Source: an uncultured candidate division Zixibacteria bacterium
GTDB taxonomy: Bacteria; Zixibacteria; MSB-5A5; GN15; FEB-12
Reading direction: 5' to 3'
Length of the DNA: 64,000 nucleotides
Assembly: GCA_963735035.1 (NCBI GenBank)
Contig: CAVTJJ010000006.1
Location: 32,001-96,000 of the forward strand
Under the pieces are notes generated by a model that worked only from the letters and a program-made list of their open reading frames with translations, did not search any database and was not told where the DNA came from. Each line of letters begins with the position of its first letter. Position 1 is the stretch's first letter. The translations under genes and the position numbers were made by a program. Below are positions 1 to 64,000 of the stretch, piece after piece.

Positions 1-265
1 GAGCGTCGAGCTTCTTGACACCGGCATCGATGATCTTTTTAGCCGGGACAACTGTCTCGAGCTTCGCGTCCTTCACCTTGCCGGATTGTCGCCATTCAGC
101 CAGCTTGGCTTCCAGAAAGTCAATATGGCCCTGCTCTTCTTTGCCCAGGACCGAGAAAACCCGTCGGCCAGTCTCGTCACGGATATTGTCGAGCGAGCCG
201 AGATACAAATCGCGCACCTTGATTTCGTAGTTGATCGCCGTCTTGATGGCTTCTTCGAGAGTCAT
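1..265 (-). CDS. Ferritin-like/rubrerythrin-family diiron protein (runs off window edge)
   Basis: Translated by hand (not in ORF track): MTLEEAIKTAINYEIKVRDLY...LGKEEQGHIDFLE. Has the E..EExxH diiron pattern, GGAGG RBS at 271-275, and lies downstream of the peroxiredoxin. Confidence 0.8.
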   Translation of the reverse strand, partial: MTLEEAIKTAINYEIKVRDLYLGSLDNIRDETGRRVFSVLGKEEQGHIDFLEAKLAEWRQSGKVKDAKLETVVPAKKIIDAGVKKLDA

Positions 266-328
266 TCATTCCTCCGGAACAGTTACAGCTTTGAGTCGGC
301 CGACCAGCGCCGGCCGACTCGATCATTT

Positions 329-916
329 TCAAGCGTGTTGGGCCAAATACTCGGCCACACCGTCGGCGGTCGGCTTCATCGCATCGTCGCCGGAACGCCA
401 GTTGGCCGGACATACGTCGCCGTGTTTCTCGGTGAACTGCAGCGCGTCGAGCATCCGCAACGCTTCATCCACGTTGCGCCCCAGCGGCAGATCATTGATA
501 ACAGCATGGCGGATTATGCCTTCTTTGTCAATGAGGAAAAGGCCGCGCAGCGCCACCGATTCGTTGATGAGCACGCCGTATTCGCGCGCTATACTCTTAG
601 TGAGATCGGCGACCAGCGGGTAGTTGATCTGGCCTATGCCACCGTCTTTCGGTTCGGTATTCTTCCAGGCCCAGTGGGTGAAGTGCGAGTCCACCGATAC
701 GCCTATTATTTCCGCACCCCGCGCATGAAACTCGGGCAGAGCCTTGTTAAAGGCGATAATCTCCGACGGACATACGAACGTGAAATCCAGCGGATAAAAG
801 AATAGAATCACATACTTGTCGCGATAATCGGACAGTTTTAGTTCCACAAACGAGTTGTCCGGCATTACTGCTTGAGCCTTGAAGTCGGGCGCCGGTTTGG
901 TTACTAAGTAAGACAT
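329..916 (-). CDS. ahpC: 2-Cys peroxiredoxin (AhpC/TsaA)
   Basis: [14 protein letters not shown] peroxidatic motif and VCPANW resolving Cys. Confidence 0.95.
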
Positions 917-984
917 GCTATCTCCTGTCTTGTTTCTGGTTATTCACATTAAGCGTTATTTGGCTAATTGTTCAAATTCGAGCT

Positions 985-1386
985 CTAGGACGTTAAGCCC
1001 TCTTTCATCCGGCAGTCCGGACAGATCCCCTCAAACTCAACCGTCGGTTCGCCAAAGAGCCAGCCGGAGGAGTTTGCCACTTCGCCATTGAGTTGGACTC
1101 CAAGCGATCCTGCCACATCGTCTATGCGACCACAGATACGGCAGCGCAGGTGGTAGTGAGTCTCAGTAACTCCATCGAAACGGGATTCTTGTCCTGCTCC
1201 ACCCAGCCTTCGGACATCGCCGGTCTCTGTAAGCAATTCCAGGTTGCGATAGACGGTCCCAAGACTGATGTGTGGCAGTCGGTCGCGCACCGCATCGTAC
1301 AACTCGGCGGCGGTCCGGTGACTCCGCGAGCTACGGATTTCTTCCAGAAGAATCCGTTTCTGAGTTGTGTTGCGGCGAGCGATCAT
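985..1386 (-). CDS. Fur-family transcriptional repressor, PerR-like
   Basis: HRTAAELY, ISLGTVYRNL, HYHLRCRICG and CPDC Zn motifs; directly upstream of ahpC. Confidence 0.9.
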   Translation of the reverse strand: MIARRNTTQKRILLEEIRSSRSHRTAAELYDAVRDRLPHISLGTVYRNLELLTETGDVRRLGGAGQESRFDGVTETHYHLRCRICGRIDDVAGSLGVQLNGEVANSSGWLFGEPTVEFEGICPDCRMKEGLTS

Positions 1387-1406
1387 ATAAGACCAATCTT
1401 GTCCGT

Positions 1407-1428
1407 ATTAGTTATCATTATCACTAAT
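1407..1428. promoter_or_regulatory. Candidate Fur/PerR operator
   Basis: ATTAGTTATCATTATCACTAAT. The minus strand reads GATAATGATAAC (first 11 nt of the Fur box), ~20 nt upstream of the Fur-family start. Confidence 0.6.
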
Positions 1429-1526
1429 CGCTTACAACCGGGAAGGGTGGTTCTGGGTTCCTGAATTCAACGTGAAAACTCACCAATTTCGTATTCGATT
1501 GGCAGGGAAGAGCTTGGCGATAATGG

Positions 1527-1554
1527 TTGACATGTCGACGGGTGGTGTTATAAT
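1527..1554 (+). promoter_or_regulatory. Consensus sigma70 promoter with extended -10
   Basis: TTGACA(1527)-16 nt-TATAAT(1549), with TG at 1546-47. Confidence 0.75.
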
Positions 1555-1849
1555 TGAAGAGTTGGATTTAGACAGACAGAAGTTGTGGTCCACTTGTCCT
1601 CACCGTATGTGGTCTCGTCCATGTTTAAGAAAACTGAAGATATCAAATGACAGGATGCGTCTGCCTGGAGAGTTCTGCTCAGTTGGACCACCTGAAAATG
1701 TCTCGCCGATTTCCCTCCCGGCTCGATCAGGTGAGTGTTGATATTACTGTGTGGTGACACAACCTTGCTAGTGGTTTACATTCTTGCTACCGGTAGGAAT
1801 ACGACCAGTAGTTATCGAAGCGTGAAGCTTCAGCGAAGGATTTTTTCGT

Positions 1850-4267
1850 ATGCCGACGATTCGATTGGTGACATCAGGACAATCCCTGTGGATCGTGTTG
1901 TTCCTTCTGATAATCGCGATCGCTCCCGATCTGGGAGCGCGCGAGGCCGACGTTTTTCTTCAGAGCAATGCTGTTGTGATCGACAAGGCTTCTCCGGTCG
2001 TGGCTCAAAATACGCTCGATTATCTGAGAGGACGTGATTCGGTCACAGCTTCAGTCTGGGTCTTCTTTCGCGATAAAGGTATTCGCACGGCTGCCGCATT
2101 CGATTCGGCCTCGGCTGCGCTATTCATAACGGAACGAGCCGAGAATCGTCGTCGCCACCGAGCTACCGGAGGTCGGCTGTTTGCCGACCTGCCGATTTTT
2201 CAGCGCTACGTCGATAAGATAGTCAACCTGGGAGCCACACACCGGCGCTCGTCCCGATGGCTCAACGCCGCATCTTTCGATCTTCCGATGAATTTGCTTG
2301 AGACAGTGGCTTCATTACCGGAAGTTGCCGAGATCAAGCCGATTGCCGGCTTTCGCCTGCCAGAAGAGATAGAGTCAAATCTGAGGTTAACACCGCCAGA
2401 TCAAGCCCAGTCGGCCGAGGCACTCAACTACGGCCCGTCGCAGACTCAGGACTACCAGATCGGAGTACCGATCGCCCATAATCGGGGTCTGATCGGAAAA
2501 GGGGTCACGCTAACCATGACCGATACCGGGTTTCGCAAGACCCATTCGGCATTTACCAATGCCATTTCCGAGGGGCGAGTGCTAGCTGAGTATGATTTCG
2601 TAATGAACGACGGGAATACATCGCAACAACCCGGCGACCCCTCCAACCAGTGGAGCCACGGTACTCTCACCTGGTCGGTAGCGGGTGGATACTCTTCCGG
2701 ACAAGTCATAGGTCCGGCCTATGGCGCTAACTTCATTCTTTGCAAGACCGAGAACGTAGCCAGCGAAACCCCCATCGAAGAAGACAACTGGGTGGCGGCG
2801 CTTGAATTTGCGGATTCGGTTGGCACCGATGTCATCTCTACTTCGCTCGGCTACTCCGATTGGTACACCTACGCGGACATGAACGGCCAGACTGCGGTCA
2901 TCACTATAGCTGCGAACACTTGCGATGCCCTGGGGATAGTCCTGGCCGTTTCGGCCGGCAACAACGGTTCGCAACCCGGGACCATCTCGGCTCCGGCCGA
3001 CGCTTTCAATGTACTGGCAGTCGGGGCGGTTGACGCCACTGGGCGAATCGCCGCCTTTTCATCACGAGGGCCGACCTATGACGGTCGCATCAAGCCGGAA
3101 ATTTGCGCTATGGGTGTGGATACTTACGGAGCGTCGTCCACCAATGATAACATGTATACCTACGCTTCCGGTACGTCGCTGTCGGCCCCGCTTATAGCCG
3201 GAGCAGCCTGTCTGATGATAGAAGCTCGCCCCGATCTTACTCCAGCTCAAGTTCGACAAGCTTTGCAGGCAACTGCGTCACAGAGTGCCAGCCCTGACAA
3301 CGCTTACGGCTGGGGCGTTGCCGATCTCGGCAAAGCGCTCAACTGGCCGGTGTCATTCGTTTCCGACACAACTCAGGGGCCGGTTCCTCTTGAGGTCAAC
3401 TTAACCAACCAGTCATGGCTTTCGGCTGTCAGTCAGACCTGGGATTTTGGTGACGGCACGACTTCAGATGCCGTCGCAGGACATCATGTTTACAGCAGTC
3501 CCGGCCTTTACAACGTATCCTTGACCATTAGCACCGACGAGGGCCCGTTTACGGGTACGATAAGCGGCATGATTCGCACCCATTCCGATACCCTCTCGGT
3601 AGGTGAGGTGGCGTCGGACCCCGGATCTAAAGTGCGGGTCGATGTCTACGCGCGAAACTTTCTTCCCATCGAGATGATCGAAATCCCTTTTTCGTGGGAT
3701 GGCACGCTCGATATCACATATGATTCGTTTTCGACCGCCGGCCTAAGAACTTCCTATTTCTCCAGCCAAAGTCTGATAAGCCTGGTGTTGTCTCAGAAGC
3801 GGGCGACTCTGCTCCTAAGGACTTCCGGTTCTGTGTCGCAGCCGAGCCTGGAGCCGGGGAGTGGCCCGGTAATCAGTCTGTACTTTACCGTTCCGTATGG
3901 CCCCACTACCGGATCGAATCCGATCAGTCTCGAAAGCTACGGCTCTTACAGTCCGCAATTCAAGTCCGGTGGATACAGCTATAATCCGAGCGCCTTCCCG
4001 GGTCTTATTCGTATGGGCTGTTGCCTCGGTCAGGTCGGAGATGTAAACGGCGTGGATGGGGATGAACCGACCCTGGCCGATATTACCATGCTGATTGATC
4101 ATCTGTTCATCAGCGGCATTGCGCTGCCCTGTGTGACCGAAGCTGATGCTAATCAGTCGGGGGGTCTGACGCCCGTGCTCAACGACATTTCTCTGGGGGA
4201 CGTTTTCGTGTTAATCGACTACCTGTTTATTTCGGGTGGAACCGTGCCCCTTCCACGTTGTCTTTGA
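1850..4267 (+). CDS. Secreted S8 subtilase + PKD + cohesin-like + C-terminal dockerin-like domain
   Basis: Signal peptide; DTG, HGT and GTSLSAP catalytic motifs; PKD WDFGDG; cohesin-like ~3587-4018; CC..GDVNG..ADANQSGG..CL tail from 4019. Confidence 0.9.
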   Translation: MPTIRLVTSGQSLWIVLFLLIIAIAPDLGAREADVFLQSNAVVIDKASPVVAQNTLDYLRGRDSVTASVWVFFRDKGIRTAAAFDSASAALFITERAENRRRHRATGGRLFADLPIFQRYVDKIVNLGATHRRSSRWLNAASFDLPMNLLETVASLPEVAEIKPIAGFRLPEEIESNLRLTPPDQAQSAEALNYGPSQTQDYQIGVPIAHNRGLIGKGVTLTMTDTGFRKTHSAFTNAISEGRVLAEYDFVMNDGNTSQQPGDPSNQWSHGTLTWSVAGGYSSGQVIGPAYGANFILCKTENVASETPIEEDNWVAALEFADSVGTDVISTSLGYSDWYTYADMNGQTAVITIAANTCDALGIVLAVSAGNNGSQPGTISAPADAFNVLAVGAVDATGRIAAFSSRGPTYDGRIKPEICAMGVDTYGASSTNDNMYTYASGTSLSAPLIAGAACLMIEARPDLTPAQVRQALQATASQSASPDNAYGWGVADLGKALNWPVSFVSDTTQGPVPLEVNLTNQSWLSAVSQTWDFGDGTTSDAVAGHHVYSSPGLYNVSLTISTDEGPFTGTISGMIRTHSDTLSVGEVASDPGSKVRVDVYARNFLPIEMIEIPFSWDGTLDITYDSFSTAGLRTSYFSSQSLISLVLSQKRATLLLRTSGSVSQPSLEPGSGPVISLYFTVPYGPTTGSNPISLESYGSYSPQFKSGGYSYNPSAFPGLIRMGCCLGQVGDVNGVDGDEPTLADITMLIDHLFISGIALPCVTEADANQSGGLTPVLNDISLGDVFVLIDYLFISGGTVPLPRCL

Positions 4268-4361
4268 TGTGATGAGTTGATGATAGTGACGCAACCATAG
4301 TACGAACCTTGCCACCGACCCACCGGACCAGACTAACGGTGTGGCGCCGGAGGTTGGCATC

Positions 4362-6668
4362 ATGAAGAACGGTTGGACAACGCATAGTAGGTTTCTTATC
4401 TCGTTAGCGATTTTAGTATCGGCTTGGTCAGTTGTATCGGCCGCCGATGTTCCTCTGGGGACCATGCCTGTCTGGACTACCTCGGAACAAAACGTCGTCT
4501 CCACCGGGATGATCTGGCGCGACTGCAACCGTGACGGCATCATCGATGTCTTCTACTCCAACGGCAATGATATAGCCCGTGCGGCGAACACCGTCTATTT
4601 GTCCAACTCAGGCGGGCTGCCCGCTTCGGCGTCCTGGTCTTCGGCCAATCGAGAATATTCCGGCCACTGCGCGGTGGGGGATATCAACGACGATGGCTTT
4701 CCCGATTTCGTCGTGGCGAACTACCTGGGAACTGGTTTTAGCGATCCCAACCGGAGCGATCTATACATTAACCAGGGGGGACTGCCAGGCACTGCTCCGG
4801 CCTGGTACACACCTGACGAATTCTACTCGTTTTCCTGTGCGCTGGGTGATGTCGACAACGATGGCGATCTGGATGTGGTCTTCGGCACCGGCGAAGGGTA
4901 TTATGCCCACTATCAGCAGAATATAATCTATCGCAATGACAACGGGGCGTTCTCCAACACGGCGCTATGGAGATCTGCCGGTAGTAATGCGGCCGTGGAC
5001 GTGACCTGGGGAGATGTCGATCGCGATGGTGATCTTGACCTGGCCTTTACCGGGGACGCCGCTGCCACCTGTGTCTACTACAACAATAATGGCGTGATTG
5101 AAACCAGTCCGTCGTGGCAGGCTTCCACGAATGAATCCGGGAACACCCTCGTTTTCGGAGATATCAACGGGGACGGCTGGCTGGATCTGGTCGTGGCGTA
5201 TAACAACCAGCTCGACGGTCAGGGGCGTTTCCGCGTATATTTCAACAATGGTGATGGGACACTCAATCCCAATTTTGGCTGGCAGTCGGCGACCGGTGGT
5301 TACGGCTCGGCTTTGGCCCTCTACGATTATGACAACGACGGCGACGATGATCTGGCCGCCGGACGTTGGTTCGAAAGACTCTGGATCTACGAGAACCTCG
5401 GCACGACTCTGACCACCACGCCGGTATGGACCTCGGCTATAGAGATGGTGGCCGAAGAACTCGCCTGGGTGGACATCGACGGTTCAAGTCTGCTTCAACT
5501 GGCCGATACGCTTGTCGGCGACGGCTCCCGCAAACTGTTCTATACTCGCCATCATCCGTTGTATGAGATCGATTCGGTTGTGGTCGATGGCGTGACTCTG
5601 GGATTCAGCGGCTATTGCTATGATCTGGTGTCCGGCTGGCTCTCGTTAGCAGTGGCTCCGACTGAACAGGCGATTTGTTACTACCGCTATTCATTCGCAA
5701 ATGATCTGGCGGTTTGCAACTGGGATACGGTCAACATGGTTTTCCCCAACACAACGCTCCCCTTGGTGAATATTTTCGCTCAAAACAATTTTGGTCCCGT
5801 GCCTCTTGCGGTGCAATTCTCAGACAGCTCATTGAATGCCACCGCGTGGGAGTGGGATTTCGGGGACGGCTTCGGTTCTGTGGAACGTAACCCGATTCAC
5901 GTTTACGAGGAGCCGGGATACCACGACGTTGCTGTTTCAGTCACCACTCCTGAACGGATGCTCCAGCGTACCATCCGTGGCATGGTGCTGGCCTATGCCG
6001 ACACACTCCAGATGCAGCCGGGTGAGCTAGTCGGTCAAAGGGCCCGAGTTGACGTCCGGCTACACAACACGCTGCCATTAAGCGAGATTATCATTCCGTT
6101 TACCTGGGCGGGAAATTTCAATCTGCAGTTCGACTCGATTTCGGTCGCCGGTCTCAGCACCGATTACTTCGATTATCATGCGCTTATCAGCCTGGTCTTG
6201 AGCACGAAATCCGCTACGGTCCGACTAGCGTCCGGCACCAAAGTGCCACTCGCGCCCGGCAACGAGCCTGTGGTCTCGCTTTACTTCACCGACCTGGGTG
6301 CCGAGTCTGCTGGTAGCAGTCCCATAGCGTTCACGGCGTACGGAGCCTACGCTCTTCAGCTGACAACCTACGCCGGCGCCTACAACCCCGAAGCGACCAA
6401 CGGTGTCGTTTTTGTGGATTGCTGTGTCGGTCGAGTCGGCGACGCCAACGGAATTGCCGGTGATGAACCGACCTTAGGCGACGTTATGGTCATGATAGAC
6501 ATGTTGTTTGTGTCTGACACTCCGGTGCCGTGCATGGCCGAATCCGATATCAATCAATCGGGAGGAGTGTACCCGTCTCGCTACGACGTGACGATCGGCG
6601 ACATTACCATGTTGATCGATTACCTCTTCATTACCGGGCCGAGCGTTGGCCTCAACGACTGCCTCTAA
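4362..6668 (+). CDS. Secreted FG-GAP/VCBS-repeat protein + PKD + cohesin-like + dockerin-like
   Basis: About 7 GDxDxDGxxD repeats; WEWDFGDG; tail homologous to both neighbours; ATG 4362 follows GGAGG. Confidence 0.88.
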   Translation: MKNGWTTHSRFLISLAILVSAWSVVSAADVPLGTMPVWTTSEQNVVSTGMIWRDCNRDGIIDVFYSNGNDIARAANTVYLSNSGGLPASASWSSANREYSGHCAVGDINDDGFPDFVVANYLGTGFSDPNRSDLYINQGGLPGTAPAWYTPDEFYSFSCALGDVDNDGDLDVVFGTGEGYYAHYQQNIIYRNDNGAFSNTALWRSAGSNAAVDVTWGDVDRDGDLDLAFTGDAAATCVYYNNNGVIETSPSWQASTNESGNTLVFGDINGDGWLDLVVAYNNQLDGQGRFRVYFNNGDGTLNPNFGWQSATGGYGSALALYDYDNDGDDDLAAGRWFERLWIYENLGTTLTTTPVWTSAIEMVAEELAWVDIDGSSLLQLADTLVGDGSRKLFYTRHHPLYEIDSVVVDGVTLGFSGYCYDLVSGWLSLAVAPTEQAICYYRYSFANDLAVCNWDTVNMVFPNTTLPLVNIFAQNNFGPVPLAVQFSDSSLNATAWEWDFGDGFGSVERNPIHVYEEPGYHDVAVSVTTPERMLQRTIRGMVLAYADTLQMQPGELVGQRARVDVRLHNTLPLSEIIIPFTWAGNFNLQFDSISVAGLSTDYFDYHALISLVLSTKSATVRLASGTKVPLAPGNEPVVSLYFTDLGAESAGSSPIAFTAYGAYALQLTTYAGAYNPEATNGVVFVDCCVGRVGDANGIAGDEPTLGDVMVMIDMLFVSDTPVPCMAESDINQSGGVYPSRYDVTIGDITMLIDYLFITGPSVGLNDCL

Positions 6669-6704
6669 CGAAACTTCAACCAGTCGTTCACTGTTTATTC
6701 AATA

Positions 6705-6735
6705 TTGACAGAGAGAGCGAAAAGCCTTATCTTTG
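6705..6735 (+). promoter_or_regulatory. sigma70-type promoter
   Basis: TTGACA-17 nt-TATCTT(TG). Confidence 0.6.
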
Positions 6736-6815
6736 CATAGGCTAAGTATAGTTCCAACAAAGAGTTGTTCGCGATTTCCTCACGATTGCTACGACCGAAT
6801 AGAAAAGGCTTACCC

Positions 6816-8654
6816 TTGAAGACAGTGACGTCTATCCGTTTGATTCTCACTTTCGCCACAGTGTTGATTCTGTCATCTGCCGCTTTCAGTCAGATCGGTC
6901 GGGTTGCTATCTCCGACATGCAGGATCAGATTGAAAGAAGCGGCGGGACTTTCACGGTTTCTGAAAACGAAGCCACCAAGTATCCGCTTGAACAAATTTG
7001 CGGTATGAAAGAACCGGCCGACTGGAAGTCGGGTGCGAATTTCAAGTCAATACCTTCAATTGCCGCGTCATCACTGCCGTCGGCCTTTGACTGGCGGACA
7101 GCGGCAGGTGCTCCTCCGATCAGGAATCAGGGAGGATGTGGCAGTTGCTGGGCGTTTGCCACGGTCGGCGCGCTTGAGTGTGCGATCAGAATTCGCGAGG
7201 GTCAATCGGTCAATTTGTCCGAACAATGGTTGCTGAGTTGTAATCTCAATGGTTGGGACTGCGACGGTGGATGGTATGCCCATTCGTATCACGGCCTGGT
7301 AAACGACGCCTGCGGCGGCACCGGCGCAGTGCTTGAAACGGACTTCCCGTATGTCGGCCGTGTGACCGCGTGTAATTGTCCTTACCCGCATCACTATAAC
7401 ATTAAGACCTGGGCGTACATAGGCGATGGCGGCTCGGTGGCCGGCATTGAACAGATGAAGCAGGCTATAATGGAATACGGCCCTATCTCGGTGTCAATCG
7501 CCGCCAATAGCTACTTCCAGGGTTACCATAGTGGCGTATTCAACATGTGCACCAACGATCCCATCAACCACGCGGTCGTACTGATGGGGTGGGACGATTC
7601 TCAGGGCACCGACGGCGTGTGGATTTTGCGCAACTCGTGGGGTACCTCCTGGGGCGAAAGCGGCTACATGAAGATTGCCTACGGCTGCTGCCAGGTAGGG
7701 TACGCCGCATGCTACATCGACTATCGTCCGGTTGAAGTTTCCGTCACGAATGATTTTGGTCCGGCGCCTCTGACCGCTTCATTCCAGTCGAACACGCCCG
7801 GCGAAACGGTCATCGGCTGCACCTGGGATTTCGGCGACGGGGAAACGTCGACCGAAATGAATCCGATTCATCTGTACGATCAACCCGGCTGCTTCACTGT
7901 CAAGTTGACGGTCAATACCGCTTCCGGCAATCTGGTCAAGATTTGCCCCAACCTGGTCTCGGCCTACGCCGACACACTGGCCGGGGCGGCGGTTCACCTG
8001 TTGTCGGGCGGACCGGTGCGTTTGGACGTGGCAGCGCGTAATTACCTGACTCTTAACAAGATGATTATCCCATTCAGCTGGAGCGGTTCCTGGAACCTCA
8101 GGTATGATTCGTTCTCAGTAGCTTCAGCCCGAACCTCATACTTTGATCAGGCCTCATTGCTTTCCATGGATGTCTCCAATAAGCGTGCGACGATTATTCT
8201 CTCCGCTGGCAGTCAGGCTCCCCTGGCCGCGGGCGAAGGGACCGTGCTTTCGCTTTGGTTCACGGCCCCGGCCAGTCCGGCGGGTATGAATACCGTGCCG
8301 TTTACAGACTATGCTTCTTACTCGCCGGAATTTACCAGCAGCAGTCTTACCTACCGACCCAGTTTGACAAACGGGTATTTCTATACCGATGTCGCGGTCA
8401 GTTGCTGCAATGGTCGGGTGGGCGATGCCAACGGTATTGGCGGCGATGAACCAACGATCGGCGACGTCTCCGCGCTTATAGACGCCAAGTTCATTTCTGG
8501 AAGCTGTACCGGCATCTTGTCTTGTCTTCCGGAAGCCGACGTCAACCAGTCGGGCGGAACAAATCCAACGTGTGATGATATTACGATTGGAGATATTTCA
8601 GTACTGATCGACAACTTGTTCATCACCGCAAAGCCGCTGCCTAATTGTCTCTGA
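6816..8654 (+). CDS. Secreted papain-family (C1A) cysteine peptidase + PKD + cohesin-like + dockerin-like
   Basis: QGGCGSCWAF, NHAV and NSWG motifs; WDFGDG; dockerin-like from 8403. Start uncertain (TTG 6816 or 6765). Confidence 0.9.
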   Translation: MKTVTSIRLILTFATVLILSSAAFSQIGRVAISDMQDQIERSGGTFTVSENEATKYPLEQICGMKEPADWKSGANFKSIPSIAASSLPSAFDWRTAAGAPPIRNQGGCGSCWAFATVGALECAIRIREGQSVNLSEQWLLSCNLNGWDCDGGWYAHSYHGLVNDACGGTGAVLETDFPYVGRVTACNCPYPHHYNIKTWAYIGDGGSVAGIEQMKQAIMEYGPISVSIAANSYFQGYHSGVFNMCTNDPINHAVVLMGWDDSQGTDGVWILRNSWGTSWGESGYMKIAYGCCQVGYAACYIDYRPVEVSVTNDFGPAPLTASFQSNTPGETVIGCTWDFGDGETSTEMNPIHLYDQPGCFTVKLTVNTASGNLVKICPNLVSAYADTLAGAAVHLLSGGPVRLDVAARNYLTLNKMIIPFSWSGSWNLRYDSFSVASARTSYFDQASLLSMDVSNKRATIILSAGSQAPLAAGEGTVLSLWFTAPASPAGMNTVPFTDYASYSPEFTSSSLTYRPSLTNGYFYTDVAVSCCNGRVGDANGIGGDEPTIGDVSALIDAKFISGSCTGILSCLPEADVNQSGGTNPTCDDITIGDISVLIDNLFITAKPLPNCL

Positions 8655-8670
8655 TGTCGCGGTTGCCGAC

Positions 8671-9801
8671 TCAGGCCAGATCTGCCAGAAGCTTCTCCCA
8701 CGCTTCGCACTGTTGAACGTGCGAGAACTTGGTCATCGCATCTTCACGGGCGAATTTCCCCATCCGTCGGGCCGATTCAGGATCGTCTAAGAACGTTCTA
8801 ATGGCCGTAACCAGTTGTCCGACGTGGCGCGGTTGTACGAGCAGGCCGTTTTGTCCGGGCAGTATCAGGTCGATGGTGCCCCCGTCTCTGGTTCCAATAA
8901 CCGGCAATCCGGACAGCAGCGCTTCCAGCGTCACCATGCCGTAGCATTCCGACTTCGAAGTCATCAGGTAGACGTCCAGCGCGGCGTAGATCCATTCGAT
9001 GTCCTCGCGAAAGGGAAGGAAATGAACCTGGTCCACCAGACGATGGACGACCACCAACTGGCGTACATGGGCGTCGAATTCGTCCCCTTCGTTGTGGCTC
9101 TGATCCCCGACCAGGAGCAGATGTGGACGATACCCCAGTCGACCGAGTTGCGCCAGGGCCTCAATCGCGATGTCCTGGCCCTTCTTTGGGTCGATCCGTC
9201 CGACCACTCCAAGGACCACTTGATCGGTCGGCAATCCAAGACGCTGTCGAGCCTCTGCGCGCGACGGGCGCAATGAAGTAAATGTGTCGATTTCCACTCC
9301 CCGCGGCAGAATGTGCAGCCGCTCCGGGGGGAGGGTGGTCTTTTCAAGAACCCGGTCGGCGAGCCATTTCAGAGGCGTCTCCATAGCGTCGATGCGGCGA
9401 TACAGCCAGGAATGATAGGGGTCTTTCTTGTCCTTCCCGATGTGCATATTCTGCGAATAGATTAAGCGCAGGCGACCGCGCGAAAAGAGCCGGGCAAACA
9501 CCCCCATGAAGATATCGGGACTGCGATGCACCACCAGCCAGCGGGCACCGTCGCGGCGGGCGAGTCGCGACAGACGCCAGGCGTTTACAAGGTCGCCGGA
9601 GCGAAGGCGCGTAGTTACCGGCGCCGTTCTGATACCGGACCGAGAGACTTCCTGATACAGTCGAGTGTTGGGATCGCCGTAGAAGACGAGATTCCAACTG
9701 CGCTGTTTCATCCATTGAAGGAACCGCAGGACGTTCATTTCCAGCCCGCCCCAGGCGGGCGACGAACAATAAGAGGCGAGGGTATAGTTCTTGTGGTTCA
9801 T
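8671..9801 (-). CDS. Glycosyltransferase family 4 (GT-B)
   Basis: WGGLE N-terminal motif, VGRIDPKKG, ECYGMVTLEA; probable start at MNHKNY. Confidence 0.9.
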   Translation of the reverse strand: MNHKNYTLASYCSSPAWGGLEMNVLRFLQWMKQRSWNLVFYGDPNTRLYQEVSRSGIRTAPVTTRLRSGDLVNAWRLSRLARRDGARWLVVHRSPDIFMGVFARLFSRGRLRLIYSQNMHIGKDKKDPYHSWLYRRIDAMETPLKWLADRVLEKTTLPPERLHILPRGVEIDTFTSLRPSRAEARQRLGLPTDQVVLGVVGRIDPKKGQDIAIEALAQLGRLGYRPHLLLVGDQSHNEGDEFDAHVRQLVVVHRLVDQVHFLPFREDIEWIYAALDVYLMTSKSECYGMVTLEALLSGLPVIGTRDGGTIDLILPGQNGLLVQPRHVGQLVTAIRTFLDDPESARRMGKFAREDAMTKFSHVQQCEAWEKLLADLA

Positions 9802-9986
9802 CGGTTTGGCAATATACGCCCGGCTCTTTCCGGACTCAACTCTTTGTTTGGTCGGGCGTTCGGGGTTAATTGGAGCCATGATATCTATTTTAGGGGAACA
9901 TTTTTCGGCCGGGACGTTTATGAATCTGTGAAAGATTGAATTACGGCTCGACCGTACAAGTCGGCCGATGAAATGGAGAAACTGAT

Positions 9987-10592
9987 ATGTCACACACTTT
10001 GCCTAAATTGCCGTACGCGTATGACGCGCTAGAACCGTACTTCGATGCCAAGACCATGGAAATTCATCACTCCAAGCATCATCAGACCTACATCACCAAG
10101 CTGGACGCCGCGTTGCAGGGCCATCCGGGTCTGGAATCCAAATCGGCCGAGGCGTTGATCTCGGATCTAAGTTCAATTCCGGAGAATATCAGGACCGCGG
10201 TGCGCAACCACGGCGGTGGGACCGCCAATCACAATTTGTTCTGGGACATTCTGGCTAAGGGGACTACCTTCACCGGGCCGGCCGCCGATGCCATCAAGAA
10301 TCAATTTGGCGGGTTCGAACAATTCAAGCAGCAGTTTTCGACCGCTGCCGTCAACGTGTTCGGAAGCGGCTGGACCTGGCTGGTCTGGTCGAACGGCAAG
10401 CTCGAGATTGTCTCGACACCCAATCAGGATTCCCCGTTATCGGCGGGCAAGACCCCCATAGTCGGGCTGGATGTCTGGGAACACGCTTACTATCTCAAGT
10501 ACCAAAACCGCCGTCCGGAGTACATCGAAGCCTTCTTTAATGTCCTTAACTGGGACAAGGTCAACGATTTGTACCTTCTGGCATACAACTAA
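9987..10592 (+). CDS. sodA: Fe/Mn superoxide dismutase
   Basis: [29 protein letters not shown] suggests Mn-type. Confidence 0.95.
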
Positions 10593-10617
10593 GCCCCGGT
10601 CCAGGGCGTGGGGTAAC

Positions 10618-10654
10618 GGGGTTGCCGAGTCGGTCGGCAGCCCCATTTTGTTTT
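10618..10654 (+). terminator. Intrinsic terminator after sod
   Basis: GGGGTTGCCGA/TCGGCAGCCCC hairpin followed by a T-rich tail. Confidence 0.75.
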
Positions 10655-10767
10655 CCGACCGTCTGCCTGAAGCGAAGTCGATACGTCCAGGAACAGGCGG
10701 TCGGGCTCATGAAGCGTGTCTCTTCTGACGATATTTTGATTAAGTTCAGGTAATCAGGGACAGTCGT

Positions 10768-11190
10768 ATGTATCAGATCGAGAAAACTCACTGGGGCTTC
10801 AGGCTCACTTTTGGCGGTTCCATCGACGCTGCAGAGATGACCCGATGGCTCGAGGAGTCGCGAAAAGTTCTCGCCGCCCAGGAAGATGAATTCTATGTCT
10901 TCGTCGATATGCGAACGCTGATCCCGCTCGATCAAGACGCCCAGATTCCTATGATCGAAGGACAGGCGCTATATCGCAGCAAGGGCATGCAGAGGTCGGT
11001 GGTCATCCTGTCCAGCCCGGCTACGGCGTCGCAATTTCGACGAATCGGCGGCGAAACCGGTATCGGCAAGTTTGAACGCTATATCGATGCGTCAAGCGTA
11101 CCTGATTGGGAAGAGGTCGGTCTGAACTGGCTGTTCAATGAAATCGAGCCGGAGACCGCGGACAAGCCGACAACCATCTCCGGTCGTTGA
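10768..11190 (+). CDS. Hypothetical protein, possibly STAS/SpoIIAA-like fold
   Basis: Clean 140-aa ORF; YVFVDMR strand typical of SpoIIAA-like proteins. Confidence 0.6.
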   Translation: MYQIEKTHWGFRLTFGGSIDAAEMTRWLEESRKVLAAQEDEFYVFVDMRTLIPLDQDAQIPMIEGQALYRSKGMQRSVVILSSPATASQFRRIGGETGIGKFERYIDASSVPDWEEVGLNWLFNEIEPETADKPTTISGR

Positions 11191-11209
11191 TAATCTGCTT
11201 TGAAATTCT

Positions 11210-11608
11210 TCAGTGCCGCATGGCGCGAAAATCGATCATTCCCGAAAAATCCGTCAAGACGAATGTTATTCGCCACCAGCCGGGCGTACCCGAAGATGTC
11301 GTAAAGGCCCCGGTCTGTTTGAGATCGGTCTGATACTTGATCTGGTAGGCGGAATCTTCAACCGTCACCGCCACCCGTCCGCCCTTGATCGAGGCCGCCT
11401 GGTCGATGTTGGCGGCGCTTCCCAGCATGTGCCAGAAATAGACCAGTGTAGTATCGTGATTCTTGACGTCCTGCATCTGGAAATGAAAGTTGTCCTGCGT
11501 ATTGACCACGTCGGGTATATGCGAGGACAAGGGATCTTTGTGGCAGCCCAGGTTAGCCGCAAATATGATCGCCGCCAAGGCTATGAGAATGACAAGGGTT
11601 CGGTGCAT
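11210..11608 (-). CDS. Hypothetical lipoprotein
   Basis: Hydrophobic N-terminus ending in NLGC lipobox; beta-rich body. Confidence 0.65.
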   Translation of the reverse strand: MHRTLVILIALAAIIFAANLGCHKDPLSSHIPDVVNTQDNFHFQMQDVKNHDTTLVYFWHMLGSAANIDQAASIKGGRVAVTVEDSAYQIKYQTDLKQTGAFTTSSGTPGWWRITFVLTDFSGMIDFRAMRH

Positions 11609-11723
11609 TAATTCTTATACGTCTCTGAGTCGAAAGGGATTCTAATCGACGTAGTTTGCTCTGCCTGCGGCCGTAGAATTATGGTGGGGACAAACTCGGT
11701 AGTCGGGAGAATTTGCAGACCGA

Positions 11724-12485
11724 TCAAACACGTCGCAAGAGGGCTACCGGGCGGACGACAGATGCGTTTTCAGTAATCGGCTGCTCCAGATCCCAGTCTT
11801 TCCACCAGCCCACCAATTCAAAATCGCTCCGGTTGCGGATAAAGGCAAGAAATTCATTGGGGCTGATCGCGCGATTGCGCTCGACCATCTGCAGTTTGCG
11901 ACGGCGTCCCCGGTCGTTGACGTCCAGCGTCCAGACCTCTTCATACATCTGTTGCGAGGCGTCGACCAGGCGGATGTTGAACCGGGATTCGACCGAGATG
12001 CCGTCCCGCTCGTAGGTGACGGCGTTATTATCAGCATATTTCAGCGGATCTTCGAACTGTACACACCAGTCGAGGAAGTAGAGCCCCCCTTTCTTCAAGC
12101 AGCGGGCCATCGAGTCGAAATGGGAAGTCATCTCCGGCAGGCCGTTGAGGTAGAGTGACCCGAGCATTACGAAAGCAAAGTCAATTTCTTTCGACGTTTC
12201 GAAAGAGATCATGTTGCCCTCGACAAATTCCGGTCTCGAGTCGAGGTGCCGCCATTTCGCCACGGCGTAGTCGAGCATATTGCGGTTGTTATCCAGGCCG
12301 CAGTAAGAATAGCCCCGGCCAATCAACTCTTCTGCATGAGGGGCAAAGCCGCAGGCGACTTCAAAGACGCGGCGAACCTCGATCCGGGAGTAGCGCTCCA
12401 TGCACCGGCACATGAAAGCCACTTCCTTGGGAATGTCCCGGAAGGAAAAAGCTACCTCGTAGTATTGCGGATAGTCGTAAATCAT
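11724..12485 (-). CDS. Class I SAM-dependent methyltransferase
   Basis: VFEVACGFAPH motif I, GLDNN, LKKGGLYFLD. Confidence 0.85.
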   Translation of the reverse strand: MIYDYPQYYEVAFSFRDIPKEVAFMCRCMERYSRIEVRRVFEVACGFAPHAEELIGRGYSYCGLDNNRNMLDYAVAKWRHLDSRPEFVEGNMISFETSKEIDFAFVMLGSLYLNGLPEMTSHFDSMARCLKKGGLYFLDWCVQFEDPLKYADNNAVTYERDGISVESRFNIRLVDASQQMYEEVWTLDVNDRGRRRKLQMVERNRAISPNEFLAFIRNRSDFELVGWWKDWDLEQPITENASVVRPVALLRRV

Positions 12486-12809
12486 GCTGTCTTCGCGTCT
12501 ATGCTCGGTCGTCCCTTTCTCCCTTTAACGGCGGCCAATCGGGTATTTTCAAGGTGAAAGACCAAACGAAGCGGTTGTGGAGGCGACGAATGTGCAATTC
12601 TTGAATATGTTAGGGAATCGCGAAAACATTTCCGTCAATCGGCATGAATTAATACTGAGATGCTGCATTGTTTCCGGTTTGGTCAGCGAATCCGGCCGGG
12701 ATATGATTAAGAATTTGGTCATTCCATGTTTCTCGGAACGAGTACAAATCCGTCCGTTCGTACATCCGCAGGCATAGTCGCCGGCATCAGAACAGCCTAG
12801 TTTGCCTGG

Positions 12810-12838
12810 TTGCCAATTGGATTTGGAGTTGGTATCTT
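12810..12838 (+). promoter_or_regulatory. sigma70-type promoter of ECF operon
   Basis: TTGCCA-17 nt-TATCTT. Confidence 0.5.
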
Positions 12839-12896
12839 AAATGTCTGTGCAACGCGAGCTTAGATTGATAGCCGGTCTTTTCAGAGTGAGAGAGAC

Positions 12897-13460
12897 TTGA
12901 TCGACGACGAATCCACGATAATTGCTGTTGCCCTGGCCGGTGACCAGAAGGCCTACACCCGACTGGTGGAAGCCCATCGGGCTGCCGTTTTCCATATTGT
13001 CAACCGGATCGTACATAACGACGAAATAGCCCGCGATCTGGTCCAGGAAACGTTTATGAAAGCGTTCTCGTCGCTGGCGTCTTATCGGTCCGAATTCCGC
13101 TTTTCAACCTGGCTTTACAAGATCGCCGCCAATTCCTCGATCGACCACCTTCGGAAGCGGCGAATTCAGGCTCTTTCCCTGGATGCACCCGTGGAAACGG
13201 GGGACGGACAGATGGAAATCGAGGTTCCGGATGAAACCCACAATCCGGAACTCGTCTTGGTGCGCAAGCAGCAGCGCATTTCCATTGATGTTGCCATAGA
13301 CTCCCTGCCGCATAAGTATCGGGAAGTCATCGTTTATCGTCACAAGGACGATAAATCCTACGAGGAAATAGCCGACTTATTAGGCATACCGGTCGGGACC
13401 GTCAAAGCCCGCATTTTCCGAGCCCGTGAACTACTGAAACGGAAGCTCCGAAACGTTTGA
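12897..13460 (+). CDS. ECF sigma factor (SigW/RpoE-like)
   Basis: DLVQETF, FSTWLYKIAAN, SYEEIADLLGIPVGTVKARIFRAR. Confidence 0.93.
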   Translation: MIDDESTIIAVALAGDQKAYTRLVEAHRAAVFHIVNRIVHNDEIARDLVQETFMKAFSSLASYRSEFRFSTWLYKIAANSSIDHLRKRRIQALSLDAPVETGDGQMEIEVPDETHNPELVLVRKQQRISIDVAIDSLPHKYREVIVYRHKDDKSYEEIADLLGIPVGTVKARIFRARELLKRKLRNV

Positions 13461-13488
13461 GCGGCCGACTTCCCGCAAGGACTAGAGT

Positions 13489-14460
13489 ATGCGCAACTGT
13501 CGTTACACGATATGGGCAGGTCTTCTATTGGTCACGGCCGCGTTCATCCCGAACGCCGGGGCCGAGGACTTCTCGTTTGACTATCAGAAGATTCTCAATA
13601 TCGGAGCGGACGCCCAATTGACGCTATCGTTTGTAAGCGGGGACGTCTCAGTGGTTCAGAGCGAGGACGATCGTCTCGTGATCGACGCCCGCAAGCGCGT
13701 CAACGCGGCAACTCTCGATGAAGCCCAGTTGGTGGCAGATCATATCGAGATCCGGGTTGCCAAGGATGATAAGAAGGTGGGAGTCACCGCGAATTACCTG
13801 CGCCTCAAGAACAACTCCCGGACTTTCTGGTCCAAAGTTCTGGGTAAAGGCGGCGACGATGCCTATGGCAACGTTGATTGGGACATCAAGATTCCGGTCG
13901 GCGGCAAAGTCACCATCATCAACACGGGCGGCAAGATTAAGATCGATCATATAGTGGGAGATGTTGATGTTCGCAGTTCGGCTTCGGAAATTGAGCTGCT
14001 CAGTATCGAAGGTTCGGTGAAGGTCGAGAATCTCTCCGGCTTTACGACCGGTGAACTCCTGTTTGGTACGGTCGATGTTCGCCAGACTTTTGGGCGAATC
14101 GATTTGAAGTTCGTGGAAGGGGATATCCGGATCAAGTCGTCCACAGCCGGAATATCTATCCGACAGGACGAAGGCGCCCTCGATTTGACCACGCAGTCGG
14201 GTGACGTCGATATACAGACCAATCTCAACAGTGCCCGCGACTGCTTCGTTGCAACCGAGAGCGGGCATATTAGACTGATGATTCCGGAAACATCCTCGGG
14301 CGATTTACGAATAGAATCACAGACGGGCGATATCAAGACAGACATGCCAATTACGATCAAGTCGATGTCGCGCAAACAGGTAGAGGGCACCTTTGGGTTC
14401 GGCGGTGTAAAGATAAACTTGACTTCGGTGTCCGGTGATGTGACTGTTGCTCAGTTCTAA
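13489..14460 (+). CDS. Secreted DUF4097/adhesin-like beta-solenoid protein
   Basis: Signal peptide; repeated (T/S)xSGDV/I units. Confidence 0.8.
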   Translation: MRNCRYTIWAGLLLVTAAFIPNAGAEDFSFDYQKILNIGADAQLTLSFVSGDVSVVQSEDDRLVIDARKRVNAATLDEAQLVADHIEIRVAKDDKKVGVTANYLRLKNNSRTFWSKVLGKGGDDAYGNVDWDIKIPVGGKVTIINTGGKIKIDHIVGDVDVRSSASEIELLSIEGSVKVENLSGFTTGELLFGTVDVRQTFGRIDLKFVEGDIRIKSSTAGISIRQDEGALDLTTQSGDVDIQTNLNSARDCFVATESGHIRLMIPETSSGDLRIESQTGDIKTDMPITIKSMSRKQVEGTFGFGGVKINLTSVSGDVTVAQF

Positions 14461-14490
14461 TAGCCGTTTACACATAGGACCGGTGTAACG

Positions 14491-15804
14491 ATGAGGCTTC
14501 GTTCAGCCACGCTGCTCATATTCGCAGTTCTTTCCGCGCTCGCGGTCGGTCCTCTCCATGCCCAAAAAGACCAGGACTCAATCACTTCTGCCAAGCATTC
14601 TACGTCCGATTCCACCCGCGTTCGGCCATCCAGTGAGACACCGACATTTGTCGAAATCGAGCTGACGGCTGAGGGTGCTATCGCCTACGACAGATCGGGC
14701 GGTCGCTGGGCCTACGATTTCGACAAGCTGCAATTTGTCTCTGCGCCGGCTGAGGCTGGAACGGTGCGACGCTCGGAAGGTACTCCCGAAGAGCAGGCTC
14801 CTCCGGTCGAAGTTCGGTGCACCGAGCTCAAGAAAGTCGATAACCCGGCCCTATCCGCAGTCTATGTCAAGACAGACGAATACGTCGATGGAGATATCGT
14901 CGCCTACAGCCGTGTCTCGGTCAACGGGTGGGTCAAGGGAAACGTCAGATCGCTCAACAGAGCCGTCCTGATTACTTCAACTGGCCAGGTGGATGGCAAC
15001 GTCGAAGCTCCTGAGGTGGAAGTCCGCCCCGGCGGACGGGTCCTGGGAGAAGTGATCAAGACACCGGCCTATCAGATTCCAGGAGACCTGATTGCGTCCA
15101 GTTTCTCCAAAGCGGGTTTATGGGTAGTATTCGGATTTACGCTCGCCCTGGCCATAGTGGCGTTCCTCTCGGCTGCTTTGGCGTCACAACGGTTGACAAA
15201 CATGACCGGCTGCATCATCGAGCATCCGACTCGATCGACATTGATAGGCTTACTCTTCGTATTCCTCCTGCCGGCCATCGTGTTTGTAGTCTGTGTCACG
15301 ATTGTCGGCTTCCTCGTCGTCTGGGCCGTTCCCCTGGCCTATTTCGTGGCTTTCGCGGTCGGGATGTGCGCCGTCGGGTTCAAATTGCAGACGATCTGGG
15401 CACGCGTCACGGGACTCGGCAAGCCCGATCTCAGAATCGGCTCAGTGGTTGGAATTGCACTGTATATGGGATTATGGGCTTTGACGGCTATTGCCTGGGG
15501 CTCTGATGATCCGGCCTATCGAGCCGGCGGGTTGGATGTCTGGCTGTTGGTAATCTCGATATTAGTAACATGTTATCCCTTGCTGGTGGGGATTGGCTCG
15601 GCTGTCCTGACCCGTTTTGGTTCGCGGACCTACGTGAGTCGTCGATCTGCGATTTCGCGGTGGCATGAACCGGCGCCCGCGCCGGCCCCGCCCCCCATAC
15701 CGGAAGCTCCGACGCATTTCACTACCAGAACGCCGCCACCTCGTTCCGGAGTGGAGCCGCTTGGTCGCCCCGAGACCGGCCCGAATAACCTTCCTGAAAA
15801 CTGA
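14491..15804 (+). CDS. Membrane protein with bactofilin-like beta-helix, multiple TM helices and Pro-rich tail
   Basis: Signal peptide; VDGDIV/VNGWVKGNV/VDGNV repeats; ~5-6 hydrophobic segments; PAPAPAPPP. Confidence 0.7.
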   Translation: MRLRSATLLIFAVLSALAVGPLHAQKDQDSITSAKHSTSDSTRVRPSSETPTFVEIELTAEGAIAYDRSGGRWAYDFDKLQFVSAPAEAGTVRRSEGTPEEQAPPVEVRCTELKKVDNPALSAVYVKTDEYVDGDIVAYSRVSVNGWVKGNVRSLNRAVLITSTGQVDGNVEAPEVEVRPGGRVLGEVIKTPAYQIPGDLIASSFSKAGLWVVFGFTLALAIVAFLSAALASQRLTNMTGCIIEHPTRSTLIGLLFVFLLPAIVFVVCVTIVGFLVVWAVPLAYFVAFAVGMCAVGFKLQTIWARVTGLGKPDLRIGSVVGIALYMGLWALTAIAWGSDDPAYRAGGLDVWLLVISILVTCYPLLVGIGSAVLTRFGSRTYVSRRSAISRWHEPAPAPAPPPIPEAPTHFTTRTPPPRSGVEPLGRPETGPNNLPEN

Positions 15805-15828
15805 AACATTTTCGGTTTGAAAGCAGTA
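15802..15828 (+). promoter_or_regulatory. Possible ECF (SigW-like) promoter
   Basis: TGAAAC-17 nt-AGTA, compared with the SigW pattern TGAAAC-N16-CGTA. Confidence 0.35.
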
Positions 15829-15872
15829 AATTGCCTTGGGCGGAGTACGTCTCCGACCCTGAAAAGAGGTAT

Positions 15873-16730
15873 ATGAATTCTTGCAGATGTGTTCGGCTTG
15901 TGGCGGCGATCAGCCTGCTGTCTTGCGGACCTCTCTTGGCCCAGGAGCCTGAGAAGGTAAAAGAGGTTGTTTCCTCTGAAGACTGTAAGTCCGTTGACCT
16001 GCAGCTCGATTTCTCAGCCGGCACGATTGAAGTTGTCCCGGCCGACATCGCCGACCTGGCAAGAATTGATATCTACTACACCCCACGCAGTGTCCGCTAC
16101 AATATCGATAAGACTATGAGAAATGACCGATGCGTGGTCAATCTGGAAAGTGAACGCCGCCGCAACTGGTCGGACAACGACTCCGATAACGAATGGACAC
16201 TGCAGCTTTCCAAGCGATACCCCACATCTGTCAGCATGAACATTGGCGCCTGTGACGCCGAGATGGATTTCGGCGGCATACCCCTGACATCGCTCAGCAT
16301 GGATATCGGCGCCGCCTCCCTGGAAATCGATTTCTCCGAACCCAATCCGACTGTTATGAAAGAGCTGTCAGTCGATTGCGGAGCCTCGTCTTTAGAGATC
16401 AGAAATCTGGCCGCCGCTAACGCCCACTCAATGAGTTTCGACGTTGGGGCGGGGTCTTGCGAAATTGACCTTCGCGGCGAAATCAAAGGCGAGACGGAAA
16501 TCGAGATCAGTGTAGGAATCGGCTCCATGGATGTCATCCTGCCGGAAGGGGTGGCGCTTATGGTCGAGGGTGACGACGGCTGGTTATCGAGTCTCGACTT
16601 TCACGGACTGGAGTTGAATAAGACGCATCGCGGCGCCTGGGAGACCGACAACTTCAATGATGCGAGCAACCGGGTGGTCATCACGGCCGATGTCGCTCTG
16701 GGATCGATTGCCATATACGCCAAACGTTAA
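15873..16730 (+). CDS. Secreted toast-rack/LiaF-related beta-solenoid protein
   Basis: Signal peptide; repeated (I/V)GAxxxExD units; ATG 15873 follows GAGGT. Confidence 0.7.
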   Translation: MNSCRCVRLVAAISLLSCGPLLAQEPEKVKEVVSSEDCKSVDLQLDFSAGTIEVVPADIADLARIDIYYTPRSVRYNIDKTMRNDRCVVNLESERRRNWSDNDSDNEWTLQLSKRYPTSVSMNIGACDAEMDFGGIPLTSLSMDIGAASLEIDFSEPNPTVMKELSVDCGASSLEIRNLAAANAHSMSFDVGAGSCEIDLRGEIKGETEIEISVGIGSMDVILPEGVALMVEGDDGWLSSLDFHGLELNKTHRGAWETDNFNDASNRVVITADVALGSIAIYAKR

Positions 16731-16919
16731 GATCGTACCTCCAACGACGATCACCGTCCCATTCCGGGGAGGTTTTTCTAATCCCGCTATGCTATCAACC
16801 GGGTATAAGGCTGCAGGGAACCGAGGGGTGTGATATCTGTTGTTGACCTTCGAGTTGAAGGCTCGTACGCTCTGGAAGTCGTGAAGCATCCGGGTGAAGC
16901 CCCGCATGAGAGGAAGGAC

Positions 16920-18290
16920 ATGAAGCGAGTTATTTTCGGTTTATTGATGTTCCTGACGTTGTTTCAATATGGCGCGCAGGCATCTACGTATCAGGAGCAA
17001 GTTTATCATGCCCGGGATCGGGTTCTCCCCGCCCTGGTGCATATCCAGCCGGTGGTGGAAGACTACCGTACCGGTGAAATGAAGAAGCAGGCGGTGGTCG
17101 GCTCAGGTGTGATTTTTGATACCGCTGGATACATAGTCACAAACTACCATGTGGCTGGGAAATCAAAACGAATCTTCTGCACATTAAGCGACCGCGAGCA
17201 GTTGCCCGCGGACTACATCGGCGGTGATCCGTCGACCGATGTTGCTGTGCTCAAATTGCGGCTCGAAGGGTATCACGGGAAGATTCAAGCCGCCGAGCTG
17301 GGCAATTCCGATTCGATTCAGGTAGGGCAGCAGGTATTAGCGATGGGTTCGCCTTTGGCCCTGGCTCGGTCGGTTTCGGCCGGTGTCATCTCGACCAAGG
17401 ACAGGTACTTTTCCGATGAGTACCGTTTGCCCACCGGCGAGAAGACCGGGCGATTCAACCTGTGGATTCAAACCGATGCCGCGATCAATTTCGGCAATTC
17501 GGGAGGACCTCTGGTAGATCTCGACGGCCGGGTAATTGGCATCAACTCGCGGGCGACTTTCATGGCCAACAACCTGGGTTTCGCGATTCCTATCAATGTC
17601 GTCAAACATGCGACTCAGGCGATTCTCAAGGACGGTCATGTCACTCGAAGCTGGATAGGCGTTACCGCCCAGGCCTTGCAGGAAATGGAAAACTATTTCG
17701 GGACCGACCGTAATCGAGGCGTCCTGATTTCATCGCTCGATCCCGGATCGCCGGCCTCCGAAGCCGGTCTGATGGCGGGTGATATAATTCTCGAAGTCGA
17801 TGGCCGCCCGGTTTCGGCGCGGTTTGTCGAAGAACTCCCGGCGTTCTATAACGGCATTGCCAGTCTGCCTCCCGGCACGTCGATCAGCCTGAAGGTCATG
17901 CGTAACGAGCAGGAGCGCGTGGTGAATTTGGTGACACGTCCCTTGGGCCAGCTTCAGGGTGAAGATTTCGAATGCTCCGAATGGGGTCTGACCGTTCGCG
18001 ACATTACCCGCCAGATGCAGATCGCCAACCAACTTCGCGATTCAACGGGGGTGTTCGTTACCGGGGTCAAGCGTATCGGCCCGGCTGACCTGAGCGGGTT
18101 GAATCAGGGTGATGTCATCCAGTCAATCAACCGCGAGTCGCTGGACAATCTCGAAACTTTCAAGACCCGTTATGATGCCTTGCGAAGCGCCGGTACCCAA
18201 AAGATAATGTTGACCGTTCGTCGCAATGGCGCCACACGGTTTGCTGTCATCAATCTCGAAAAACGAGGGGAAGAGCAACCCCATGAATAG
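16920..18290 (+). CDS. HtrA/DegQ-family serine protease with two PDZ domains
   Basis: GSGVI, TNYHV, TDVAV, INFGNSGGPL; ATG 16920 follows AGGAAGGA. Confidence 0.93.
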   Translation: MKRVIFGLLMFLTLFQYGAQASTYQEQVYHARDRVLPALVHIQPVVEDYRTGEMKKQAVVGSGVIFDTAGYIVTNYHVAGKSKRIFCTLSDREQLPADYIGGDPSTDVAVLKLRLEGYHGKIQAAELGNSDSIQVGQQVLAMGSPLALARSVSAGVISTKDRYFSDEYRLPTGEKTGRFNLWIQTDAAINFGNSGGPLVDLDGRVIGINSRATFMANNLGFAIPINVVKHATQAILKDGHVTRSWIGVTAQALQEMENYFGTDRNRGVLISSLDPGSPASEAGLMAGDIILEVDGRPVSARFVEELPAFYNGIASLPPGTSISLKVMRNEQERVVNLVTRPLGQLQGEDFECSEWGLTVRDITRQMQIANQLRDSTGVFVTGVKRIGPADLSGLNQGDVIQSINRESLDNLETFKTRYDALRSAGTQKIMLTVRRNGATRFAVINLEKRGEEQPHE

Positions 18291-19730
18291 AAGATATACC
18301 ATATCAAGTTGCCTCACCGGTGCAATACTGGCCGCGGCCGTAGTCGTATCGGCGGCCGTTCCAAACCTTGAAGCTCAGGAATTTGATTTCGAGCGCCTGC
18401 TCAAACAGAGCTCGCCCTATACGGTCGTTCTCGACATCAAGGTAGAGTACTCATTCGGGACCGACGTCAACGAGCGGGAAGAGCGAATCCTCGGGACGGT
18501 TGTTCGTGAGGATGGCCTCATCGTCTTTGACGGCGGCTTTCTGAGCGAAGAAAATCCGTTCATGTCAACAGGAGGCTTCACGTTTCGCTCAACTCCCAAG
18601 CGCATTCAGGTCACGACACTTGATCACAAGGAATACACTGCTGAGTATGTCGGCTTGGATAGTTACACCGGCTTTGGTTTCGCCTTGATAACGGGCGCCG
18701 ATCGGAAATTTACTCCTGTGAGGTTTGTCAAGCCGACCCGATTCGATGTGGGCAGTTGGATGGCGGCGCTGGTGCTTCTGCCGGAATTTGTCGACCCACC
18801 GCTGGGTACGGATATTGCCATGATTTCGGCGATCATAGCGACGCCGGAGAAATTCCCGCTGACAGTCGGCTTCAGCCCGTTAGAATACGGCGCGGTGCTC
18901 TATGATGCGCGTCTCAACCCGGTGGGCCTTTTGGGACAACTCGAAGACCCGACCGGACGCGGGTCCGACATGTCCGGGATGGGGAATGAATACCAGCAGA
19001 TGAGCATACCGATGCTCGGCGTGATTACCGCCGACCGTCTCGAGACTCTGATCACCAACCCGCCGCGACATGGTCAGGCAGCCCGTTCGTGGCTCGGAAT
19101 CACCATGCAATCGCTTACTCCGGATATCTCCGAGTTTCTCAAGACCGGAACACCGGGCGGAATAATTGTCAATGAAGTTGTTCCCGGGTTCGCCCGCCGA
19201 CGCCGGAGGTCTGAAGGTCGGGGACATCATCAAGGTAGTCGACGGTAAACGCGTTGAGGTGGATCGCGAAGACAAGCTCGGCGCCTTCCAGCGTCAGGTG
19301 GCCAGCCTGGGTGTCGGTACGAAGGTGGACTTGCAAGTGCTGCGTCAGGCAGGTGAAACATTGGACACGCTTACGCTTGCAGGTAACTATGGCGGCCGCT
19401 CCGTTGTCGGCGTCCGATGCCGCCGATTACGAATACAAGCCGTACGAATTGACCGTCCGCAATCTGGTCTTCTCCGACTTCGTTGATTTCAATGTCGAGC
19501 AGAACTCGCTCAACGGTGTGGTTGTCACGGCCATGCAACCGGGTGGACTGGCCGACATTTCCGGATTGGCGCCGGGGGATGTCATCCAGCGTGTGAACGA
19601 CAAGGCCGTCGGATCGGTGGAAGAATTTACGCGCGTGATGGCTGAGCTTGACTCCGGCCAGCGCGGTGAAGTGATTCTCCTGGTCTGGCGCTTCGGGCAG
19701 ACGATCTTCGTGAATGTCCGAGCGGAGTAA
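18283..19730 (+). CDS. Degenerate trypsin-fold + 2 PDZ protein (HtrA paralogue lacking catalytic motifs); two +1 frameshifts
   Basis: Reading continues across three frames, shifting at ~19187 and ~19378; SWLGITMQSLT and PDZ motifs; overlaps the htrA stop. Confidence 0.75.
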
Positions 19731-19923
19731 TCCGCTCGGACTGTCGATGCGGCTGCGAAAATTCCTGCAACATTCTGCTGCTCGTCGGTATAACCAATAA
19801 AGCTGTTCAGAAGTCGGACATGGTCCGACTTCATGTTCTAACCTGTTTGTAAACAAACGATTACTTGGATATGCCTTTCCAGCGAACCTGACCAGAAGCC
19901 TTTAGCTCGGGATCGTCTGTCGG

Positions 19924-19939
19924 CGGCACGCCCTTTGCG
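19924..19939 (+). promoter_or_regulatory. sigma54 -24/-12 promoter
   Basis: CGGCACGCCCTTTGCG matches TGGCACG-N4-TTGC. Confidence 0.6.
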
Positions 19940-20024
19940 CTGACCATCCCCGGCTGAGGATTCAGCATTGTCGGACAACTAGTTAAGAAATCAGGTCTCG
20001 CGCAATGCGAAAGGATACAGTGAT

Positions 20025-20884
20025 ATGAAAAGAGCTTTAACGATTTTGTTCGTGCTGACGACCATGGCGATTGTCGCCGGTCCCGGCGCTGCGTAACGCT
20101 GCCTACTCCGGCATCGTTTCCGTCGATTCGGCGAAAGCCCGTCCGGCGGAATCGGTGACCGTGGGTGTCTGGCTGCGGAATAACAACATAGCCATCTCGG
20201 CGATGACTCTTCCGCTCAAATATTCAAGCTCGGCCCTTACGTTGGATTCTGTTACAACTGAGCGGCACGGTTTGGAATTCCAATTTCTCTCTCTACTCGA
20301 TTATCGACAACACCGCGCGCACCGTGCGTATCACCGTCTTGCCGAACGAAATTGTAACCCCGTTACCGGCAGCGACCTTCACCGACGGCGTCATGGCCGT
20401 GCTTCATTTCAGCGTGGCGGCGGGCGCACCGATGCAGCGAGTCACGATTGATTCGATCTATGTCGACTCTTTGATCGGCGGCGATAGCCACTTCTACACT
20501 CGAATCGACATCTCCGACAATACCGGCACCGGCGTATACCTCCCGTCTTTCACCGCCGGAAGTATAGAAATCACATCGCCGACCGATGTGGAAACCGGTG
20601 ACGGCAGTTCCACCTTGCCGACCAATTTTGTTCTGGAGCAGAACTATCCGAATCCGTTCAACCCGAGTACCGAGATCAGGTATTCTCTGCCGAAGGCCGG
20701 AAATGTAAAGCTTGAGGTTTTCAATATCCTGGGTCAGGAAGTGGCCACCCTGTTTGATGGACGTCGCGAGGCCGGAACTTATACGGCCCAGTTCGAAGGC
20801 GCTAAGCAGCCGTCCGGCATCTACTTCTATCGCCTGCGCCATGACGGTGGAGCTGAAACCAGGAAAATGCTGCTGCTCAAATAA
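20025..20884 (+). CDS. Secreted single cohesin-like domain + T9SS type A C-terminal sorting domain; two +1 frameshifts
   Basis: ATG 20025 begins signal peptide MKRALTILFVL; shifts at ~20092 and ~20256; VTVGVWLRN..LPLKYSS..LTLDSV cohesin-like; LEQNYPNPFNPST...SGIYFYRL...RKMLLLK CTD. Confidence 0.75.
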
Positions 20885-20912
20885 ACGAACCAGCTCAAGA
20901 TGCCGATATTCA

Positions 20913-20949
20913 CGGGGACAGCCGTTAAAGGCTGTCCCCGTTTCGTTTT
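20913..20949 (+). terminator. Intrinsic terminator
   Basis: CGGGGACAGCC/GGCTGTCCCCG hairpin followed by TTTCGTTTT. Confidence 0.8.
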
Positions 20950-20969
20950 GGGGAACACTTGGAGAAAGA

Positions 20970-22673
20970 ATGACCCAGGCAGCACCATTACAGACTAAGG
21001 AAGTCAAGATTGGCCCGTATGTCCTGACCGGCAAAGTCGGCCAGGGTGGAATTGCGGAAATATTCCGGGCTCGCCAGGAGTCGCTCAATCGCGATGTCGC
21101 CATCAAGATCCTGTTCTCCAAGTTCTGTGACGATCCCGAAGTCCTGCGGCGTTTCGAGCGGGAATCGGTGGTGATCGCCCGCCTGAACCATCCCAACATC
21201 GTGCATGTCATCGACAAGGGGAAGGCCGGCAATCGTTACTACTTCGTGATGGAGTATGTCGATGGCACTTCTCTCAGGGAAGTCATCGACTCCACCAAGA
21301 TACCGCGTCGCACCAAGCTGGAGATGGTGGCTCAGGTATGCAAGGCGCTCGACTACGCTCACAAGAACGGGGTCATCCATAGAGACATCAAGCCGGCCAA
21401 TATTCTGGTGGACCGCGAAGGCAATCCGATGGTTGCCGATTTCGGTATCGCGCAGATAGTCGGACCGGGCGACGGCGAAGTGACCGGGTCGGATCTGGTC
21501 ATGGGGACGCTGGCCTACATGTCGCCGGAGCAGAAAATCAGCACGACCAATGTCGATCAGACCACCGACATCTACGCCATGGGCGTGATCATCTATGAGA
21601 TTCTGACCGGGAAGAAACCGCTCGGAAGGTTCAAGATGCCGTCCGAGCTCGATAATGCGATCGGGATCGAGTATGACACGATCATTCAGAGATGCCTGGC
21701 CCAGGAGCCGAAAGACCGATTCCAGTCGGCGGCTGACCTCAAGAACGCCATTCTGAACGCCATCGGCGGCGGGACGACCCAGAAGAAGACCTCGGAATTC
21801 GCCGTGGCGGATGTCGAATCATTCGTCGGAAACTGTCAGTACCTGGATACGATCAAAGAGAACAAATCGTCGTCCACCATCCTGGTGGAAAACAAGGTCA
21901 GCAAGCGGCTCTATGTCATCAAGAAGCACAACAAGGGCGAAACCGGCCGCAAGGAAGCCAAGCTGCTTTCTACTCTGAAGCATAAGAATATTATCAACGT
22001 GCTCGGTACCGGGGGCGACCTCAAGCATACGGTAGTGGTTAGCGACTATGCGCAGGGTGGATCACTGGCCGAGCGCATGGTGCGGCGGTATGACTGGGAG
22101 AAGGCGATGACCATCGGTTTGCAGATAGCGGCCGGTCTCGATTTCGCCCACAAGAATAACGTCATCCACGGCGACCTGAGGCCGTCGAATATACTCTTCG
22201 ACGCCGAAGACGTGGTGAAGGTCAGTGACTTCGGGTTCCCGGCGCATTTCGATGCCAACGGCAAGAAGAACTGGTACAGTCCGCCCGAAAGAAAAGCCTC
22301 GCGCCAGGGCGACATCTATGCGGCCGGTGTCATCCTGCACCAGCTCATGACCGGTCGCAACCCGACCTATGATGCAGCTCATAATCTTCGGCTGGACGAC
22401 GTATCTGGCCAGATTCCGGATGAGATTCAGAAGATTCTCACCAAACTGCTGGCCGTTCGGGTGACGCAGCGCTACACTAATATGAGCGAGATGCTGCTCG
22501 ACTACGAAGACTTCAACCAACGCCGTCAGATTGCCCTGCGTCGTGCCCAGGCTCCTGTAGCTGCACCGGAGCCGATCAAGAAGACCCCGCCGAACTGGAT
22601 GATCGTCGGAGGCGCGGTGGCTTTGATTACGATTATCATCGTAGTTCTCATCCTTGTCGGTGCCTTCAAATAG
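20970..22673 (+). CDS. Hanks-type Ser/Thr kinase with two kinase domains and a C-terminal TM anchor
   Basis: Domain 1: GQGG, VAIK, HRDIKPAN, DFG, YMSPE. Domain 2: VIKK, HGDLRPSN, DFG, YSPPE. ATG 20970 follows GGAG. Confidence 0.9.
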   Translation: MTQAAPLQTKEVKIGPYVLTGKVGQGGIAEIFRARQESLNRDVAIKILFSKFCDDPEVLRRFERESVVIARLNHPNIVHVIDKGKAGNRYYFVMEYVDGTSLREVIDSTKIPRRTKLEMVAQVCKALDYAHKNGVIHRDIKPANILVDREGNPMVADFGIAQIVGPGDGEVTGSDLVMGTLAYMSPEQKISTTNVDQTTDIYAMGVIIYEILTGKKPLGRFKMPSELDNAIGIEYDTIIQRCLAQEPKDRFQSAADLKNAILNAIGGGTTQKKTSEFAVADVESFVGNCQYLDTIKENKSSSTILVENKVSKRLYVIKKHNKGETGRKEAKLLSTLKHKNIINVLGTGGDLKHTVVVSDYAQGGSLAERMVRRYDWEKAMTIGLQIAAGLDFAHKNNVIHGDLRPSNILFDAEDVVKVSDFGFPAHFDANGKKNWYSPPERKASRQGDIYAAGVILHQLMTGRNPTYDAAHNLRLDDVSGQIPDEIQKILTKLLAVRVTQRYTNMSEMLLDYEDFNQRRQIALRRAQAPVAAPEPIKKTPPNWMIVGGAVALITIIIVVLILVGAFK

Positions 22674-22807
22674 CCTTCATCCGGTCGCATCCACCAAAAA
22701 ACAGTTGCATGAACGTGGACCGTACTATAAGTTATGGATAGGACGAGTTGCCCGTCTTTTGCTCGCTCTTTCCGCCAGATTCGATGTGCGTCCGAAAGGA
22801 GACAGGT

Positions 22808-23404
22808 ATGTTTCTAGTCAAAGCGCTGGGTGTGGTCTGCATGCTCTTGATGTGTAGTCAAGTGTGTGCCCAGGTGAATTTCGGTTGCGGAGTTGTCGAA
22901 GGTGCTACGGAGGGCGGGTGTTTTTTGTTCCGTGCCTCGGACGGATACCTCCACTGGCTGGATAACTATGGGGCCTTTGTTCCCGGGGATCTCGTGCAGG
23001 TGATCGGCCGAGAAGCCACGATAAGTGACGTAGCTGCCGGTCTATGCCCCTACTGCGGTACGTTTCAGTATCCATGTATCCTCAACGTGCAGATCAGCGA
23101 ATGCCAGCCGGCCGGACCTTGTTGCGTCGGCAAGCTTGGCGATGCGAACGGTATCGGAGGCGATGTACCCACGATCGGGGACATTAGCGTGATGATTGAC
23201 GCAAAGTTCATTACCGGTCAGTGCATTGCGGGCGGCCCGACCTCCAACATCGTGTGTCTGGCGGAGGCCGATTTCAATCAATCGGGCGGATGTAATCCCA
23301 CCTGTGCTGACATAACAATCGGGGATATTGCCAGCATTATTGATTGCCTGTTCATTTCACAATGCTTGGAAGTGAATTGGCCAAATTGTCTGGTTTGCCC
23401 GTGA
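22808..23404 (+). CDS. Small secreted Cys-rich protein with dockerin-like C-terminus
   Basis: ATG follows AAGGAG; signal peptide; ~85-aa Cys-rich beta domain; CCVGKLGDANG...ADFNQSGG...PNCL from 23120. Confidence 0.8.
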   Translation: MFLVKALGVVCMLLMCSQVCAQVNFGCGVVEGATEGGCFLFRASDGYLHWLDNYGAFVPGDLVQVIGREATISDVAAGLCPYCGTFQYPCILNVQISECQPAGPCCVGKLGDANGIGGDVPTIGDISVMIDAKFITGQCIAGGPTSNIVCLAEADFNQSGGCNPTCADITIGDIASIIDCLFISQCLEVNWPNCLVCP

Positions 23405-23552
23405 CGAGTTCACTGAATCGCAATTGATTACCCTGTCGATAGCGGTGGCCGGGAGACTCGCCTCGGCCACCCGAATAAGCACATACCTCTATTTGACAAA
23501 ACCGATCTACCTCGTATATTGAATCAAAGTACTCGCCGGTCCGATTGAGAAT

Positions 23553-24623
23553 ATGTCGAATACATTTCATTGTAAACTCTGGTTCCTCCCCATACTAATC
23601 GTTCCGTTTTTGTGCGGCTCTACGGTATGTGCCGCTCAGGACCCTCTCGATCTAGGAGCGGCCGATTCGGTAACGGCGGTTGTGTCGCAGCCACGTCTCG
23701 GAGTAGATCACAAAGCCACGGTCGAGATTTACTTTTTCAACGACGCTCAAGCCATAATTGGAGCCTCGATAGGCTTTACCTGGGACAGCGATAAGTTCAA
23801 CCTCGATTCGGTTGTGTTTTCTCCTCAGGCGAAAACGTCCTTTTCCATGTTCCGTTACGGCCTCTATAAGGCGGATCGGGACAGTTCCAACGCCAACAAC
23901 CGCTTTCAATGCAGCGGCGGCGGGTTCCCGGCGGACGCAATTCCGTTCAGCGCCCAACCCAAACTAATTGCGAAGTATTTCTTCAGCATTTCCGGCTGGG
24001 CCGGCGGGGAAACGTTCTGTATCGATTCGGCCAATTTCGTGAACGCATCCTTTGTCAGTGCCTCCGGATCGGAATACTCGATCAATTGGCAGGGTCAGAG
24101 TTGTGTCAGCGCCGGTTCCGACGGCGATGCTGACGGAGTTGGCGACGCCTGGGACAACTGCCCCGGGGTGTCGAACTCGGACCAACTCGATGCTGACGGC
24201 GACGGCCTGGGAGACGTCTGCGACAATTGCACTGATACCGATCATGACGGATTCGGCAATCCCGGCTATCCTGCTAACACTTGTACGGTGGACAACTGCC
24301 CGACACTTTCTAATCCGGGTCAGGAAGATCAGGACGGCGACGGGATAGGGGACGCCTGCCAGTTTGGTTGCTGCCGCGGTCAGGTGGGAGACGCCAACGG
24401 GGAAGGTGGCGACGAACCGACCATCGGCGACATTGCAGTTATTATCGATATGCTGTTTATATCCGGTTCGCCGGCCTCAGTGGCTTGCCTGGCCGAGGCG
24501 GATATCAACCAGTCGGGGGGAGCAAGCCCGATCAAGGACGACATTACGATTGGCGACGTATCAGTGTTGATCGACTATCTGTTTATCACCGGCCCATCGC
24601 TCGGCCTGCCGAACTGCTTATGA
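23553..24623 (+). CDS. Secreted cohesin-like + thrombospondin type 3 repeats + dockerin-like protein (no catalytic domain)
   Basis: ATVEIYFFND..IGFTWDS..LDSVVF cohesin-like; DxDGDGxGDxCDNC repeats; dockerin-like from 24369; TTGACA-16-TATATT promoter at 23493. Confidence 0.8.
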   Translation: MSNTFHCKLWFLPILIVPFLCGSTVCAAQDPLDLGAADSVTAVVSQPRLGVDHKATVEIYFFNDAQAIIGASIGFTWDSDKFNLDSVVFSPQAKTSFSMFRYGLYKADRDSSNANNRFQCSGGGFPADAIPFSAQPKLIAKYFFSISGWAGGETFCIDSANFVNASFVSASGSEYSINWQGQSCVSAGSDGDADGVGDAWDNCPGVSNSDQLDADGDGLGDVCDNCTDTDHDGFGNPGYPANTCTVDNCPTLSNPGQEDQDGDGIGDACQFGCCRGQVGDANGEGGDEPTIGDIAVIIDMLFISGSPASVACLAEADINQSGGASPIKDDITIGDVSVLIDYLFITGPSLGLPNCL

Positions 24624-24656
24624 TTTTTTTCATCACATCGTGACAATAGACAGTAA

Positions 24657-24680
24657 GTCAGGAGCCCTTAGGCTCCTGAC
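24657..24680. terminator. Hairpin between convergent genes
   Basis: GTCAGGAGCC-CTTA-GGCTCCTGAC. Confidence 0.55.
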
Positions 24681-24700
24681 CTACTAATATCAAGACCCGC

Positions 24701-25606
24701 TCACATCATCCGAATCGTGAAACCCAGCGCCAGCGTCTCTTTGAACCGCCCACGAGCATCGATGTCACGGTCGTACAGGAGCTGTGTGTAAAGGCTCACG
24801 TTGACTATCTTCGTCACGGACGCGGTAATTGCATTCTCGAAATTAACATCCGGTGTCGACCAGTGTACGCCAACATTTTGCTTTCCCAGCGGCTGCTCGC
24901 GGTTCGATTCCGATGAAAACAACGCCTTGAATATGGAGAGTTTGCCGACGTATTGGATGTTCTGCGCCAGGTTCAGAGTCGCATCGGTGACCGATTCCAT
25001 ACCGCCGTCGGTGATGGTCGAGTCAGTTGTAGCCAGGGTAATCGTATCAATCACGGATCGTTTCAGGATCTCGCGAATCGCCAGACCGAGTCGGCTCGTC
25101 ACGGTCTGTTTGTCTTTCTTGTAGAATTCACGCGCCACACCGAACGATTCGGTAAACTTGATCGGGCTCAGGTAGAGTTTCTTCATCGGCCAGGTACCGT
25201 CGTAGAACTGGCTCTCGACACGGAACGCCGCATAAGGATCAACCACGCCACCAAGGGTGAAGCGCAAGACGTCTTCCCAATCGATCAGGTCGGTCGATTT
25301 TACGGGTTTGGCCCACTTGTTGGTTTCAGCATCCTGGGCATGAGTCTGCCCGAATTTCAACCGAAGGGTTGACTTGAGATTAATTTTGGGACTGAGCGCG
25401 CGCTCCGCGGTACCGTCGAGATTCCATACCCAGTTGACCGAACCGGCTTCGCCTCCCACCCAGGAGTTGGAATATGAGGTCTGAGTGACCGTCAGATTGG
25501 TGACCAATGACTTGGCCCATCCGGCCTTGGCCGAATCTCCTTGTGCTTGTGCGGCTGCAGCCGCGAGGATCAGAACAGCCGCAAGAGTTAGAGTCTTGAT
25601 GCGCAT
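24701..25606 (-). CDS. DUF3078-like outer-membrane beta-barrel protein
   Basis: Signal peptide; TQTSYSNSWVGGE motif; amphipathic strands. Confidence 0.75.
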   Translation of the reverse strand: MRIKTLTLAAVLILAAAAAQAQGDSAKAGWAKSLVTNLTVTQTSYSNSWVGGEAGSVNWVWNLDGTAERALSPKINLKSTLRLKFGQTHAQDAETNKWAKPVKSTDLIDWEDVLRFTLGGVVDPYAAFRVESQFYDGTWPMKKLYLSPIKFTESFGVAREFYKKDKQTVTSRLGLAIREILKRSVIDTITLATTDSTITDGGMESVTDATLNLAQNIQYVGKLSIFKALFSSESNREQPLGKQNVGVHWSTPDVNFENAITASVTKIVNVSLYTQLLYDRDIDARGRFKETLALGFTIRMM

Positions 25607-25690
25607 GATCTATCCTTTCTATTTTGCTGATGTGTGAGAATTCGCCTGAGTAGGACTATCCATATATTACCCAGCCCGGTCGGTCGATGC

Positions 25691-26527
25691 CTATGACTGC
25701 TTATTACTGAAGGATTCATCGTCGTTCGGATAGTCGCCCTTCCGGACATCTTCGATAAAGCGGCGGGCGGCATCGGAAATCACCGGTGGCAGATCGGCGT
25801 ATTCGCGTACGAAACGCGGTTTGAAACCCGGTTCGCGCAGGCCGAGAATATCGTTTATGACCAGCACCTGACCGTCGCAACGAGGTCCGGCGCCGATACC
25901 AATCGTAGCTGTCGTCTTCAAGCTGGAAGTTATCTCAGCGGCCGTTTCACTCGCCATCAATTCGAGCACCATCGAGAAACAACCGGCCTCTTGAAGGGCC
26001 AGCGCTGACTCCATCAGGTAAGTGCGCGACTTATCCGTCTTGCCCTGGACCTTTGGTCCGCCGAAGCGATTGATAGACTGAGGCGTCAACCCTAGGTGAC
26101 CCATCACTGGGATACCGCATTCGATCAGACGCCGCACGGTCGGAACCATTTCGAGACCGCCTTCGATCTTAACAGCTTCGGCGTTGCCTTCGGCGAGGAA
26201 TCGTCCGGCGTTTCGAACGGCGGTTTCGATCGAAGGTTGATACGACATGAACGGCATGTCTGCGACTACCAGCGCCCGGGTTCGTCCGCGAGCCACCGCG
26301 GCGGTGTGACTGACCATGACATCCATCCCGATCGGCAGGGTGGAAGCATACCCGTGAATCACGTTGGCCGCGGAATCGCCTACTAATAGGATATCGATAC
26401 CGGCTTCGTCGAGCAGACGGGCGGTGAAATAGTCATAGGCTGTCAACACGGCGATCTTCTCGCCATGCTTCTTCATCCGCACGATAGTATGGACGGTTAT
26501 CTTGTCACGCTTTTCTATTACCGACAT
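25691..26527 (-). CDS. panB: 3-methyl-2-oxobutanoate hydroxymethyltransferase
   Basis: LTAYD, LVGDS, DMPFMSY, VKIEGG, GHLGLTPQS, IGIGAG. Confidence 0.97.
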   Translation of the reverse strand: MSVIEKRDKITVHTIVRMKKHGEKIAVLTAYDYFTARLLDEAGIDILLVGDSAANVIHGYASTLPIGMDVMVSHTAAVARGRTRALVVADMPFMSYQPSIETAVRNAGRFLAEGNAEAVKIEGGLEMVPTVRRLIECGIPVMGHLGLTPQSINRFGGPKVQGKTDKSRTYLMESALALQEAGCFSMVLELMASETAAEITSSLKTTATIGIGAGPRCDGQVLVINDILGLREPGFKPRFVREYADLPPVISDAARRFIEDVRKGDYPNDDESFSNKQS

Positions 26528-26530
26528 GGA

Positions 26531-27199
26531 TTAACTCTCGGACTGGGCCTGACCCGACGAGGGACTGTAATATTTCTTGCCGGCCAACGGTTTTGAAATC
26601 TGATCTATGAGATCATCGAAATGTTCCGGACGGTGGACGAAATCAATCTCATCGGTCTTGACTACGAGCAGCGGGGTGTCGCTGTAGTGGAAGAAGAAGT
26701 AGTCATAGGCGTTGTTCAGCAATTCGATGTATTCGGAATCGATCGGCTTCTCGAACGGGTGGTTCCGCCGGCGGATGCGGTCCAGAAGCACTCTTGTAGA
26801 CGCCTGTAGATATATCACCAGGTCGGGAGCGGGAACGTCGCGTGACAGCGTCGGAGCGATCTTGTTGTAGAGAGTCAACTCGCGTTCCGACAGGATAACC
26901 GAAGCAAAGATAGCGTCTTTGGCGAACAGATAGTCGGCGACAATCTTCTGTGCGAACAGGTCGCGCACCATCAGTTGCTGTTGCTGCTGAAAACGGGATA
27001 TCAGGAAGTAGAGCTGGCAGGACAGAGCGTAACGCTTGCGGTCCTTGTAGAAATCCGCCAGGAAGGGATTTTCAAGGACTTCTTCGTTTATCAACCGTGC
27101 GCTCAACCGCTCGGCCAGCATCTGGGCGAACGAAGTCTTGCCGACCCCGATCACACCTTCCACCGCGATGTAGCCTGATTCAAGTTTGTCTTGGGACAT
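26531..27199 (-). CDS. Deoxynucleoside kinase
   Basis: IAVEGVIGVGKT P-loop, NPFLADFY, PDLVIYLQAS; start at MSQDK. Confidence 0.92.
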   Translation of the reverse strand: MSQDKLESGYIAVEGVIGVGKTSFAQMLAERLSARLINEEVLENPFLADFYKDRKRYALSCQLYFLISRFQQQQQLMVRDLFAQKIVADYLFAKDAIFASVILSERELTLYNKIAPTLSRDVPAPDLVIYLQASTRVLLDRIRRRNHPFEKPIDSEYIELLNNAYDYFFFHYSDTPLLVVKTDEIDFVHRPEHFDDLIDQISKPLAGKKYYSPSSGQAQSES

Positions 27200-27692
27200 G
27201 GTCCTTATAAACCTCAATCTCGGCCCGACCGGCCCTTGTGGCTGATGCTGACAGCGGCTTGCCCGAAACCGGGTCAACCAAATCGGGGTCGATCTCCAGT
27301 AGTGGTACGAGGACAAAAGCCCGCTTGATCAACCGGCGATGCGGGATTTGCAGGCGGTCGGTCTTGATTTGGCTTTGACCAAACAGCAGTATGTCCAGAT
27401 CAATTGTCCGGGCCAGTTTTTCGCCTTTGGCGTCGCGTCCCAGCGCACTCTCTATCTCCTCAAGGGCTGTCAGGAGTTGTTCGGCTGAGTACGTATACTC
27501 GCCTTTCACGACCTGGTTCAGAAACGAGGGAGAATCCTTGGCCATTTCCTTGGCCGGACCGACATAAATGGCCGAAACCGCCGTGAGTTCGAGTCCGTCG
27601 ACTTCGTTAAGGCGGCTTAGAGCCTGCTTGAGAAACCATTCCCGGTCGCCCAGGTTGGATCCGAGTGCGATATAGACCGTTTCGGTGCTCAG
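27180..27692 (-). CDS. folK: 2-amino-4-hydroxy-6-hydroxymethyldihydropteridine pyrophosphokinase
   Basis: Frame extends upstream of the annotated ATG to VYIALGSNLGDR; FLNQV, RTIDLDILLFG, IPH. Only CTG (27692) is available as a start. Confidence 0.9.
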   Translation of the reverse strand: MSTETVYIALGSNLGDREWFLKQALSRLNEVDGLELTAVSAIYVGPAKEMAKDSPSFLNQVVKGEYTYSAEQLLTALEEIESALGRDAKGEKLARTIDLDILLFGQSQIKTDRLQIPHRRLIKRAFVLVPLLEIDPDLVDPVSGKPLSASATRAGRAEIEVYKDHVPRQT

Positions 27693-27693
27693 G

Positions 27694-28104
27694 TTATTTG
27701 GTCTCCGTCGAGCCAGAGTTCAGTGTCGCCAGTTTCGAAGTATCTCCCTGATACCGGGTGACTTCGACCTCAATATATCTTGCCGGTCCGGTCACCGGGG
27801 GATGAAGCTTACGAATCTTCAAAGTTACGCCGTAGATCGGAAACTTGTCAAGCAGTATGCCGGCCAAATCGGCGGCCAGACCTTCCAGGAGCGCATACGC
27901 TTTTCCTTCGACGGCGTCCTTAATAGAGGAATACACCTGACCATAGTCAATCGTGTCGCTCAGATCGTCGGTATGACCGGCGGCGGCCAGGTCGGTTTGA
28001 ATTTCGCAGTCGACTTCGAAGAGTCGGCCGGTTTCCTTCTCGGCAGCACTGACGCCGTGATAACCGTAGAAAGTAAGCCCGACCAGGCGAATGACATCTT
28101 TCAT
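27694..28104 (-). CDS. folB: Dihydroneopterin aldolase
   Basis: FYGYHGVSAAEKETG, DDLSDTIDY, LLEGLA; ATGA overlap with the upstream gene. Confidence 0.93.
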   Translation of the reverse strand: MKDVIRLVGLTFYGYHGVSAAEKETGRLFEVDCEIQTDLAAAGHTDDLSDTIDYGQVYSSIKDAVEGKAYALLEGLAADLAGILLDKFPIYGVTLKIRKLHPPVTGPARYIEVEVTRYQGDTSKLATLNSGSTETK

Positions 28105-29282
28105 GATTCCTCCCTCGGAGTTCTGACCAGTCGACTTTTGCGCACTCGACGGCAGGCTTCGGCATATGCTTCCGGTCCGGCCAGCAGGCTGAAGCGCATA
28201 TACCCTTCGCCGTTTTCGCCGAACGCCAGACCCGGCGCCACAGCGATACGGAATCGGCGCAACAAGGTGCGACAAAGATTTGTCGAAGGCATCCGTCGCT
28301 CGATGCGAGCCCATTCGAAAGGGACCGAGGCTTGTCCGGATCGCTCCAGTCGCAGCAACTCGAGCAATTCGGTGGCTCCAGCGGCCGACCTGGCTATTTG
28401 ATCACGGATTGTCAGCAGCGCGGGTGACGGGTGGCGGCGAATCGCCTCAATCGCCGCATTCACGGCCACCGAAGGCAGGAAGTGCGGGGTGAGGCGAGCT
28501 GTCTTCTCCAGGCCACTGATGGCTTCGCGACTCCCGACCGCATATCCAAACGGAAGCGATGGCAGGCCGAACTGATAAGCGAATGATCCCAGTTCAACGC
28601 CAACTTTTTTGCCTCCGACAACAGCTATGAGCGAGACCGGGGGACGGGGTGATATTGAAGCATAAGCGGCATCGTTGACAATAAGAGTATTCTGGCGCCC
28701 GGCGGTCCAGACCAGTTCGGAAAGGTCCTTATGGCTCAGCTCCACCCCGGTGGGGTTATGGGGCGAATTCAAGAATAGCAGGCGAGCCACGCGGCCGAGA
28801 CTGGTGCTGATACGGTCAAATTTTGGCAGCCAATCGGACTTGGACGAAACCGAATAGGCAACGGGCTGGCCGTTACAGGCGGTCACACAGGCGCGATAGA
28901 GCGGCACACCCACAGCAGGGACGAACGCTGCGTCGCCGGCGTCGATATAGGCCATGGTCATCTGAAGCGTCAGGGTCGATATTCCGCCGCCGATGAAGAT
29001 CTCCTTGTCGGGGAGAATTCTCACTCCGTGTGTGCGGCCAAGCCATCCGGATAGTTCTTCGCGAAGATTAGATAGTTGCTCGTGACTGGCCGGTGCCAGT
29101 GCACCAGGCTGGAGATTCAGGCCGCTGTCGGCGGCGACGGGCCACTGGAACGAGGCGAGATCGATGACATCAGTGCGCCCCAGCCCGAAGAACTTGTGCC
29201 CGACTGGGATGAAATCGCTCACTTCGGGCGGCATCTGATAGATGCGATTGGCCTTGTCTATGACTACTTTTCGTACCGGCAA
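28101..29282 (-). CDS. Class I/II aminotransferase-fold protein (DapL-like) lacking the PLP lysine
   Basis: FLNSPHNPTG, NDAAY and GEGYMRFSL retained; SFAYQFGLPSLPFGY replaces SFSKxFGLPGLRxGY. Confidence 0.8.
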   Translation of the reverse strand: MPVRKVVIDKANRIYQMPPEVSDFIPVGHKFFGLGRTDVIDLASFQWPVAADSGLNLQPGALAPASHEQLSNLREELSGWLGRTHGVRILPDKEIFIGGGISTLTLQMTMAYIDAGDAAFVPAVGVPLYRACVTACNGQPVAYSVSSKSDWLPKFDRISTSLGRVARLLFLNSPHNPTGVELSHKDLSELVWTAGRQNTLIVNDAAYASISPRPPVSLIAVVGGKKVGVELGSFAYQFGLPSLPFGYAVGSREAISGLEKTARLTPHFLPSVAVNAAIEAIRRHPSPALLTIRDQIARSAAGATELLELLRLERSGQASVPFEWARIERRMPSTNLCRTLLRRFRIAVAPGLAFGENGEGYMRFSLLAGPEAYAEACRRVRKSRLVRTPREES

Positions 29283-29286
29283 GTCA

Positions 29287-29950
29287 CTACCTCCGTTTCA
29301 CCTGAGGTGGTGTTTCCACGGTCTGCCTCAAGGCCGCCAGGCGTTTCAATTCGTCCTCCGGAAGTTGCTGAGGAGTGCCCAGAGCCTGAGTCAGATAGAG
29401 AATATGCGCTGCGTGCTCGACATTTTCCATTCTTGATAGCGCTTGCGGAAGAGTCCGCCCTATGGTAATCAGACCGTGATTACTGAGAACAAACGCATCG
29501 TGGTCAGCCGTAAAGGGACGGAGGACTTCGCCTAGTTGAGGAGTGCCGGGCGGGGCATACGGCGTATGAGCTACCGGTCCCACCAGGACTACCATCTCCG
29601 GCAGAGACTCCCAGGCCGGCTCAATACCGGTGAGAGCGAAAGCGGTGACGTGGGGGGGGTGGGCGTGGACAACAGCGTTAATATCCGGTCGTTCGCGATA
29701 GAAATGGAGATGAGCAGCGATTTCGGACGATGGTTTGTATCTGCCCTCGATTGCTCGCACCGTCGTAATCGACGGTTACCAGATCGTCGGTATCGAGATC
29801 GTCGACAGGTAGCCCCGAGGGAGTGATGAGAATCCGTTGTGAGTCCAGGCGCACCGAGATGTTGCCGTCGGAACCGGCCACTAGTTGCTTCTTGGCAAGT
29901 CTCTTTCCTGCAGTGAGGATCTGCCGGTATAGTTCCTTGTCTGAGCCCAT
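29287..29950 (-). CDS. Class II aldolase/adducin-family protein (FucA/MtnB-like); one +1 frameshift ~29762
   Basis: GSDGNIS and ITPSG in one frame; PSSE, AVVHAHP and LSNHG in the next. Confidence 0.85.
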
Positions 29951-30177
29951 ATTGAGCAAAGTAGTGGCCCGGCCGACTGAAGTCAACAGAAGCAAGCAAG
30001 TGCACCGGTGGCGGTGGAGTGACCGCAGCTCATGTGCATTTTTTGTTCTATCAAGCCCAATGATAAGGAGTTAAGGTTACTTACCGCGAACTTCCGTGCA
30101 GAAACAGAGTATCATATGAGTAGCCCGGCACGTACTATGTTGTATGAAACAATACAGTGGCAGTCCAAAAGTATCGC

Positions 30178-30206
30178 TTGACACGGACTTAGGCCAGGAC
30201 TATCAT
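30178..30206 (+). promoter_or_regulatory. sigma70-type promoter
   Basis: TTGACA-17 nt-TATCAT. Confidence 0.6.
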
Positions 30207-30225
30207 AACAGGCTAACATTTTTCG

Positions 30226-31722
30226 GTGGGTTTTTTGAATAACCAATTGGTCTCCCCTCAGAAGCCAGGCCTTTCCGGCCGCAAGGTGGCTGGATACGCA
30301 TCGGCGGCGGTGCTCTTTACCCTGCTCGGCGTTCTAATTGCGTCCAATTTGGATCTGTCAACCCGGTCGATGGCCCAGGCTCCGACCAATATCGCCCAGA
30401 CCGGAGCCTATCCGGTGGTCGACAAGGATGGCCGTCAGCAGTCGCCGTTTGTCGACGTGGTCGAGCGGCTGGCCGACGCGGTCGTGAATGTTTCGGCGAG
30501 GACGCGCGATGATCAGGCCCCCTGGTGGTTCCGGGGTGGACATTACGCCATGTCGCGCGGTTCGGGTTTCTTTTTTCGCGACGATGGCTACGTTTTGACC
30601 AACAATCATGTTATCGCTAACGCGTTGGAGATTACCGTGCGGACTTCCACCGGTTATGACTATGAGGCTACCCTGGTCGGCGCCGATCCGGAGAGTGATC
30701 TGGCGGTTCTGCGCGTGAAACCGGAAGAGAAGATTACGACCATACCGTTCGGCGATTCGGAAGATATTCATGTCGGTGACTGGGCGATTGCAATCGGCAA
30801 CCCGTTCCCGGAGCAGGGCCTAGATCGAACCGTTACGGTTGGAGTCGTCTCGGCCAAAGAACGCAGTTCGCTTCGTTTTGGCGGCGAGACACCGTCGTAT
30901 CAAAACTACATTCAGACCGACGCGGCTATCAACCCCGGCAATTCGGGCGGCCCGCTTCTTAACATTCGCGGCGAATGTATCGGTGTTAATGCGGCCATAA
31001 CCAGCCCCACCGGTTCTTCGGTCGGTATCGGTTTCGCCATACCGATCAATCTCGCCCGGGCCGTGGTCCCAGACTTGATCGCCACGGGCAAAGTGAATCG
31101 CGGCTGGCTCGGTATCTACATGTCGCCGGTAAACGAACGGCTGGCCAAGAGGCTGGGTTTGAGCGCGGTTCGTGGCATTGTGATCGACTCGGTCTTTGTC
31201 GGTTCGCCGGCCGAGCGCGCGGGAATACGCCAGGGCGACGTAGTGGTTAAGTTTAACAATCAGGAAGTTACCAATAGCAGTCAGTTTTCGGTGCTGGTAT
31301 CAACAGTTAAACAGGGTGCTTCAGTCCCCGTGGAAGTTGTCCGCGAGGGGGAACATCTCAGCCTGACTACAGTTATTGGTGACCGGGACAGTGGCCTGGC
31401 GCAGGCGCCGGACAGAGGCGGTTCAGAGGTTCAGACCGAGGTGATCCTCGGTATGCAGATGAGCCCTTACACCGCTCAAATTGCCCGTGAAATTGGCGGG
31501 GAACTGGTCGACGGATTGTACGTTTGGAGTGTTTACCCGGGGACCGCAGCAGACGTCGCCGGCATTACCGCCGGTTCGGTTATCATGAAAGTCGGCAAGA
31601 ACGGCGTGACGACGGTGGAAGAGTTCGTCAAGGCCATCCATGCCGAAGGTGACCCCACGCGGATTCCGCTCATCGTGCAGGAGGCGGATGGCGCTATCGC
31701 CCGGAAGATTTTGCGGCAGTAG
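30226..31722 (+). CDS. DegP/Do-family serine endoprotease, two PDZ domains
   Basis: N-terminal TM; GSGF, TNNHV, SDLAV, INPGNSGGPL. Confidence 0.93.
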   Translation: MGFLNNQLVSPQKPGLSGRKVAGYASAAVLFTLLGVLIASNLDLSTRSMAQAPTNIAQTGAYPVVDKDGRQQSPFVDVVERLADAVVNVSARTRDDQAPWWFRGGHYAMSRGSGFFFRDDGYVLTNNHVIANALEITVRTSTGYDYEATLVGADPESDLAVLRVKPEEKITTIPFGDSEDIHVGDWAIAIGNPFPEQGLDRTVTVGVVSAKERSSLRFGGETPSYQNYIQTDAAINPGNSGGPLLNIRGECIGVNAAITSPTGSSVGIGFAIPINLARAVVPDLIATGKVNRGWLGIYMSPVNERLAKRLGLSAVRGIVIDSVFVGSPAERAGIRQGDVVVKFNNQEVTNSSQFSVLVSTVKQGASVPVEVVREGEHLSLTTVIGDRDSGLAQAPDRGGSEVQTEVILGMQMSPYTAQIAREIGGELVDGLYVWSVYPGTAADVAGITAGSVIMKVGKNGVTTVEEFVKAIHAEGDPTRIPLIVQEADGAIARKILRQ

Positions 31723-31809
31723 CCGCTACAAAAAAGACGTTTGAATAATCGGCCATGGCTGGCCGTTGATGTATAGAGAGTCGTTTGATCTAAGGAGTGC
31801 TCAGGCAAC

Positions 31810-32668
31810 GTGGCAAAACAATCCCTCAAATATCGCGACGAGGACCGGTCGCTCGATCTGTATCTTCGCGAGATCGGGGAGACTCCTCTCATCACCGCCG
31901 ATGAAGAAGTGCGTCTGGCCGACAAGATAAAGCAGGGCGATAAAAAGGCCCTGGAAAAACTAACTAAGGCCAATCTTGCGCTTCGTCGTGTCGGTGGCCA
32001 AACAGTATCAAAATCAGGGTCTCTCGCTGGCCGATCTGATCAACGAGGGCAATATCGGCCTGATCAAAGCGGCCAAGCGATTCGACGAGACCCGTGGTTT
32101 CAAGTTCATCAGCTACGCCGTCTGGTGGATTCGCCAGGCCATTCTTCAGGCATTGGCCGAGCAGAGCCGTATCGTGCGACTGCCGCTTAACCGCGTCGGC
32201 ACGCTTCACAAGATCGGCAAGATCTCCAGCCGTCTTGGAACAGGGACTTGGACGTGAACCCGTCGCCCGAGGAAATCGCCAAGGAATTGGAGCTTTCCGA
32301 AGGTGAAGTGGCGGATACGCTGAAGATTTCCAACTCGCACTTGTCGCTCGATGCGCCGTTCTCGGTGTCGGAGGACAATTCGCTCATCGATATTCTCGAG
32401 GACGAGTTCCAGCCGTCGCCGGATGAAGCGCTGCTTTCGCAGCTCGCTGCGCGTGGAGATCGAGAAGGCGCTCGATACGCTCACGGCTCGTGAGGCCGAA
32501 GTGATCAATCTGTATTTCGGGTTGAATCACGAGAAGGCGCTTACGCTCGAAGAGATCGGCGCCCGGTTTTCGCTGACTCGCGAGCGCGTGCGGCAGATCA
32601 AGGAAAAGGCGATTCGTCGCCTGCGCCATGCTTCGCGCAGCCGTTCGCTGAGAGCTTATCTAAATTAA
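31810..32668 (+). CDS. rpoD: RNA polymerase sigma70 factor, short FCB-type RpoD (no region 1.1); four +1 frameshifts
   Basis: [59 protein letters not shown]. Shifts at ~31976, ~32230, ~32260 and ~32437. Confidence 0.85.
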
Positions 32669-32691
32669 GGTCAACAGTCAGTAGACATTTC

Positions 32692-32722
32692 AAACCGCCC
32701 CGAAGTTCGGGGCGGTTTTTTT
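32692..32722 (+). terminator. Intrinsic terminator
   Basis: AAACCGCCCCGAA/TTCGGGGCGGTTT followed by a T run. Confidence 0.88.
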
Positions 32723-32830
32723 GTCTGGTGTCGGAATTCGCAAATTGTTTGATTGGCCGGGTGAACGCGACTCGTGGGTCGCTCAGGAAACCAAATCTAA
32801 CTTGTTCTCATGTGAGGAGAACCGCGTCGG

Positions 32831-34129
32831 ATGGAGCATCGCAAAACTGTTGTCTGGCACCTTCTGGGATTGTTCGCGCTCGGTCTGCTGCTACGGGTTG
32901 GCTACGTTCTCATGGCTGTCAACAACATCGGAGTCGATAGGTTCATAAATATCACTCCCGATTCGCAGACTTATCTGGCGGCATCCCGGGAGATATTCGG
33001 ATCAGACGCTTACGGCCTGTTTGCTTTGTATCTGGTAGGCCCGGGGTACGGCTTTATTCTCGGCTTGCTGAGAGTGGTGTTTGGAGAAGGGTTCGTTCCC
33101 GGCATGTGTTTTTCGATCATCATGGGAGCTCTGGCGCCGGTAGCGGTGTATTTGTTCGCGTATGGCATCTTTCGGCATCTCCGTTTGGCGCTGTTGGCTG
33201 GCCTCATCTGTGCCGTTTCGCACACATCGTTGTCGATGAGCGGCCGCATCCTGACGGACCAGACGTTCTTTACACTTCATTGTTTTACCCTCGTATGTCT
33301 GATTGAAGGTCTCAGAAAGGGGAAGTGGAAGTGGTTCGTCTGGGCGGGTTTGCTATGCGGAGTAGCAGCACTCATCCGGCCTGCCGGTCAATTCTGGCCC
33401 TATATCTTCCTGGCCTTGCCGTTCCTATTGCCGTTGCCGGCGGTTTTTGTTTCACGCACACAACTACTGGGTCGAGTGGCAGTGGTCGGATTGCTTGCCC
33501 TCAGCATGACGCTATCCTGGTCAGCTCGAAATTACTTCGTCAACGGTGTCTTTACGTTCGGAAGTGTCGGGATATTAACGGCGCGCAACTGCGTTGTGGC
33601 TCAGATCGATAGTGCGCGTACCGGCCAGAAGATATGGGATCTGAGGAAAGTCTACGAGAACGAAGACGGCGATCACAGTATCTCGTTTGCGGAATCAAAT
33701 GAAAACATGCAGAGACGTGTTAAACAGACTATTGCAGCGGAGCCAGGCAAGTTCGTCAACTTCTACTTTAGCAATCTGTGGGAAAATGCCATCGTTTCGA
33801 ACTCCTATCTGCCGGATGATTTTCCCATGCTTAGGGAACTCGGGTGGGCACAGATCTGGGAAGTTCTGAAAGACATCAATCGCGTGCTCAATGGCATCTT
33901 TGTACTGAGTCTCGTTGTGCTGGCGGTAGATCGACGTTGGTCGGCTCTGGTAATTCTGGGGATAGTCTTTGCTTACTTTACGTTGGTTACCGGGTTCAGT
34001 TTCTGGCAGGGATCGCGTCTTCACTATCCCGCCGAAATGGCCTGGGCGGTGCTATCTGCTTATCTCATAGTGCGGCTATTCAGTCACTGGCGACAGCAGC
34101 CTGCCCCGACAGGAGGCTCCCGCTTCTAG
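32831..34129 (+). CDS. GT-C (PMT/ArnT-like, family 39/83) membrane glycosyltransferase
   Basis: PDSQTY luminal loop after TM1, PGY, ILTDQ, ALIRP; polytopic. Confidence 0.75.
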   Translation: MEHRKTVVWHLLGLFALGLLLRVGYVLMAVNNIGVDRFINITPDSQTYLAASREIFGSDAYGLFALYLVGPGYGFILGLLRVVFGEGFVPGMCFSIIMGALAPVAVYLFAYGIFRHLRLALLAGLICAVSHTSLSMSGRILTDQTFFTLHCFTLVCLIEGLRKGKWKWFVWAGLLCGVAALIRPAGQFWPYIFLALPFLLPLPAVFVSRTQLLGRVAVVGLLALSMTLSWSARNYFVNGVFTFGSVGILTARNCVVAQIDSARTGQKIWDLRKVYENEDGDHSISFAESNENMQRRVKQTIAAEPGKFVNFYFSNLWENAIVSNSYLPDDFPMLRELGWAQIWEVLKDINRVLNGIFVLSLVVLAVDRRWSALVILGIVFAYFTLVTGFSFWQGSRLHYPAEMAWAVLSAYLIVRLFSHWRQQPAPTGGSRF

Positions 34130-34155
34130 GGCAGTGATTAGATGTCCGGCCTTTT

Positions 34156-34512
34156 TCAGGCGGCTCCTTCAGAACCTTCCATTTTCTCCAGTTTCTCCCT
34201 CAGTAGTGCCAGTTCCTGAGCGATGAGCTTGTTCTGTTCAGTGTGGCGAGAAATTACCACGGTGAGGTGGAGAAAAAGGAGAATGCCGAAAAGAATCCCG
34301 ACTAACAACAGCACTGCCGGCGCGTAGAAAATTCCTATCGCCGCGGCGACCGTATCCAGCAGGTGGCGCCACAGCGACATGATCAGCAGCGCCACCGTTC
34401 CGATCAGCCAGAGTATACTGTATTCGACTCGCAGGGAGCGGTTTCGGATAAGCGAGACGACGCCTATTATCAGAGCGATACTGGCGGTAATTGCGAGAAT
34501 CTGGACGTTCAC
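34156..34512 (-). CDS. DUF2304 family membrane protein
   Basis: 3 TM; IRNRSLRVEYSILW, GIFYAP, KLIAQELALL; coupled to the GT2 gene. Confidence 0.85.
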   Translation of the reverse strand: MNVQILAITASIALIIGVVSLIRNRSLRVEYSILWLIGTVALLIMSLWRHLLDTVAAAIGIFYAPAVLLLVGILFGILLFLHLTVVISRHTEQNKLIAQELALLREKLEKMEGSEGAA

Positions 34513-35264
34513 GGTTTGTCCTTTCTAAGGGAAATCGTCTGGCGTCGAGTGGCCGCGATAATGACGGCCAACATGACTTTGGTCATATAATAGGCCGAGT
34601 CGAGTCGACCAATCGATGATTGTCCGCCCCGGCGAGGTCGCATCTGCACCGGGACTTCCTGGAGGCGAAAGCCGTTGCGATGAAGTTCAACCAGCGACTC
34701 CGGTTCCGGATAGTCCTGAGGATAACTTGTTGCCAGAAATTCGATCGCCTTTCTACCGTAGGCGCGAAACCCGGACGTTGGATCGGTGAACCGGCGTCCC
34801 GTAAGTAGCGAGACTTCCCTTCGAAGTAACCAGATGCCTAGTCGTCGGAACCATCCGATGTGAACTTCCTGATCCATCGTGAAACGGGAGCCGCAGACGA
34901 CATCCGCTTCTCCTCTGACAATGGGGGACATCAACCCGTCGATCTCGGCAGCCATATGCTGACCGTCGCCGTCGAACTGCACGGCCATATCGAATTGCTG
35001 CGCCAGGGCATATTTCAAGCCGGTCTGGACGGCTCCGCCAATACCGAGATTCACGGCCGGCGTCAACACCGTCACTCCCGGCAGGCGAGCGGCGGCCCGA
35101 GTGTTATCAGTGGAGGCGTCGTCTACCACTACAGCGACAATCTCAGGATGATGTACCCGAAGGTCGTTCAGAGTAACCGCGATGTTTGTCTCTTCATTGT
35201 AAGCGGGGATGATCGCACAGATTCGGATTGTCAATGGGGGGGACTGTTCGTGGGCGTTGGTCAT
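34509..35264 (-). CDS. GT2 polyprenol-phosphate sugar synthase (DPM1/PpgS-like)
   Basis: IIPAYNEE, VDDASTD, NLGIGGAVQTG, FDGDGQH, DPTSGFRA, DYPEPE. Confidence 0.9.
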   Translation of the reverse strand: MTNAHEQSPPLTIRICAIIPAYNEETNIAVTLNDLRVHHPEIVAVVVDDASTDNTRAAARLPGVTVLTPAVNLGIGGAVQTGLKYALAQQFDMAVQFDGDGQHMAAEIDGLMSPIVRGEADVVCGSRFTMDQEVHIGWFRRLGIWLLRREVSLLTGRRFTDPTSGFRAYGRKAIEFLATSYPQDYPEPESLVELHRNGFRLQEVPVQMRPRRGGQSSIGRLDSAYYMTKVMLAVIIAATRRQTISLRKDKP

Positions 35265-35265
35265 G

Positions 35266-36513
35266 TCACGACTTTCTTCTCGTAACCAGCCACAACAGGA
35301 GAAAGGCCGCCGACAGCCCCACGCTTAGCCCGGCCATGTCACGTCGCATCACTGAACTGGAGCCGTAGGCAAATACCGGATGCAGAGCGTATGCCAACCA
35401 GATACCGGCCGCACCCAGAGCCAGTGTGATAAATATATAGAGAGCCAGACGCCGCCAACTGGCCCGGTTCATACCGGAAAGCCAGGCTTCACGAACCGCA
35501 TACAGAGCCAAAGGAATCACAAATATGAATGGGGGGAACAGGAGGCGCGTTTCTCTGACCATGGCCAGCGCCATCGTGGCTGCTGTGTTGACAGGCCAAT
35601 ACAGGATGAGTCCACAAAACAGAAACTTTTCCTGCCGAGATCGGTCTCGCCTGGCCATAAGAAACCACCCGAGGATCGCGGCCGGCAGAAGCCAACTGAA
35701 GGCGTTTATAAGGGAGACAATTGAATCAGCAGCATCACGGGAATTTGCGAAGTTGAATTTGAGAAGTCCCCAGGGAGCAGGTCCGAAGGCGCTATCAAAC
35801 CTTGACATGTAGACCAAGAAAGCTGCAACCGGCGCGGCCAGACAGATGATCAGGAGGAGCTGTCGAATCTTGTGCCTATCCTGCCAGGCCATGAAGACCA
35901 GCACAGGGAAGAAGAAAGTGGCAGTTTCACGAGCCAGACAAGCAGCAAAGAAGAAGAGGGCCACCATCGGCCAGTTGTGCTTCAGCAGCGCCAAAGATGT
36001 AGCTATGAGAAAACCGTACAGCCAGAAGTCATCCCAGGTGTGAATCGGGGCAAAATGGGCCGCCAGAACAGGAAACGACAGCAGATAGAAGGCCAGCCCA
36101 ACATGTCCCCAGCGGCGTCCGAAACCAAGGACGAGCAGGAATCGATAGAACAGGTAGGCCGTCAACCCTGCCAGGCAGTACTGAATTACGAAGAAGGCGT
36201 CCTTGTGGGCCATTCCCGAAACGGAAGCGAGCGCCAGCGTGGCGTAACTCTGGAACGGGCGCATACAGAACGGATAGTCGCGAAGATGCAGATCGAGGCT
36301 GGGACGCCAATCCTCGGGTGTGAGCGAAAACGACGAGCCGGACATTGTGAAGTGGAGGATAAGTGACAAGGCCATGCCGCCCAGAATAATTGCCGGAGTC
36401 AGCCACTGGTGTGAAGGCTGTGAGTTTGAGTCAGGGTTCGGTTGCAACTGTGCTACACTATCATAGAGTTCAAAATGATCCGGTAAGATGGTATCAGCCC
36501 AGGAAGTTGTCAA
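35266..36513 (-). CDS. Polytopic membrane protein, probable GT-C fold
   Basis: ~10 TM; PFCMRP, TWDDF, LARET and VRETRL motifs; start uncertain. Confidence 0.6.
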   Translation of the reverse strand: MTTSWADTILPDHFELYDSVAQLQPNPDSNSQPSHQWLTPAIILGGMALSLILHFTMSGSSFSLTPEDWRPSLDLHLRDYPFCMRPFQSYATLALASVSGMAHKDAFFVIQYCLAGLTAYLFYRFLLVLGFGRRWGHVGLAFYLLSFPVLAAHFAPIHTWDDFWLYGFLIATSLALLKHNWPMVALFFFAACLARETATFFFPVLVFMAWQDRHKIRQLLLIICLAAPVAAFLVYMSRFDSAFGPAPWGLLKFNFANSRDAADSIVSLINAFSWLLPAAILGWFLMARRDRSRQEKFLFCGLILYWPVNTAATMALAMVRETRLLFPPFIFVIPLALYAVREAWLSGMNRASWRRLALYIFITLALGAAGIWLAYALHPVFAYGSSSVMRRDMAGLSVGLSAAFLLLWLVTRRKS

Positions 36514-36534
36514 ACGTCAATTACATCGGGGTGC

Positions 36535-36563
36535 TTGACAGACTGCATAGAGTCTCTTAGAAT
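36535..36563 (+). promoter_or_regulatory. sigma70 promoter, near-leaderless
   Basis: TTGACA-17 nt-TAGAAT, 5 nt before ATG 36569. Confidence 0.6.
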
Positions 36564-36568
36564 GTCTT

Positions 36569-38872
36569 ATGCGGCGTTTGAGTGTGGGACTGGTAGATTC
36601 AATCCGAAGAGCGCTCCAGGAGCGCGCCACAATTACAATTGCCTTTGGCGGTTTTGTTCTGCTGGGTTTCTACTTGTTCAAATATGCCCTGCCGGTCAAG
36701 TCTTTCAGCGAAGAGCTTCTGATTTACGACACGATCTGGCTCGACGCCTGGTCGCTCGGTTTTGTGCTTGTTTGTGCGGCTATTTGGCTTAGTCCTCTGA
36801 GCGGACGAACTAAGGCTATGCTGGGGATTCTTGCGCTCGGGATTTATGGCTTTGTCGAGATAGCCGTGATTTTCGACGGCACTCCATTCAGTTCATACGC
36901 CTACTGGGGGGATCAGAAGTTCCGTCAGGCGATGATTCTAAAGTTCATGGAATTTGGATATCCGGTTGATTTCTATTATAAGAGTCTGCCCCCGTTCTAC
37001 CCGCCGGTGTTGTACTTGATATTTGCGGGTTTGGGCAATCTGCTGTCGCTCCCCGCGTACGCGATGCTCAAGACCGGTGGGATGTTGATTTATTTGGTGG
37101 GACCGTTCCTGCTGTATTGGCTTTGGAAGCCGCTGGTGGGAAGCCTGCGTTCCTGGTTGATCGTCTTGTTCACGTTCCTGGTTTGTTCATTCCCGACCCC
37201 GTATATGTTAACCGCGCCCCACGCCTTTATCTCAACAGCAATATTCATCCCCTGGTGGCTGCGGTTTGTTGAGAACGTCCACGGTCTGAAATCGCGCTTC
37301 CTGCATTGGTTTGTTGGAGGCCTGCTCGGGGCGGTTATCATGACCATCTATTTCTATCCGCTGATGGTCGGTGTGTTCCTGCTGATCCTCAAAGCCGCGT
37401 ACGATCTGCGAAATAAGATAACGGGTCGAAGAATAGTATTGCAGTGGACTCGAGTACTCGGTGTGATGGCAGTCAGCCTGCTGCTTTCGATCTGGTTCTG
37501 GTTACCGGCTCTGCTGTCGGTTCTGCAGTATGGCTCTGATCGCTCACGCGGAGGCTGGCACCATATTGATTCAACATCGATCGGTCTGGCTTTTACGTCG
37601 TTCACCTGGGCTGGCATCTTGTTCCTTGGAGCGATCATACTGGCACTAAGACACTGGCGCGGGCAACTTCAGCGTTGTCTCTTGATCCTGCTGGGAGTCG
37701 TTGTCCCGTATCTTTTCGTTGGTTCGCTGCTGGGTGTCTGGAACCACGAAATCAATCTGGTCAAGGCCCGCGACATGGTCAACGTTTTCGCCGGCCCGTT
37801 TATCGGACTTGCTTTCGGGGTCTTATTGCGCCGCTGGCGTTCAGTGCAGGCGCGCTGGGTAGTGCCTGTGCTCGCAGCGCTGGCTGTCATGGTGCTATGT
37901 CATCAGTTTAATGATTACGCCAAGACCGACTGGGTGCGAACCGCACGAAAGGCCTACGTACCCACCTGGAACACCGACAGCGCCGAGATGGCATCCCGCG
38001 CCGGTTCGGTCTTTCTCTGCGGCCAGGAGACGTTCCCGTCGTTCTATCCGGTCTACACTTTCTTGGCGGCGAACGAACATTATTCGCACCCGGCCTGTCG
38101 CTTCAAGCAAAGATACGATTTTCTGGACCTGCTCGAAGATGAACCCGATCCGAGAATCGTCAACATTGCCTTAAGAACGAATCAGTACGATGAGGTCGAT
38201 TACTTTATGCCCCACCGCGAGGGGACGGTGTTCGACATCACCATTTCGTTGAGCAATTATCCCGATCGGTACCATACCAGGCTGTTCAAATTTCCAGAGA
38301 CATTGGTAGCTGACACAACCCTGTTCCGTCGCTGCAAGGGGGATGATCTGTACCAGGTGATGACGCTGCCCGATCAGTCCGAAGCGACATCTAGGTATAT
38401 ACGTCCCTCGGGATCAGACACGCTCCTGCAGCTAATGCACTTGTCGATGATTCGTGATCGGCTCACGACGGCAGGGCAGGGCGAGTTGGATGCCTATACC
38501 CGGACTGACTGGTCTCGATGGCAACGTCCTCCCGAGGCGGAGGTGGCAACGAAGTTCGGCGACTCGGTGCAATTGAAGGATCTGAGGATTGTTGCCGACG
38601 GGGATTCGCTGCGTTTACTGATGGCGTTCGAGGCGCTTGAGTCTTTGTCCCGTCGGTTCAGGGTTATGGTGCATGTGTTCGTCGGGGAGCAGTTGACTAA
38701 TTGCGATTTCGATCCGGAGAAGCCGACCGACACCTGGGGACGGTACGAGAGCGTGATCTTGAAGCGGGCTATTCCGCGACCGCAGAGTCGATTCCTACTT
38801 ATCATCGGGTTGTTCGATAAGACGGGCAATTTGTCGGGCGTAGCCAGTGTCGACAGCGATTTTATAGAGTGA
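36569..38872 (+). CDS. AftA-like arabinofuranosyltransferase (GT-C) with extra C-terminal soluble domain
   Basis: GDQKFR..DFYYKSLPPFYPP resembles the AftA N-domain (DQQFR..DMTYxGLPPFYPP); SFYPVYTF..EHYSHP..F..R resembles the AftA C-domain. Confidence 0.75.
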   Translation: MRRLSVGLVDSIRRALQERATITIAFGGFVLLGFYLFKYALPVKSFSEELLIYDTIWLDAWSLGFVLVCAAIWLSPLSGRTKAMLGILALGIYGFVEIAVIFDGTPFSSYAYWGDQKFRQAMILKFMEFGYPVDFYYKSLPPFYPPVLYLIFAGLGNLLSLPAYAMLKTGGMLIYLVGPFLLYWLWKPLVGSLRSWLIVLFTFLVCSFPTPYMLTAPHAFISTAIFIPWWLRFVENVHGLKSRFLHWFVGGLLGAVIMTIYFYPLMVGVFLLILKAAYDLRNKITGRRIVLQWTRVLGVMAVSLLLSIWFWLPALLSVLQYGSDRSRGGWHHIDSTSIGLAFTSFTWAGILFLGAIILALRHWRGQLQRCLLILLGVVVPYLFVGSLLGVWNHEINLVKARDMVNVFAGPFIGLAFGVLLRRWRSVQARWVVPVLAALAVMVLCHQFNDYAKTDWVRTARKAYVPTWNTDSAEMASRAGSVFLCGQETFPSFYPVYTFLAANEHYSHPACRFKQRYDFLDLLEDEPDPRIVNIALRTNQYDEVDYFMPHREGTVFDITISLSNYPDRYHTRLFKFPETLVADTTLFRRCKGDDLYQVMTLPDQSEATSRYIRPSGSDTLLQLMHLSMIRDRLTTAGQGELDAYTRTDWSRWQRPPEAEVATKFGDSVQLKDLRIVADGDSLRLLMAFEALESLSRRFRVMVHVFVGEQLTNCDFDPEKPTDTWGRYESVILKRAIPRPQSRFLLIIGLFDKTGNLSGVASVDSDFIE

Positions 38873-38900
38873 TAACTTTCTCTGAAGCGGGTGCCTTGCT

Positions 38901-40013
38901 GTGATGTACGCCAAGCTGGACAGGTTTGCAGATTGGCTGGAAGACAAGAGTGGGCATGTCGCCGGCATTTGGGTTGCACTTGGCTTGATAGCTGCTGCCG
39001 CGATCTATGTGCGCCCGGCGATAAATACGATTTCTCTGGGTGTCCTATACGGGCGGATGGCCGATGATCCATTTACTCTGATCGATGGAAACTATGTCGC
39101 GTTCCGAATTCTGACCCCGTTACTGAGCTATCTGCTCGGGTTCCGGGGTCAGCTAATAATTATCACGAATCTTCTCGTGGCGTGCACCTTACTAGCTCTG
39201 GTATACACATATTTCAGAAGCCGAACCAGTCGACCAGGAGACGCTCTTTTCGCCGTGGCTGTCATGGCTTTTTCTCTGGTGACACTGACCACGATCTACT
39301 ATGGCGGCTACACTGATTCGCTTACCTATCTCATCGTATTTCTGATGTGGTGGACAAGGCGAAGACCGGTATGGTTCTATTCCCTCTTTATGGTGGGCAT
39401 GCTGAATCGAGAGTGCATGCTGTTTCTTGTCCCCTGGTTCGTCTTCTTGCGCTGGGAAGAACGGGGTTCGCTCGGAAAGACCTTGGCTGAAGCTGCGATC
39501 GGCATCGGTCTGGCTTTGATGCCGTACTATTTTGTGCGTCAGTGGATTGCTGCCCAGGGGGAGGTTCCCTTCCGCGCCATGTACTATCTTAAGCCGTTGT
39601 TAGATAATCCCCTCTATTGGCTGAGAAGATCCTATCCTTATTGTGGACTGGGCCTGTTTACCGTCTTCAAAGTTTTCTGGATAATCCCCTTAATGGCAGG
39701 GTTAGCGATGTGGCGGTCCGGGGAGCGGCGCCAAGTGATGTCGATGTTACTCTTGCTGGGATGCGCGTTTTCGCAGCTTGTCATAGCCTTTGACTCGTCG
39801 CGCATGCTGACTTTGGCCTTTCCGGTCATGCTGATAGGCCTGCTCTATCTTTTCAAGACAGATTCTTACAATTTTCGTACCTGGGCCGGGTACCTGTTTG
39901 TGGGCAACCTTTTGGTGCCGCAACTTTATACCGCTGCGAATACGGTCGAAATCATGTACTCCCTTCCGGGAAACATTTTGATGCTCCTTCTGAAGGATAA
40001 GGTGGGGTGGTAG
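38901..40013 (+). CDS. Polytopic membrane protein, probable GT-C fold
   Basis: FRILTP, YTDS, LNRE and DSSRM motifs; ~9 TM. Confidence 0.6.
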   Translation: MMYAKLDRFADWLEDKSGHVAGIWVALGLIAAAAIYVRPAINTISLGVLYGRMADDPFTLIDGNYVAFRILTPLLSYLLGFRGQLIIITNLLVACTLLALVYTYFRSRTSRPGDALFAVAVMAFSLVTLTTIYYGGYTDSLTYLIVFLMWWTRRRPVWFYSLFMVGMLNRECMLFLVPWFVFLRWEERGSLGKTLAEAAIGIGLALMPYYFVRQWIAAQGEVPFRAMYYLKPLLDNPLYWLRRSYPYCGLGLFTVFKVFWIIPLMAGLAMWRSGERRQVMSMLLLLGCAFSQLVIAFDSSRMLTLAFPVMLIGLLYLFKTDSYNFRTWAGYLFVGNLLVPQLYTAANTVEIMYSLPGNILMLLLKDKVGW

Positions 40014-40091
40014 AGACTCAACTTTCCCCTTGATTCCTGAGTTAGGGCGGATATATTTGGGTCGCTCGGCGTTCGCCGGGCCGTGATTGAT

Positions 40092-40175
40092 GCCGAAGTG
40101 GTGGAACTGGTAGACGCGCTGCGTTCAGGGCGCAGTTTCCGCAAGGGAGTGGGGGTTCAAATCCCCCCTTCGGCA
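40092..40175 (+). tRNA. tRNA-Leu(CAG), CCA not encoded
   Basis: GCCGAAG/CTTCGGC acceptor stem; anticodon stem CTGCG/CGCAG with loop TTCAGGG; long variable arm; GGTTCAAATCC T-arm; promoter TTGATT-16-TATATT at 40030. Confidence 0.96.
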
Positions 40176-40429
40176 TAATTTGTTATACCACATTAGATTA
40201 TCGAGTGGAGGGTGAGGTTGCGCTGATTCATCTCGCAGTCCTCTTACTACTTTCTGACACGATTTTGAGAATGTGACCGTGTTGTAAGTCGTTGCTGTCG
40301 GGTATCATGCGACTTACTTTGGGGAGTGGTGTGTCCAAGTTGTTTGATCGCGCACATACAGATGTTCAGATACAACCGCGTAGCTTGAACGTAGGAACGC
40401 AAACATGCCTGTCTTGAAAGCAGTCAAGT

Positions 40430-42037
40430 ATGAATAGGCGAATTCTGATCATGCTGGCCGTCGCTCTGGGGATGACAACTTCGACCTGCGGTCAAGTCGC
40501 GGAGCAGCGCATCTCAGGCCGGGACTACAAAGTATACCGCCTCGCAGACTATGGTATCCAGGGAGACTCGGTTCACTCGGTGGATATGACTACCCGTCTG
40601 AAAGCTCTCTTGTCGGGAAAGCATGACGCCGCGTTTGTGGCCGACTCCGGGACAACATATATCTTCACGTACTCGGCGCCTGACTCGCTGGTAATCCCCG
40701 CGGGATGTGCCTGGCTCCAGTGCGGCGCCGCTATTCGCATCTACGGTCGCGGGCAATGCAAAGGGTTGGTGATCGGCGGGGATGATGTCCTCTTCGACGG
40801 TGGTGGTGGTTTGGTCTCGATCAAGCAGTCGGCGGCTATAACCGGGCATGGCGAGTACGGGGCGGCTGTTGCGGTGGGCAGCTACAACAACGGTACCGGT
40901 TACTCCCGCTGGACAATCCGGAACGGCACCTTTTCCACCGACAAGATCGACGGGGATTGTATTGCGGTGCTCGGCGGCTGCAAGGATTTTCTCATCGAGA
41001 ACGTCCACATTCCTGCCAACAGCGCGATGGGACGCGGCGTTCTATTACATTGGGGCGGCAACTCACTGGTAGACACGGTGGCCGGGCCGTTGGTAACAAA
41101 GCACCCGCACGACGGCAGTATCCGGAATGTCAAGGTCGATTCCCTGGGACACTCTGCCGGTGACGGGATATATCTCTCGTCTACCTGGAACATCAAGATT
41201 GACGGGGCGGAGTTGAAACACTGTAAGCGGGGTGTGATAGTCACCCCCGGTGATTTCGGTTTCTTCTACCAGGACACCGCCGACACTCATATAGGCTTCG
41301 CGTATGGACAGGGGATTAGTATTTCTCACGTTGCCGCGTCGTACTGCGAGGTTGGCGTGGAAGTCTCGGGATTCCCCAATCAAGTCAGACTCCCCGCCTC
41401 ACTAGACTCCATTGATATCCGTCAACCCGTAAGCATCTACGACTGCAATACCGTCGGTGACGGAACCAACAACGGCTACAAGTTCACCCACTGCGAGGCA
41501 GCGTCGCTGTTTACCAGTTCAGCAACAGGCCATGCCAACGGAGTGTATGTTGGCGAAGGCGCCGACAGCACGACTGTTTCTGGATGTGATCTTTACGATA
41601 ATACCGGGTACGGCATTTATCTATCGTCATCGATTGAATCCCCGGACATGACGTCGATCTGCCGGAATCGCATTTGGGGTAACCGGATGAACTCCGGTAT
41701 ATACCTGCGATATGCTCAACGAGTGTTTATAGAACATAACCTGATTGGTGATTCGACCGAAAACGGTTTTGGGAAACCGTCAGATCAGGATTATGGCATC
41801 TATGTTGACGGTTTGGACTCGGCCATGAGGGTTTACCTGGCCGGAAACAACATAAGAGACGCTCAGACGCGTTGTGCTATCAGGGTGAACAATCTCGCCA
41901 ATATCGCCTGGTGGTGTGATAATCGTTCTGAGTTGGACACTCTTCTTGTGAGTCACGGATCCAAGATAAAGCCTGAATCACTGGAGGCGAGTTGTCTTAA
42001 GGGCAACAAAGCCGGTCAGCGGGGTAGCTGCAAGTAG
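40430..42037 (+). CDS. Secreted right-handed parallel beta-helix (pectate-lyase/tailspike-like) protein
   Basis: Signal peptide; DYGIQGD..DMT start of pectate_lyase_3-like fold; GIYL/N-ladder repeats. Confidence 0.75.
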   Translation: MNRRILIMLAVALGMTTSTCGQVAEQRISGRDYKVYRLADYGIQGDSVHSVDMTTRLKALLSGKHDAAFVADSGTTYIFTYSAPDSLVIPAGCAWLQCGAAIRIYGRGQCKGLVIGGDDVLFDGGGGLVSIKQSAAITGHGEYGAAVAVGSYNNGTGYSRWTIRNGTFSTDKIDGDCIAVLGGCKDFLIENVHIPANSAMGRGVLLHWGGNSLVDTVAGPLVTKHPHDGSIRNVKVDSLGHSAGDGIYLSSTWNIKIDGAELKHCKRGVIVTPGDFGFFYQDTADTHIGFAYGQGISISHVAASYCEVGVEVSGFPNQVRLPASLDSIDIRQPVSIYDCNTVGDGTNNGYKFTHCEAASLFTSSATGHANGVYVGEGADSTTVSGCDLYDNTGYGIYLSSSIESPDMTSICRNRIWGNRMNSGIYLRYAQRVFIEHNLIGDSTENGFGKPSDQDYGIYVDGLDSAMRVYLAGNNIRDAQTRCAIRVNNLANIAWWCDNRSELDTLLVSHGSKIKPESLEASCLKGNKAGQRGSCK

Positions 42038-42065
42038 CAAAGCATTCTGGGATGGAAGCACTATC

Positions 42066-42125
42066 GATGGCATCGGCGATGCCTGTTGCTGCGTCGGCCT
42101 TGTTGGCGATGCTAACGGCTCCGGT
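42066..42125 (+). pseudogene. Orphan fragment of a TSP3-dockerin junction
   Basis: Translates [20 protein letters not shown], matching the junction in intact genes; truncated just before the att repeat. Confidence 0.7.
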
Positions 42126-42363
42126 GCTGGTTGTCACAGCAAGTCAAACGGGGGTTCAAATCCCCCCTTCGGCATTAAGTCTCGAATCCCTTGGTCCTCT
42201 TTAGCTTAGGGGGGGGGATAACTATCTGCCGTGGATCGGTCGGATAGGGCGTGATAAAGAACGGCTTTGGATAATGACGTCCGATCGCATATATTTCCTA
42301 AACAGAGACGAGAGTCCACAATTTTCATACCCGAGGGTCCGATCCGGACCGGAGGCATACTAT

Positions 42364-44673
42364 ATGAAGCGACTGTTCACGATCACTGCTATAGCCATGA
42401 CATTGCTCTGCTCTTCAGCCGCCTGGGCAGGTACTGTGACTGATATCGACGGCAATGTCTATCAGACCGTGACTATCGGTATCCAGGAATGGACGGTCGA
42501 GAATCTGAAGGTGACCCGCTATCGCAACGGCGATGCGATACCGAACGTGACCGATCCAGTCACCTGGAACGGTCTGTCCACCGGAGCTTGGTGCGAGTAT
42601 GATAACAACCCGGCCCTAGGTGCCGTTTACGGCAAGCTATACAACTGGTATGCCACAACTGACAGCCGCCATCTGGCGCCCGAGGGCTGGCATGTGCCGA
42701 CTCATGAAGATTGGGTGATGTTATTAGATTATCTAGGAGGTGAATTCCTCGCCGGACACAAGCTGAGAGAAGTGGGGACCGCTCACTGGACAGCCCCCAA
42801 CACCGGCGCCACCAACGAAGTCGGGTTTACCGCTTTGCCATGCGGCTATCGTACGGATATCGGTCAATTTGCAAATGATCGGGAGCTGGGCAAGTTCGCC
42901 TCGGTGACGGAACATTGGCTTTACACTGATAACAGTTGGGACCTGCAGATTCAAGCAAGCGTGCAGGCAGCAGTCCTATGGGTTTCTCTCAAGAAATACG
43001 GGCTGTCAGTTCGCCTGGTCAAAGATATGGCTGACACCGACGGCGACGGTGTCCCTGATCCACTGGACAACTGCCCGACCGTCCCCAATCCCTTGCAGGA
43101 GGACATGGACAGCGATGCGATCGGCGACGCCTGTGATCCCGATATCGACGGTGATGGAATCGCCAACGAAGCCGACAACTGCCCGACCGTGGCCAATCCT
43201 TTGCAGGAGGACACGGACAGCGATGCGGTCGGAGACGCCTGTGATCCCGATATCGATGGTGATGGAATCGCCAACGCCTTCGATAACTGCCCGACTGTCG
43301 CTAATCCCGACCAGATGGACATGGACAGCGATGGCCTGGGTGATGTGTGTGATCCGGATATAGATGGTGATGGAATCGACAATGCCTTCGATAACTGCCC
43401 GACCATCCCCAATCCCGACCAGATGGACACAGATGGCGATATGATAGGCGATGCCTGCGATCCCGACATCGACGGCGATGGCATAGACAATGCTTTCGAT
43501 AACTGCCCGACCGTCCCCAATCCCGATCAGTTGGATACGGACGGTGATGGACTGGGCGATGCCTGTGATCCCGATTGGGACGATGATGGAATTCCCAATG
43601 ATGTGGACAACTGTCGCTTTGTCGCGAACCCGCTTCAGACTGACACCGAAGGTGATGGTTTCGGCGACGCCTGCGACAATTGTAAGTATGTGTTCAACCC
43701 GGAACAGGCCGACTCTGATCTGGATGGGGTAGGCGACGTTTGCGACAACTGTCCATTCGTGCCCAATCCCGATCAGAAAGACACCGACGGTGATCTTATC
43801 GGCGATGCCTGCGAAGTTTCCTGTTGTGTCGACCGGGTTGGTGATGCCAACGGCCTCGGAGGCGATGAGCCGACCATTGGTGATGTTTCAGTTCTAATCG
43901 ATGCCAAGTTTATTACCGGGTCTTGTGACGGTATTTTGAACTGTCTGACTGAAGCCGACGTCAACCAATCCGGTGGGACGAACCCGATCTGCGATGACAT
44001 AACGATAGGTGATATATCGATCCTGATCGACTATCTGTTCATTACGGGGCAGTCGCTGGGGCTATCGGATTGTTTGTCAACTACGCTGACAGACATCGAT
44101 GGCAATGTGTATCAGATCATAACTATCGGCACACAGGTATGGATGGCCGAGAATCTGAGAGTCACGCATTACCGCAACGGCGAACCCATTCCTAACGTGT
44201 CCGATGGAGTCGAGTGGAACGGTCTCGCCACCGGAGCTTATTGCGAATACAACAACGACGTCAATAACGGCGCTATCTATGGCCGCCTGTACAACTGGTT
44301 CGCGGTCGGTGACAGCCGCAACCTGGCGCCGGAAGGCTGGCATATAGCGACCGATGCTGAGTGGCAGACGCTGGTTAATTATCTTGGCGGCGGCTCCGTC
44401 GCGGGCGGCAAGATGAAAGAAATAGGCACCTCACATTGGGTCAGCCCCAATACGGACGCCACCAACGAGAGCGGTTTCACCGCCCGGCCGACAGGCTACC
44501 GTGGCGGCGATGGCCCCTATTACTCGATTGGCTATCAGACCGGCTACTGGTCGGCCACCGAGTACATGAGTGATTCAGCCTGGAACTGGTTCATCAGGAA
44601 CTTTCGCGGCGAAATCCTTCACGACTACAGCGGAAAGCGGAGCGGCAATCCGGTGCGCTGTGTGAAGGACTAA
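42364..44673 (+). CDS. Secreted FISUMP (Fib_succ_major) - TSP3 repeats - dockerin-like - FISUMP protein
   Basis: Two TDIDGNVY..WxxENL..YGxLYNW..APEGWH..VRxVKD domains; internal dockerin-like 43822-44076; ATG follows GGAGG. Confidence 0.88.
43033..43815 (+). repeat. TSP type 3 tandem repeats (about five to six 108-bp units, then 69-bp units)
   Basis: [36 protein letters not shown] period of 36 aa. Confidence 0.85.
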
Positions 44674-44752
44674 GATTGTGTGCTGTTTGTCTTGACTGTG
44701 AACATTAAGTGGAAACAGGTAGACTCGAACGGCCGAACCTGTGGCCCCTGGC

Positions 44753-46860
44753 CTATCGGCACTCTATCGCTTTCAGCTCCGGGTATTGTTGTTGAAGTCC
44801 ACAGACGACAATCGTGTCAAGTCCCAGACCTAAAGCGCGGTGTGTAGCGTCCCTGGCTGAGGCGAAGTTGCCATCTTTCAAGAAGACTTCGATCGCCAGA
44901 TTCAATATCCGGGCGGAAGCTTGTTCCTTCGCTGCCTGAACGATTACTTCAGACTCAAGTTTCTTCAGATCATCGGGTCTGGTCTTGGGGTCGTAAAGCA
45001 GCCTGAGGAATTCATAGGGGCGGAAGTCACCGGGCACTACTCCTTTGCTCGCAGCCAGTACTCCTCAGCCAACTGGTTTTGTCCGGTGGAGAAATAGCAC
45101 ATGGCCAGATGGTGATAAACGTTCTCACTGAATGGATTCAATCCATCGGCGATCTGCAAACACGCGATGGCCGAATCATACTGCTGCGTCCGGTAATAGC
45201 AGATGGCCAGATTGCTCCACGCATTGTGAAAGCTCGGATATCGCTTAAGGAGTTGACGATAACGTTCCGTGGCCGCTGCAAATTCGCGTCGGTTCATCAT
45301 CTGTTGTGCTTCGACGTCCATCAATTCAAATTGGGCCGTCTTCTCATTGGCAGTGCGCCGACGTTCCGCTTCGGCATGATCTCCCCGCTGTTCGAGATAG
45401 CGAAGCATTAGAAATCGACCACCGGCACACTTGAAAATGTCAAAATTGGAGTAATTATCGAACATGGCGATGGCCGAGTCGGGGATCGCCTGGCAGGCCA
45501 CCCGCGGCACTATCATGGTTAGTCCCAGGACCGCCACCAGACCGGCCGCCCTCAGCGTGGCGGTCGTCCGTCCCCCCGAATCAAGGGCAGCCAACAATAT
45601 GAGAAATGTTAGCGGGATGCCCGCAAAGCAAAACATGTCCCAGTCTCGTGGCATACCGAGTTTCGGATCGAACAACATGACAATGCCAAAGGAGGCGGCC
45701 ACCTGAAGCGCAAGGAAGAGATACTCGGGCAACTTGAACATGAACCTCGCACCGATTATCACCATGATTCCCAGGAGAATTCCCGGTTGATATTGCCAGA
45801 TCAGATTGAACAGATCGACAAGGTGCTTAGCGCCGAACATCGAGTACCCTTCAATGGTGAATCGATCTTCAACGAAGGGGACGATGGCAAAGCGGAAGAA
45901 GTAATCGGTAGTGTAGATCCGGATGAAGATTGCCATCCCCGTGGCAAGCAAGACCAGGACGGCGGCCAGCTTGAGCCACCAGGCTCGCGCGGCCACCCAT
46001 CTGCCGACAGGGGTCCGTTGGGTCATCAGGTAAACAGCCGGCGCAACCAGGGCCGCCGAGAAGGGATGGAGCGGAATCGCCGTGGCCAGCGGTAGAAGTA
46101 TCCACCAGCGGGCGACCTTCCCTCGTGCGGCCAGCATGCCGAGAAGCGTGAAAGCCGTCACTACCAGTATAAACACCGGATAGTTTTCGACATAACCGAA
46201 GAACACCAGCATGTATCCGCCGGATAACGCTCCGAGAAAGAACAGCAGGCGAGCCAGGTTGAGCTCGAACAGTCGCCACGCCGCCCAAAGGGTCAACACC
46301 AGGAAGAAGAAGCCGCTCACGTACGAAATGAGCTGAAAAGTGACCAGGGCACTGTGCACCCCGTCGCCGCCGAGTAGATTGTATACCCACCCCTGAATCC
46401 AGTACACAGCCGGGTTCCAGGGCCTGATCGGAGACGTACCCTCAGCCAAACGGTACAGCAGTTGAAAGCCATCACCTAGGAAATGCGTGCGGGCGCTGAA
46501 AAGAACAAACGAAGCAAACATAAGAGCGCCGATCACCACCGCCCACCTGAAGGTCGATCTGCCGGCAGAATCGGCGGCTGAAACCTTGCGCCCCACCCTG
46601 GATTTGTATTTGATAGCCGTCAGAAACAAAGGAGCTGATATCACTGGCAGAAGGGCCATGATGCGCAAGTTCCAGTCAGCGTATGCGTACCAGTTCAGAC
46701 CCCATATTCTCGCCTGAGGGAAAAGTGAAGCCACCGCGATTGCCAACACACTGACCGCATAGATGGCCACAAATACAGAATATCGACTAGTCCAGGTTGT
46801 CGGCACGCTCGGAATACCTATCGGATCAAATAAGTATGAATATAACCTCAACTGGATCAT
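44753..46860 (-). CDS. Polytopic GT-C-like membrane protein with C-terminal TPRs; one frameshift at ~45038
   Basis: HFLGDG, GYVENY and PRDWD motifs; TPR AWSNLA..YHHLA. The 94-aa downstream ORF continues the TPR in the next frame. Confidence 0.7.
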
Positions 46861-47321
46861 CGGTCAAGGGGCACTCTGCCAGCAGAAGGCCCGGTAATTA
46901 TCTCGGGTCCGGTTGGAATCCAGGGTGATAAGCCGCGGCGTCGAAAACGGGCGTTGCTCCGATCAGGCTCGTCTGCCGGGTTTCTAGTATCGGAGGAATG
47001 ATCGAGACTGTGTGCGATCATTCACGGTGGTTCCGTACACGTTGGCAAAGACCAGACAGATGTCGCCGAATAGTTCTTTTGCGTAATTGCCCCCCACACG
47101 GGGTATCTAACACAATTTCATTGGCGGAGTTGCGCCCCGGAAAATCACTCTTATCCACGTCAACTCGCTCGCAACCCGATGCCACTTTGCATAGCAGAAG
47201 TGAAGCCGTCTGCAGACGGAAAAATCTTCCGAATTGTCCAATTCTTTTCGTAAACCCGGCTTTCATAGTCTTGCTGACAATCGTTAAAGTACGCCTTTAA
47301 CCTCAAGCCATTCTCAATCCT

Positions 47322-47337
47322 TGGCAGCGAAATTGCC
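47322..47337 (+). promoter_or_regulatory. Possible sigma54 promoter
   Basis: TGGCAGCGAAATTGCC (GG-N10-GC); quasi-palindromic. Confidence 0.4.
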
Positions 47338-47382
47338 TTCCAATCTTCTGGATCACTATATGCGCGAGAGGATGGTACGAGC

Positions 47383-47640
47383 ATGAATGCGGTCACGAAG
47401 TTCTCCATTTGGAAAAATTCGATTTTGCTGGCCGGTTTCATTCTAATTGAAGTTCTCGGAATCGGGCCGATTGCCAAGTTTCGGGTCGGAGATTGCTACG
47501 ACCTTTTTACCGGAACGGGTGCGCCGGTCTTCTGGCTGGTCGTCTATGCTCTCTTCTTCCTGATCTGGCCGGTGATTGATCTTCTCGCGATCATCCTTAA
47601 ACCACGAGTAACAGTGAACAATTACGGTTTCCCCGGCTAG
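47383..47640 (+). CDS. Small two-TM membrane protein
   Basis: 85 aa, two hydrophobic segments, GAGGA upstream. Confidence 0.55.
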   Translation: MNAVTKFSIWKNSILLAGFILIEVLGIGPIAKFRVGDCYDLFTGTGAPVFWLVVYALFFLIWPVIDLLAIILKPRVTVNNYGFPG

Positions 47641-47815
47641 TTGCCCCTCGAATGAGTAGCCTCGTACCAGCCAATCACTTCTGGTCCTGCGATGGGAGCC
47701 GCCGAGGCAAGATCCTGATCCAATCACGGTCCCACCTGGGCCTTGCTTAATTCCGAGAACAAAGCTATTTAGTGGTGGTTCTTAATCCTTGAGAGACAGA
47801 TCGTAGAGGAAACCC

Positions 47816-48868
47816 GTGTCAAGATTATTGTCGATTGCCACCGCAGTTCCGCCACACAAATTGGACCAGGGTGAAGCACAGACCTTCGCCGGTCGGATGT
47901 TTGGGAGCCGTCTGGCCGATGTGGATCGTCTGCTGCCGTTGTTTGACGGCGCTGGAATCGAGACACGCTATTTCTCGGTGCCGTTGGAATGGTTTGGCGA
48001 GCCGCATGAGCTGGACGAGAAGAACAAGTTGTACATTCAGTCGGCGACCGATTTGGGAGCGCAGGCGTCGCGACAAGTCATGAAACAGACAGGCACAGCC
48101 CCCGAACAAATCGACTACATCATCTATGTCAACACTACCGGTCTGGCGACTCCGTCGATCGATGCGCGGCTGATCAATGTGCTGGGTCTCCGCACGGATA
48201 TTCGACGCACTCCTATCTGGGGTCTCGGTTGCGCCGGGGGCGCAGCGGGATTGGCTCATGCCCATCACTATCTCCTGGGACATCCGGATCATCGGGTGTT
48301 GCTGGTTTCGGTCGAGCTCTGCGGGTTGACCTTCATTCACGATGATTATTCCAAGAGCAATCTGGTCGCTTGTGCTCTGTTTGGCGAGGGAGCAGCGGCA
48401 GCAATTCTCTGTGGAGATCAAGTCGAATCGGGCGGCCTGGAAATACTCGCGACCCAATCGAAGTTCTATCCTGATTCGCTTAGCGTGATGGGCTGGAATA
48501 TCGTATCACGAGGTATGCAGGTGGTATTCGACAAACGGATTCCGGACATTGTCGCCGAGCACGCCGCTGGTGACCTCGATCAGTTTCTTTCAGAGCATCA
48601 GTTGAAGAAAGGCGACATCTCGCAATTTCTGTATCACCCTGGCGGGACCAAAGTGATTGGCGCATACGAGACAGCCTACGGAGTAAACGGGAATCGGTTC
48701 GATTTCTCCAAGGGGGTCCTAAAGGATTTCGGCAATATGTCTTCGGTGACCGTTTTGTTTGTGATCTCGCGCTATCTCGAGAATCGAGAAGCAACAGGCT
48801 CGAAATATGGAGTCATTTCGGCCCTTGGGCCGGGGTTCTGCTCGGAGACACTCTTAGTCAGGCTCTGA
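47816..48868 (+). CDS. Type III polyketide synthase (chalcone synthase-like)
   Basis: Cys-His-Asn triad: GLGCAGG, HPGG, GNMSS; ALFGEG, GPGF. Confidence 0.93.
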   Translation: MSRLLSIATAVPPHKLDQGEAQTFAGRMFGSRLADVDRLLPLFDGAGIETRYFSVPLEWFGEPHELDEKNKLYIQSATDLGAQASRQVMKQTGTAPEQIDYIIYVNTTGLATPSIDARLINVLGLRTDIRRTPIWGLGCAGGAAGLAHAHHYLLGHPDHRVLLVSVELCGLTFIHDDYSKSNLVACALFGEGAAAAILCGDQVESGGLEILATQSKFYPDSLSVMGWNIVSRGMQVVFDKRIPDIVAEHAAGDLDQFLSEHQLKKGDISQFLYHPGGTKVIGAYETAYGVNGNRFDFSKGVLKDFGNMSSVTVLFVISRYLENREATGSKYGVISALGPGFCSETLLVRL

Positions 48869-48972
48869 CCAAGGGTAATAGGTGGCAAAAGGGCCGCTTC
48901 TAGGTGGCTCGCCCGCATAGGTACCTGCCTGTAACACAAGTTGTTACGCTGTTATAGCACTGTAACAAGACG

Positions 48973-48988
48973 TGGCACGATGGTTGCA
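48973..48988 (+). promoter_or_regulatory. sigma54 -24/-12 promoter
   Basis: TGGCACGATGGTTGCA, perfect consensus. Confidence 0.8.
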
Positions 48989-49024
48989 GTAATCATCCGG
49001 CTACGCTATGGATAGAAAATTCAA

Positions 49025-52000
49025 ATGAGGAAGACCATGACAAAAGGTATTGACAAGCAACTGGCCGCCATAGTTCAAATGGCTGTGGTTCTGCTGGTTA
49101 CAGTGGCTATTGGACAGCCGGCCCTGGCCCAGACCCCGGGACTATCCGGTCTATCGATAACATCGTCTTTGGGAACTAACTCGGTCGACGATGCAATTCA
49201 ATGCACATACACGCTAAACGGCTCGGCGACGACCGCCGCGGTGGCCTGGTACCGAAACACCCAGCCGGCCATGACCTTGTATATGCCTTTTGAAGGCGGC
49301 GCGACGGTCGGTCTGCAGGACTTCTCCGGCCGTGGCATGACTCCGGTCGCTTTTGGCGCGCCCACCTGGTCGGCGACTGCCGGGCGTGGCTCTACCGGGG
49401 CGTTTCAGTTTGCCGGATCGAGCTACATCAACGCCGGCAACGCCTTTCCGACGAGCTCCTCCTATTCAGTGGTATTGTGGGCCTATCCGACGAGCCTGGT
49501 CCAAACGATGGTTCCGCTGGGCAGCAGCGCCGCAAGTTCACCCGGCCATTCGCTGCGAATTGGTCTCGACGGCAAATTGACCGCCGGACACAACGGCAAC
49601 TGGCGTATCGTCACGACCGGCACAGGCGAAATCCTGATCAACAACTGGTACCTGCTTGGCGTGACCTATGACAATACTACGCATGCTATGACTCTGTACA
49701 AGAACGGCCAGCCTGTTGACACCGCGATTGTAGCCCCTTCGGAAATGGTCGTCAACGATGCCACGGTTCAGATCGGTGCGCTGCAGGGGATAGGCCTGTT
49801 TCGCGGCACTCTCGACGATGTACGCATTTACAACGCCGTCATAACTCCCGAACAGATGGCGGTGCTGTACGCGGCTGGCGGGCAGAATAGAATCTCCTCG
49901 AGGGAGAATCATGTTGGCGATGTCTGGGAGGCGCGGGTGACGCCGTTCTCGTCCTCAGCGGCGGGGACGACTGTAGCGAGCAATGACATCACTATCGTTG
50001 CGACTTCACCTGTGATAACGAGTACCGCTGTGACTGCCGGGATAGCCGGGAAGAAGTACAGCTACGAAGCCGATGCTACCGGTGGACCGCGCCCGACTTT
50101 CTCACTCTTGTCCGGTCCGACCGGAATGACGATTGATGCCGCCACCGGGCTGGTGACGTGGACGGCGACGACCGAAGGGAGCTACCCGGTTTCAATTTCG
50201 GCCGACAACAGCCAGGGGACCAATATACAGAGTTATAGCATCACGGTAGTGGCCCCGTCGGTGGGCGTGGCCAATGTGGTCATATCCGCCAATGCGGGTG
50301 GCGACCTTCAATCGTCTAACAGCCTTACCTTGAACGCGACGACTTCAGCCACCGCCTGGCTGAAGAACGGCCAGCCTTTGATGAGTCTGTTTATGCCGGC
50401 TGAGGGCGGTTCCAAATACGCTCTTGAGGATTATTCCGGCAGCGACCGGACACCCGTTGCTATAGGCAACCCGGTGTGGATGCCGACCGGCGGACGCGAC
50501 GGACACGGCGCCTGGCAGTTCGACGGGAGCAGCTATATCTTCGCCGGTAATTTCTTTCCGCTTCATTCATCGTACACCAAGGCGGCCTGGATCTATCATA
50601 CCGTCAGTGGTGAGTTCAATCACATCTTGTCCAGTTGGGACCACAACATTACCGGCACCGAAGGCCATGGGATGCGGGTCAGCTTTGACAATCGCCTGAG
50701 CGCCGGACAAAACGGTGATTGGCGTATTGTGCAGAGCGCTGCCGGGGCGATTTCACAGAATCGCTGGTATTTCGCCGCGGTGACTTTCAACTATGCCACC
50801 AGCGAAATGACTCTCTATATCGACGGTGTCCCGGTAGACACGACCATTGTCGACGCCGCTCATCGGGATGTCTCCGACGCCGGCGTTCTGGTCGGCGCCA
50901 CCCAGGGAGCTTTCGCCTGGAAAGGCATGCTCGACGACGTTCGACTGTACAATTACTCTCTGACCCCGCAGCAGATTCAGAACCTGTACACAGCCGGGGG
51001 AAGCCGCATACTGGCATCCGATACGCAAGACGGCCAGACCTGGCAGAGTCAAGTGACCGGTTTCTCGAGTACTGAAGCGAGCGTGCCGTTTGCATCCAAT
51101 GTTCTGACAATCGGTGTCACCAACCAGCCGCCGGTACTTGCGACAATCGGACCGCGTTCGGTGCAAGAGACCTCAACGCTAACCTTTACGGTTTCGGCCT
51201 CCGATCCTGACGCGACCGTGCCAACCCTTTCGGCGACTCCGCTGCCTACAAATGCAACGTTCGTAGATGCCCACAACGGCACCGGCTCGTTCAGCTTTAC
51301 GCCGTCGTATACTCAGGCAGGAACTTATAATATCTGGTTCATTGCGAGCGATGGTCAGGCGGCGGATTCTGAACTCGTCGCAATAACCGTAAGCAATTTG
51401 AACCGACCGCCGGTATTAGCGACTATAGGAAGTCAGACCGTGGCGGAAGGATCAGTCCTCAGCCTCCTGGTATCAGCAAGTGATCCGGATGGCGACGCGA
51501 TGGTAATGTCGACCGGGACGCTTCCGGCCAATGCCAATTTCGTGGATGGCGGCAGTGGTCAGGGGACTCTGACTTTTGCACCGTCTTATCTGCAGGCGGG
51601 TATCTACAACGTCTGGTTCCGCGTATTCGATCCGGCCATGGCGGGTGATTCGGAATTGGTCCAGATTACGGTCACCGATACCCCACAGAACGCTCTGTGG
51701 TTGGCGACTTTCAATGTCCAGGGCCAGACGGTCGGGTCGGCAGTTACTACTGCCGACGTGCAGCTTGGAGTCCAGATGTCGGCACAAATGTCCTGGGCGA
51801 GTCCGGCACCGCCGCAGTATACGGCGGCACTGGCCATCCGTGACGCCGACAGCGGCGGGCCGTATTTCCGCGACGTGCGCAAGTTCGGCGGCGAGTGCTA
51901 CTACTGGGTGCTCGAAATCGATCCACACGGCAATGTCGCGCCACCGACAACCAGTCGTTGCGCCACTCTCAGTTGGAATCCGGCCGAATTCAGCCCCGAC

Positions 52001-53332
52001 AATAATTACGTTCTCCGCGATGGCCTCGGTCCGAACGGAGCCGTTCTGGTTGCCGACATGAGGGCGACCACTTCGTACCAGTTATGCGATGTCCAGACCC
52101 CTCGCTATGTCACAGTTCACTGGGAGTCAAATGCCTGCGCCGGGCAGTCGTTTGCAACTTTGTCGCTATCGGCTGGTTGGAATCTGATCTCACTACCGGT
52201 GACGCCGTCATCGCTGCTCTTGTCTGACATAATTCCCACGGCGGAAATAGCTTTCGAATTCAGCGGCAGCTACCATGAAGTCACCACTCTCCAGACCGGG
52301 GTGGGGTACTGGGTGAAAGTCCCGGCCGCGACCGCGGTTGTGCTGGTCGGCGTACCGGTCACAACGGTAACGTCTACGTTGACTACCGGCTGGCATTTGG
52401 TTGGTGCCCCGGATTGCAGTGCTACCCCTCAGACGGTTCCGCTGGGGGCGCTGCAGGAGATGTTCGGATTTGCCGGTGCGTATTCGCCGGCCACGCAAAC
52501 CACTGCCGGAGCCGGTTATTGGGCCAGGATCAGTCCGGACTGCACTTTCGATCTCGTCTGTGCTGCTCCGTCGCCGGCGAGACCTCTGGCCGGCGCCGTT
52601 GCTACGGACAGTCGACTGTCAATCAAGGCTGAGCGTCTCGTCAATGGTCTCGTTGGCGATGCCTTTGTCGAGCTTGGCACCGGAGCGACTTCGTCATCTC
52701 TCGATGCTCCTCCGGAGGCGCCGCAATACGCTGTTAAACTGAATCTCTATCGCTCCGAATGGAACGGGCCGTACTATAGTGACATTCGCACTGCTTCAGA
52801 TAATGACAATCTCTGGATTCTGGCCGTGAATCCATGTGGTAACGAGGGTGGTACCGGTTCACGTACAGTAGTACTATCATGGGATCCGAGTATGATGGGC
52901 GACCAGAAGTATGAACTTCGGGCGGGATCCGATGGCACCGGCGAAGTCGTGATAGCTGATATGAAAACCGACACCAGCGTGACTGTTACCGGCGACAATC
53001 GCGATCAGTTCTTTTCCGTGGTGCTCACCTCGACCGTCGCCGATGCCTTACCGTCGCAGTATGAGCTGAGCCAGAACTATCCCAACCCTTTCAACCCGAG
53101 CACTCAGATATCGTTCGGGATGCCGGGATCGGGCCATGTACGCCTCGAAGTCCTCAACATTCTCGGCCAGCATGTCGCCACGCTTCTGGATCAGAATCTG
53201 GGGGCCGGCACTCACAATATCACGTGGGAAGCCACTGACGACGGCGGCCACTCGGTTGCGAGCGGCGTGTACCTCTATCGGTTGACAGTCGGTGAATTCA
53301 GCAGCGTCAAGAAGATGGTGCTCTTGCGCTGA
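49025..53332 (+). CDS. Large secreted protein: 2x LamG-like, putative Ig, 2x cadherin-like, GWNL repeats, FlgD/T9SS type A CTD
   Basis: G.LDDVR.YN x2; GPTGMTIDAATG; NxPPVLATIG..SASDPD x2; LSQNYPNPFNPST..ASGVYLYRL..KKMVLLR. Confidence 0.85.
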   Translation: MRKTMTKGIDKQLAAIVQMAVVLLVTVAIGQPALAQTPGLSGLSITSSLGTNSVDDAIQCTYTLNGSATTAAVAWYRNTQPAMTLYMPFEGGATVGLQDFSGRGMTPVAFGAPTWSATAGRGSTGAFQFAGSSYINAGNAFPTSSSYSVVLWAYPTSLVQTMVPLGSSAASSPGHSLRIGLDGKLTAGHNGNWRIVTTGTGEILINNWYLLGVTYDNTTHAMTLYKNGQPVDTAIVAPSEMVVNDATVQIGALQGIGLFRGTLDDVRIYNAVITPEQMAVLYAAGGQNRISSRENHVGDVWEARVTPFSSSAAGTTVASNDITIVATSPVITSTAVTAGIAGKKYSYEADATGGPRPTFSLLSGPTGMTIDAATGLVTWTATTEGSYPVSISADNSQGTNIQSYSITVVAPSVGVANVVISANAGGDLQSSNSLTLNATTSATAWLKNGQPLMSLFMPAEGGSKYALEDYSGSDRTPVAIGNPVWMPTGGRDGHGAWQFDGSSYIFAGNFFPLHSSYTKAAWIYHTVSGEFNHILSSWDHNITGTEGHGMRVSFDNRLSAGQNGDWRIVQSAAGAISQNRWYFAAVTFNYATSEMTLYIDGVPVDTTIVDAAHRDVSDAGVLVGATQGAFAWKGMLDDVRLYNYSLTPQQIQNLYTAGGSRILASDTQDGQTWQSQVTGFSSTEASVPFASNVLTIGVTNQPPVLATIGPRSVQETSTLTFTVSASDPDATVPTLSATPLPTNATFVDAHNGTGSFSFTPSYTQAGTYNIWFIASDGQAADSELVAITVSNLNRPPVLATIGSQTVAEGSVLSLLVSASDPDGDAMVMSTGTLPANANFVDGGSGQGTLTFAPSYLQAGIYNVWFRVFDPAMAGDSELVQITVTDTPQNALWLATFNVQGQTVGSAVTTADVQLGVQMSAQMSWASPAPPQYTAALAIRDADSGGPYFRDVRKFGGECYYWVLEIDPHGNVAPPTTSRCATLSWNPAEFSPDNNYVLRDGLGPNGAVLVADMRATTSYQLCDVQTPRYVTVHWESNACAGQSFATLSLSAGWNLISLPVTPSSLLLSDIIPTAEIAFEFSGSYHEVTTLQTGVGYWVKVPAATAVVLVGVPVTTVTSTLTTGWHLVGAPDCSATPQTVPLGALQEMFGFAGAYSPATQTTAGAGYWARISPDCTFDLVCAAPSPARPLAGAVATDSRLSIKAERLVNGLVGDAFVELGTGATSSSLDAPPEAPQYAVKLNLYRSEWNGPYYSDIRTASDNDNLWILAVNPCGNEGGTGSRTVVLSWDPSMMGDQKYELRAGSDGTGEVVIADMKTDTSVTVTGDNRDQFFSVVLTSTVADALPSQYELSQNYPNPFNPSTQISFGMPGSGHVRLEVLNILGQHVATLLDQNLGAGTHNITWEATDDGGHSVASGVYLYRLTVGEFSSVKKMVLLR

Positions 53333-53351
53333 CCTTTGATTCGAACACCTT

Positions 53352-53390
53352 AAAGGGAGTGACCCGAACGGTCACTCCCTTTCTTTGTTT
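53352..53390. terminator. Intrinsic (likely bidirectional) terminator
   Basis: AAAGGGAGTGACC/GGTCACTCCCTTT followed by a T-rich tail. Confidence 0.85.
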
Positions 53391-53417
53391 GGCTGAACGC
53401 CTGTGCCCAAATGCCCT

Positions 53418-54164
53418 TCAGACGTTCGAATACAGCGTGAAGTGGTAGCCCCAGGTGCTCATGTCGACGACCCTAACGAATCCGGGATGTCGGGCAATCA
53501 CTTCGTTGTGCTCCGGGCTGTAGTATCCGATTATGACCTTGCGGGGACTAGATTGAATTGACCGTGATATATTGTCCAACACTCGATTCAGGACGACGTC
53601 GTCGAACGGGTTGAACATGACATAGACGGTCTCATCAGGTCTGATCGGGTAATCGACCACGTCCGACTCGACGACCCGGAATTGCGTCTCTGTTCGCACC
53701 GAGCGACTATATTTGTCGCAGTTGAGTCGGGCGATTTTGCACAACTCAGGAGCGAATTCCACGCCCCGTGCTTCGGTAAAGCCGAATTCCGACGCTATCA
53801 GCAAGACCCGTCCTTTGCCGGAACCCAGGTCAACGGTCACGCCTCCATGGGGGATCAATCGCCGAATCTGCTTGAACATCCTTCTGAGGAGCACGATCCG
53901 AGCCGGTTCATAGCGCACGCCGCGAACTTTGTTTTCACTGCGAATGCTGAGGTCTTTGAGGAGCATCCAGCGGCAGGTATCGGTGCCGTGACGGATGTCG
54001 AACCAGTGATCTACCAGCGCCACGTAGACCTTCAGCAGGGTGATCTTGAGGCCATGACGCTTGAGGGTTCTCAGTATTCTCTGAAGCACAGAATTTCCGG
54101 GACCACGAGTTTCAACCACCGCCTTTTCGGACGGGTAGGAAACCACAAATCCAGGTCCAGTCAA
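53418..54164 (-). CDS. Class I SAM-dependent methyltransferase
   Basis: VDLGSGKGRVLL, GVEF, MFNPF; start uncertain. Confidence 0.82.
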   Translation of the reverse strand: MTGPGFVVSYPSEKAVVETRGPGNSVLQRILRTLKRHGLKITLLKVYVALVDHWFDIRHGTDTCRWMLLKDLSIRSENKVRGVRYEPARIVLLRRMFKQIRRLIPHGGVTVDLGSGKGRVLLIASEFGFTEARGVEFAPELCKIARLNCDKYSRSVRTETQFRVVESDVVDYPIRPDETVYVMFNPFDDVVLNRVLDNISRSIQSSPRKVIIGYYSPEHNEVIARHPGFVRVVDMSTWGYHFTLYSNV

Positions 54165-54493
54165 CCATAAATGTTGTTACGGCTCGGCTCGCACCTCTTC
54201 ACAAGGACAACAACGGTCGCACTGGGAAGGCGTTCGTCGAATTCCAGAAGATATTCTCCTGAAATGGGAACATAGAGCAAGTACATCCAAGTTACAAGTA
54301 TAGCGATTGTTGACAGGTTTGTCTGTCGACGTCAGGCAGGTCAGCGTCGTCCCACACCTTGAATTCCTTTGAATACAGCTTTCCTGCCTGAACCGTTGCT
54401 GGGCTACAAACTGCAGAAGGCGAACGTAAATAGGTTTGGTCGTCTACCAGCCGAAAAGTAATTGTTATCGATATTCCCCCAGGAGGTTACGAA

Positions 54494-55501
54494 ATGCCAC
54501 GGAACGTTAAGGCGATTGTTGCTCTGACCTTTCTGATAAGTCTGGGGCTCTTGCCGACAGCCCATGCCACGATTCGCAATATCAACGTCGGTAATTTCTT
54601 CTTCACGCCGCTCCACACAGTCGCGAATATTGGTGACACAATCCAATGGACCTTCGTGTCGGGCATCCACAGCACAACTTCTGATGTGACCTCCCCAAAG
54701 TCGTGGGACTCGGGTACGAAGAGCTCCGGGACATTCCGTATCGTGCTAACCCGCGATGATCGTCCCGGCCCATTCCCGTACCATTGCTCTGTGCACCCTC
54801 TTATGATGATCGATACCATATTCGTTTCGCCGACTCACGATGGAGATGGTGACGGGATCGTAGACATTCACGATAACTGTCCGTTTGTGGCAAACCCGGC
54901 TCAGCAGGATAGTGACGGTGACGGCATAGGTGACATCTGCGACAACTGTCCTGCGATAGCCAATGCCAATCAGTCTGACGTCGATTTGGACGGCATAGGG
55001 GATGTTTGCGACAACTGCCCGTCGATCGCGAACCCACTGCAGACTGACACCGACGGAGACGGTATTGGTAATGCCTGCGATAATTGTCCGACGGTGGCGA
55101 ATCCGCTGCAAACTGACACCGACGGAGACGGCGTAGGTGATGTATGCGACAATTGCCCTACGGTCGCGAATCCACTGCAGACCGATACCGACGCGGACGG
55201 CATAGGAGATGCATGCGCCGGCTGCTGTGTCGGCCGAGTGGGCGACGCGAACGGTTCGGGAGAGGACTTGCCAACGATAGGTGATATCAGCGTCATGATC
55301 GATGCCAAATTCATAACCGGCGTCTGTATCGCATCGGGTCCGGGGGCAAACATTCGGTGTCTTGCAGAAGCTGATATGAACCTGTCGGGCGGTGCCAATC
55401 CGACCTGTGACGACATAACGATCGGTGACATATCAATGTTGATAGACGATCTGTTCATCACCGGTGAGCCTCCGTACGTGAGAAATGTCTGTCCACTATA
55501 A
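54494..55501 (+). CDS. Secreted plastocyanin-like cupredoxin + TSP3 repeats + dockerin-like
   Basis: FTP..GDTIQW..HS and [10 protein letters not shown] type-1 Cu ligands; five 23-aa TSP3 units; dockerin-like from 55223. Confidence 0.85.
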
Positions 55502-55736
55502 TTCGGCCCTGCTTGATGGTCTGTTGTCCAACTTTGGGCCGCCCGGTTTCAGGGCCGGGCGGCTGCTTACCGTCATGGTCCGATTTAGGTGACTTTAGGT
55601 TGTTGAAATGGCATTCACCGGGGTCGTTTAAGCCGGGGGAACGTTCTACCGATACTGATATAGGGGGAAGGTACCGCGTCGGGTGACCCGGGTTGTCGCC
55701 TGTCGTCCATTTGCAAACAACTGGAGTCAAATCGGC

Positions 55737-57344
55737 ATGACGAAGAGAATTATCAGCAATTTTGGGTTGGAGAATCACGGTCTGACTAATCTCGGCAAGG
55801 TTCACTGGAACCACAACACGCCGATGCTCTACGAGGAAATTATCAAGAACGGCGAGGGCTCCCTCTGCCACCTCGGCCCGATACTGGTCAGGACCGGTCT
55901 GCACACGGGACGGGCGGCCAAGGACAAGTTCATCGTGGAAGAACCGGAAAGCCGCGGTCGGGTCTGGTGGGGCAAAGTCAACAAACCGTTCGCCTCGGAG
56001 AAATTCGATCTGCTCTTCCGCAGGCTTCAGGCCTACCTTCAGGGGCGGCACCTCTATGTTCAGGATTGCTACGCCGGGTACGATCCGAAATACCGTCTGC
56101 CGGTCCGAATCGTTACGGAGACCGCCTGGCACAATCTGTTTGCTCGAACCATGTTCATCCAGGCTAATCCGCTGGAACTCGGCGAACACGTTCCCAAGTT
56201 CACCGTCATCCACGTTCCGAATTTTCACGCCATTCCGGAGATTGATGGCACGAATTCAGAAGCCTTTATCATTCTGAATCTGAAGCGTCGGATCGTCCTG
56301 ATCGGCGGGACGTCATACGCCGGCGAAATAAAGAAGTCGATCTTTACCGTCCTCAACTATCTGTTGCCGCAGGAGAACGTTCTGTCGATGCACTGCAGCG
56401 CCAATGTTGGGTCGGGCGACGATGTCGCGCTGTTTTTCGGTCTATCCGGAACCGGCAAGACCACTCTTTCGGCCGATCCGAACCGGAAGTTGATCGGCGA
56501 CGATGAGCATGGCTGGAGCGCCGATGGCGTTTTCAACTTCGAGGGGGGGTGCTACGCGAAGGTCATCAAGCTGTCGCGGGAATCCGAGCCCGAAATCTTT
56601 GCGACAACTCGTCGATTCGGGACAATTCTTGAGAATGTAGGCATCGACCACGTTACGCGCCGACTCGATCTGAGTGATCAATCGCTGACCGAAAACACTC
56701 GTGCCGCCTATCCGCTCACTCATATTCCGAACGCCCTGCGCGAATCGATGGGGGGACATCCGAGAAATATCATCATGCTGACGGCCGATGCGTTTGGTGT
56801 TCTACCGCCGATATCGAAACTGTCGCCGGAGCAGGCGATGTATCATTTCATCTCCGGTTATACGGCTAAGGTCGCTGGGACCGAAGCGGGGGTGAGCGAG
56901 CCGACGGCGACATTCTCAGCCTGTTTCGGTGCTCCGTTCATGGTGCTACATCCGTCGCGTTACGCCGAACTCCTGGCAGATAAGATCCGCCGTCACAAGG
57001 TCAACTGCTGGCTGGTGAACACCGGCTGGTCGGGCGGGGAATACGGGGTGGGCCAGCGTATGGAAATCAAACACACCCGTGCCCTCTTGAACGCGGCGCT
57101 CGACGGTACTCTCAACCGGGCCCGCTACGAAACCGATCCGACTTTCGGTCTGCAGATTCCCGGGGCCTGCCCCGGAGTGCCGGCGGCTATTCTGAACCCA
57201 CGTAATACCTGGACGGACAAAGAGAAGTACGACCAAAAGGCGCAGCATCTCGCGACGATGTTCGTGGAGAACTTTCGCCAATTCGAGGATCAGGTATCGG
57301 ACGAGGTCAAATTGGCCGGTCCGCGAAGTGCTGCACTAGTGTAA
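55737..57344 (+). CDS. pckA: Phosphoenolpyruvate carboxykinase (ATP)
   Basis: YAGEIKK, MHCSAN, GLSGTGKTT, IGDDEHGW, NFEGGCYAK. Confidence 0.97.
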   Translation: MTKRIISNFGLENHGLTNLGKVHWNHNTPMLYEEIIKNGEGSLCHLGPILVRTGLHTGRAAKDKFIVEEPESRGRVWWGKVNKPFASEKFDLLFRRLQAYLQGRHLYVQDCYAGYDPKYRLPVRIVTETAWHNLFARTMFIQANPLELGEHVPKFTVIHVPNFHAIPEIDGTNSEAFIILNLKRRIVLIGGTSYAGEIKKSIFTVLNYLLPQENVLSMHCSANVGSGDDVALFFGLSGTGKTTLSADPNRKLIGDDEHGWSADGVFNFEGGCYAKVIKLSRESEPEIFATTRRFGTILENVGIDHVTRRLDLSDQSLTENTRAAYPLTHIPNALRESMGGHPRNIIMLTADAFGVLPPISKLSPEQAMYHFISGYTAKVAGTEAGVSEPTATFSACFGAPFMVLHPSRYAELLADKIRRHKVNCWLVNTGWSGGEYGVGQRMEIKHTRALLNAALDGTLNRARYETDPTFGLQIPGACPGVPAAILNPRNTWTDKEKYDQKAQHLATMFVENFRQFEDQVSDEVKLAGPRSAALV

Positions 57345-57363
57345 GTTGAATTATCGCAATCTC

Positions 57364-57400
57364 AGGCGCACGGGCTTTGGCTCGTGCGCCTTCTACATTT
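57364..57400 (+). terminator. Intrinsic terminator
   Basis: AGGCGCACGGGC/GCTCGTGCGCCT hairpin. Confidence 0.65.
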
Positions 57401-57557
57401 GGGCCATAAGCTCATCATTTTCGTCTCGCTTCCCCATAAGCACTCCTAACTAAACAATCCGGCAGGACGGTCGATATGAGATAGTATAGTCCATCTGTCG
57501 GCGCTGTAAAGCGCGGATGAAACCAGAACAAAACGAACGAAAATAGAACAGTAGACC

Positions 57558-58448
57558 TTGCGTAAGCAGTTCGTGGCCGATCCATGGGGGGATCACCCGT
57601 CTGAGAACGATGTCCTGATCTTCAGTTCTGTCTATCAGCAGGTTCTGGAAACCGTGGCAAGCGGAGTTCTCATAATCGGTCTGGATTACCGCCCCGTGTA
57701 CGCTAACCGCGCCTTCTGCGAGATGACCGGCGTCTGTAAGAAAGATGCGCTGAGGCTGAATTGCCACGAGGTTTTTCCCGGTCCCCAATGTAACCATGAC
57801 GAATGTCCGTTGCGCCGTGTTATCGCTGGAGAAAATCGGTTTGTCTGTGAAATCCGCAAACCGAAGGCGGACGGAGTCATTATGCCGTTTCGGGTAACCG
57901 TAACCGGGGTCAAAGAACACTCGGGAACAACGGTCGCAGCAGTTCTGGAGTTTGTAGAATTACACGAAGTCCAGTTGGCCGAACAGAACTTGGACATTCA
58001 GCTTCGCAAGTTGGAGATTCAGAAACATCTCCTGGCTGAAAGAGAAATTGCCATCCGACATTTAGCCAAAGGCGTTGAAGCTGAACGGGAGCGTATTGAA
58101 AGACGATTCCATAACAGTTTCAACTCAATCGTGAGCCCTCTTCTCAAAGTGGCCATCTCCGAGGCCCACGAGCCGCTTCGAAGCAAGCTGCAACTCATAG
58201 CCGAAAGCATCAAAGACATTGCCTCGCCGCTTCTGGACGAAAATGATGCTGGAATGACCAGTCTCTCACCCCGCGAGATCGAAATCTGCAACATGGTCCG
58301 CCGTGGTCTCGGCTCCAAAGAAATCGCCCGAATACTCACCATCGCCGAAGGCACGGTGGAGCAGCAGCGAAAACGGATTCGACGCAAGCTCGGTTTGAAG
58401 GGCACCCCGACGAATCTGTCATCCCATCTGCGGGCCGCAAAGCGATAG
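57558..58448 (+). CDS. PAS + coiled-coil + LuxR-type HTH regulator
   Basis: YANRAFCEMTG PAS; LSPREIEIC..GLGSKEIA..TVEQQRKRIRRKLG. Confidence 0.88.
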   Translation: MRKQFVADPWGDHPSENDVLIFSSVYQQVLETVASGVLIIGLDYRPVYANRAFCEMTGVCKKDALRLNCHEVFPGPQCNHDECPLRRVIAGENRFVCEIRKPKADGVIMPFRVTVTGVKEHSGTTVAAVLEFVELHEVQLAEQNLDIQLRKLEIQKHLLAEREIAIRHLAKGVEAERERIERRFHNSFNSIVSPLLKVAISEAHEPLRSKLQLIAESIKDIASPLLDENDAGMTSLSPREIEICNMVRRGLGSKEIARILTIAEGTVEQQRKRIRRKLGLKGTPTNLSSHLRAAKR

Positions 58449-58613
58449 CCCTCCTGTTTGTTTCCAACACTGCCGTTCGAGAGTAGGAAATCCCTTCCGG
58501 ATACATCTTGTATCCAGTGCATATCCGGGAATGATACCGCCACGTCTACGTTCGATAGTCGATAATTGAGATAATATTTGGAGTTTTGAGTACCTCGAAA
58601 GGAGGAGCCCCCC

Positions 58614-60740
58614 ATGCTCAAGAACCTCAGTATTGGATGGAAACTAGGCCTCGGTCTTGGCCTCGTAGTCCTTTGCATGGTGCTGGTCAACGGCATCACA
58701 TATTTTGGCCTCCAAAGCATCAACAAAAATGTCGTCCTGACCTCTCAAGCGGGTGCCGATCGGGCGTTCGCCATCGAGAAGGAAGTCGATCACCTTAAGT
58801 GGATGGCAGGACTCTGTGAGCTCTGGCTGGATCCGAACGCCACCGGTGTGACTGTGCAAACGGATGATCACAAATGCGGTCTCGGCAAGTGGCTTTTTTC
58901 CGAGGAGACCCGGAAGCTGGCCGAAACCGATCCGGAGCTGGGGACACTCTTGAAGGCGATGGAGGCGCCGCATTTCCGGCTGCACTCGTCGGCTGCGAAG
59001 ATCAATGACATCTACAAGGGCTTCGGAACCTACGCCATGACCCCGCCCGAAGAACGTAAGCAGGCATCATTCGCGGTGTTTTTGAGCGAAACCAAGCCGG
59101 CCGTGACGGAGACCCAGCAACGACTCGGAGAATTGAAGGATTTCTTCTCCAATCGCTCCAAGACCCTGGAGGGCGAGATCGAATCACAAATTGCCACTTC
59201 AGTGACGGTCCTTGTGACGCTTTCGATACTTGCCGCTCTACTCGGCGCGGGAGCGGGTTGGTTCGCTATCCGTAGCGTAACCGGTCCGATCAGTCGCGTG
59301 GTCAAAGCTACCGAGGCCATGAACCGCGAGTTCGCCGGTATGGAGACGGTGATCGAGGCCATCGCCGCAAACGATCTGACCAAAGACGTGGCCGAGTCGC
59401 AAATCCAGCGGATAGGGGTGACTTCCCGCGATGAAATCGGCCGCCTCGTTGAAAGCATCGAAGACACTATCGCGTGCCGGGATCGGATGGGGGTATCTGT
59501 CCGGCGTATGGTCACCAGTCTCAACAACATGGTCCGACAACTTTCCGATAATGCCCGAGAGCTGGTTTCGGCGGCCACCCAGGTAGCGTCGACGTCAGAG
59601 CAAATGTCGAATGGAGCGCATAGGCAGACGGCGCAGGTAACTCAAGTTTCGAGCGCCGTTGAAGAAATGACCGCCACCATCATCGGATCATCGAAGAACG
59701 CCGGCGACGCTTCGGAGACCGCCGGCAGCGCATCTCAGACCGCCATTCAGGGCGGCGAGGTTGTAAGCCAGACGATTCTGGGAATGCAGAAGATCGCCGA
59801 CACGGTCAGGGAATCAGCTGACTCAATCGGCAAACTGGCCAAGTCGGCCGAGCAGATTGGCGCTATTATCAACGTCATCGATGACATCGCTGACCAGACC
59901 AACCTTCTCGCTCTCAACGCCGCCATCGAGGCCGCTCGCGCCGGCGAGCAGGGGCGCGGATTTGCAGTCGTAGCCGACGAAGTGCGCAAATTGGCCGAGC
60001 GCACCGGCAAGGCCACCGGCGAGATCACCGCCATGATCAAAGGAATACAGGTTCAGACCGACGACGCCGTCAAGTCGATGCAGAGCGGTATCCAGCAGGT
60101 TGAGAAAGGCCGCATGCTGGCCGACCAGGCGGGTAATTCCCTGAACGAGATCGTGACCATGTCTCAGAAGGTCATGGACATGATCCAGCAGATAGCTTCG
60201 TCGACCGCCGAGCAGTCCACGGCCGCCGAAGAAATATCGCGCACCATTGAGCTGGTGGCTTCAATCAGCGACGAATCAGCCACCGGAGCCGAGCAGTCCG
60301 CGTCGGCCGCCGAACAATTGAATCGCCAGGCCGAAGGACTTCAACAGATGGTGGCATCGTTCCAGCTTCGGAGCGGTGACTCCGGTATCGTCGAGTTGGC
60401 CAAGCAGGATCACATGCTGTACATAAAGAAGCTGGAGCAAGTTGTACGGCGACCTGAATCAGCCGCCAATTGGAAGACGGTCGACCATCACAACTGCCGC
60501 TTCGGCAAGTGGTACTACTCGGCCGCTACGACCGGGATGCGGGGCGATAACGCCTATCGCTGTCTCGAGGATCCCCACGCCAAGGTACACGAATTTGCCA
60601 ACCGGGCAGTCGAAGCAGTCAAGGCGTCGCGAGATGAGCAAGCAGCTCAACTAAGTGAGCAAGCGCATCAGGCCTCGCATGAAGTGGTGACAAAATTGGC
60701 CGAACTGGCCGAGCACATGAGTGCCAACGTAGGAAAGTAG
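58614..60740 (+). CDS. Methyl-accepting chemotaxis protein with two CZB domains
   Basis: [37 protein letters not shown] motifs DHLKW..CGLGKW..H..H and DHMLY..CRFGKWY..H..H. Confidence 0.93.
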
Positions 60741-60792
60741 TCAACTCGTCCCATGTCTGATCATGATGCCTGAATCATGATCTCGCGCATCG

Positions 60793-60840
60793 GCCGGGGC
60801 GCACGGAGTTCAAGCTCCGGCGTCCCGGCTTTTCATTTCT
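60793..60840 (+). terminator. Intrinsic terminator
   Basis: GCCGGGGCGC..GCGTCCCGGC followed by TTTTCATTT. Confidence 0.65.
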
Positions 60841-60842
60841 GA

Positions 60843-62327
60843 TCAATGCTTCGTCTCACCGAACACAATTGCCTGGAATTTCTGAATTACGGCGTCGGGT
60901 GATTTGTAGGCGTCGAACGGGAGACCCGCTTTCTCGCAGGTATGCTGCAAGAACTGATCGCGAGTCCAATTGTATTCAGTGGCTACCTGCGGCAGGAGCA
61001 GACCGCGACGCCCGCCCAGAGAGATCATCAGGCCGTCGCGTCCAACTTCGATTTCGTCGAGCGACTTCACGGTTTGCAGTGGGGTCAGAACCGAAATCTC
61101 GATGTGCAATGAGGCCACTTCCGACGCCGTCACCGGGGGAAACCGGGGATCATCTACTGCGGCACTGATCGCGCACTCGGACACCGTTTTCCAGAGCGTC
61201 TGAATCGCCTGCGTGTAACCGATGCAGCCGCGAAGCTGGCCGTTCTCGGTCAGCGTGACAAACGCCGCACCGAGCGCCTTGAGGGTGTCCGATACGGAAT
61301 ACGTCGGCTGTGGTTTTCCGGTCAAATGATTCTCGATAGAACGCCGGGCGATATCCAAAAGAGTGGTCCGATCGAGCTCGGTCGGGTAAACGTCTTTCGC
61401 GGCTGGGGTTTCGCTTCGTGGAGTCTTAGCCTCTGATGATTTGTAGATCGCCGCAGCCAGATACCCAACGACACTCTTCCTGTCGCCGGTGAGATCACCC
61501 GAATCGCCGTACTTGAGTATCTTCACTTTGTTGGCGCCGCGGGCGACGGCCGCGTGCAGGACTGCCGCTACCGAGCCGCCGCCACAGGCTTCGGTGCCCC
61601 CGGTGCCGAGAAGCCGTTCCAAACGATCAGCATCGAGCGCTTTCACGCACTCGATGCCTGTCGAATCGAGCGGCCACCCTTCCGAGGCGGGGCGATAATG
61701 CTGCCAGTCCGAAGCGGCAATCAGGATGGTATGACCGTCGTTCGGCAGAGCCGCCAGGGCATCTCCGAGGACACGAATAGTCTCGTGACTCGGCTCTCCC
61801 ATGACCACAGGGACGATCGTGAAATTCTTGAGGACGGTCTGCAGATAGGGAAGCTGTACTTCGAGACAGTGCTCGGCCTGATGGGCTTCTTCGAGTACGC
61901 TGAAAGATCGGTTGAAACCTATCAACCGCTGACACAAAGAGTCGTTGCATTTCACGGATCCGAGCGGAGTGCGCCACTCTACTCCTGGGCCGTAAACGGA
62001 AAGGCCTCGAAAGGGGTACTGGTGGGACGGACCACACAGGACAACCGTTGTGGGTTGAGCCTTTTCGAGCAGCCTGTAGCTGTAAGCGGCGACCGGCCCG
62101 GAGTAGACCAGTCCGGCGTGGGGGACGATGAGGGCGATCAGTTCGCCGTCGATCTCATCGGATTTCGGCACTCCGGCGAGATGCTTGTGTATCATCGTGG
62201 CCAACTCGGTGGAGTCGGCCGGGTAGAACCCTCCAGCGACTGCGGGCTGGCGGACGACGGCGGTAGTGCTGTGTGGCGACAGAGCGGCGAGGGAGAAAAT
62301 GCAGGCGAAGATCAGGCTTGGTTTCAT
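60843..62327 (-). CDS. AmmeMemoRadiSam protein B (MEMO1) - protein A (AMMECR1) fusion with N-terminal signal peptide
   Basis: RQPAVAGGFYP, PHAG, GPSH, EHCLEVQLP, SDWQHY; AFVTL..LRGCIG, DPRFPP, GLLLPQV; ATG 62327 follows GGAGG. Confidence 0.9.
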   Translation of the reverse strand: MKPSLIFACIFSLAALSPHSTTAVVRQPAVAGGFYPADSTELATMIHKHLAGVPKSDEIDGELIALIVPHAGLVYSGPVAAYSYRLLEKAQPTTVVLCGPSHQYPFRGLSVYGPGVEWRTPLGSVKCNDSLCQRLIGFNRSFSVLEEAHQAEHCLEVQLPYLQTVLKNFTIVPVVMGEPSHETIRVLGDALAALPNDGHTILIAASDWQHYRPASEGWPLDSTGIECVKALDADRLERLLGTGGTEACGGGSVAAVLHAAVARGANKVKILKYGDSGDLTGDRKSVVGYLAAAIYKSSEAKTPRSETPAAKDVYPTELDRTTLLDIARRSIENHLTGKPQPTYSVSDTLKALGAAFVTLTENGQLRGCIGYTQAIQTLWKTVSECAISAAVDDPRFPPVTASEVASLHIEISVLTPLQTVKSLDEIEVGRDGLMISLGGRRGLLLPQVATEYNWTRDQFLQHTCEKAGLPFDAYKSPDAVIQKFQAIVFGETKH

Positions 62328-62455
62328 AAAGGACCTCCGACTGTCATTATACATTGCCATCCGATGCCGGTCACGGGGAATTATGAAAGACTGAGATGAG
62401 ACTCTTGGTCCAATTCCCCTGTGGTATCGACCTTCAAATTCAGTATAATATCATT

Positions 62456-63379
62456 ATGAGCACGGTCGTAGTGGTGAAGCTCGCACAGGGGCTGGCCGAA
62501 AGTGGTGTCGATACGACAACGTACCGTCGCATGCTGGAAATCGGCCTGGCCGCGCTCGATTCAGCCTCTGATCTGAGGTCGTCCATTTCAAGCATCCTGC
62601 CGGCAGGGACTGTCGGCTTCAAGACCAACTGTCTCGCCCGGAAATTCAATTCCACCCCCGTGGCTTTGGTCGATGCCCTGACCGGCCTCCTGATCGACCA
62701 CGGTTTCGACGCCAACGATCTGGTCGTCTGGGAGCGCACCAGTCGGGAACTGGCCGATGCCGGCTACACGCTGAACGCCTCAGCCGATGGGGTTCGCTAT
62801 CTCGGCACTGACGCCAACGGGATCGGTTATGCGACCGAGTTCAGCACCCACGGTCCAGTAAGTTCGCTGGTGACCCACATTCTCACTGACATGGTCGAGC
62901 AGAACGTCAACCTGCCCGTGCTCAAGGATCATTCGGTCGCCGGACTTTCGGCCGGGATGAAGAATATGTACGGGGCGATTCACAACCCGAACAAATTCCA
63001 CGCCGATTGTTGCGACCCGTTCTGCGCCCATGTCAACTATCTGGAGCCGATTCGCAGCAAACACCGACTTACGATAATCGATGCCATTCGCGTACAATAT
63101 GACGGCGGTCCCGGTTATATGGCCCAGTACATGACCACGTTCGGTGCTTTAGTGCTTTCTCGCGATCCAGTCGCGGCCGACCGAATTGGGCTGGAGATAC
63201 TCGAACGACTGCGCAAAGATCACGGTCGTCCGACTCTGGCGAAAGCTGGGCGCGAAGTGAAATATCTGAAAACCGCCAAAGCAATCGGTCTCGGTGAATC
63301 GGAGATGGAACAGATCGATTTGAAAGTCATCGTAATAGACGAACTCGGCCAGGTTTCGGCCGGGGAGTTGTTCGGATGA
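62456..63379 (+). CDS. DUF362 family protein
   Basis: VGFKTN, NLPVLKDH..GLSAGMKNMYG, DPVAAD; TATAAT 6 nt before the ATG. Confidence 0.85.
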   Translation: MSTVVVVKLAQGLAESGVDTTTYRRMLEIGLAALDSASDLRSSISSILPAGTVGFKTNCLARKFNSTPVALVDALTGLLIDHGFDANDLVVWERTSRELADAGYTLNASADGVRYLGTDANGIGYATEFSTHGPVSSLVTHILTDMVEQNVNLPVLKDHSVAGLSAGMKNMYGAIHNPNKFHADCCDPFCAHVNYLEPIRSKHRLTIIDAIRVQYDGGPGYMAQYMTTFGALVLSRDPVAADRIGLEILERLRKDHGRPTLAKAGREVKYLKTAKAIGLGESEMEQIDLKVIVIDELGQVSAGELFG

Positions 63380-64000
63380 AACGGCGCGATTTTCTTCGTT
63401 GTCTCGGGGCTGGTGCGGCGGTCGCCGGTATTTCAGAGACGCCGTTCTGGCCAAGCGTGCTCGGCGGAGTACAGAACGCTTATGCCTTCGACGTGACCGA
63501 CAAGCTGTCGTCGGTTGAGGCGCGTCATTACAAGAAGCTCGACGGCGGCGGGATCGAGTGCGGCGTTTGTCCGAGACACTGCCGGGTGACCGATCTGGAG
63601 CGCGGCTTCTGTGGCACGCGCGAGAATCGGGGCGACATCTACCACACGCTTGTGTACGGATTGCCCTGCTCGATGAACATCGATCCGATCGAGAAGAAGC
63701 CGTTCTTCCATTTCTATCCGGGGACAAGCGCCCTGTCGCTCGCGACCGCAGGGTGCAACGTCGACTGCAAGTTCTGCCAGAACTGGGAGATTTCACAATC
63801 GCGTCCGGAGCAGACTACCAACTACGAATTCTCGCCTCAGGAAGCGGTCGAAACTTGCCGCTTGCAACGGGTGCCGATCCTCGCCTACACCTACTCCGAG
63901 CCGGTGATATTCTACGAGTACATGTATGATATTGCCGAACTGGGCCACAAGAGTGGGATCAAATCGGTGATGGTCACCGGAGGCTATATCGAAGAAGTCC
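63376..64000 (+). CDS. AmmeMemoRadiSam radical SAM enzyme with Tat signal (runs off window edge)
   Basis: Translated by hand: MKRRDFL...; CGVCPRHC, GFCGTR, DPIEKKP, GCNVDCKFCQNWEISQ (CxxxCxxC), YTYSEP; ATGA overlap with DUF362. Confidence 0.9.
   Translation, partial: MKRRDFLRCLGAGAAVAGISETPFWPSVLGGVQNAYAFDVTDKLSSVEARHYKKLDGGGIECGVCPRHCRVTDLERGFCGTRENRGDIYHTLVYGLPCSMNIDPIEKKPFFHFYPGTSALSLATAGCNVDCKFCQNWEISQSRPEQTTNYEFSPQEAVETCRLQRVPILAYTYSEPVIFYEYMYDIAELGHKSGIKSVMVTGGYIEEV

Follow-up and report, generated by a model that had tools for sequence, protein, structure and literature searches.

Results

The window, by which we mean the whole stretch of 64,000 nucleotides that was analysed, holds seven genes on the forward strand for proteins with a module that begins with two adjacent cysteines, referred to here as the CC module or CC-dockerin. 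Three of these genes lie close together. The one at 1850..4267 encodes a secreted S8 subtilase (Peptidase_S8, E 1.4e-40) followed by PKD, a predicted cohesin (3572-4018) and the CC-dockerin (4019-4264), and here the cohesin abuts the dockerin without a linker. The same arrangement of PKD, cohesin (5973-6419) and CC-dockerin (6420-6665) follows a secreted FG-GAP propeller (FG-GAP_3, E 9.7e-39) in the gene at 4341..6668, where the cassette cohesin HMM and the module HMM match at E 6.4e-51 and E 9.9e-41, respectively, and it follows a secreted papain-family C1A peptidase (Peptidase_C1, E 3.3e-50) in the gene at 6765..8654, with the cohesin at 7950-8402 and the CC-dockerin at 8403-8651.

Further along the window, the gene at 22748..23404 encodes a small secreted protein made up of a Cys-rich N-terminal domain of about 90 aa and a CC-dockerin (23120-23401; module E 4.8e-41); beyond a weak DUF5818 match, no Pfam family was found in this protein. 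The gene at 23553..24623 joins a divergent cohesin-like domain (23628-24110) to TSP_3 repeats (E 2.3e-11) and a CC-dockerin (24369-24620). In the protein encoded at 42274..44673 the CC-dockerin (43822-44079; E 9.6e-44, aa 517-601 of 799) is internal and is placed between seven TSP_3 repeats (Pfam, E 2.5e-78) and the second of two Fib_succ_major (FISUMP) domains (Pfam, E 2.5e-85), the first of which precedes the repeats. The remaining protein, encoded at 54494..55501, has a weakly cupredoxin-like N-terminal domain, TSP_3 repeats (E 2e-32) and a CC-dockerin (55223-55498; module E 1.1e-40); when this N-terminal domain was compared with the PDB by phmmer, the cupredoxin domain of a Cu nitrite reductase was matched (9cck_A, E 0.0036), and matches to pseudoazurins and plastocyanins followed at E 0.08-0.95. 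A signal-peptide-like N-terminus, judged by eye, is present on all seven carriers.

A further gene on the forward strand, at 20025..20884, encodes a small protein with a cohesin and a T9SS C-terminal domain (CTD; Por_Secre_tail, E 9e-10) and is a candidate surface anchor, although in this assembly it is interrupted by two frameshifts. In a three-frame translation the signal peptide reads from 20025 in frame 3, the N-terminal half of the cohesin lies in frame 1 (20104-20256; cassette cohesin HMM, E 1.4e-5) and the rest of the cohesin with the CTD in frame 2 (20252-20881). The breakage was also traced by tblastn with an intact orthologue from the same genus, and the orthologues in the related genomes G014, G103 and G034 are unbroken.

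The CC module is approximately 80-85 aa long and is C-terminal in six of the seven window proteins. Searched as a regular expression in the seven translated genes, CC-x(1-3)-[VL]GD-x-NG was found at nt 4019, 6420, 8403, 23120, 24369, 43822 and 55223, exactly where the initial annotation had placed the modules. Over 94 aligned columns, of which 30 are invariant (including C1, C2, C41 and C82), the copies are 59-81% identical to the first one, and the seven-module profile matches each carrier at E 7e-38 to ~1e-43, which is far beyond chance. Two repeats, GDxNG..D.PTIGD..xID..FI and D.NxSGG..P..D.TIGD..LID.LFI, occur in all seven window copies and in 57 aligned copies, where the two helices are near-identical and mean column identity is 68%. 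Most modules finish in a conserved Cys-Leu, and the four near-invariant cysteines probably clamp the N- and C-termini through disulfides. In each repeat, Ca ligands are expected in the loop at positions 1, 3, 5 and 12. Little or no variation is seen at D8, N10 and D21 of loop 1 or at D46, N48, S50 and D64 of loop 2, but position 5 of loop 1 varies. Insertions lengthen loop 1 by 2 residues and loop 2 by 7, and D15 and D59 within them are conserved. Since the position-5 ligand of loop 1 is unconserved and both loops are lengthened, Ca binding by the module is not assured.

Homology and predicted fold together indicate that the CC module is a true dockerin, divergent, type-I-like and lineage-specific, corroborating the initial annotation, in which it was likened to a duplicated Ca-loop/helix dockerin. 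When the 57 modules were compared by hhalign with 11 canonical dockerins that the genome also encodes (ORFs found by PF00404), they aligned repeat for repeat (probability 98.6%, E 1.2e-15). The AF2 model of the module from the C1A gene (pLDDT 92.6; helices 19-31, 42-45 and 62-75) displays, as judged with VIA, a compact three-helix dockerin fold. Its best VIA match was 4fl4_A (Z 8.9, rmsd 2.1 A, 66/68 residues); 15 of 169 chains reached Z>=5, and dockerins made up 13/13 entries among the matches listed. The top Foldseek rows were likewise dockerins, at TM 0.62-0.76 and all at E >0.1.

Pfam Dockerin_1 and Cohesin gave no match at E<=0.1 to any of the seven window proteins, and among the 59 other CC carriers, scanned at E<=1e-5, Dockerin_1 matched only L107, on its separate canonical dockerin; no dockerin was found by the seven-module profile among PDB sequences. 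The check by HMM/HHpred that had been proposed was negative for the Pfam models and positive for hhalign, with dockerins as well as cohesins. We read the Dockerin_1 miss as a limit of model sensitivity caused by the loop insertions and not as non-homology. Among eight scanned homologues with the S8/propeller-PKD-beta-Cterm architecture, five have Dockerin_1 over its cut-off at the position of the CC module and three carry Pfam-invisible CC intermediates, and the module grades via such intermediates into canonical dockerins within orthologous architectures.

The beta domains of approximately 145 aa in the S8, FG-GAP and C1A genes share 41-44% mutual identity and are, by structure prediction, type-I-like cohesins. 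The S8 copy, the sole one modelled, gave a nine-stranded beta-sandwich of the cohesin fold (AF2, pLDDT 95.4). At E<=1e-3, Foldseek returned 102 matches, all of the rows listed being cohesins (best 5lxv_A, E 1.9e-9, prob 1.00), and VIA aligned it with 5nrk_A (Z 17.6, rmsd 2.2 A, 138/143 residues), all 50 listed entries being cohesins and type I ranking above type II. At sequence level, the cassette HMM matches aa 378-481 of C4_139769, another ORF of this genome (E 8.2e-6), coinciding with a PF00963 match of 41.8 bits at aa 379-483; the A2 profile reached the cohesin 5m2s_A in the PDB at E 0.02, and PF00963 gave sub-threshold matches on the homologues P0105 (E 0.012) and P0095 (E 0.069). The domain at 23628-24110 is 20% identical and was unmatched by the cassette-only HMM and by the PDB profile search; a comparison by hhalign of its subfamily (A7) with the cassette and CTD cohesins (A8) suggests that it is a divergent cohesin-like domain (probability 92.6%, E 4.4e-7). 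The resemblance of the beta domain to cohesin, proposed in the initial annotation for five genes, is upheld for the S8 copy by AF2, Foldseek and VIA, and the domain is present in all five, although one copy is divergent and the 20025 gene is frameshifted; it also holds that four of the proteins combine a cohesin-like and a dockerin-like domain.

A genome-wide count of the module, as had been suggested, gave 78 matches and 66 strong ORFs in the 3.6-Mb, Zixibacteria-like source genome. There are two dockerin classes, since about 13 canonical dockerins are also present, bringing the total to about 80, and at least 16 ORFs encode cohesins (about 20 cohesins). Six or seven proteins in the genome carry both modules. 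The CC module lies within 15 aa of the C-terminus in 62/66 ORFs and is internal or N-proximal in four, and one protein has two copies. The seven window genes lie scattered among housekeeping genes and are 7/66 copies spread across the genome; their span is not a dedicated locus, and a single locus is not borne out.

Peptidases of 10 Pfam families account for 12 of the 66 CC carriers, which also include propellers and FISUMP domains; S8 and M28 peptidases carry canonical dockerins as well. No GH or CBM family was detected by Pfam in the 66 carriers, 29 of which lack any Pfam family and may hide CAZymes, nor in 25 cohesin or canonical-dockerin ORFs scanned. The initial proposal of non-CAZyme cargo is in agreement with this inventory, in which peptidases stand beside binding domains of propeller or lectin-like type and a single protein of weak cupredoxin-like character. 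Cohesin-only genes are weakly enriched near CC-dockerin genes: 4/12 lie within 5 kb, compared to 1.5 expected (P ~0.05), and for the median distance P is ~0.10. Among 151 genomes searched, the CC type at E<1e-30 is restricted to genus g1, and a search of 1.84 billion representatives with the CC-dockerin profile yielded 1,194 representative clusters (E<=1e-3). The cassette genes stand in tandem arrays here and in the relatives G014, G034 and G103, in which the arrays and the gene for the cohesin with CTD are kept.

The genome encodes 44 T9SS tails, and seven of these are on cohesin ORFs, including that at 20025-20884 in the window; two of the seven proteins have two cohesins each. The genome-wide spread of the module and the CTD of the 20025 gene had been missed in the initial annotation. 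A T9SS CTD is absent from all 66 CC-dockerin carriers, and no other recognised outer-membrane export signal was found on them. One SprA-like T9SS translocon match and three secretin genes are present. No scaffoldin exceeding two cohesins was found, two per ORF being the maximum (L136, L125), although very divergent cohesins could escape such a search. The seven T9SS-tailed cohesins, one of them the 20025 gene itself, argue against the scaffoldin-free design that was originally put forward.

Discussion

The most likely working explanation for these observations, and one we hold to be rather probable, is a non-cellulolytic cohesin-dockerin display system that is T9SS-anchored and carries peptidases and binding domains. 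Dozens of dockerin-tagged secreted proteins and matching cohesins are encoded, and it is therefore probable that a protein-degrading surface complex is built. The genes for such a complex are at hand, namely those for cohesin proteins with a T9SS CTD and for dockerin-tagged secreted peptidases; the hallmarks of a cellulosome, dockerin-bearing CAZymes and a cellulose-binding scaffoldin with many tandem cohesins, were not found among the carriers and the cohesin or canonical-dockerin ORFs scanned. The seven cohesin proteins exported by T9SS would be fixed on the outer surface, and dockerin-tagged peptidases, propellers, FISUMP domains and others would plug into them, presumably in a Ca-dependent manner and by a pairing of cohesins with dockerin classes that we can only infer. 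The enzyme-borne cohesins may serve as extra sockets and yield branching complexes; in the window, three of them directly precede the CC-dockerin, with no linker, in a PKD-cohesin-dockerin cassette.

One may speculate that the cassette proteins bind head to tail and so build, with no scaffoldin, filaments or a coat on the surface that other CC-dockerin proteins could cap. The occurrence of both modules on four window proteins and on six or seven genome-wide, as well as the tandem arrays of cassette genes here and in G014, G034 and G103, is consistent with this, and the similarity of the CC-dockerins (68% mean column identity in 57 copies) suggests that one socket type could serve all. In 87 homologues the junction between cohesin and dockerin measures only 2-7 residues, and so short a connection may impede canonical binding in cis. 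In a variant of this idea, the linker-less didomain (S8, C1A, M43, FG-GAP) is a rigid self-assembly unit whose filaments would start from the T9SS-anchored cohesins, with the remaining CC-dockerin proteins, about 60 in number, as caps. We consider the chaining unlikely, and the seeded variant to the same degree, since acceptance of the CC-dockerin by the cassette cohesin is conjecture and the cassette cohesin may instead take the canonical one of the two dockerin classes. Adaptor scaffoldins, e.g. R. flavefaciens ScaC, have a cohesin and a dockerin of different specificity, and known proteins with both modules use two different specificities; moreover, the dedicated anchor cohesins with T9SS tails make a polymer unnecessary as an explanation.

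The C-terminal position of nearly all modules, most with the Cys-Leu end, and the restriction of the tight CC type to one genus would also fit a Ca- and disulfide-stabilised sorting or stability tag of dockerin ancestry that has no cohesin partner and is perhaps read by an export or attachment machine, the cohesin-fold domains acting otherwise. The carriers, with neither a T9SS CTD nor another known outer-membrane export signal, point the same way. Yet the four internal or N-proximal copies and the double-copy protein would be incompatible with a terminal sorting signal, and the internally duplicated helices are the best conserved part of the module; in solved type I complexes it is the dockerin helices that contact the cohesin. 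The at least 16 cohesin-fold ORFs, seven with surface-anchoring tails, and the gradation of the module into canonical dockerins in orthologous architectures further make a mere tag quite improbable. The division of labour between cargo without a CTD and presumed receptors with one, in a genome with a T9SS translocon homologue, might also reflect joint export, in which CC-dockerin proteins bind T9SS-tailed cohesins while still periplasmic and then traverse the outer membrane with them, so that the dockerin is both secretion ticket and surface tether. This is pure inference and in our view highly improbable, given that the three secretin genes keep a type II route possible and that no precedent was found in the literature examined.

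The display system proposed above would extend the building principle of the cellulosome, at full scale, beyond polysaccharide breakdown to a cargo of mainly peptidases and binding modules, in an organism from an uncultured phylum of sediment and soil. As both modules escape Pfam and NCBIfam here, the entire system goes unnoticed when such genomes are annotated by standard means. Two of its parts are new, the loop-expanded dockerin with its disulfide clamp and the cohesin-dockerin didomain borne by enzymes; they could serve designer protein assemblies, and they raise the question of specificity and self-assembly; should the self-assembly reading be true, it would represent a new, enzyme-built architecture for cohesin-dockerin assemblies.

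The clostridial type I pairs (A. cellulolyticus ScaB Coh6-Cel5 Doc, 5nrk; C. thermocellum OlpA-Doc918, 3ul4; 4fl4) are alike in predicted fold (cohesin Z 17.2-17.6, dockerin Z 8.6-8.9), in the duplicated Ca-loop/helix repeat with near-symmetric helices, in the mostly C-terminal position on secreted enzymes and in the dozens of dockerins compared to fewer cohesins per genome. Unlike in these systems, both modules are here Pfam-invisible, the dockerin has longer loops (+2/+7 residues) and four conserved cysteines, the cargo consists of peptidases and binding domains (0/66 with GH or CBM), the candidate anchor is a T9SS CTD in a diderm instead of SLH or sortase, and cohesins are fused directly to enzymes and their dockerin, with no scaffoldin of more than two cohesins found. 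ScaC of R. flavefaciens, the cohesin of which (5lxv) is the top Foldseek match, is a monovalent adaptor scaffoldin and shares the combination of one cohesin and one dockerin per polypeptide, but it has no catalytic domain, whereas here a peptidase or propeller carries the pair as a linker-less fusion.

Non-cellulosomal cohesins and dockerins have reportedly been surveyed by Peer et al. 2009. Cohesins of this kind also resemble the model, with Z 16.2 for Archaeoglobus fulgidus 2xdh and Z 13.8-14.8 for the cohesins of Clostridium perfringens glycosidases (2vo8, 2jh2, 2w1n), and the modules are likewise used outside cellulose degradation, some on peptidases and some both in one protein. The about 80 dockerins in a 3.6-Mb genome, the dedicated dockerin subtype and the putative T9SS anchoring set the present system apart. 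Cloacimonadota, a related phylum, belong like this organism to the FCB group. For the cloacimonadotal 'Ca. Stygibacter', a cellulosome-like complex has been proposed in silico, and the concept of a non-cellulolytic, peptidase-carrying and T9SS-anchored cohesin-dockerin system is thereby already in print (Williams et al. 2021, PMC8542988). In that system, enzymes with signal peptides, S8 and cysteine peptidases among them, end in dockerins, a cohesin protein is equipped with a T9SS CTD by which it would attach to the surface, and the role inferred is protein degradation (PMC8542988); all of this is paralleled here. It also has a scaffoldin of 3,755 aa with tandem cohesins and CBMs, GH18/GH57 cargo and Pfam-detectable domains (PMC8542988), unlike the present system, in which no GH is seen in 66 carriers, no more than one or two cohesins occur per protein, the dominant class of dockerin is Pfam-invisible and enzymes themselves bear cohesins.

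The cysteine-rich module is a dockerin

The initial annotation described one cysteine-rich module (the CC module) in seven proteins of the window, and the translations match that description: a pattern search placed the CC motif at nt 4019, 6420, 8403, 23120, 24369, 43822 and 55223. The seven modules are 83-94 aa long and 59-81% identical to the copy in the C1A protease gene (6765), and 30 columns are invariant among them, including the four cysteines C1, C2, C41 and C82. The module is the end of the protein in six of the seven genes, while the copy at 43822 is internal, with TSP_3 repeats before it and a second Fib_succ_major domain after it.

The proposal that this module is a dockerin was borne out by three independent lines, namely orthologous architectures, profile comparison and predicted fold. 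Pfam Dockerin_1 matched none of the seven window proteins at E<=0.1, and no NCBIfam model covers the module or the cohesin-like beta domain described below. A search of PDB sequences with the seven-module profile returned no dockerin among its three matches, which were ribosomal protein S8 and the sperm lysin receptor at E 0.1-1. The C-terminal 236 residues of the S8 protease (gene at 1850) matched 99 proteins, mostly from Zixibacteria where named, sharing the order catalytic or propeller domain, PKD, beta domain and C-terminal module. Eight more distant homologues were scanned with Pfam, and in five of them Dockerin_1 scored over the cut-off at the exact position of the C-terminal module; the other three were undetected by Pfam and are intermediates, having the CC...C...C pattern with loop insertions absent or shorter. 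Alignment of 57 CC modules with 11 canonical dockerins of the same genome gave a probability of 98.6% and an E value of 1.2e-15 (hhalign), the sole gaps being insertions of 2 residues in Ca loop 1 and 7 residues in loop 2. The AF2 model (pLDDT 92.6) corroborates this assignment. Its six best Foldseek rows are dockerins (TM 0.5-0.76), all with E above 0.1 because the domain is small, and VIA-align gave Z>=5 for 15 of 169 chains, those listed all being dockerins, with 4fl4_A as the best match (Z 8.9, rmsd 2.1 A, 66/68 residues).

Of the Ca-ligand positions, 1, 3 and 12 vary little or not at all in either repeat, and position 5 is kept in repeat 2 only; D15 and D59, two aspartates within the insertions, are conserved as well. 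The putative Ca sites are non-canonical. The helix of both repeats reads TIGD(V/I)S..ID..FI(S/T)G, and near-symmetry of this kind characterises type I dockerins capable of dual binding. Four conserved cysteines, placed at the two ends and in the linker between the repeats, suggest that two disulfides clamp the termini of this CC-dockerin.

The beta domain has a cohesin fold

The beta domains of the S8, FG-GAP (4341) and C1A proteins are 41-44% identical to each other. The claim that they resemble cohesin was upheld by structure prediction. The S8 copy, modelled from an 89-row alignment with pLDDT 95.4 and thirteen strands, gave 102 Foldseek matches at E<=1e-3, every row listed being a cohesin and the top one the R. 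flavefaciens ScaC cohesin 5lxv_A (E 1.9e-9, prob 1.00). VIA-align superposed it on 5nrk_A with Z 17.6 and rmsd 2.2 A over 138/143 residues, and all 50 entries listed are cohesins (Z 15-17.6 for type I, 12.6-13.6 for type II). An Ig-like X-module stabilising the dockerin was considered for this domain and rejected, since all structural matches listed by both programs are cohesins. At the sequence level, a four-row beta-domain profile yielded a single weak cohesin match in the PDB (5m2s_A, E 0.02), and an HMM built from cassette cohesins (87 rows, g23553 left out) matched a Pfam-positive cohesin of the source genome at the same residues.

The N-terminus of g23553, a window gene that also encodes TSP_3 repeats and a CC-dockerin, holds a beta-domain copy of 20% identity. 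It was not detected by the cassette-only HMM, and the profile of its subfamily (alignment A7) gave 11 PDB matches, all at E>=0.047 and none a cohesin. With hhalign, the same subfamily matched the cohesins of the cassette and T9SS-tailed proteins at a probability of 92.6% (E 4.4e-7), and the ESM Atlas returned one cluster scoring 0.93 with PF00963 in 13% of its members, a weak cohesin lead. The g23553 domain is probably a more divergent cohesin.

Frame changes around the 20025 gene

The existence of the 20025 gene and its beta domain were confirmed. The gene is spread over three frames: frame 3 encodes the signal peptide, frame 1 (20104-20256) the N-terminal half of the beta domain, and frame 2 (20252-20881) the remainder together with a T9SS sorting domain. 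In the relatives G014 (65% identity), G103 and G034 the orthologue is read as one open frame. An HtrA-like paralogue at 18226-19730 (+) is likewise split over three frames (18226-19248; 19166-19486 with a PDZ; 19254-19730 with a second PDZ, all +), so that, with the two frameshifts of the 20025 gene, at least four frame changes fall within 2.7 kb. The changes across 18226-20881 suggest either indels introduced locally by the assembly or decay of the region, and because the HtrA-like neighbour is also split, the two explanations are equally likely at 20025. A search for public sequencing runs with which to check the frameshifts at 20.0-20.3 kb listed none. Elsewhere in the genome, a second S8-PKD-cohesin-CC-dockerin gene (C6:497704-499345) is broken into two ORFs, L139 (449 aa, stopping inside the cohesin) and L111 (118 aa, with the dockerin), by another frameshift or assembly indel.

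Genome census and cargo

The window is C6:32001-96000 of a 3.61-Mb genome in six contigs (G000, 96.9% complete). The genome-wide module count proposed as a check in the initial annotation gave 78 profile matches and 66 ORFs with a domain at E<1e-20. In 62 of these ORFs no more than 15 aa separate the module from the C-terminus, and in four it is internal or N-proximal; one ORF holds two copies.

Pfam was run on all 66 ORFs, the 7 window proteins and 59 others (E<=1e-5). Peptidases account for 12 (two S8, two C1, two C10, M64, M14, M43, M4, M1 and one trypsin-like) and a glycoside-hydrolase or CBM family for none, in agreement with the suggestion of protease cargo without CAZymes. The scan further found Amidase_3 in one ORF, Fib_succ_major in three, FG-GAP in three, SBBP in four, DUF5122/Rax2 propellers in three, a WD40 propeller in one and beta-helix proteins in three; 29 have no Pfam family, and TSP_3 spacers occur in 10. 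The densest cluster (C3:227830-271344, ~45 kb) holds 12 of the 66 genes on one strand, among them an M43 cassette, a beta-helix protein, SBBP and DUF5122 propellers and several without a family. Five paralogues of ~1,230-1,237 aa (L085, L094-L096, L113; C4:162584-166285, C4:942064-954561 with three in a row on C4, and C6:503090-506782) terminate with a CC-dockerin and match no Pfam family at E<=1e-5.

Dockerin_1 has 17 Pfam matches in the genome, 13 over the cut-off, mostly on proteins other than the CC carriers and including S8, two M28, GEVED and FG-GAP/beta-helix proteins. At least 16 cohesin ORFs were found with an iterated HMM, and a few more by Pfam alone. The genome has 44 T9SS Por_Secre_tail matches, one SprA-like translocon match and three secretins. 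Seven cohesin ORFs have a T9SS tail (L123, L125, L126, L131, L136, L138 and the 20025 gene), L125 and L136 with two cohesins each, and no such tail occurs on the 66 CC-dockerin ORFs; the two groups are complementary domain combinations. L137 and L140 each have a cohesin at the N-terminus as well as a canonical dockerin, and the DUF7901 protein L107 (C5:3852-6740) has a canonical Pfam dockerin at aa 795-849 immediately followed by a CC-dockerin at aa 870-960, one of each class, which could bridge two cohesin specificities.

Distribution and history

Searched against 1.84 billion representative proteins, the CC-module profile matched 1,194 clusters at E<=1e-3, 634 at E<=1e-10 and 220 at E<=1e-30, and the match reaches the last residues in nearly all of the 150 clusters listed. 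Named records comprise 26 loci from two Zixiibacteriota MAG species (20 and 2) and one MAG labelled Ignavibacteriales (4). Among 151 genomes of the phylum, for which counts are lower bounds (at most 36 candidates scored per genome), at least 18, the source genome included, have matches at E<=1e-10. All 18 belong to the family of the window (17 of its 54 other members, and none of 96 genomes in the other 18 families), and matches below 1e-30 are confined to its genus (G000 and G014). In G014, G034 and G103 the genes with cassette cohesins are arrayed in tandem, and in the first two the array is on the contig of the conserved cohesin-T9SS gene, some 12-30 kb apart. Since the cassette is kept in these three relatives, it is older than the CC variant. 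This distribution indicates that the dockerin was re-tooled in the lineage of the window and then spread or homogenised over about 66 genes.

Locus layout

A single functional island over the 54-kb span was rejected, as the seven genes are interleaved with housekeeping genes. Between them lie superoxide dismutase, a sigma factor, HtrA proteases, a tandem kinase and pantothenate and nucleotide genes, as well as glycosyltransferases, PEP carboxykinase and a chemoreceptor. Genome-wide, cohesin-only genes are marginally closer to CC-dockerin genes than random positions (4/12 within 5 kb, P about 0.05; median distance, P about 0.10), a weak signal that was not counted as support for the network discussed below.

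The tandem kinase (20712-22673, +) unites two Ser/Thr kinase domains with a C-terminal transmembrane helix in one protein; the cohesin-T9SS gene at 20025 precedes it, and the two CC-dockerin genes at 22748 and 23553 follow it. As its longest ORF begins within the end of the 20025 gene, the true start probably lies further downstream. A 1,435-aa surface protein (49025-53332, +) with Laminin_G_3, He_PIG and Big_9/cadherin-like domains and a T9SS CTD (53078-53320) is adhesin-like T9SS cargo flanked by two CC-dockerin genes; neither a cohesin nor a dockerin was found in it. A type III polyketide synthase (47816-48868, +; chalcone/stilbene synthase N and C domains) is unrelated to the dockerin system. 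Promoter and terminator counts over 1400-9000 were not above shuffles. The one exception, a perfect sigma-70 consensus (1527-1554, +; TTGACA, 16 nt, TG-TATAAT, 12/12), lies ~300 nt upstream of the S8 gene, and a 10/12 match at 6705-6733 precedes the C1A gene.

Proposed assembly of the network

The best-supported explanation is that cohesins and dockerins form a display network serving extracellular proteolysis and adhesion. In it, T9SS-exported cohesins would serve as surface sockets and dockerin-tagged proteins as plugs, and enzyme-borne cohesins and mixed cohesin/dockerin proteins may act as branch points or adaptors between the two dockerin classes. The analysis demonstrates the folds, homology, census and domain logic, and binding, pairing rules, Ca dependence and a surface location are inferred.

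The initial annotation proposed that four proteins with both domains could chain head-to-tail, cohesin to dockerin, into a scaffoldin-free polymer. The junction between the two domains is just 2-7 residues in all rows inspected and may prevent canonical binding in cis, a point in favour of the polymer. However, acceptance of a CC-dockerin by a cassette cohesin is hypothetical, and with seven T9SS-tailed, anchor-type cohesins in the genome a scaffoldin-free design is unnecessary, so we consider the polymer improbable. Complex prediction for the cohesin-dockerin didomain of the S8 protein (alignment A5) and the CC-dockerin of the C1A protein (A3), run twice and without controls, gave ipSAE 0.01 each time, the mark being 0.32, and is evidence neither way. 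Nothing usable was found in the literature on self-binding cohesin-dockerin proteins in Archaeoglobus. The original observation stands, and of its interpretation the dockerin and cohesin folds, homology and cargo are retained and the scaffoldin-free element is not.

Comparison with known systems

Non-cellulosomal cohesins and dockerins, including some on peptidases, have reportedly long been known, through Peer et al. in 2009. Our search found no literature linking Zixibacteria with dockerins. For Cloacimonadota, an in silico study by Williams et al. 2021 put forward a complex resembling the cellulosome, in which a scaffoldin bearing a T9SS CTD carries dockerin-tagged S8 and C25 peptidases and GH18/GH57 enzymes (PMC8542988), and S8 and cysteine peptidases are named among the accessories of cellulosomes in a 2025 review (PMC12484212). 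Unlike the Cloacimonadota complex with its GH18/GH57 cargo, the present system has a GH or CBM family on 0 of 66 CC-dockerin carriers by Pfam. New relative to known systems are a dockerin subtype invisible to Pfam, with loop insertions and a putative cysteine clamp, the scale of its use, with 66 copies and no CAZyme among them, and the linker-less enzyme-PKD-cohesin-dockerin cassette.
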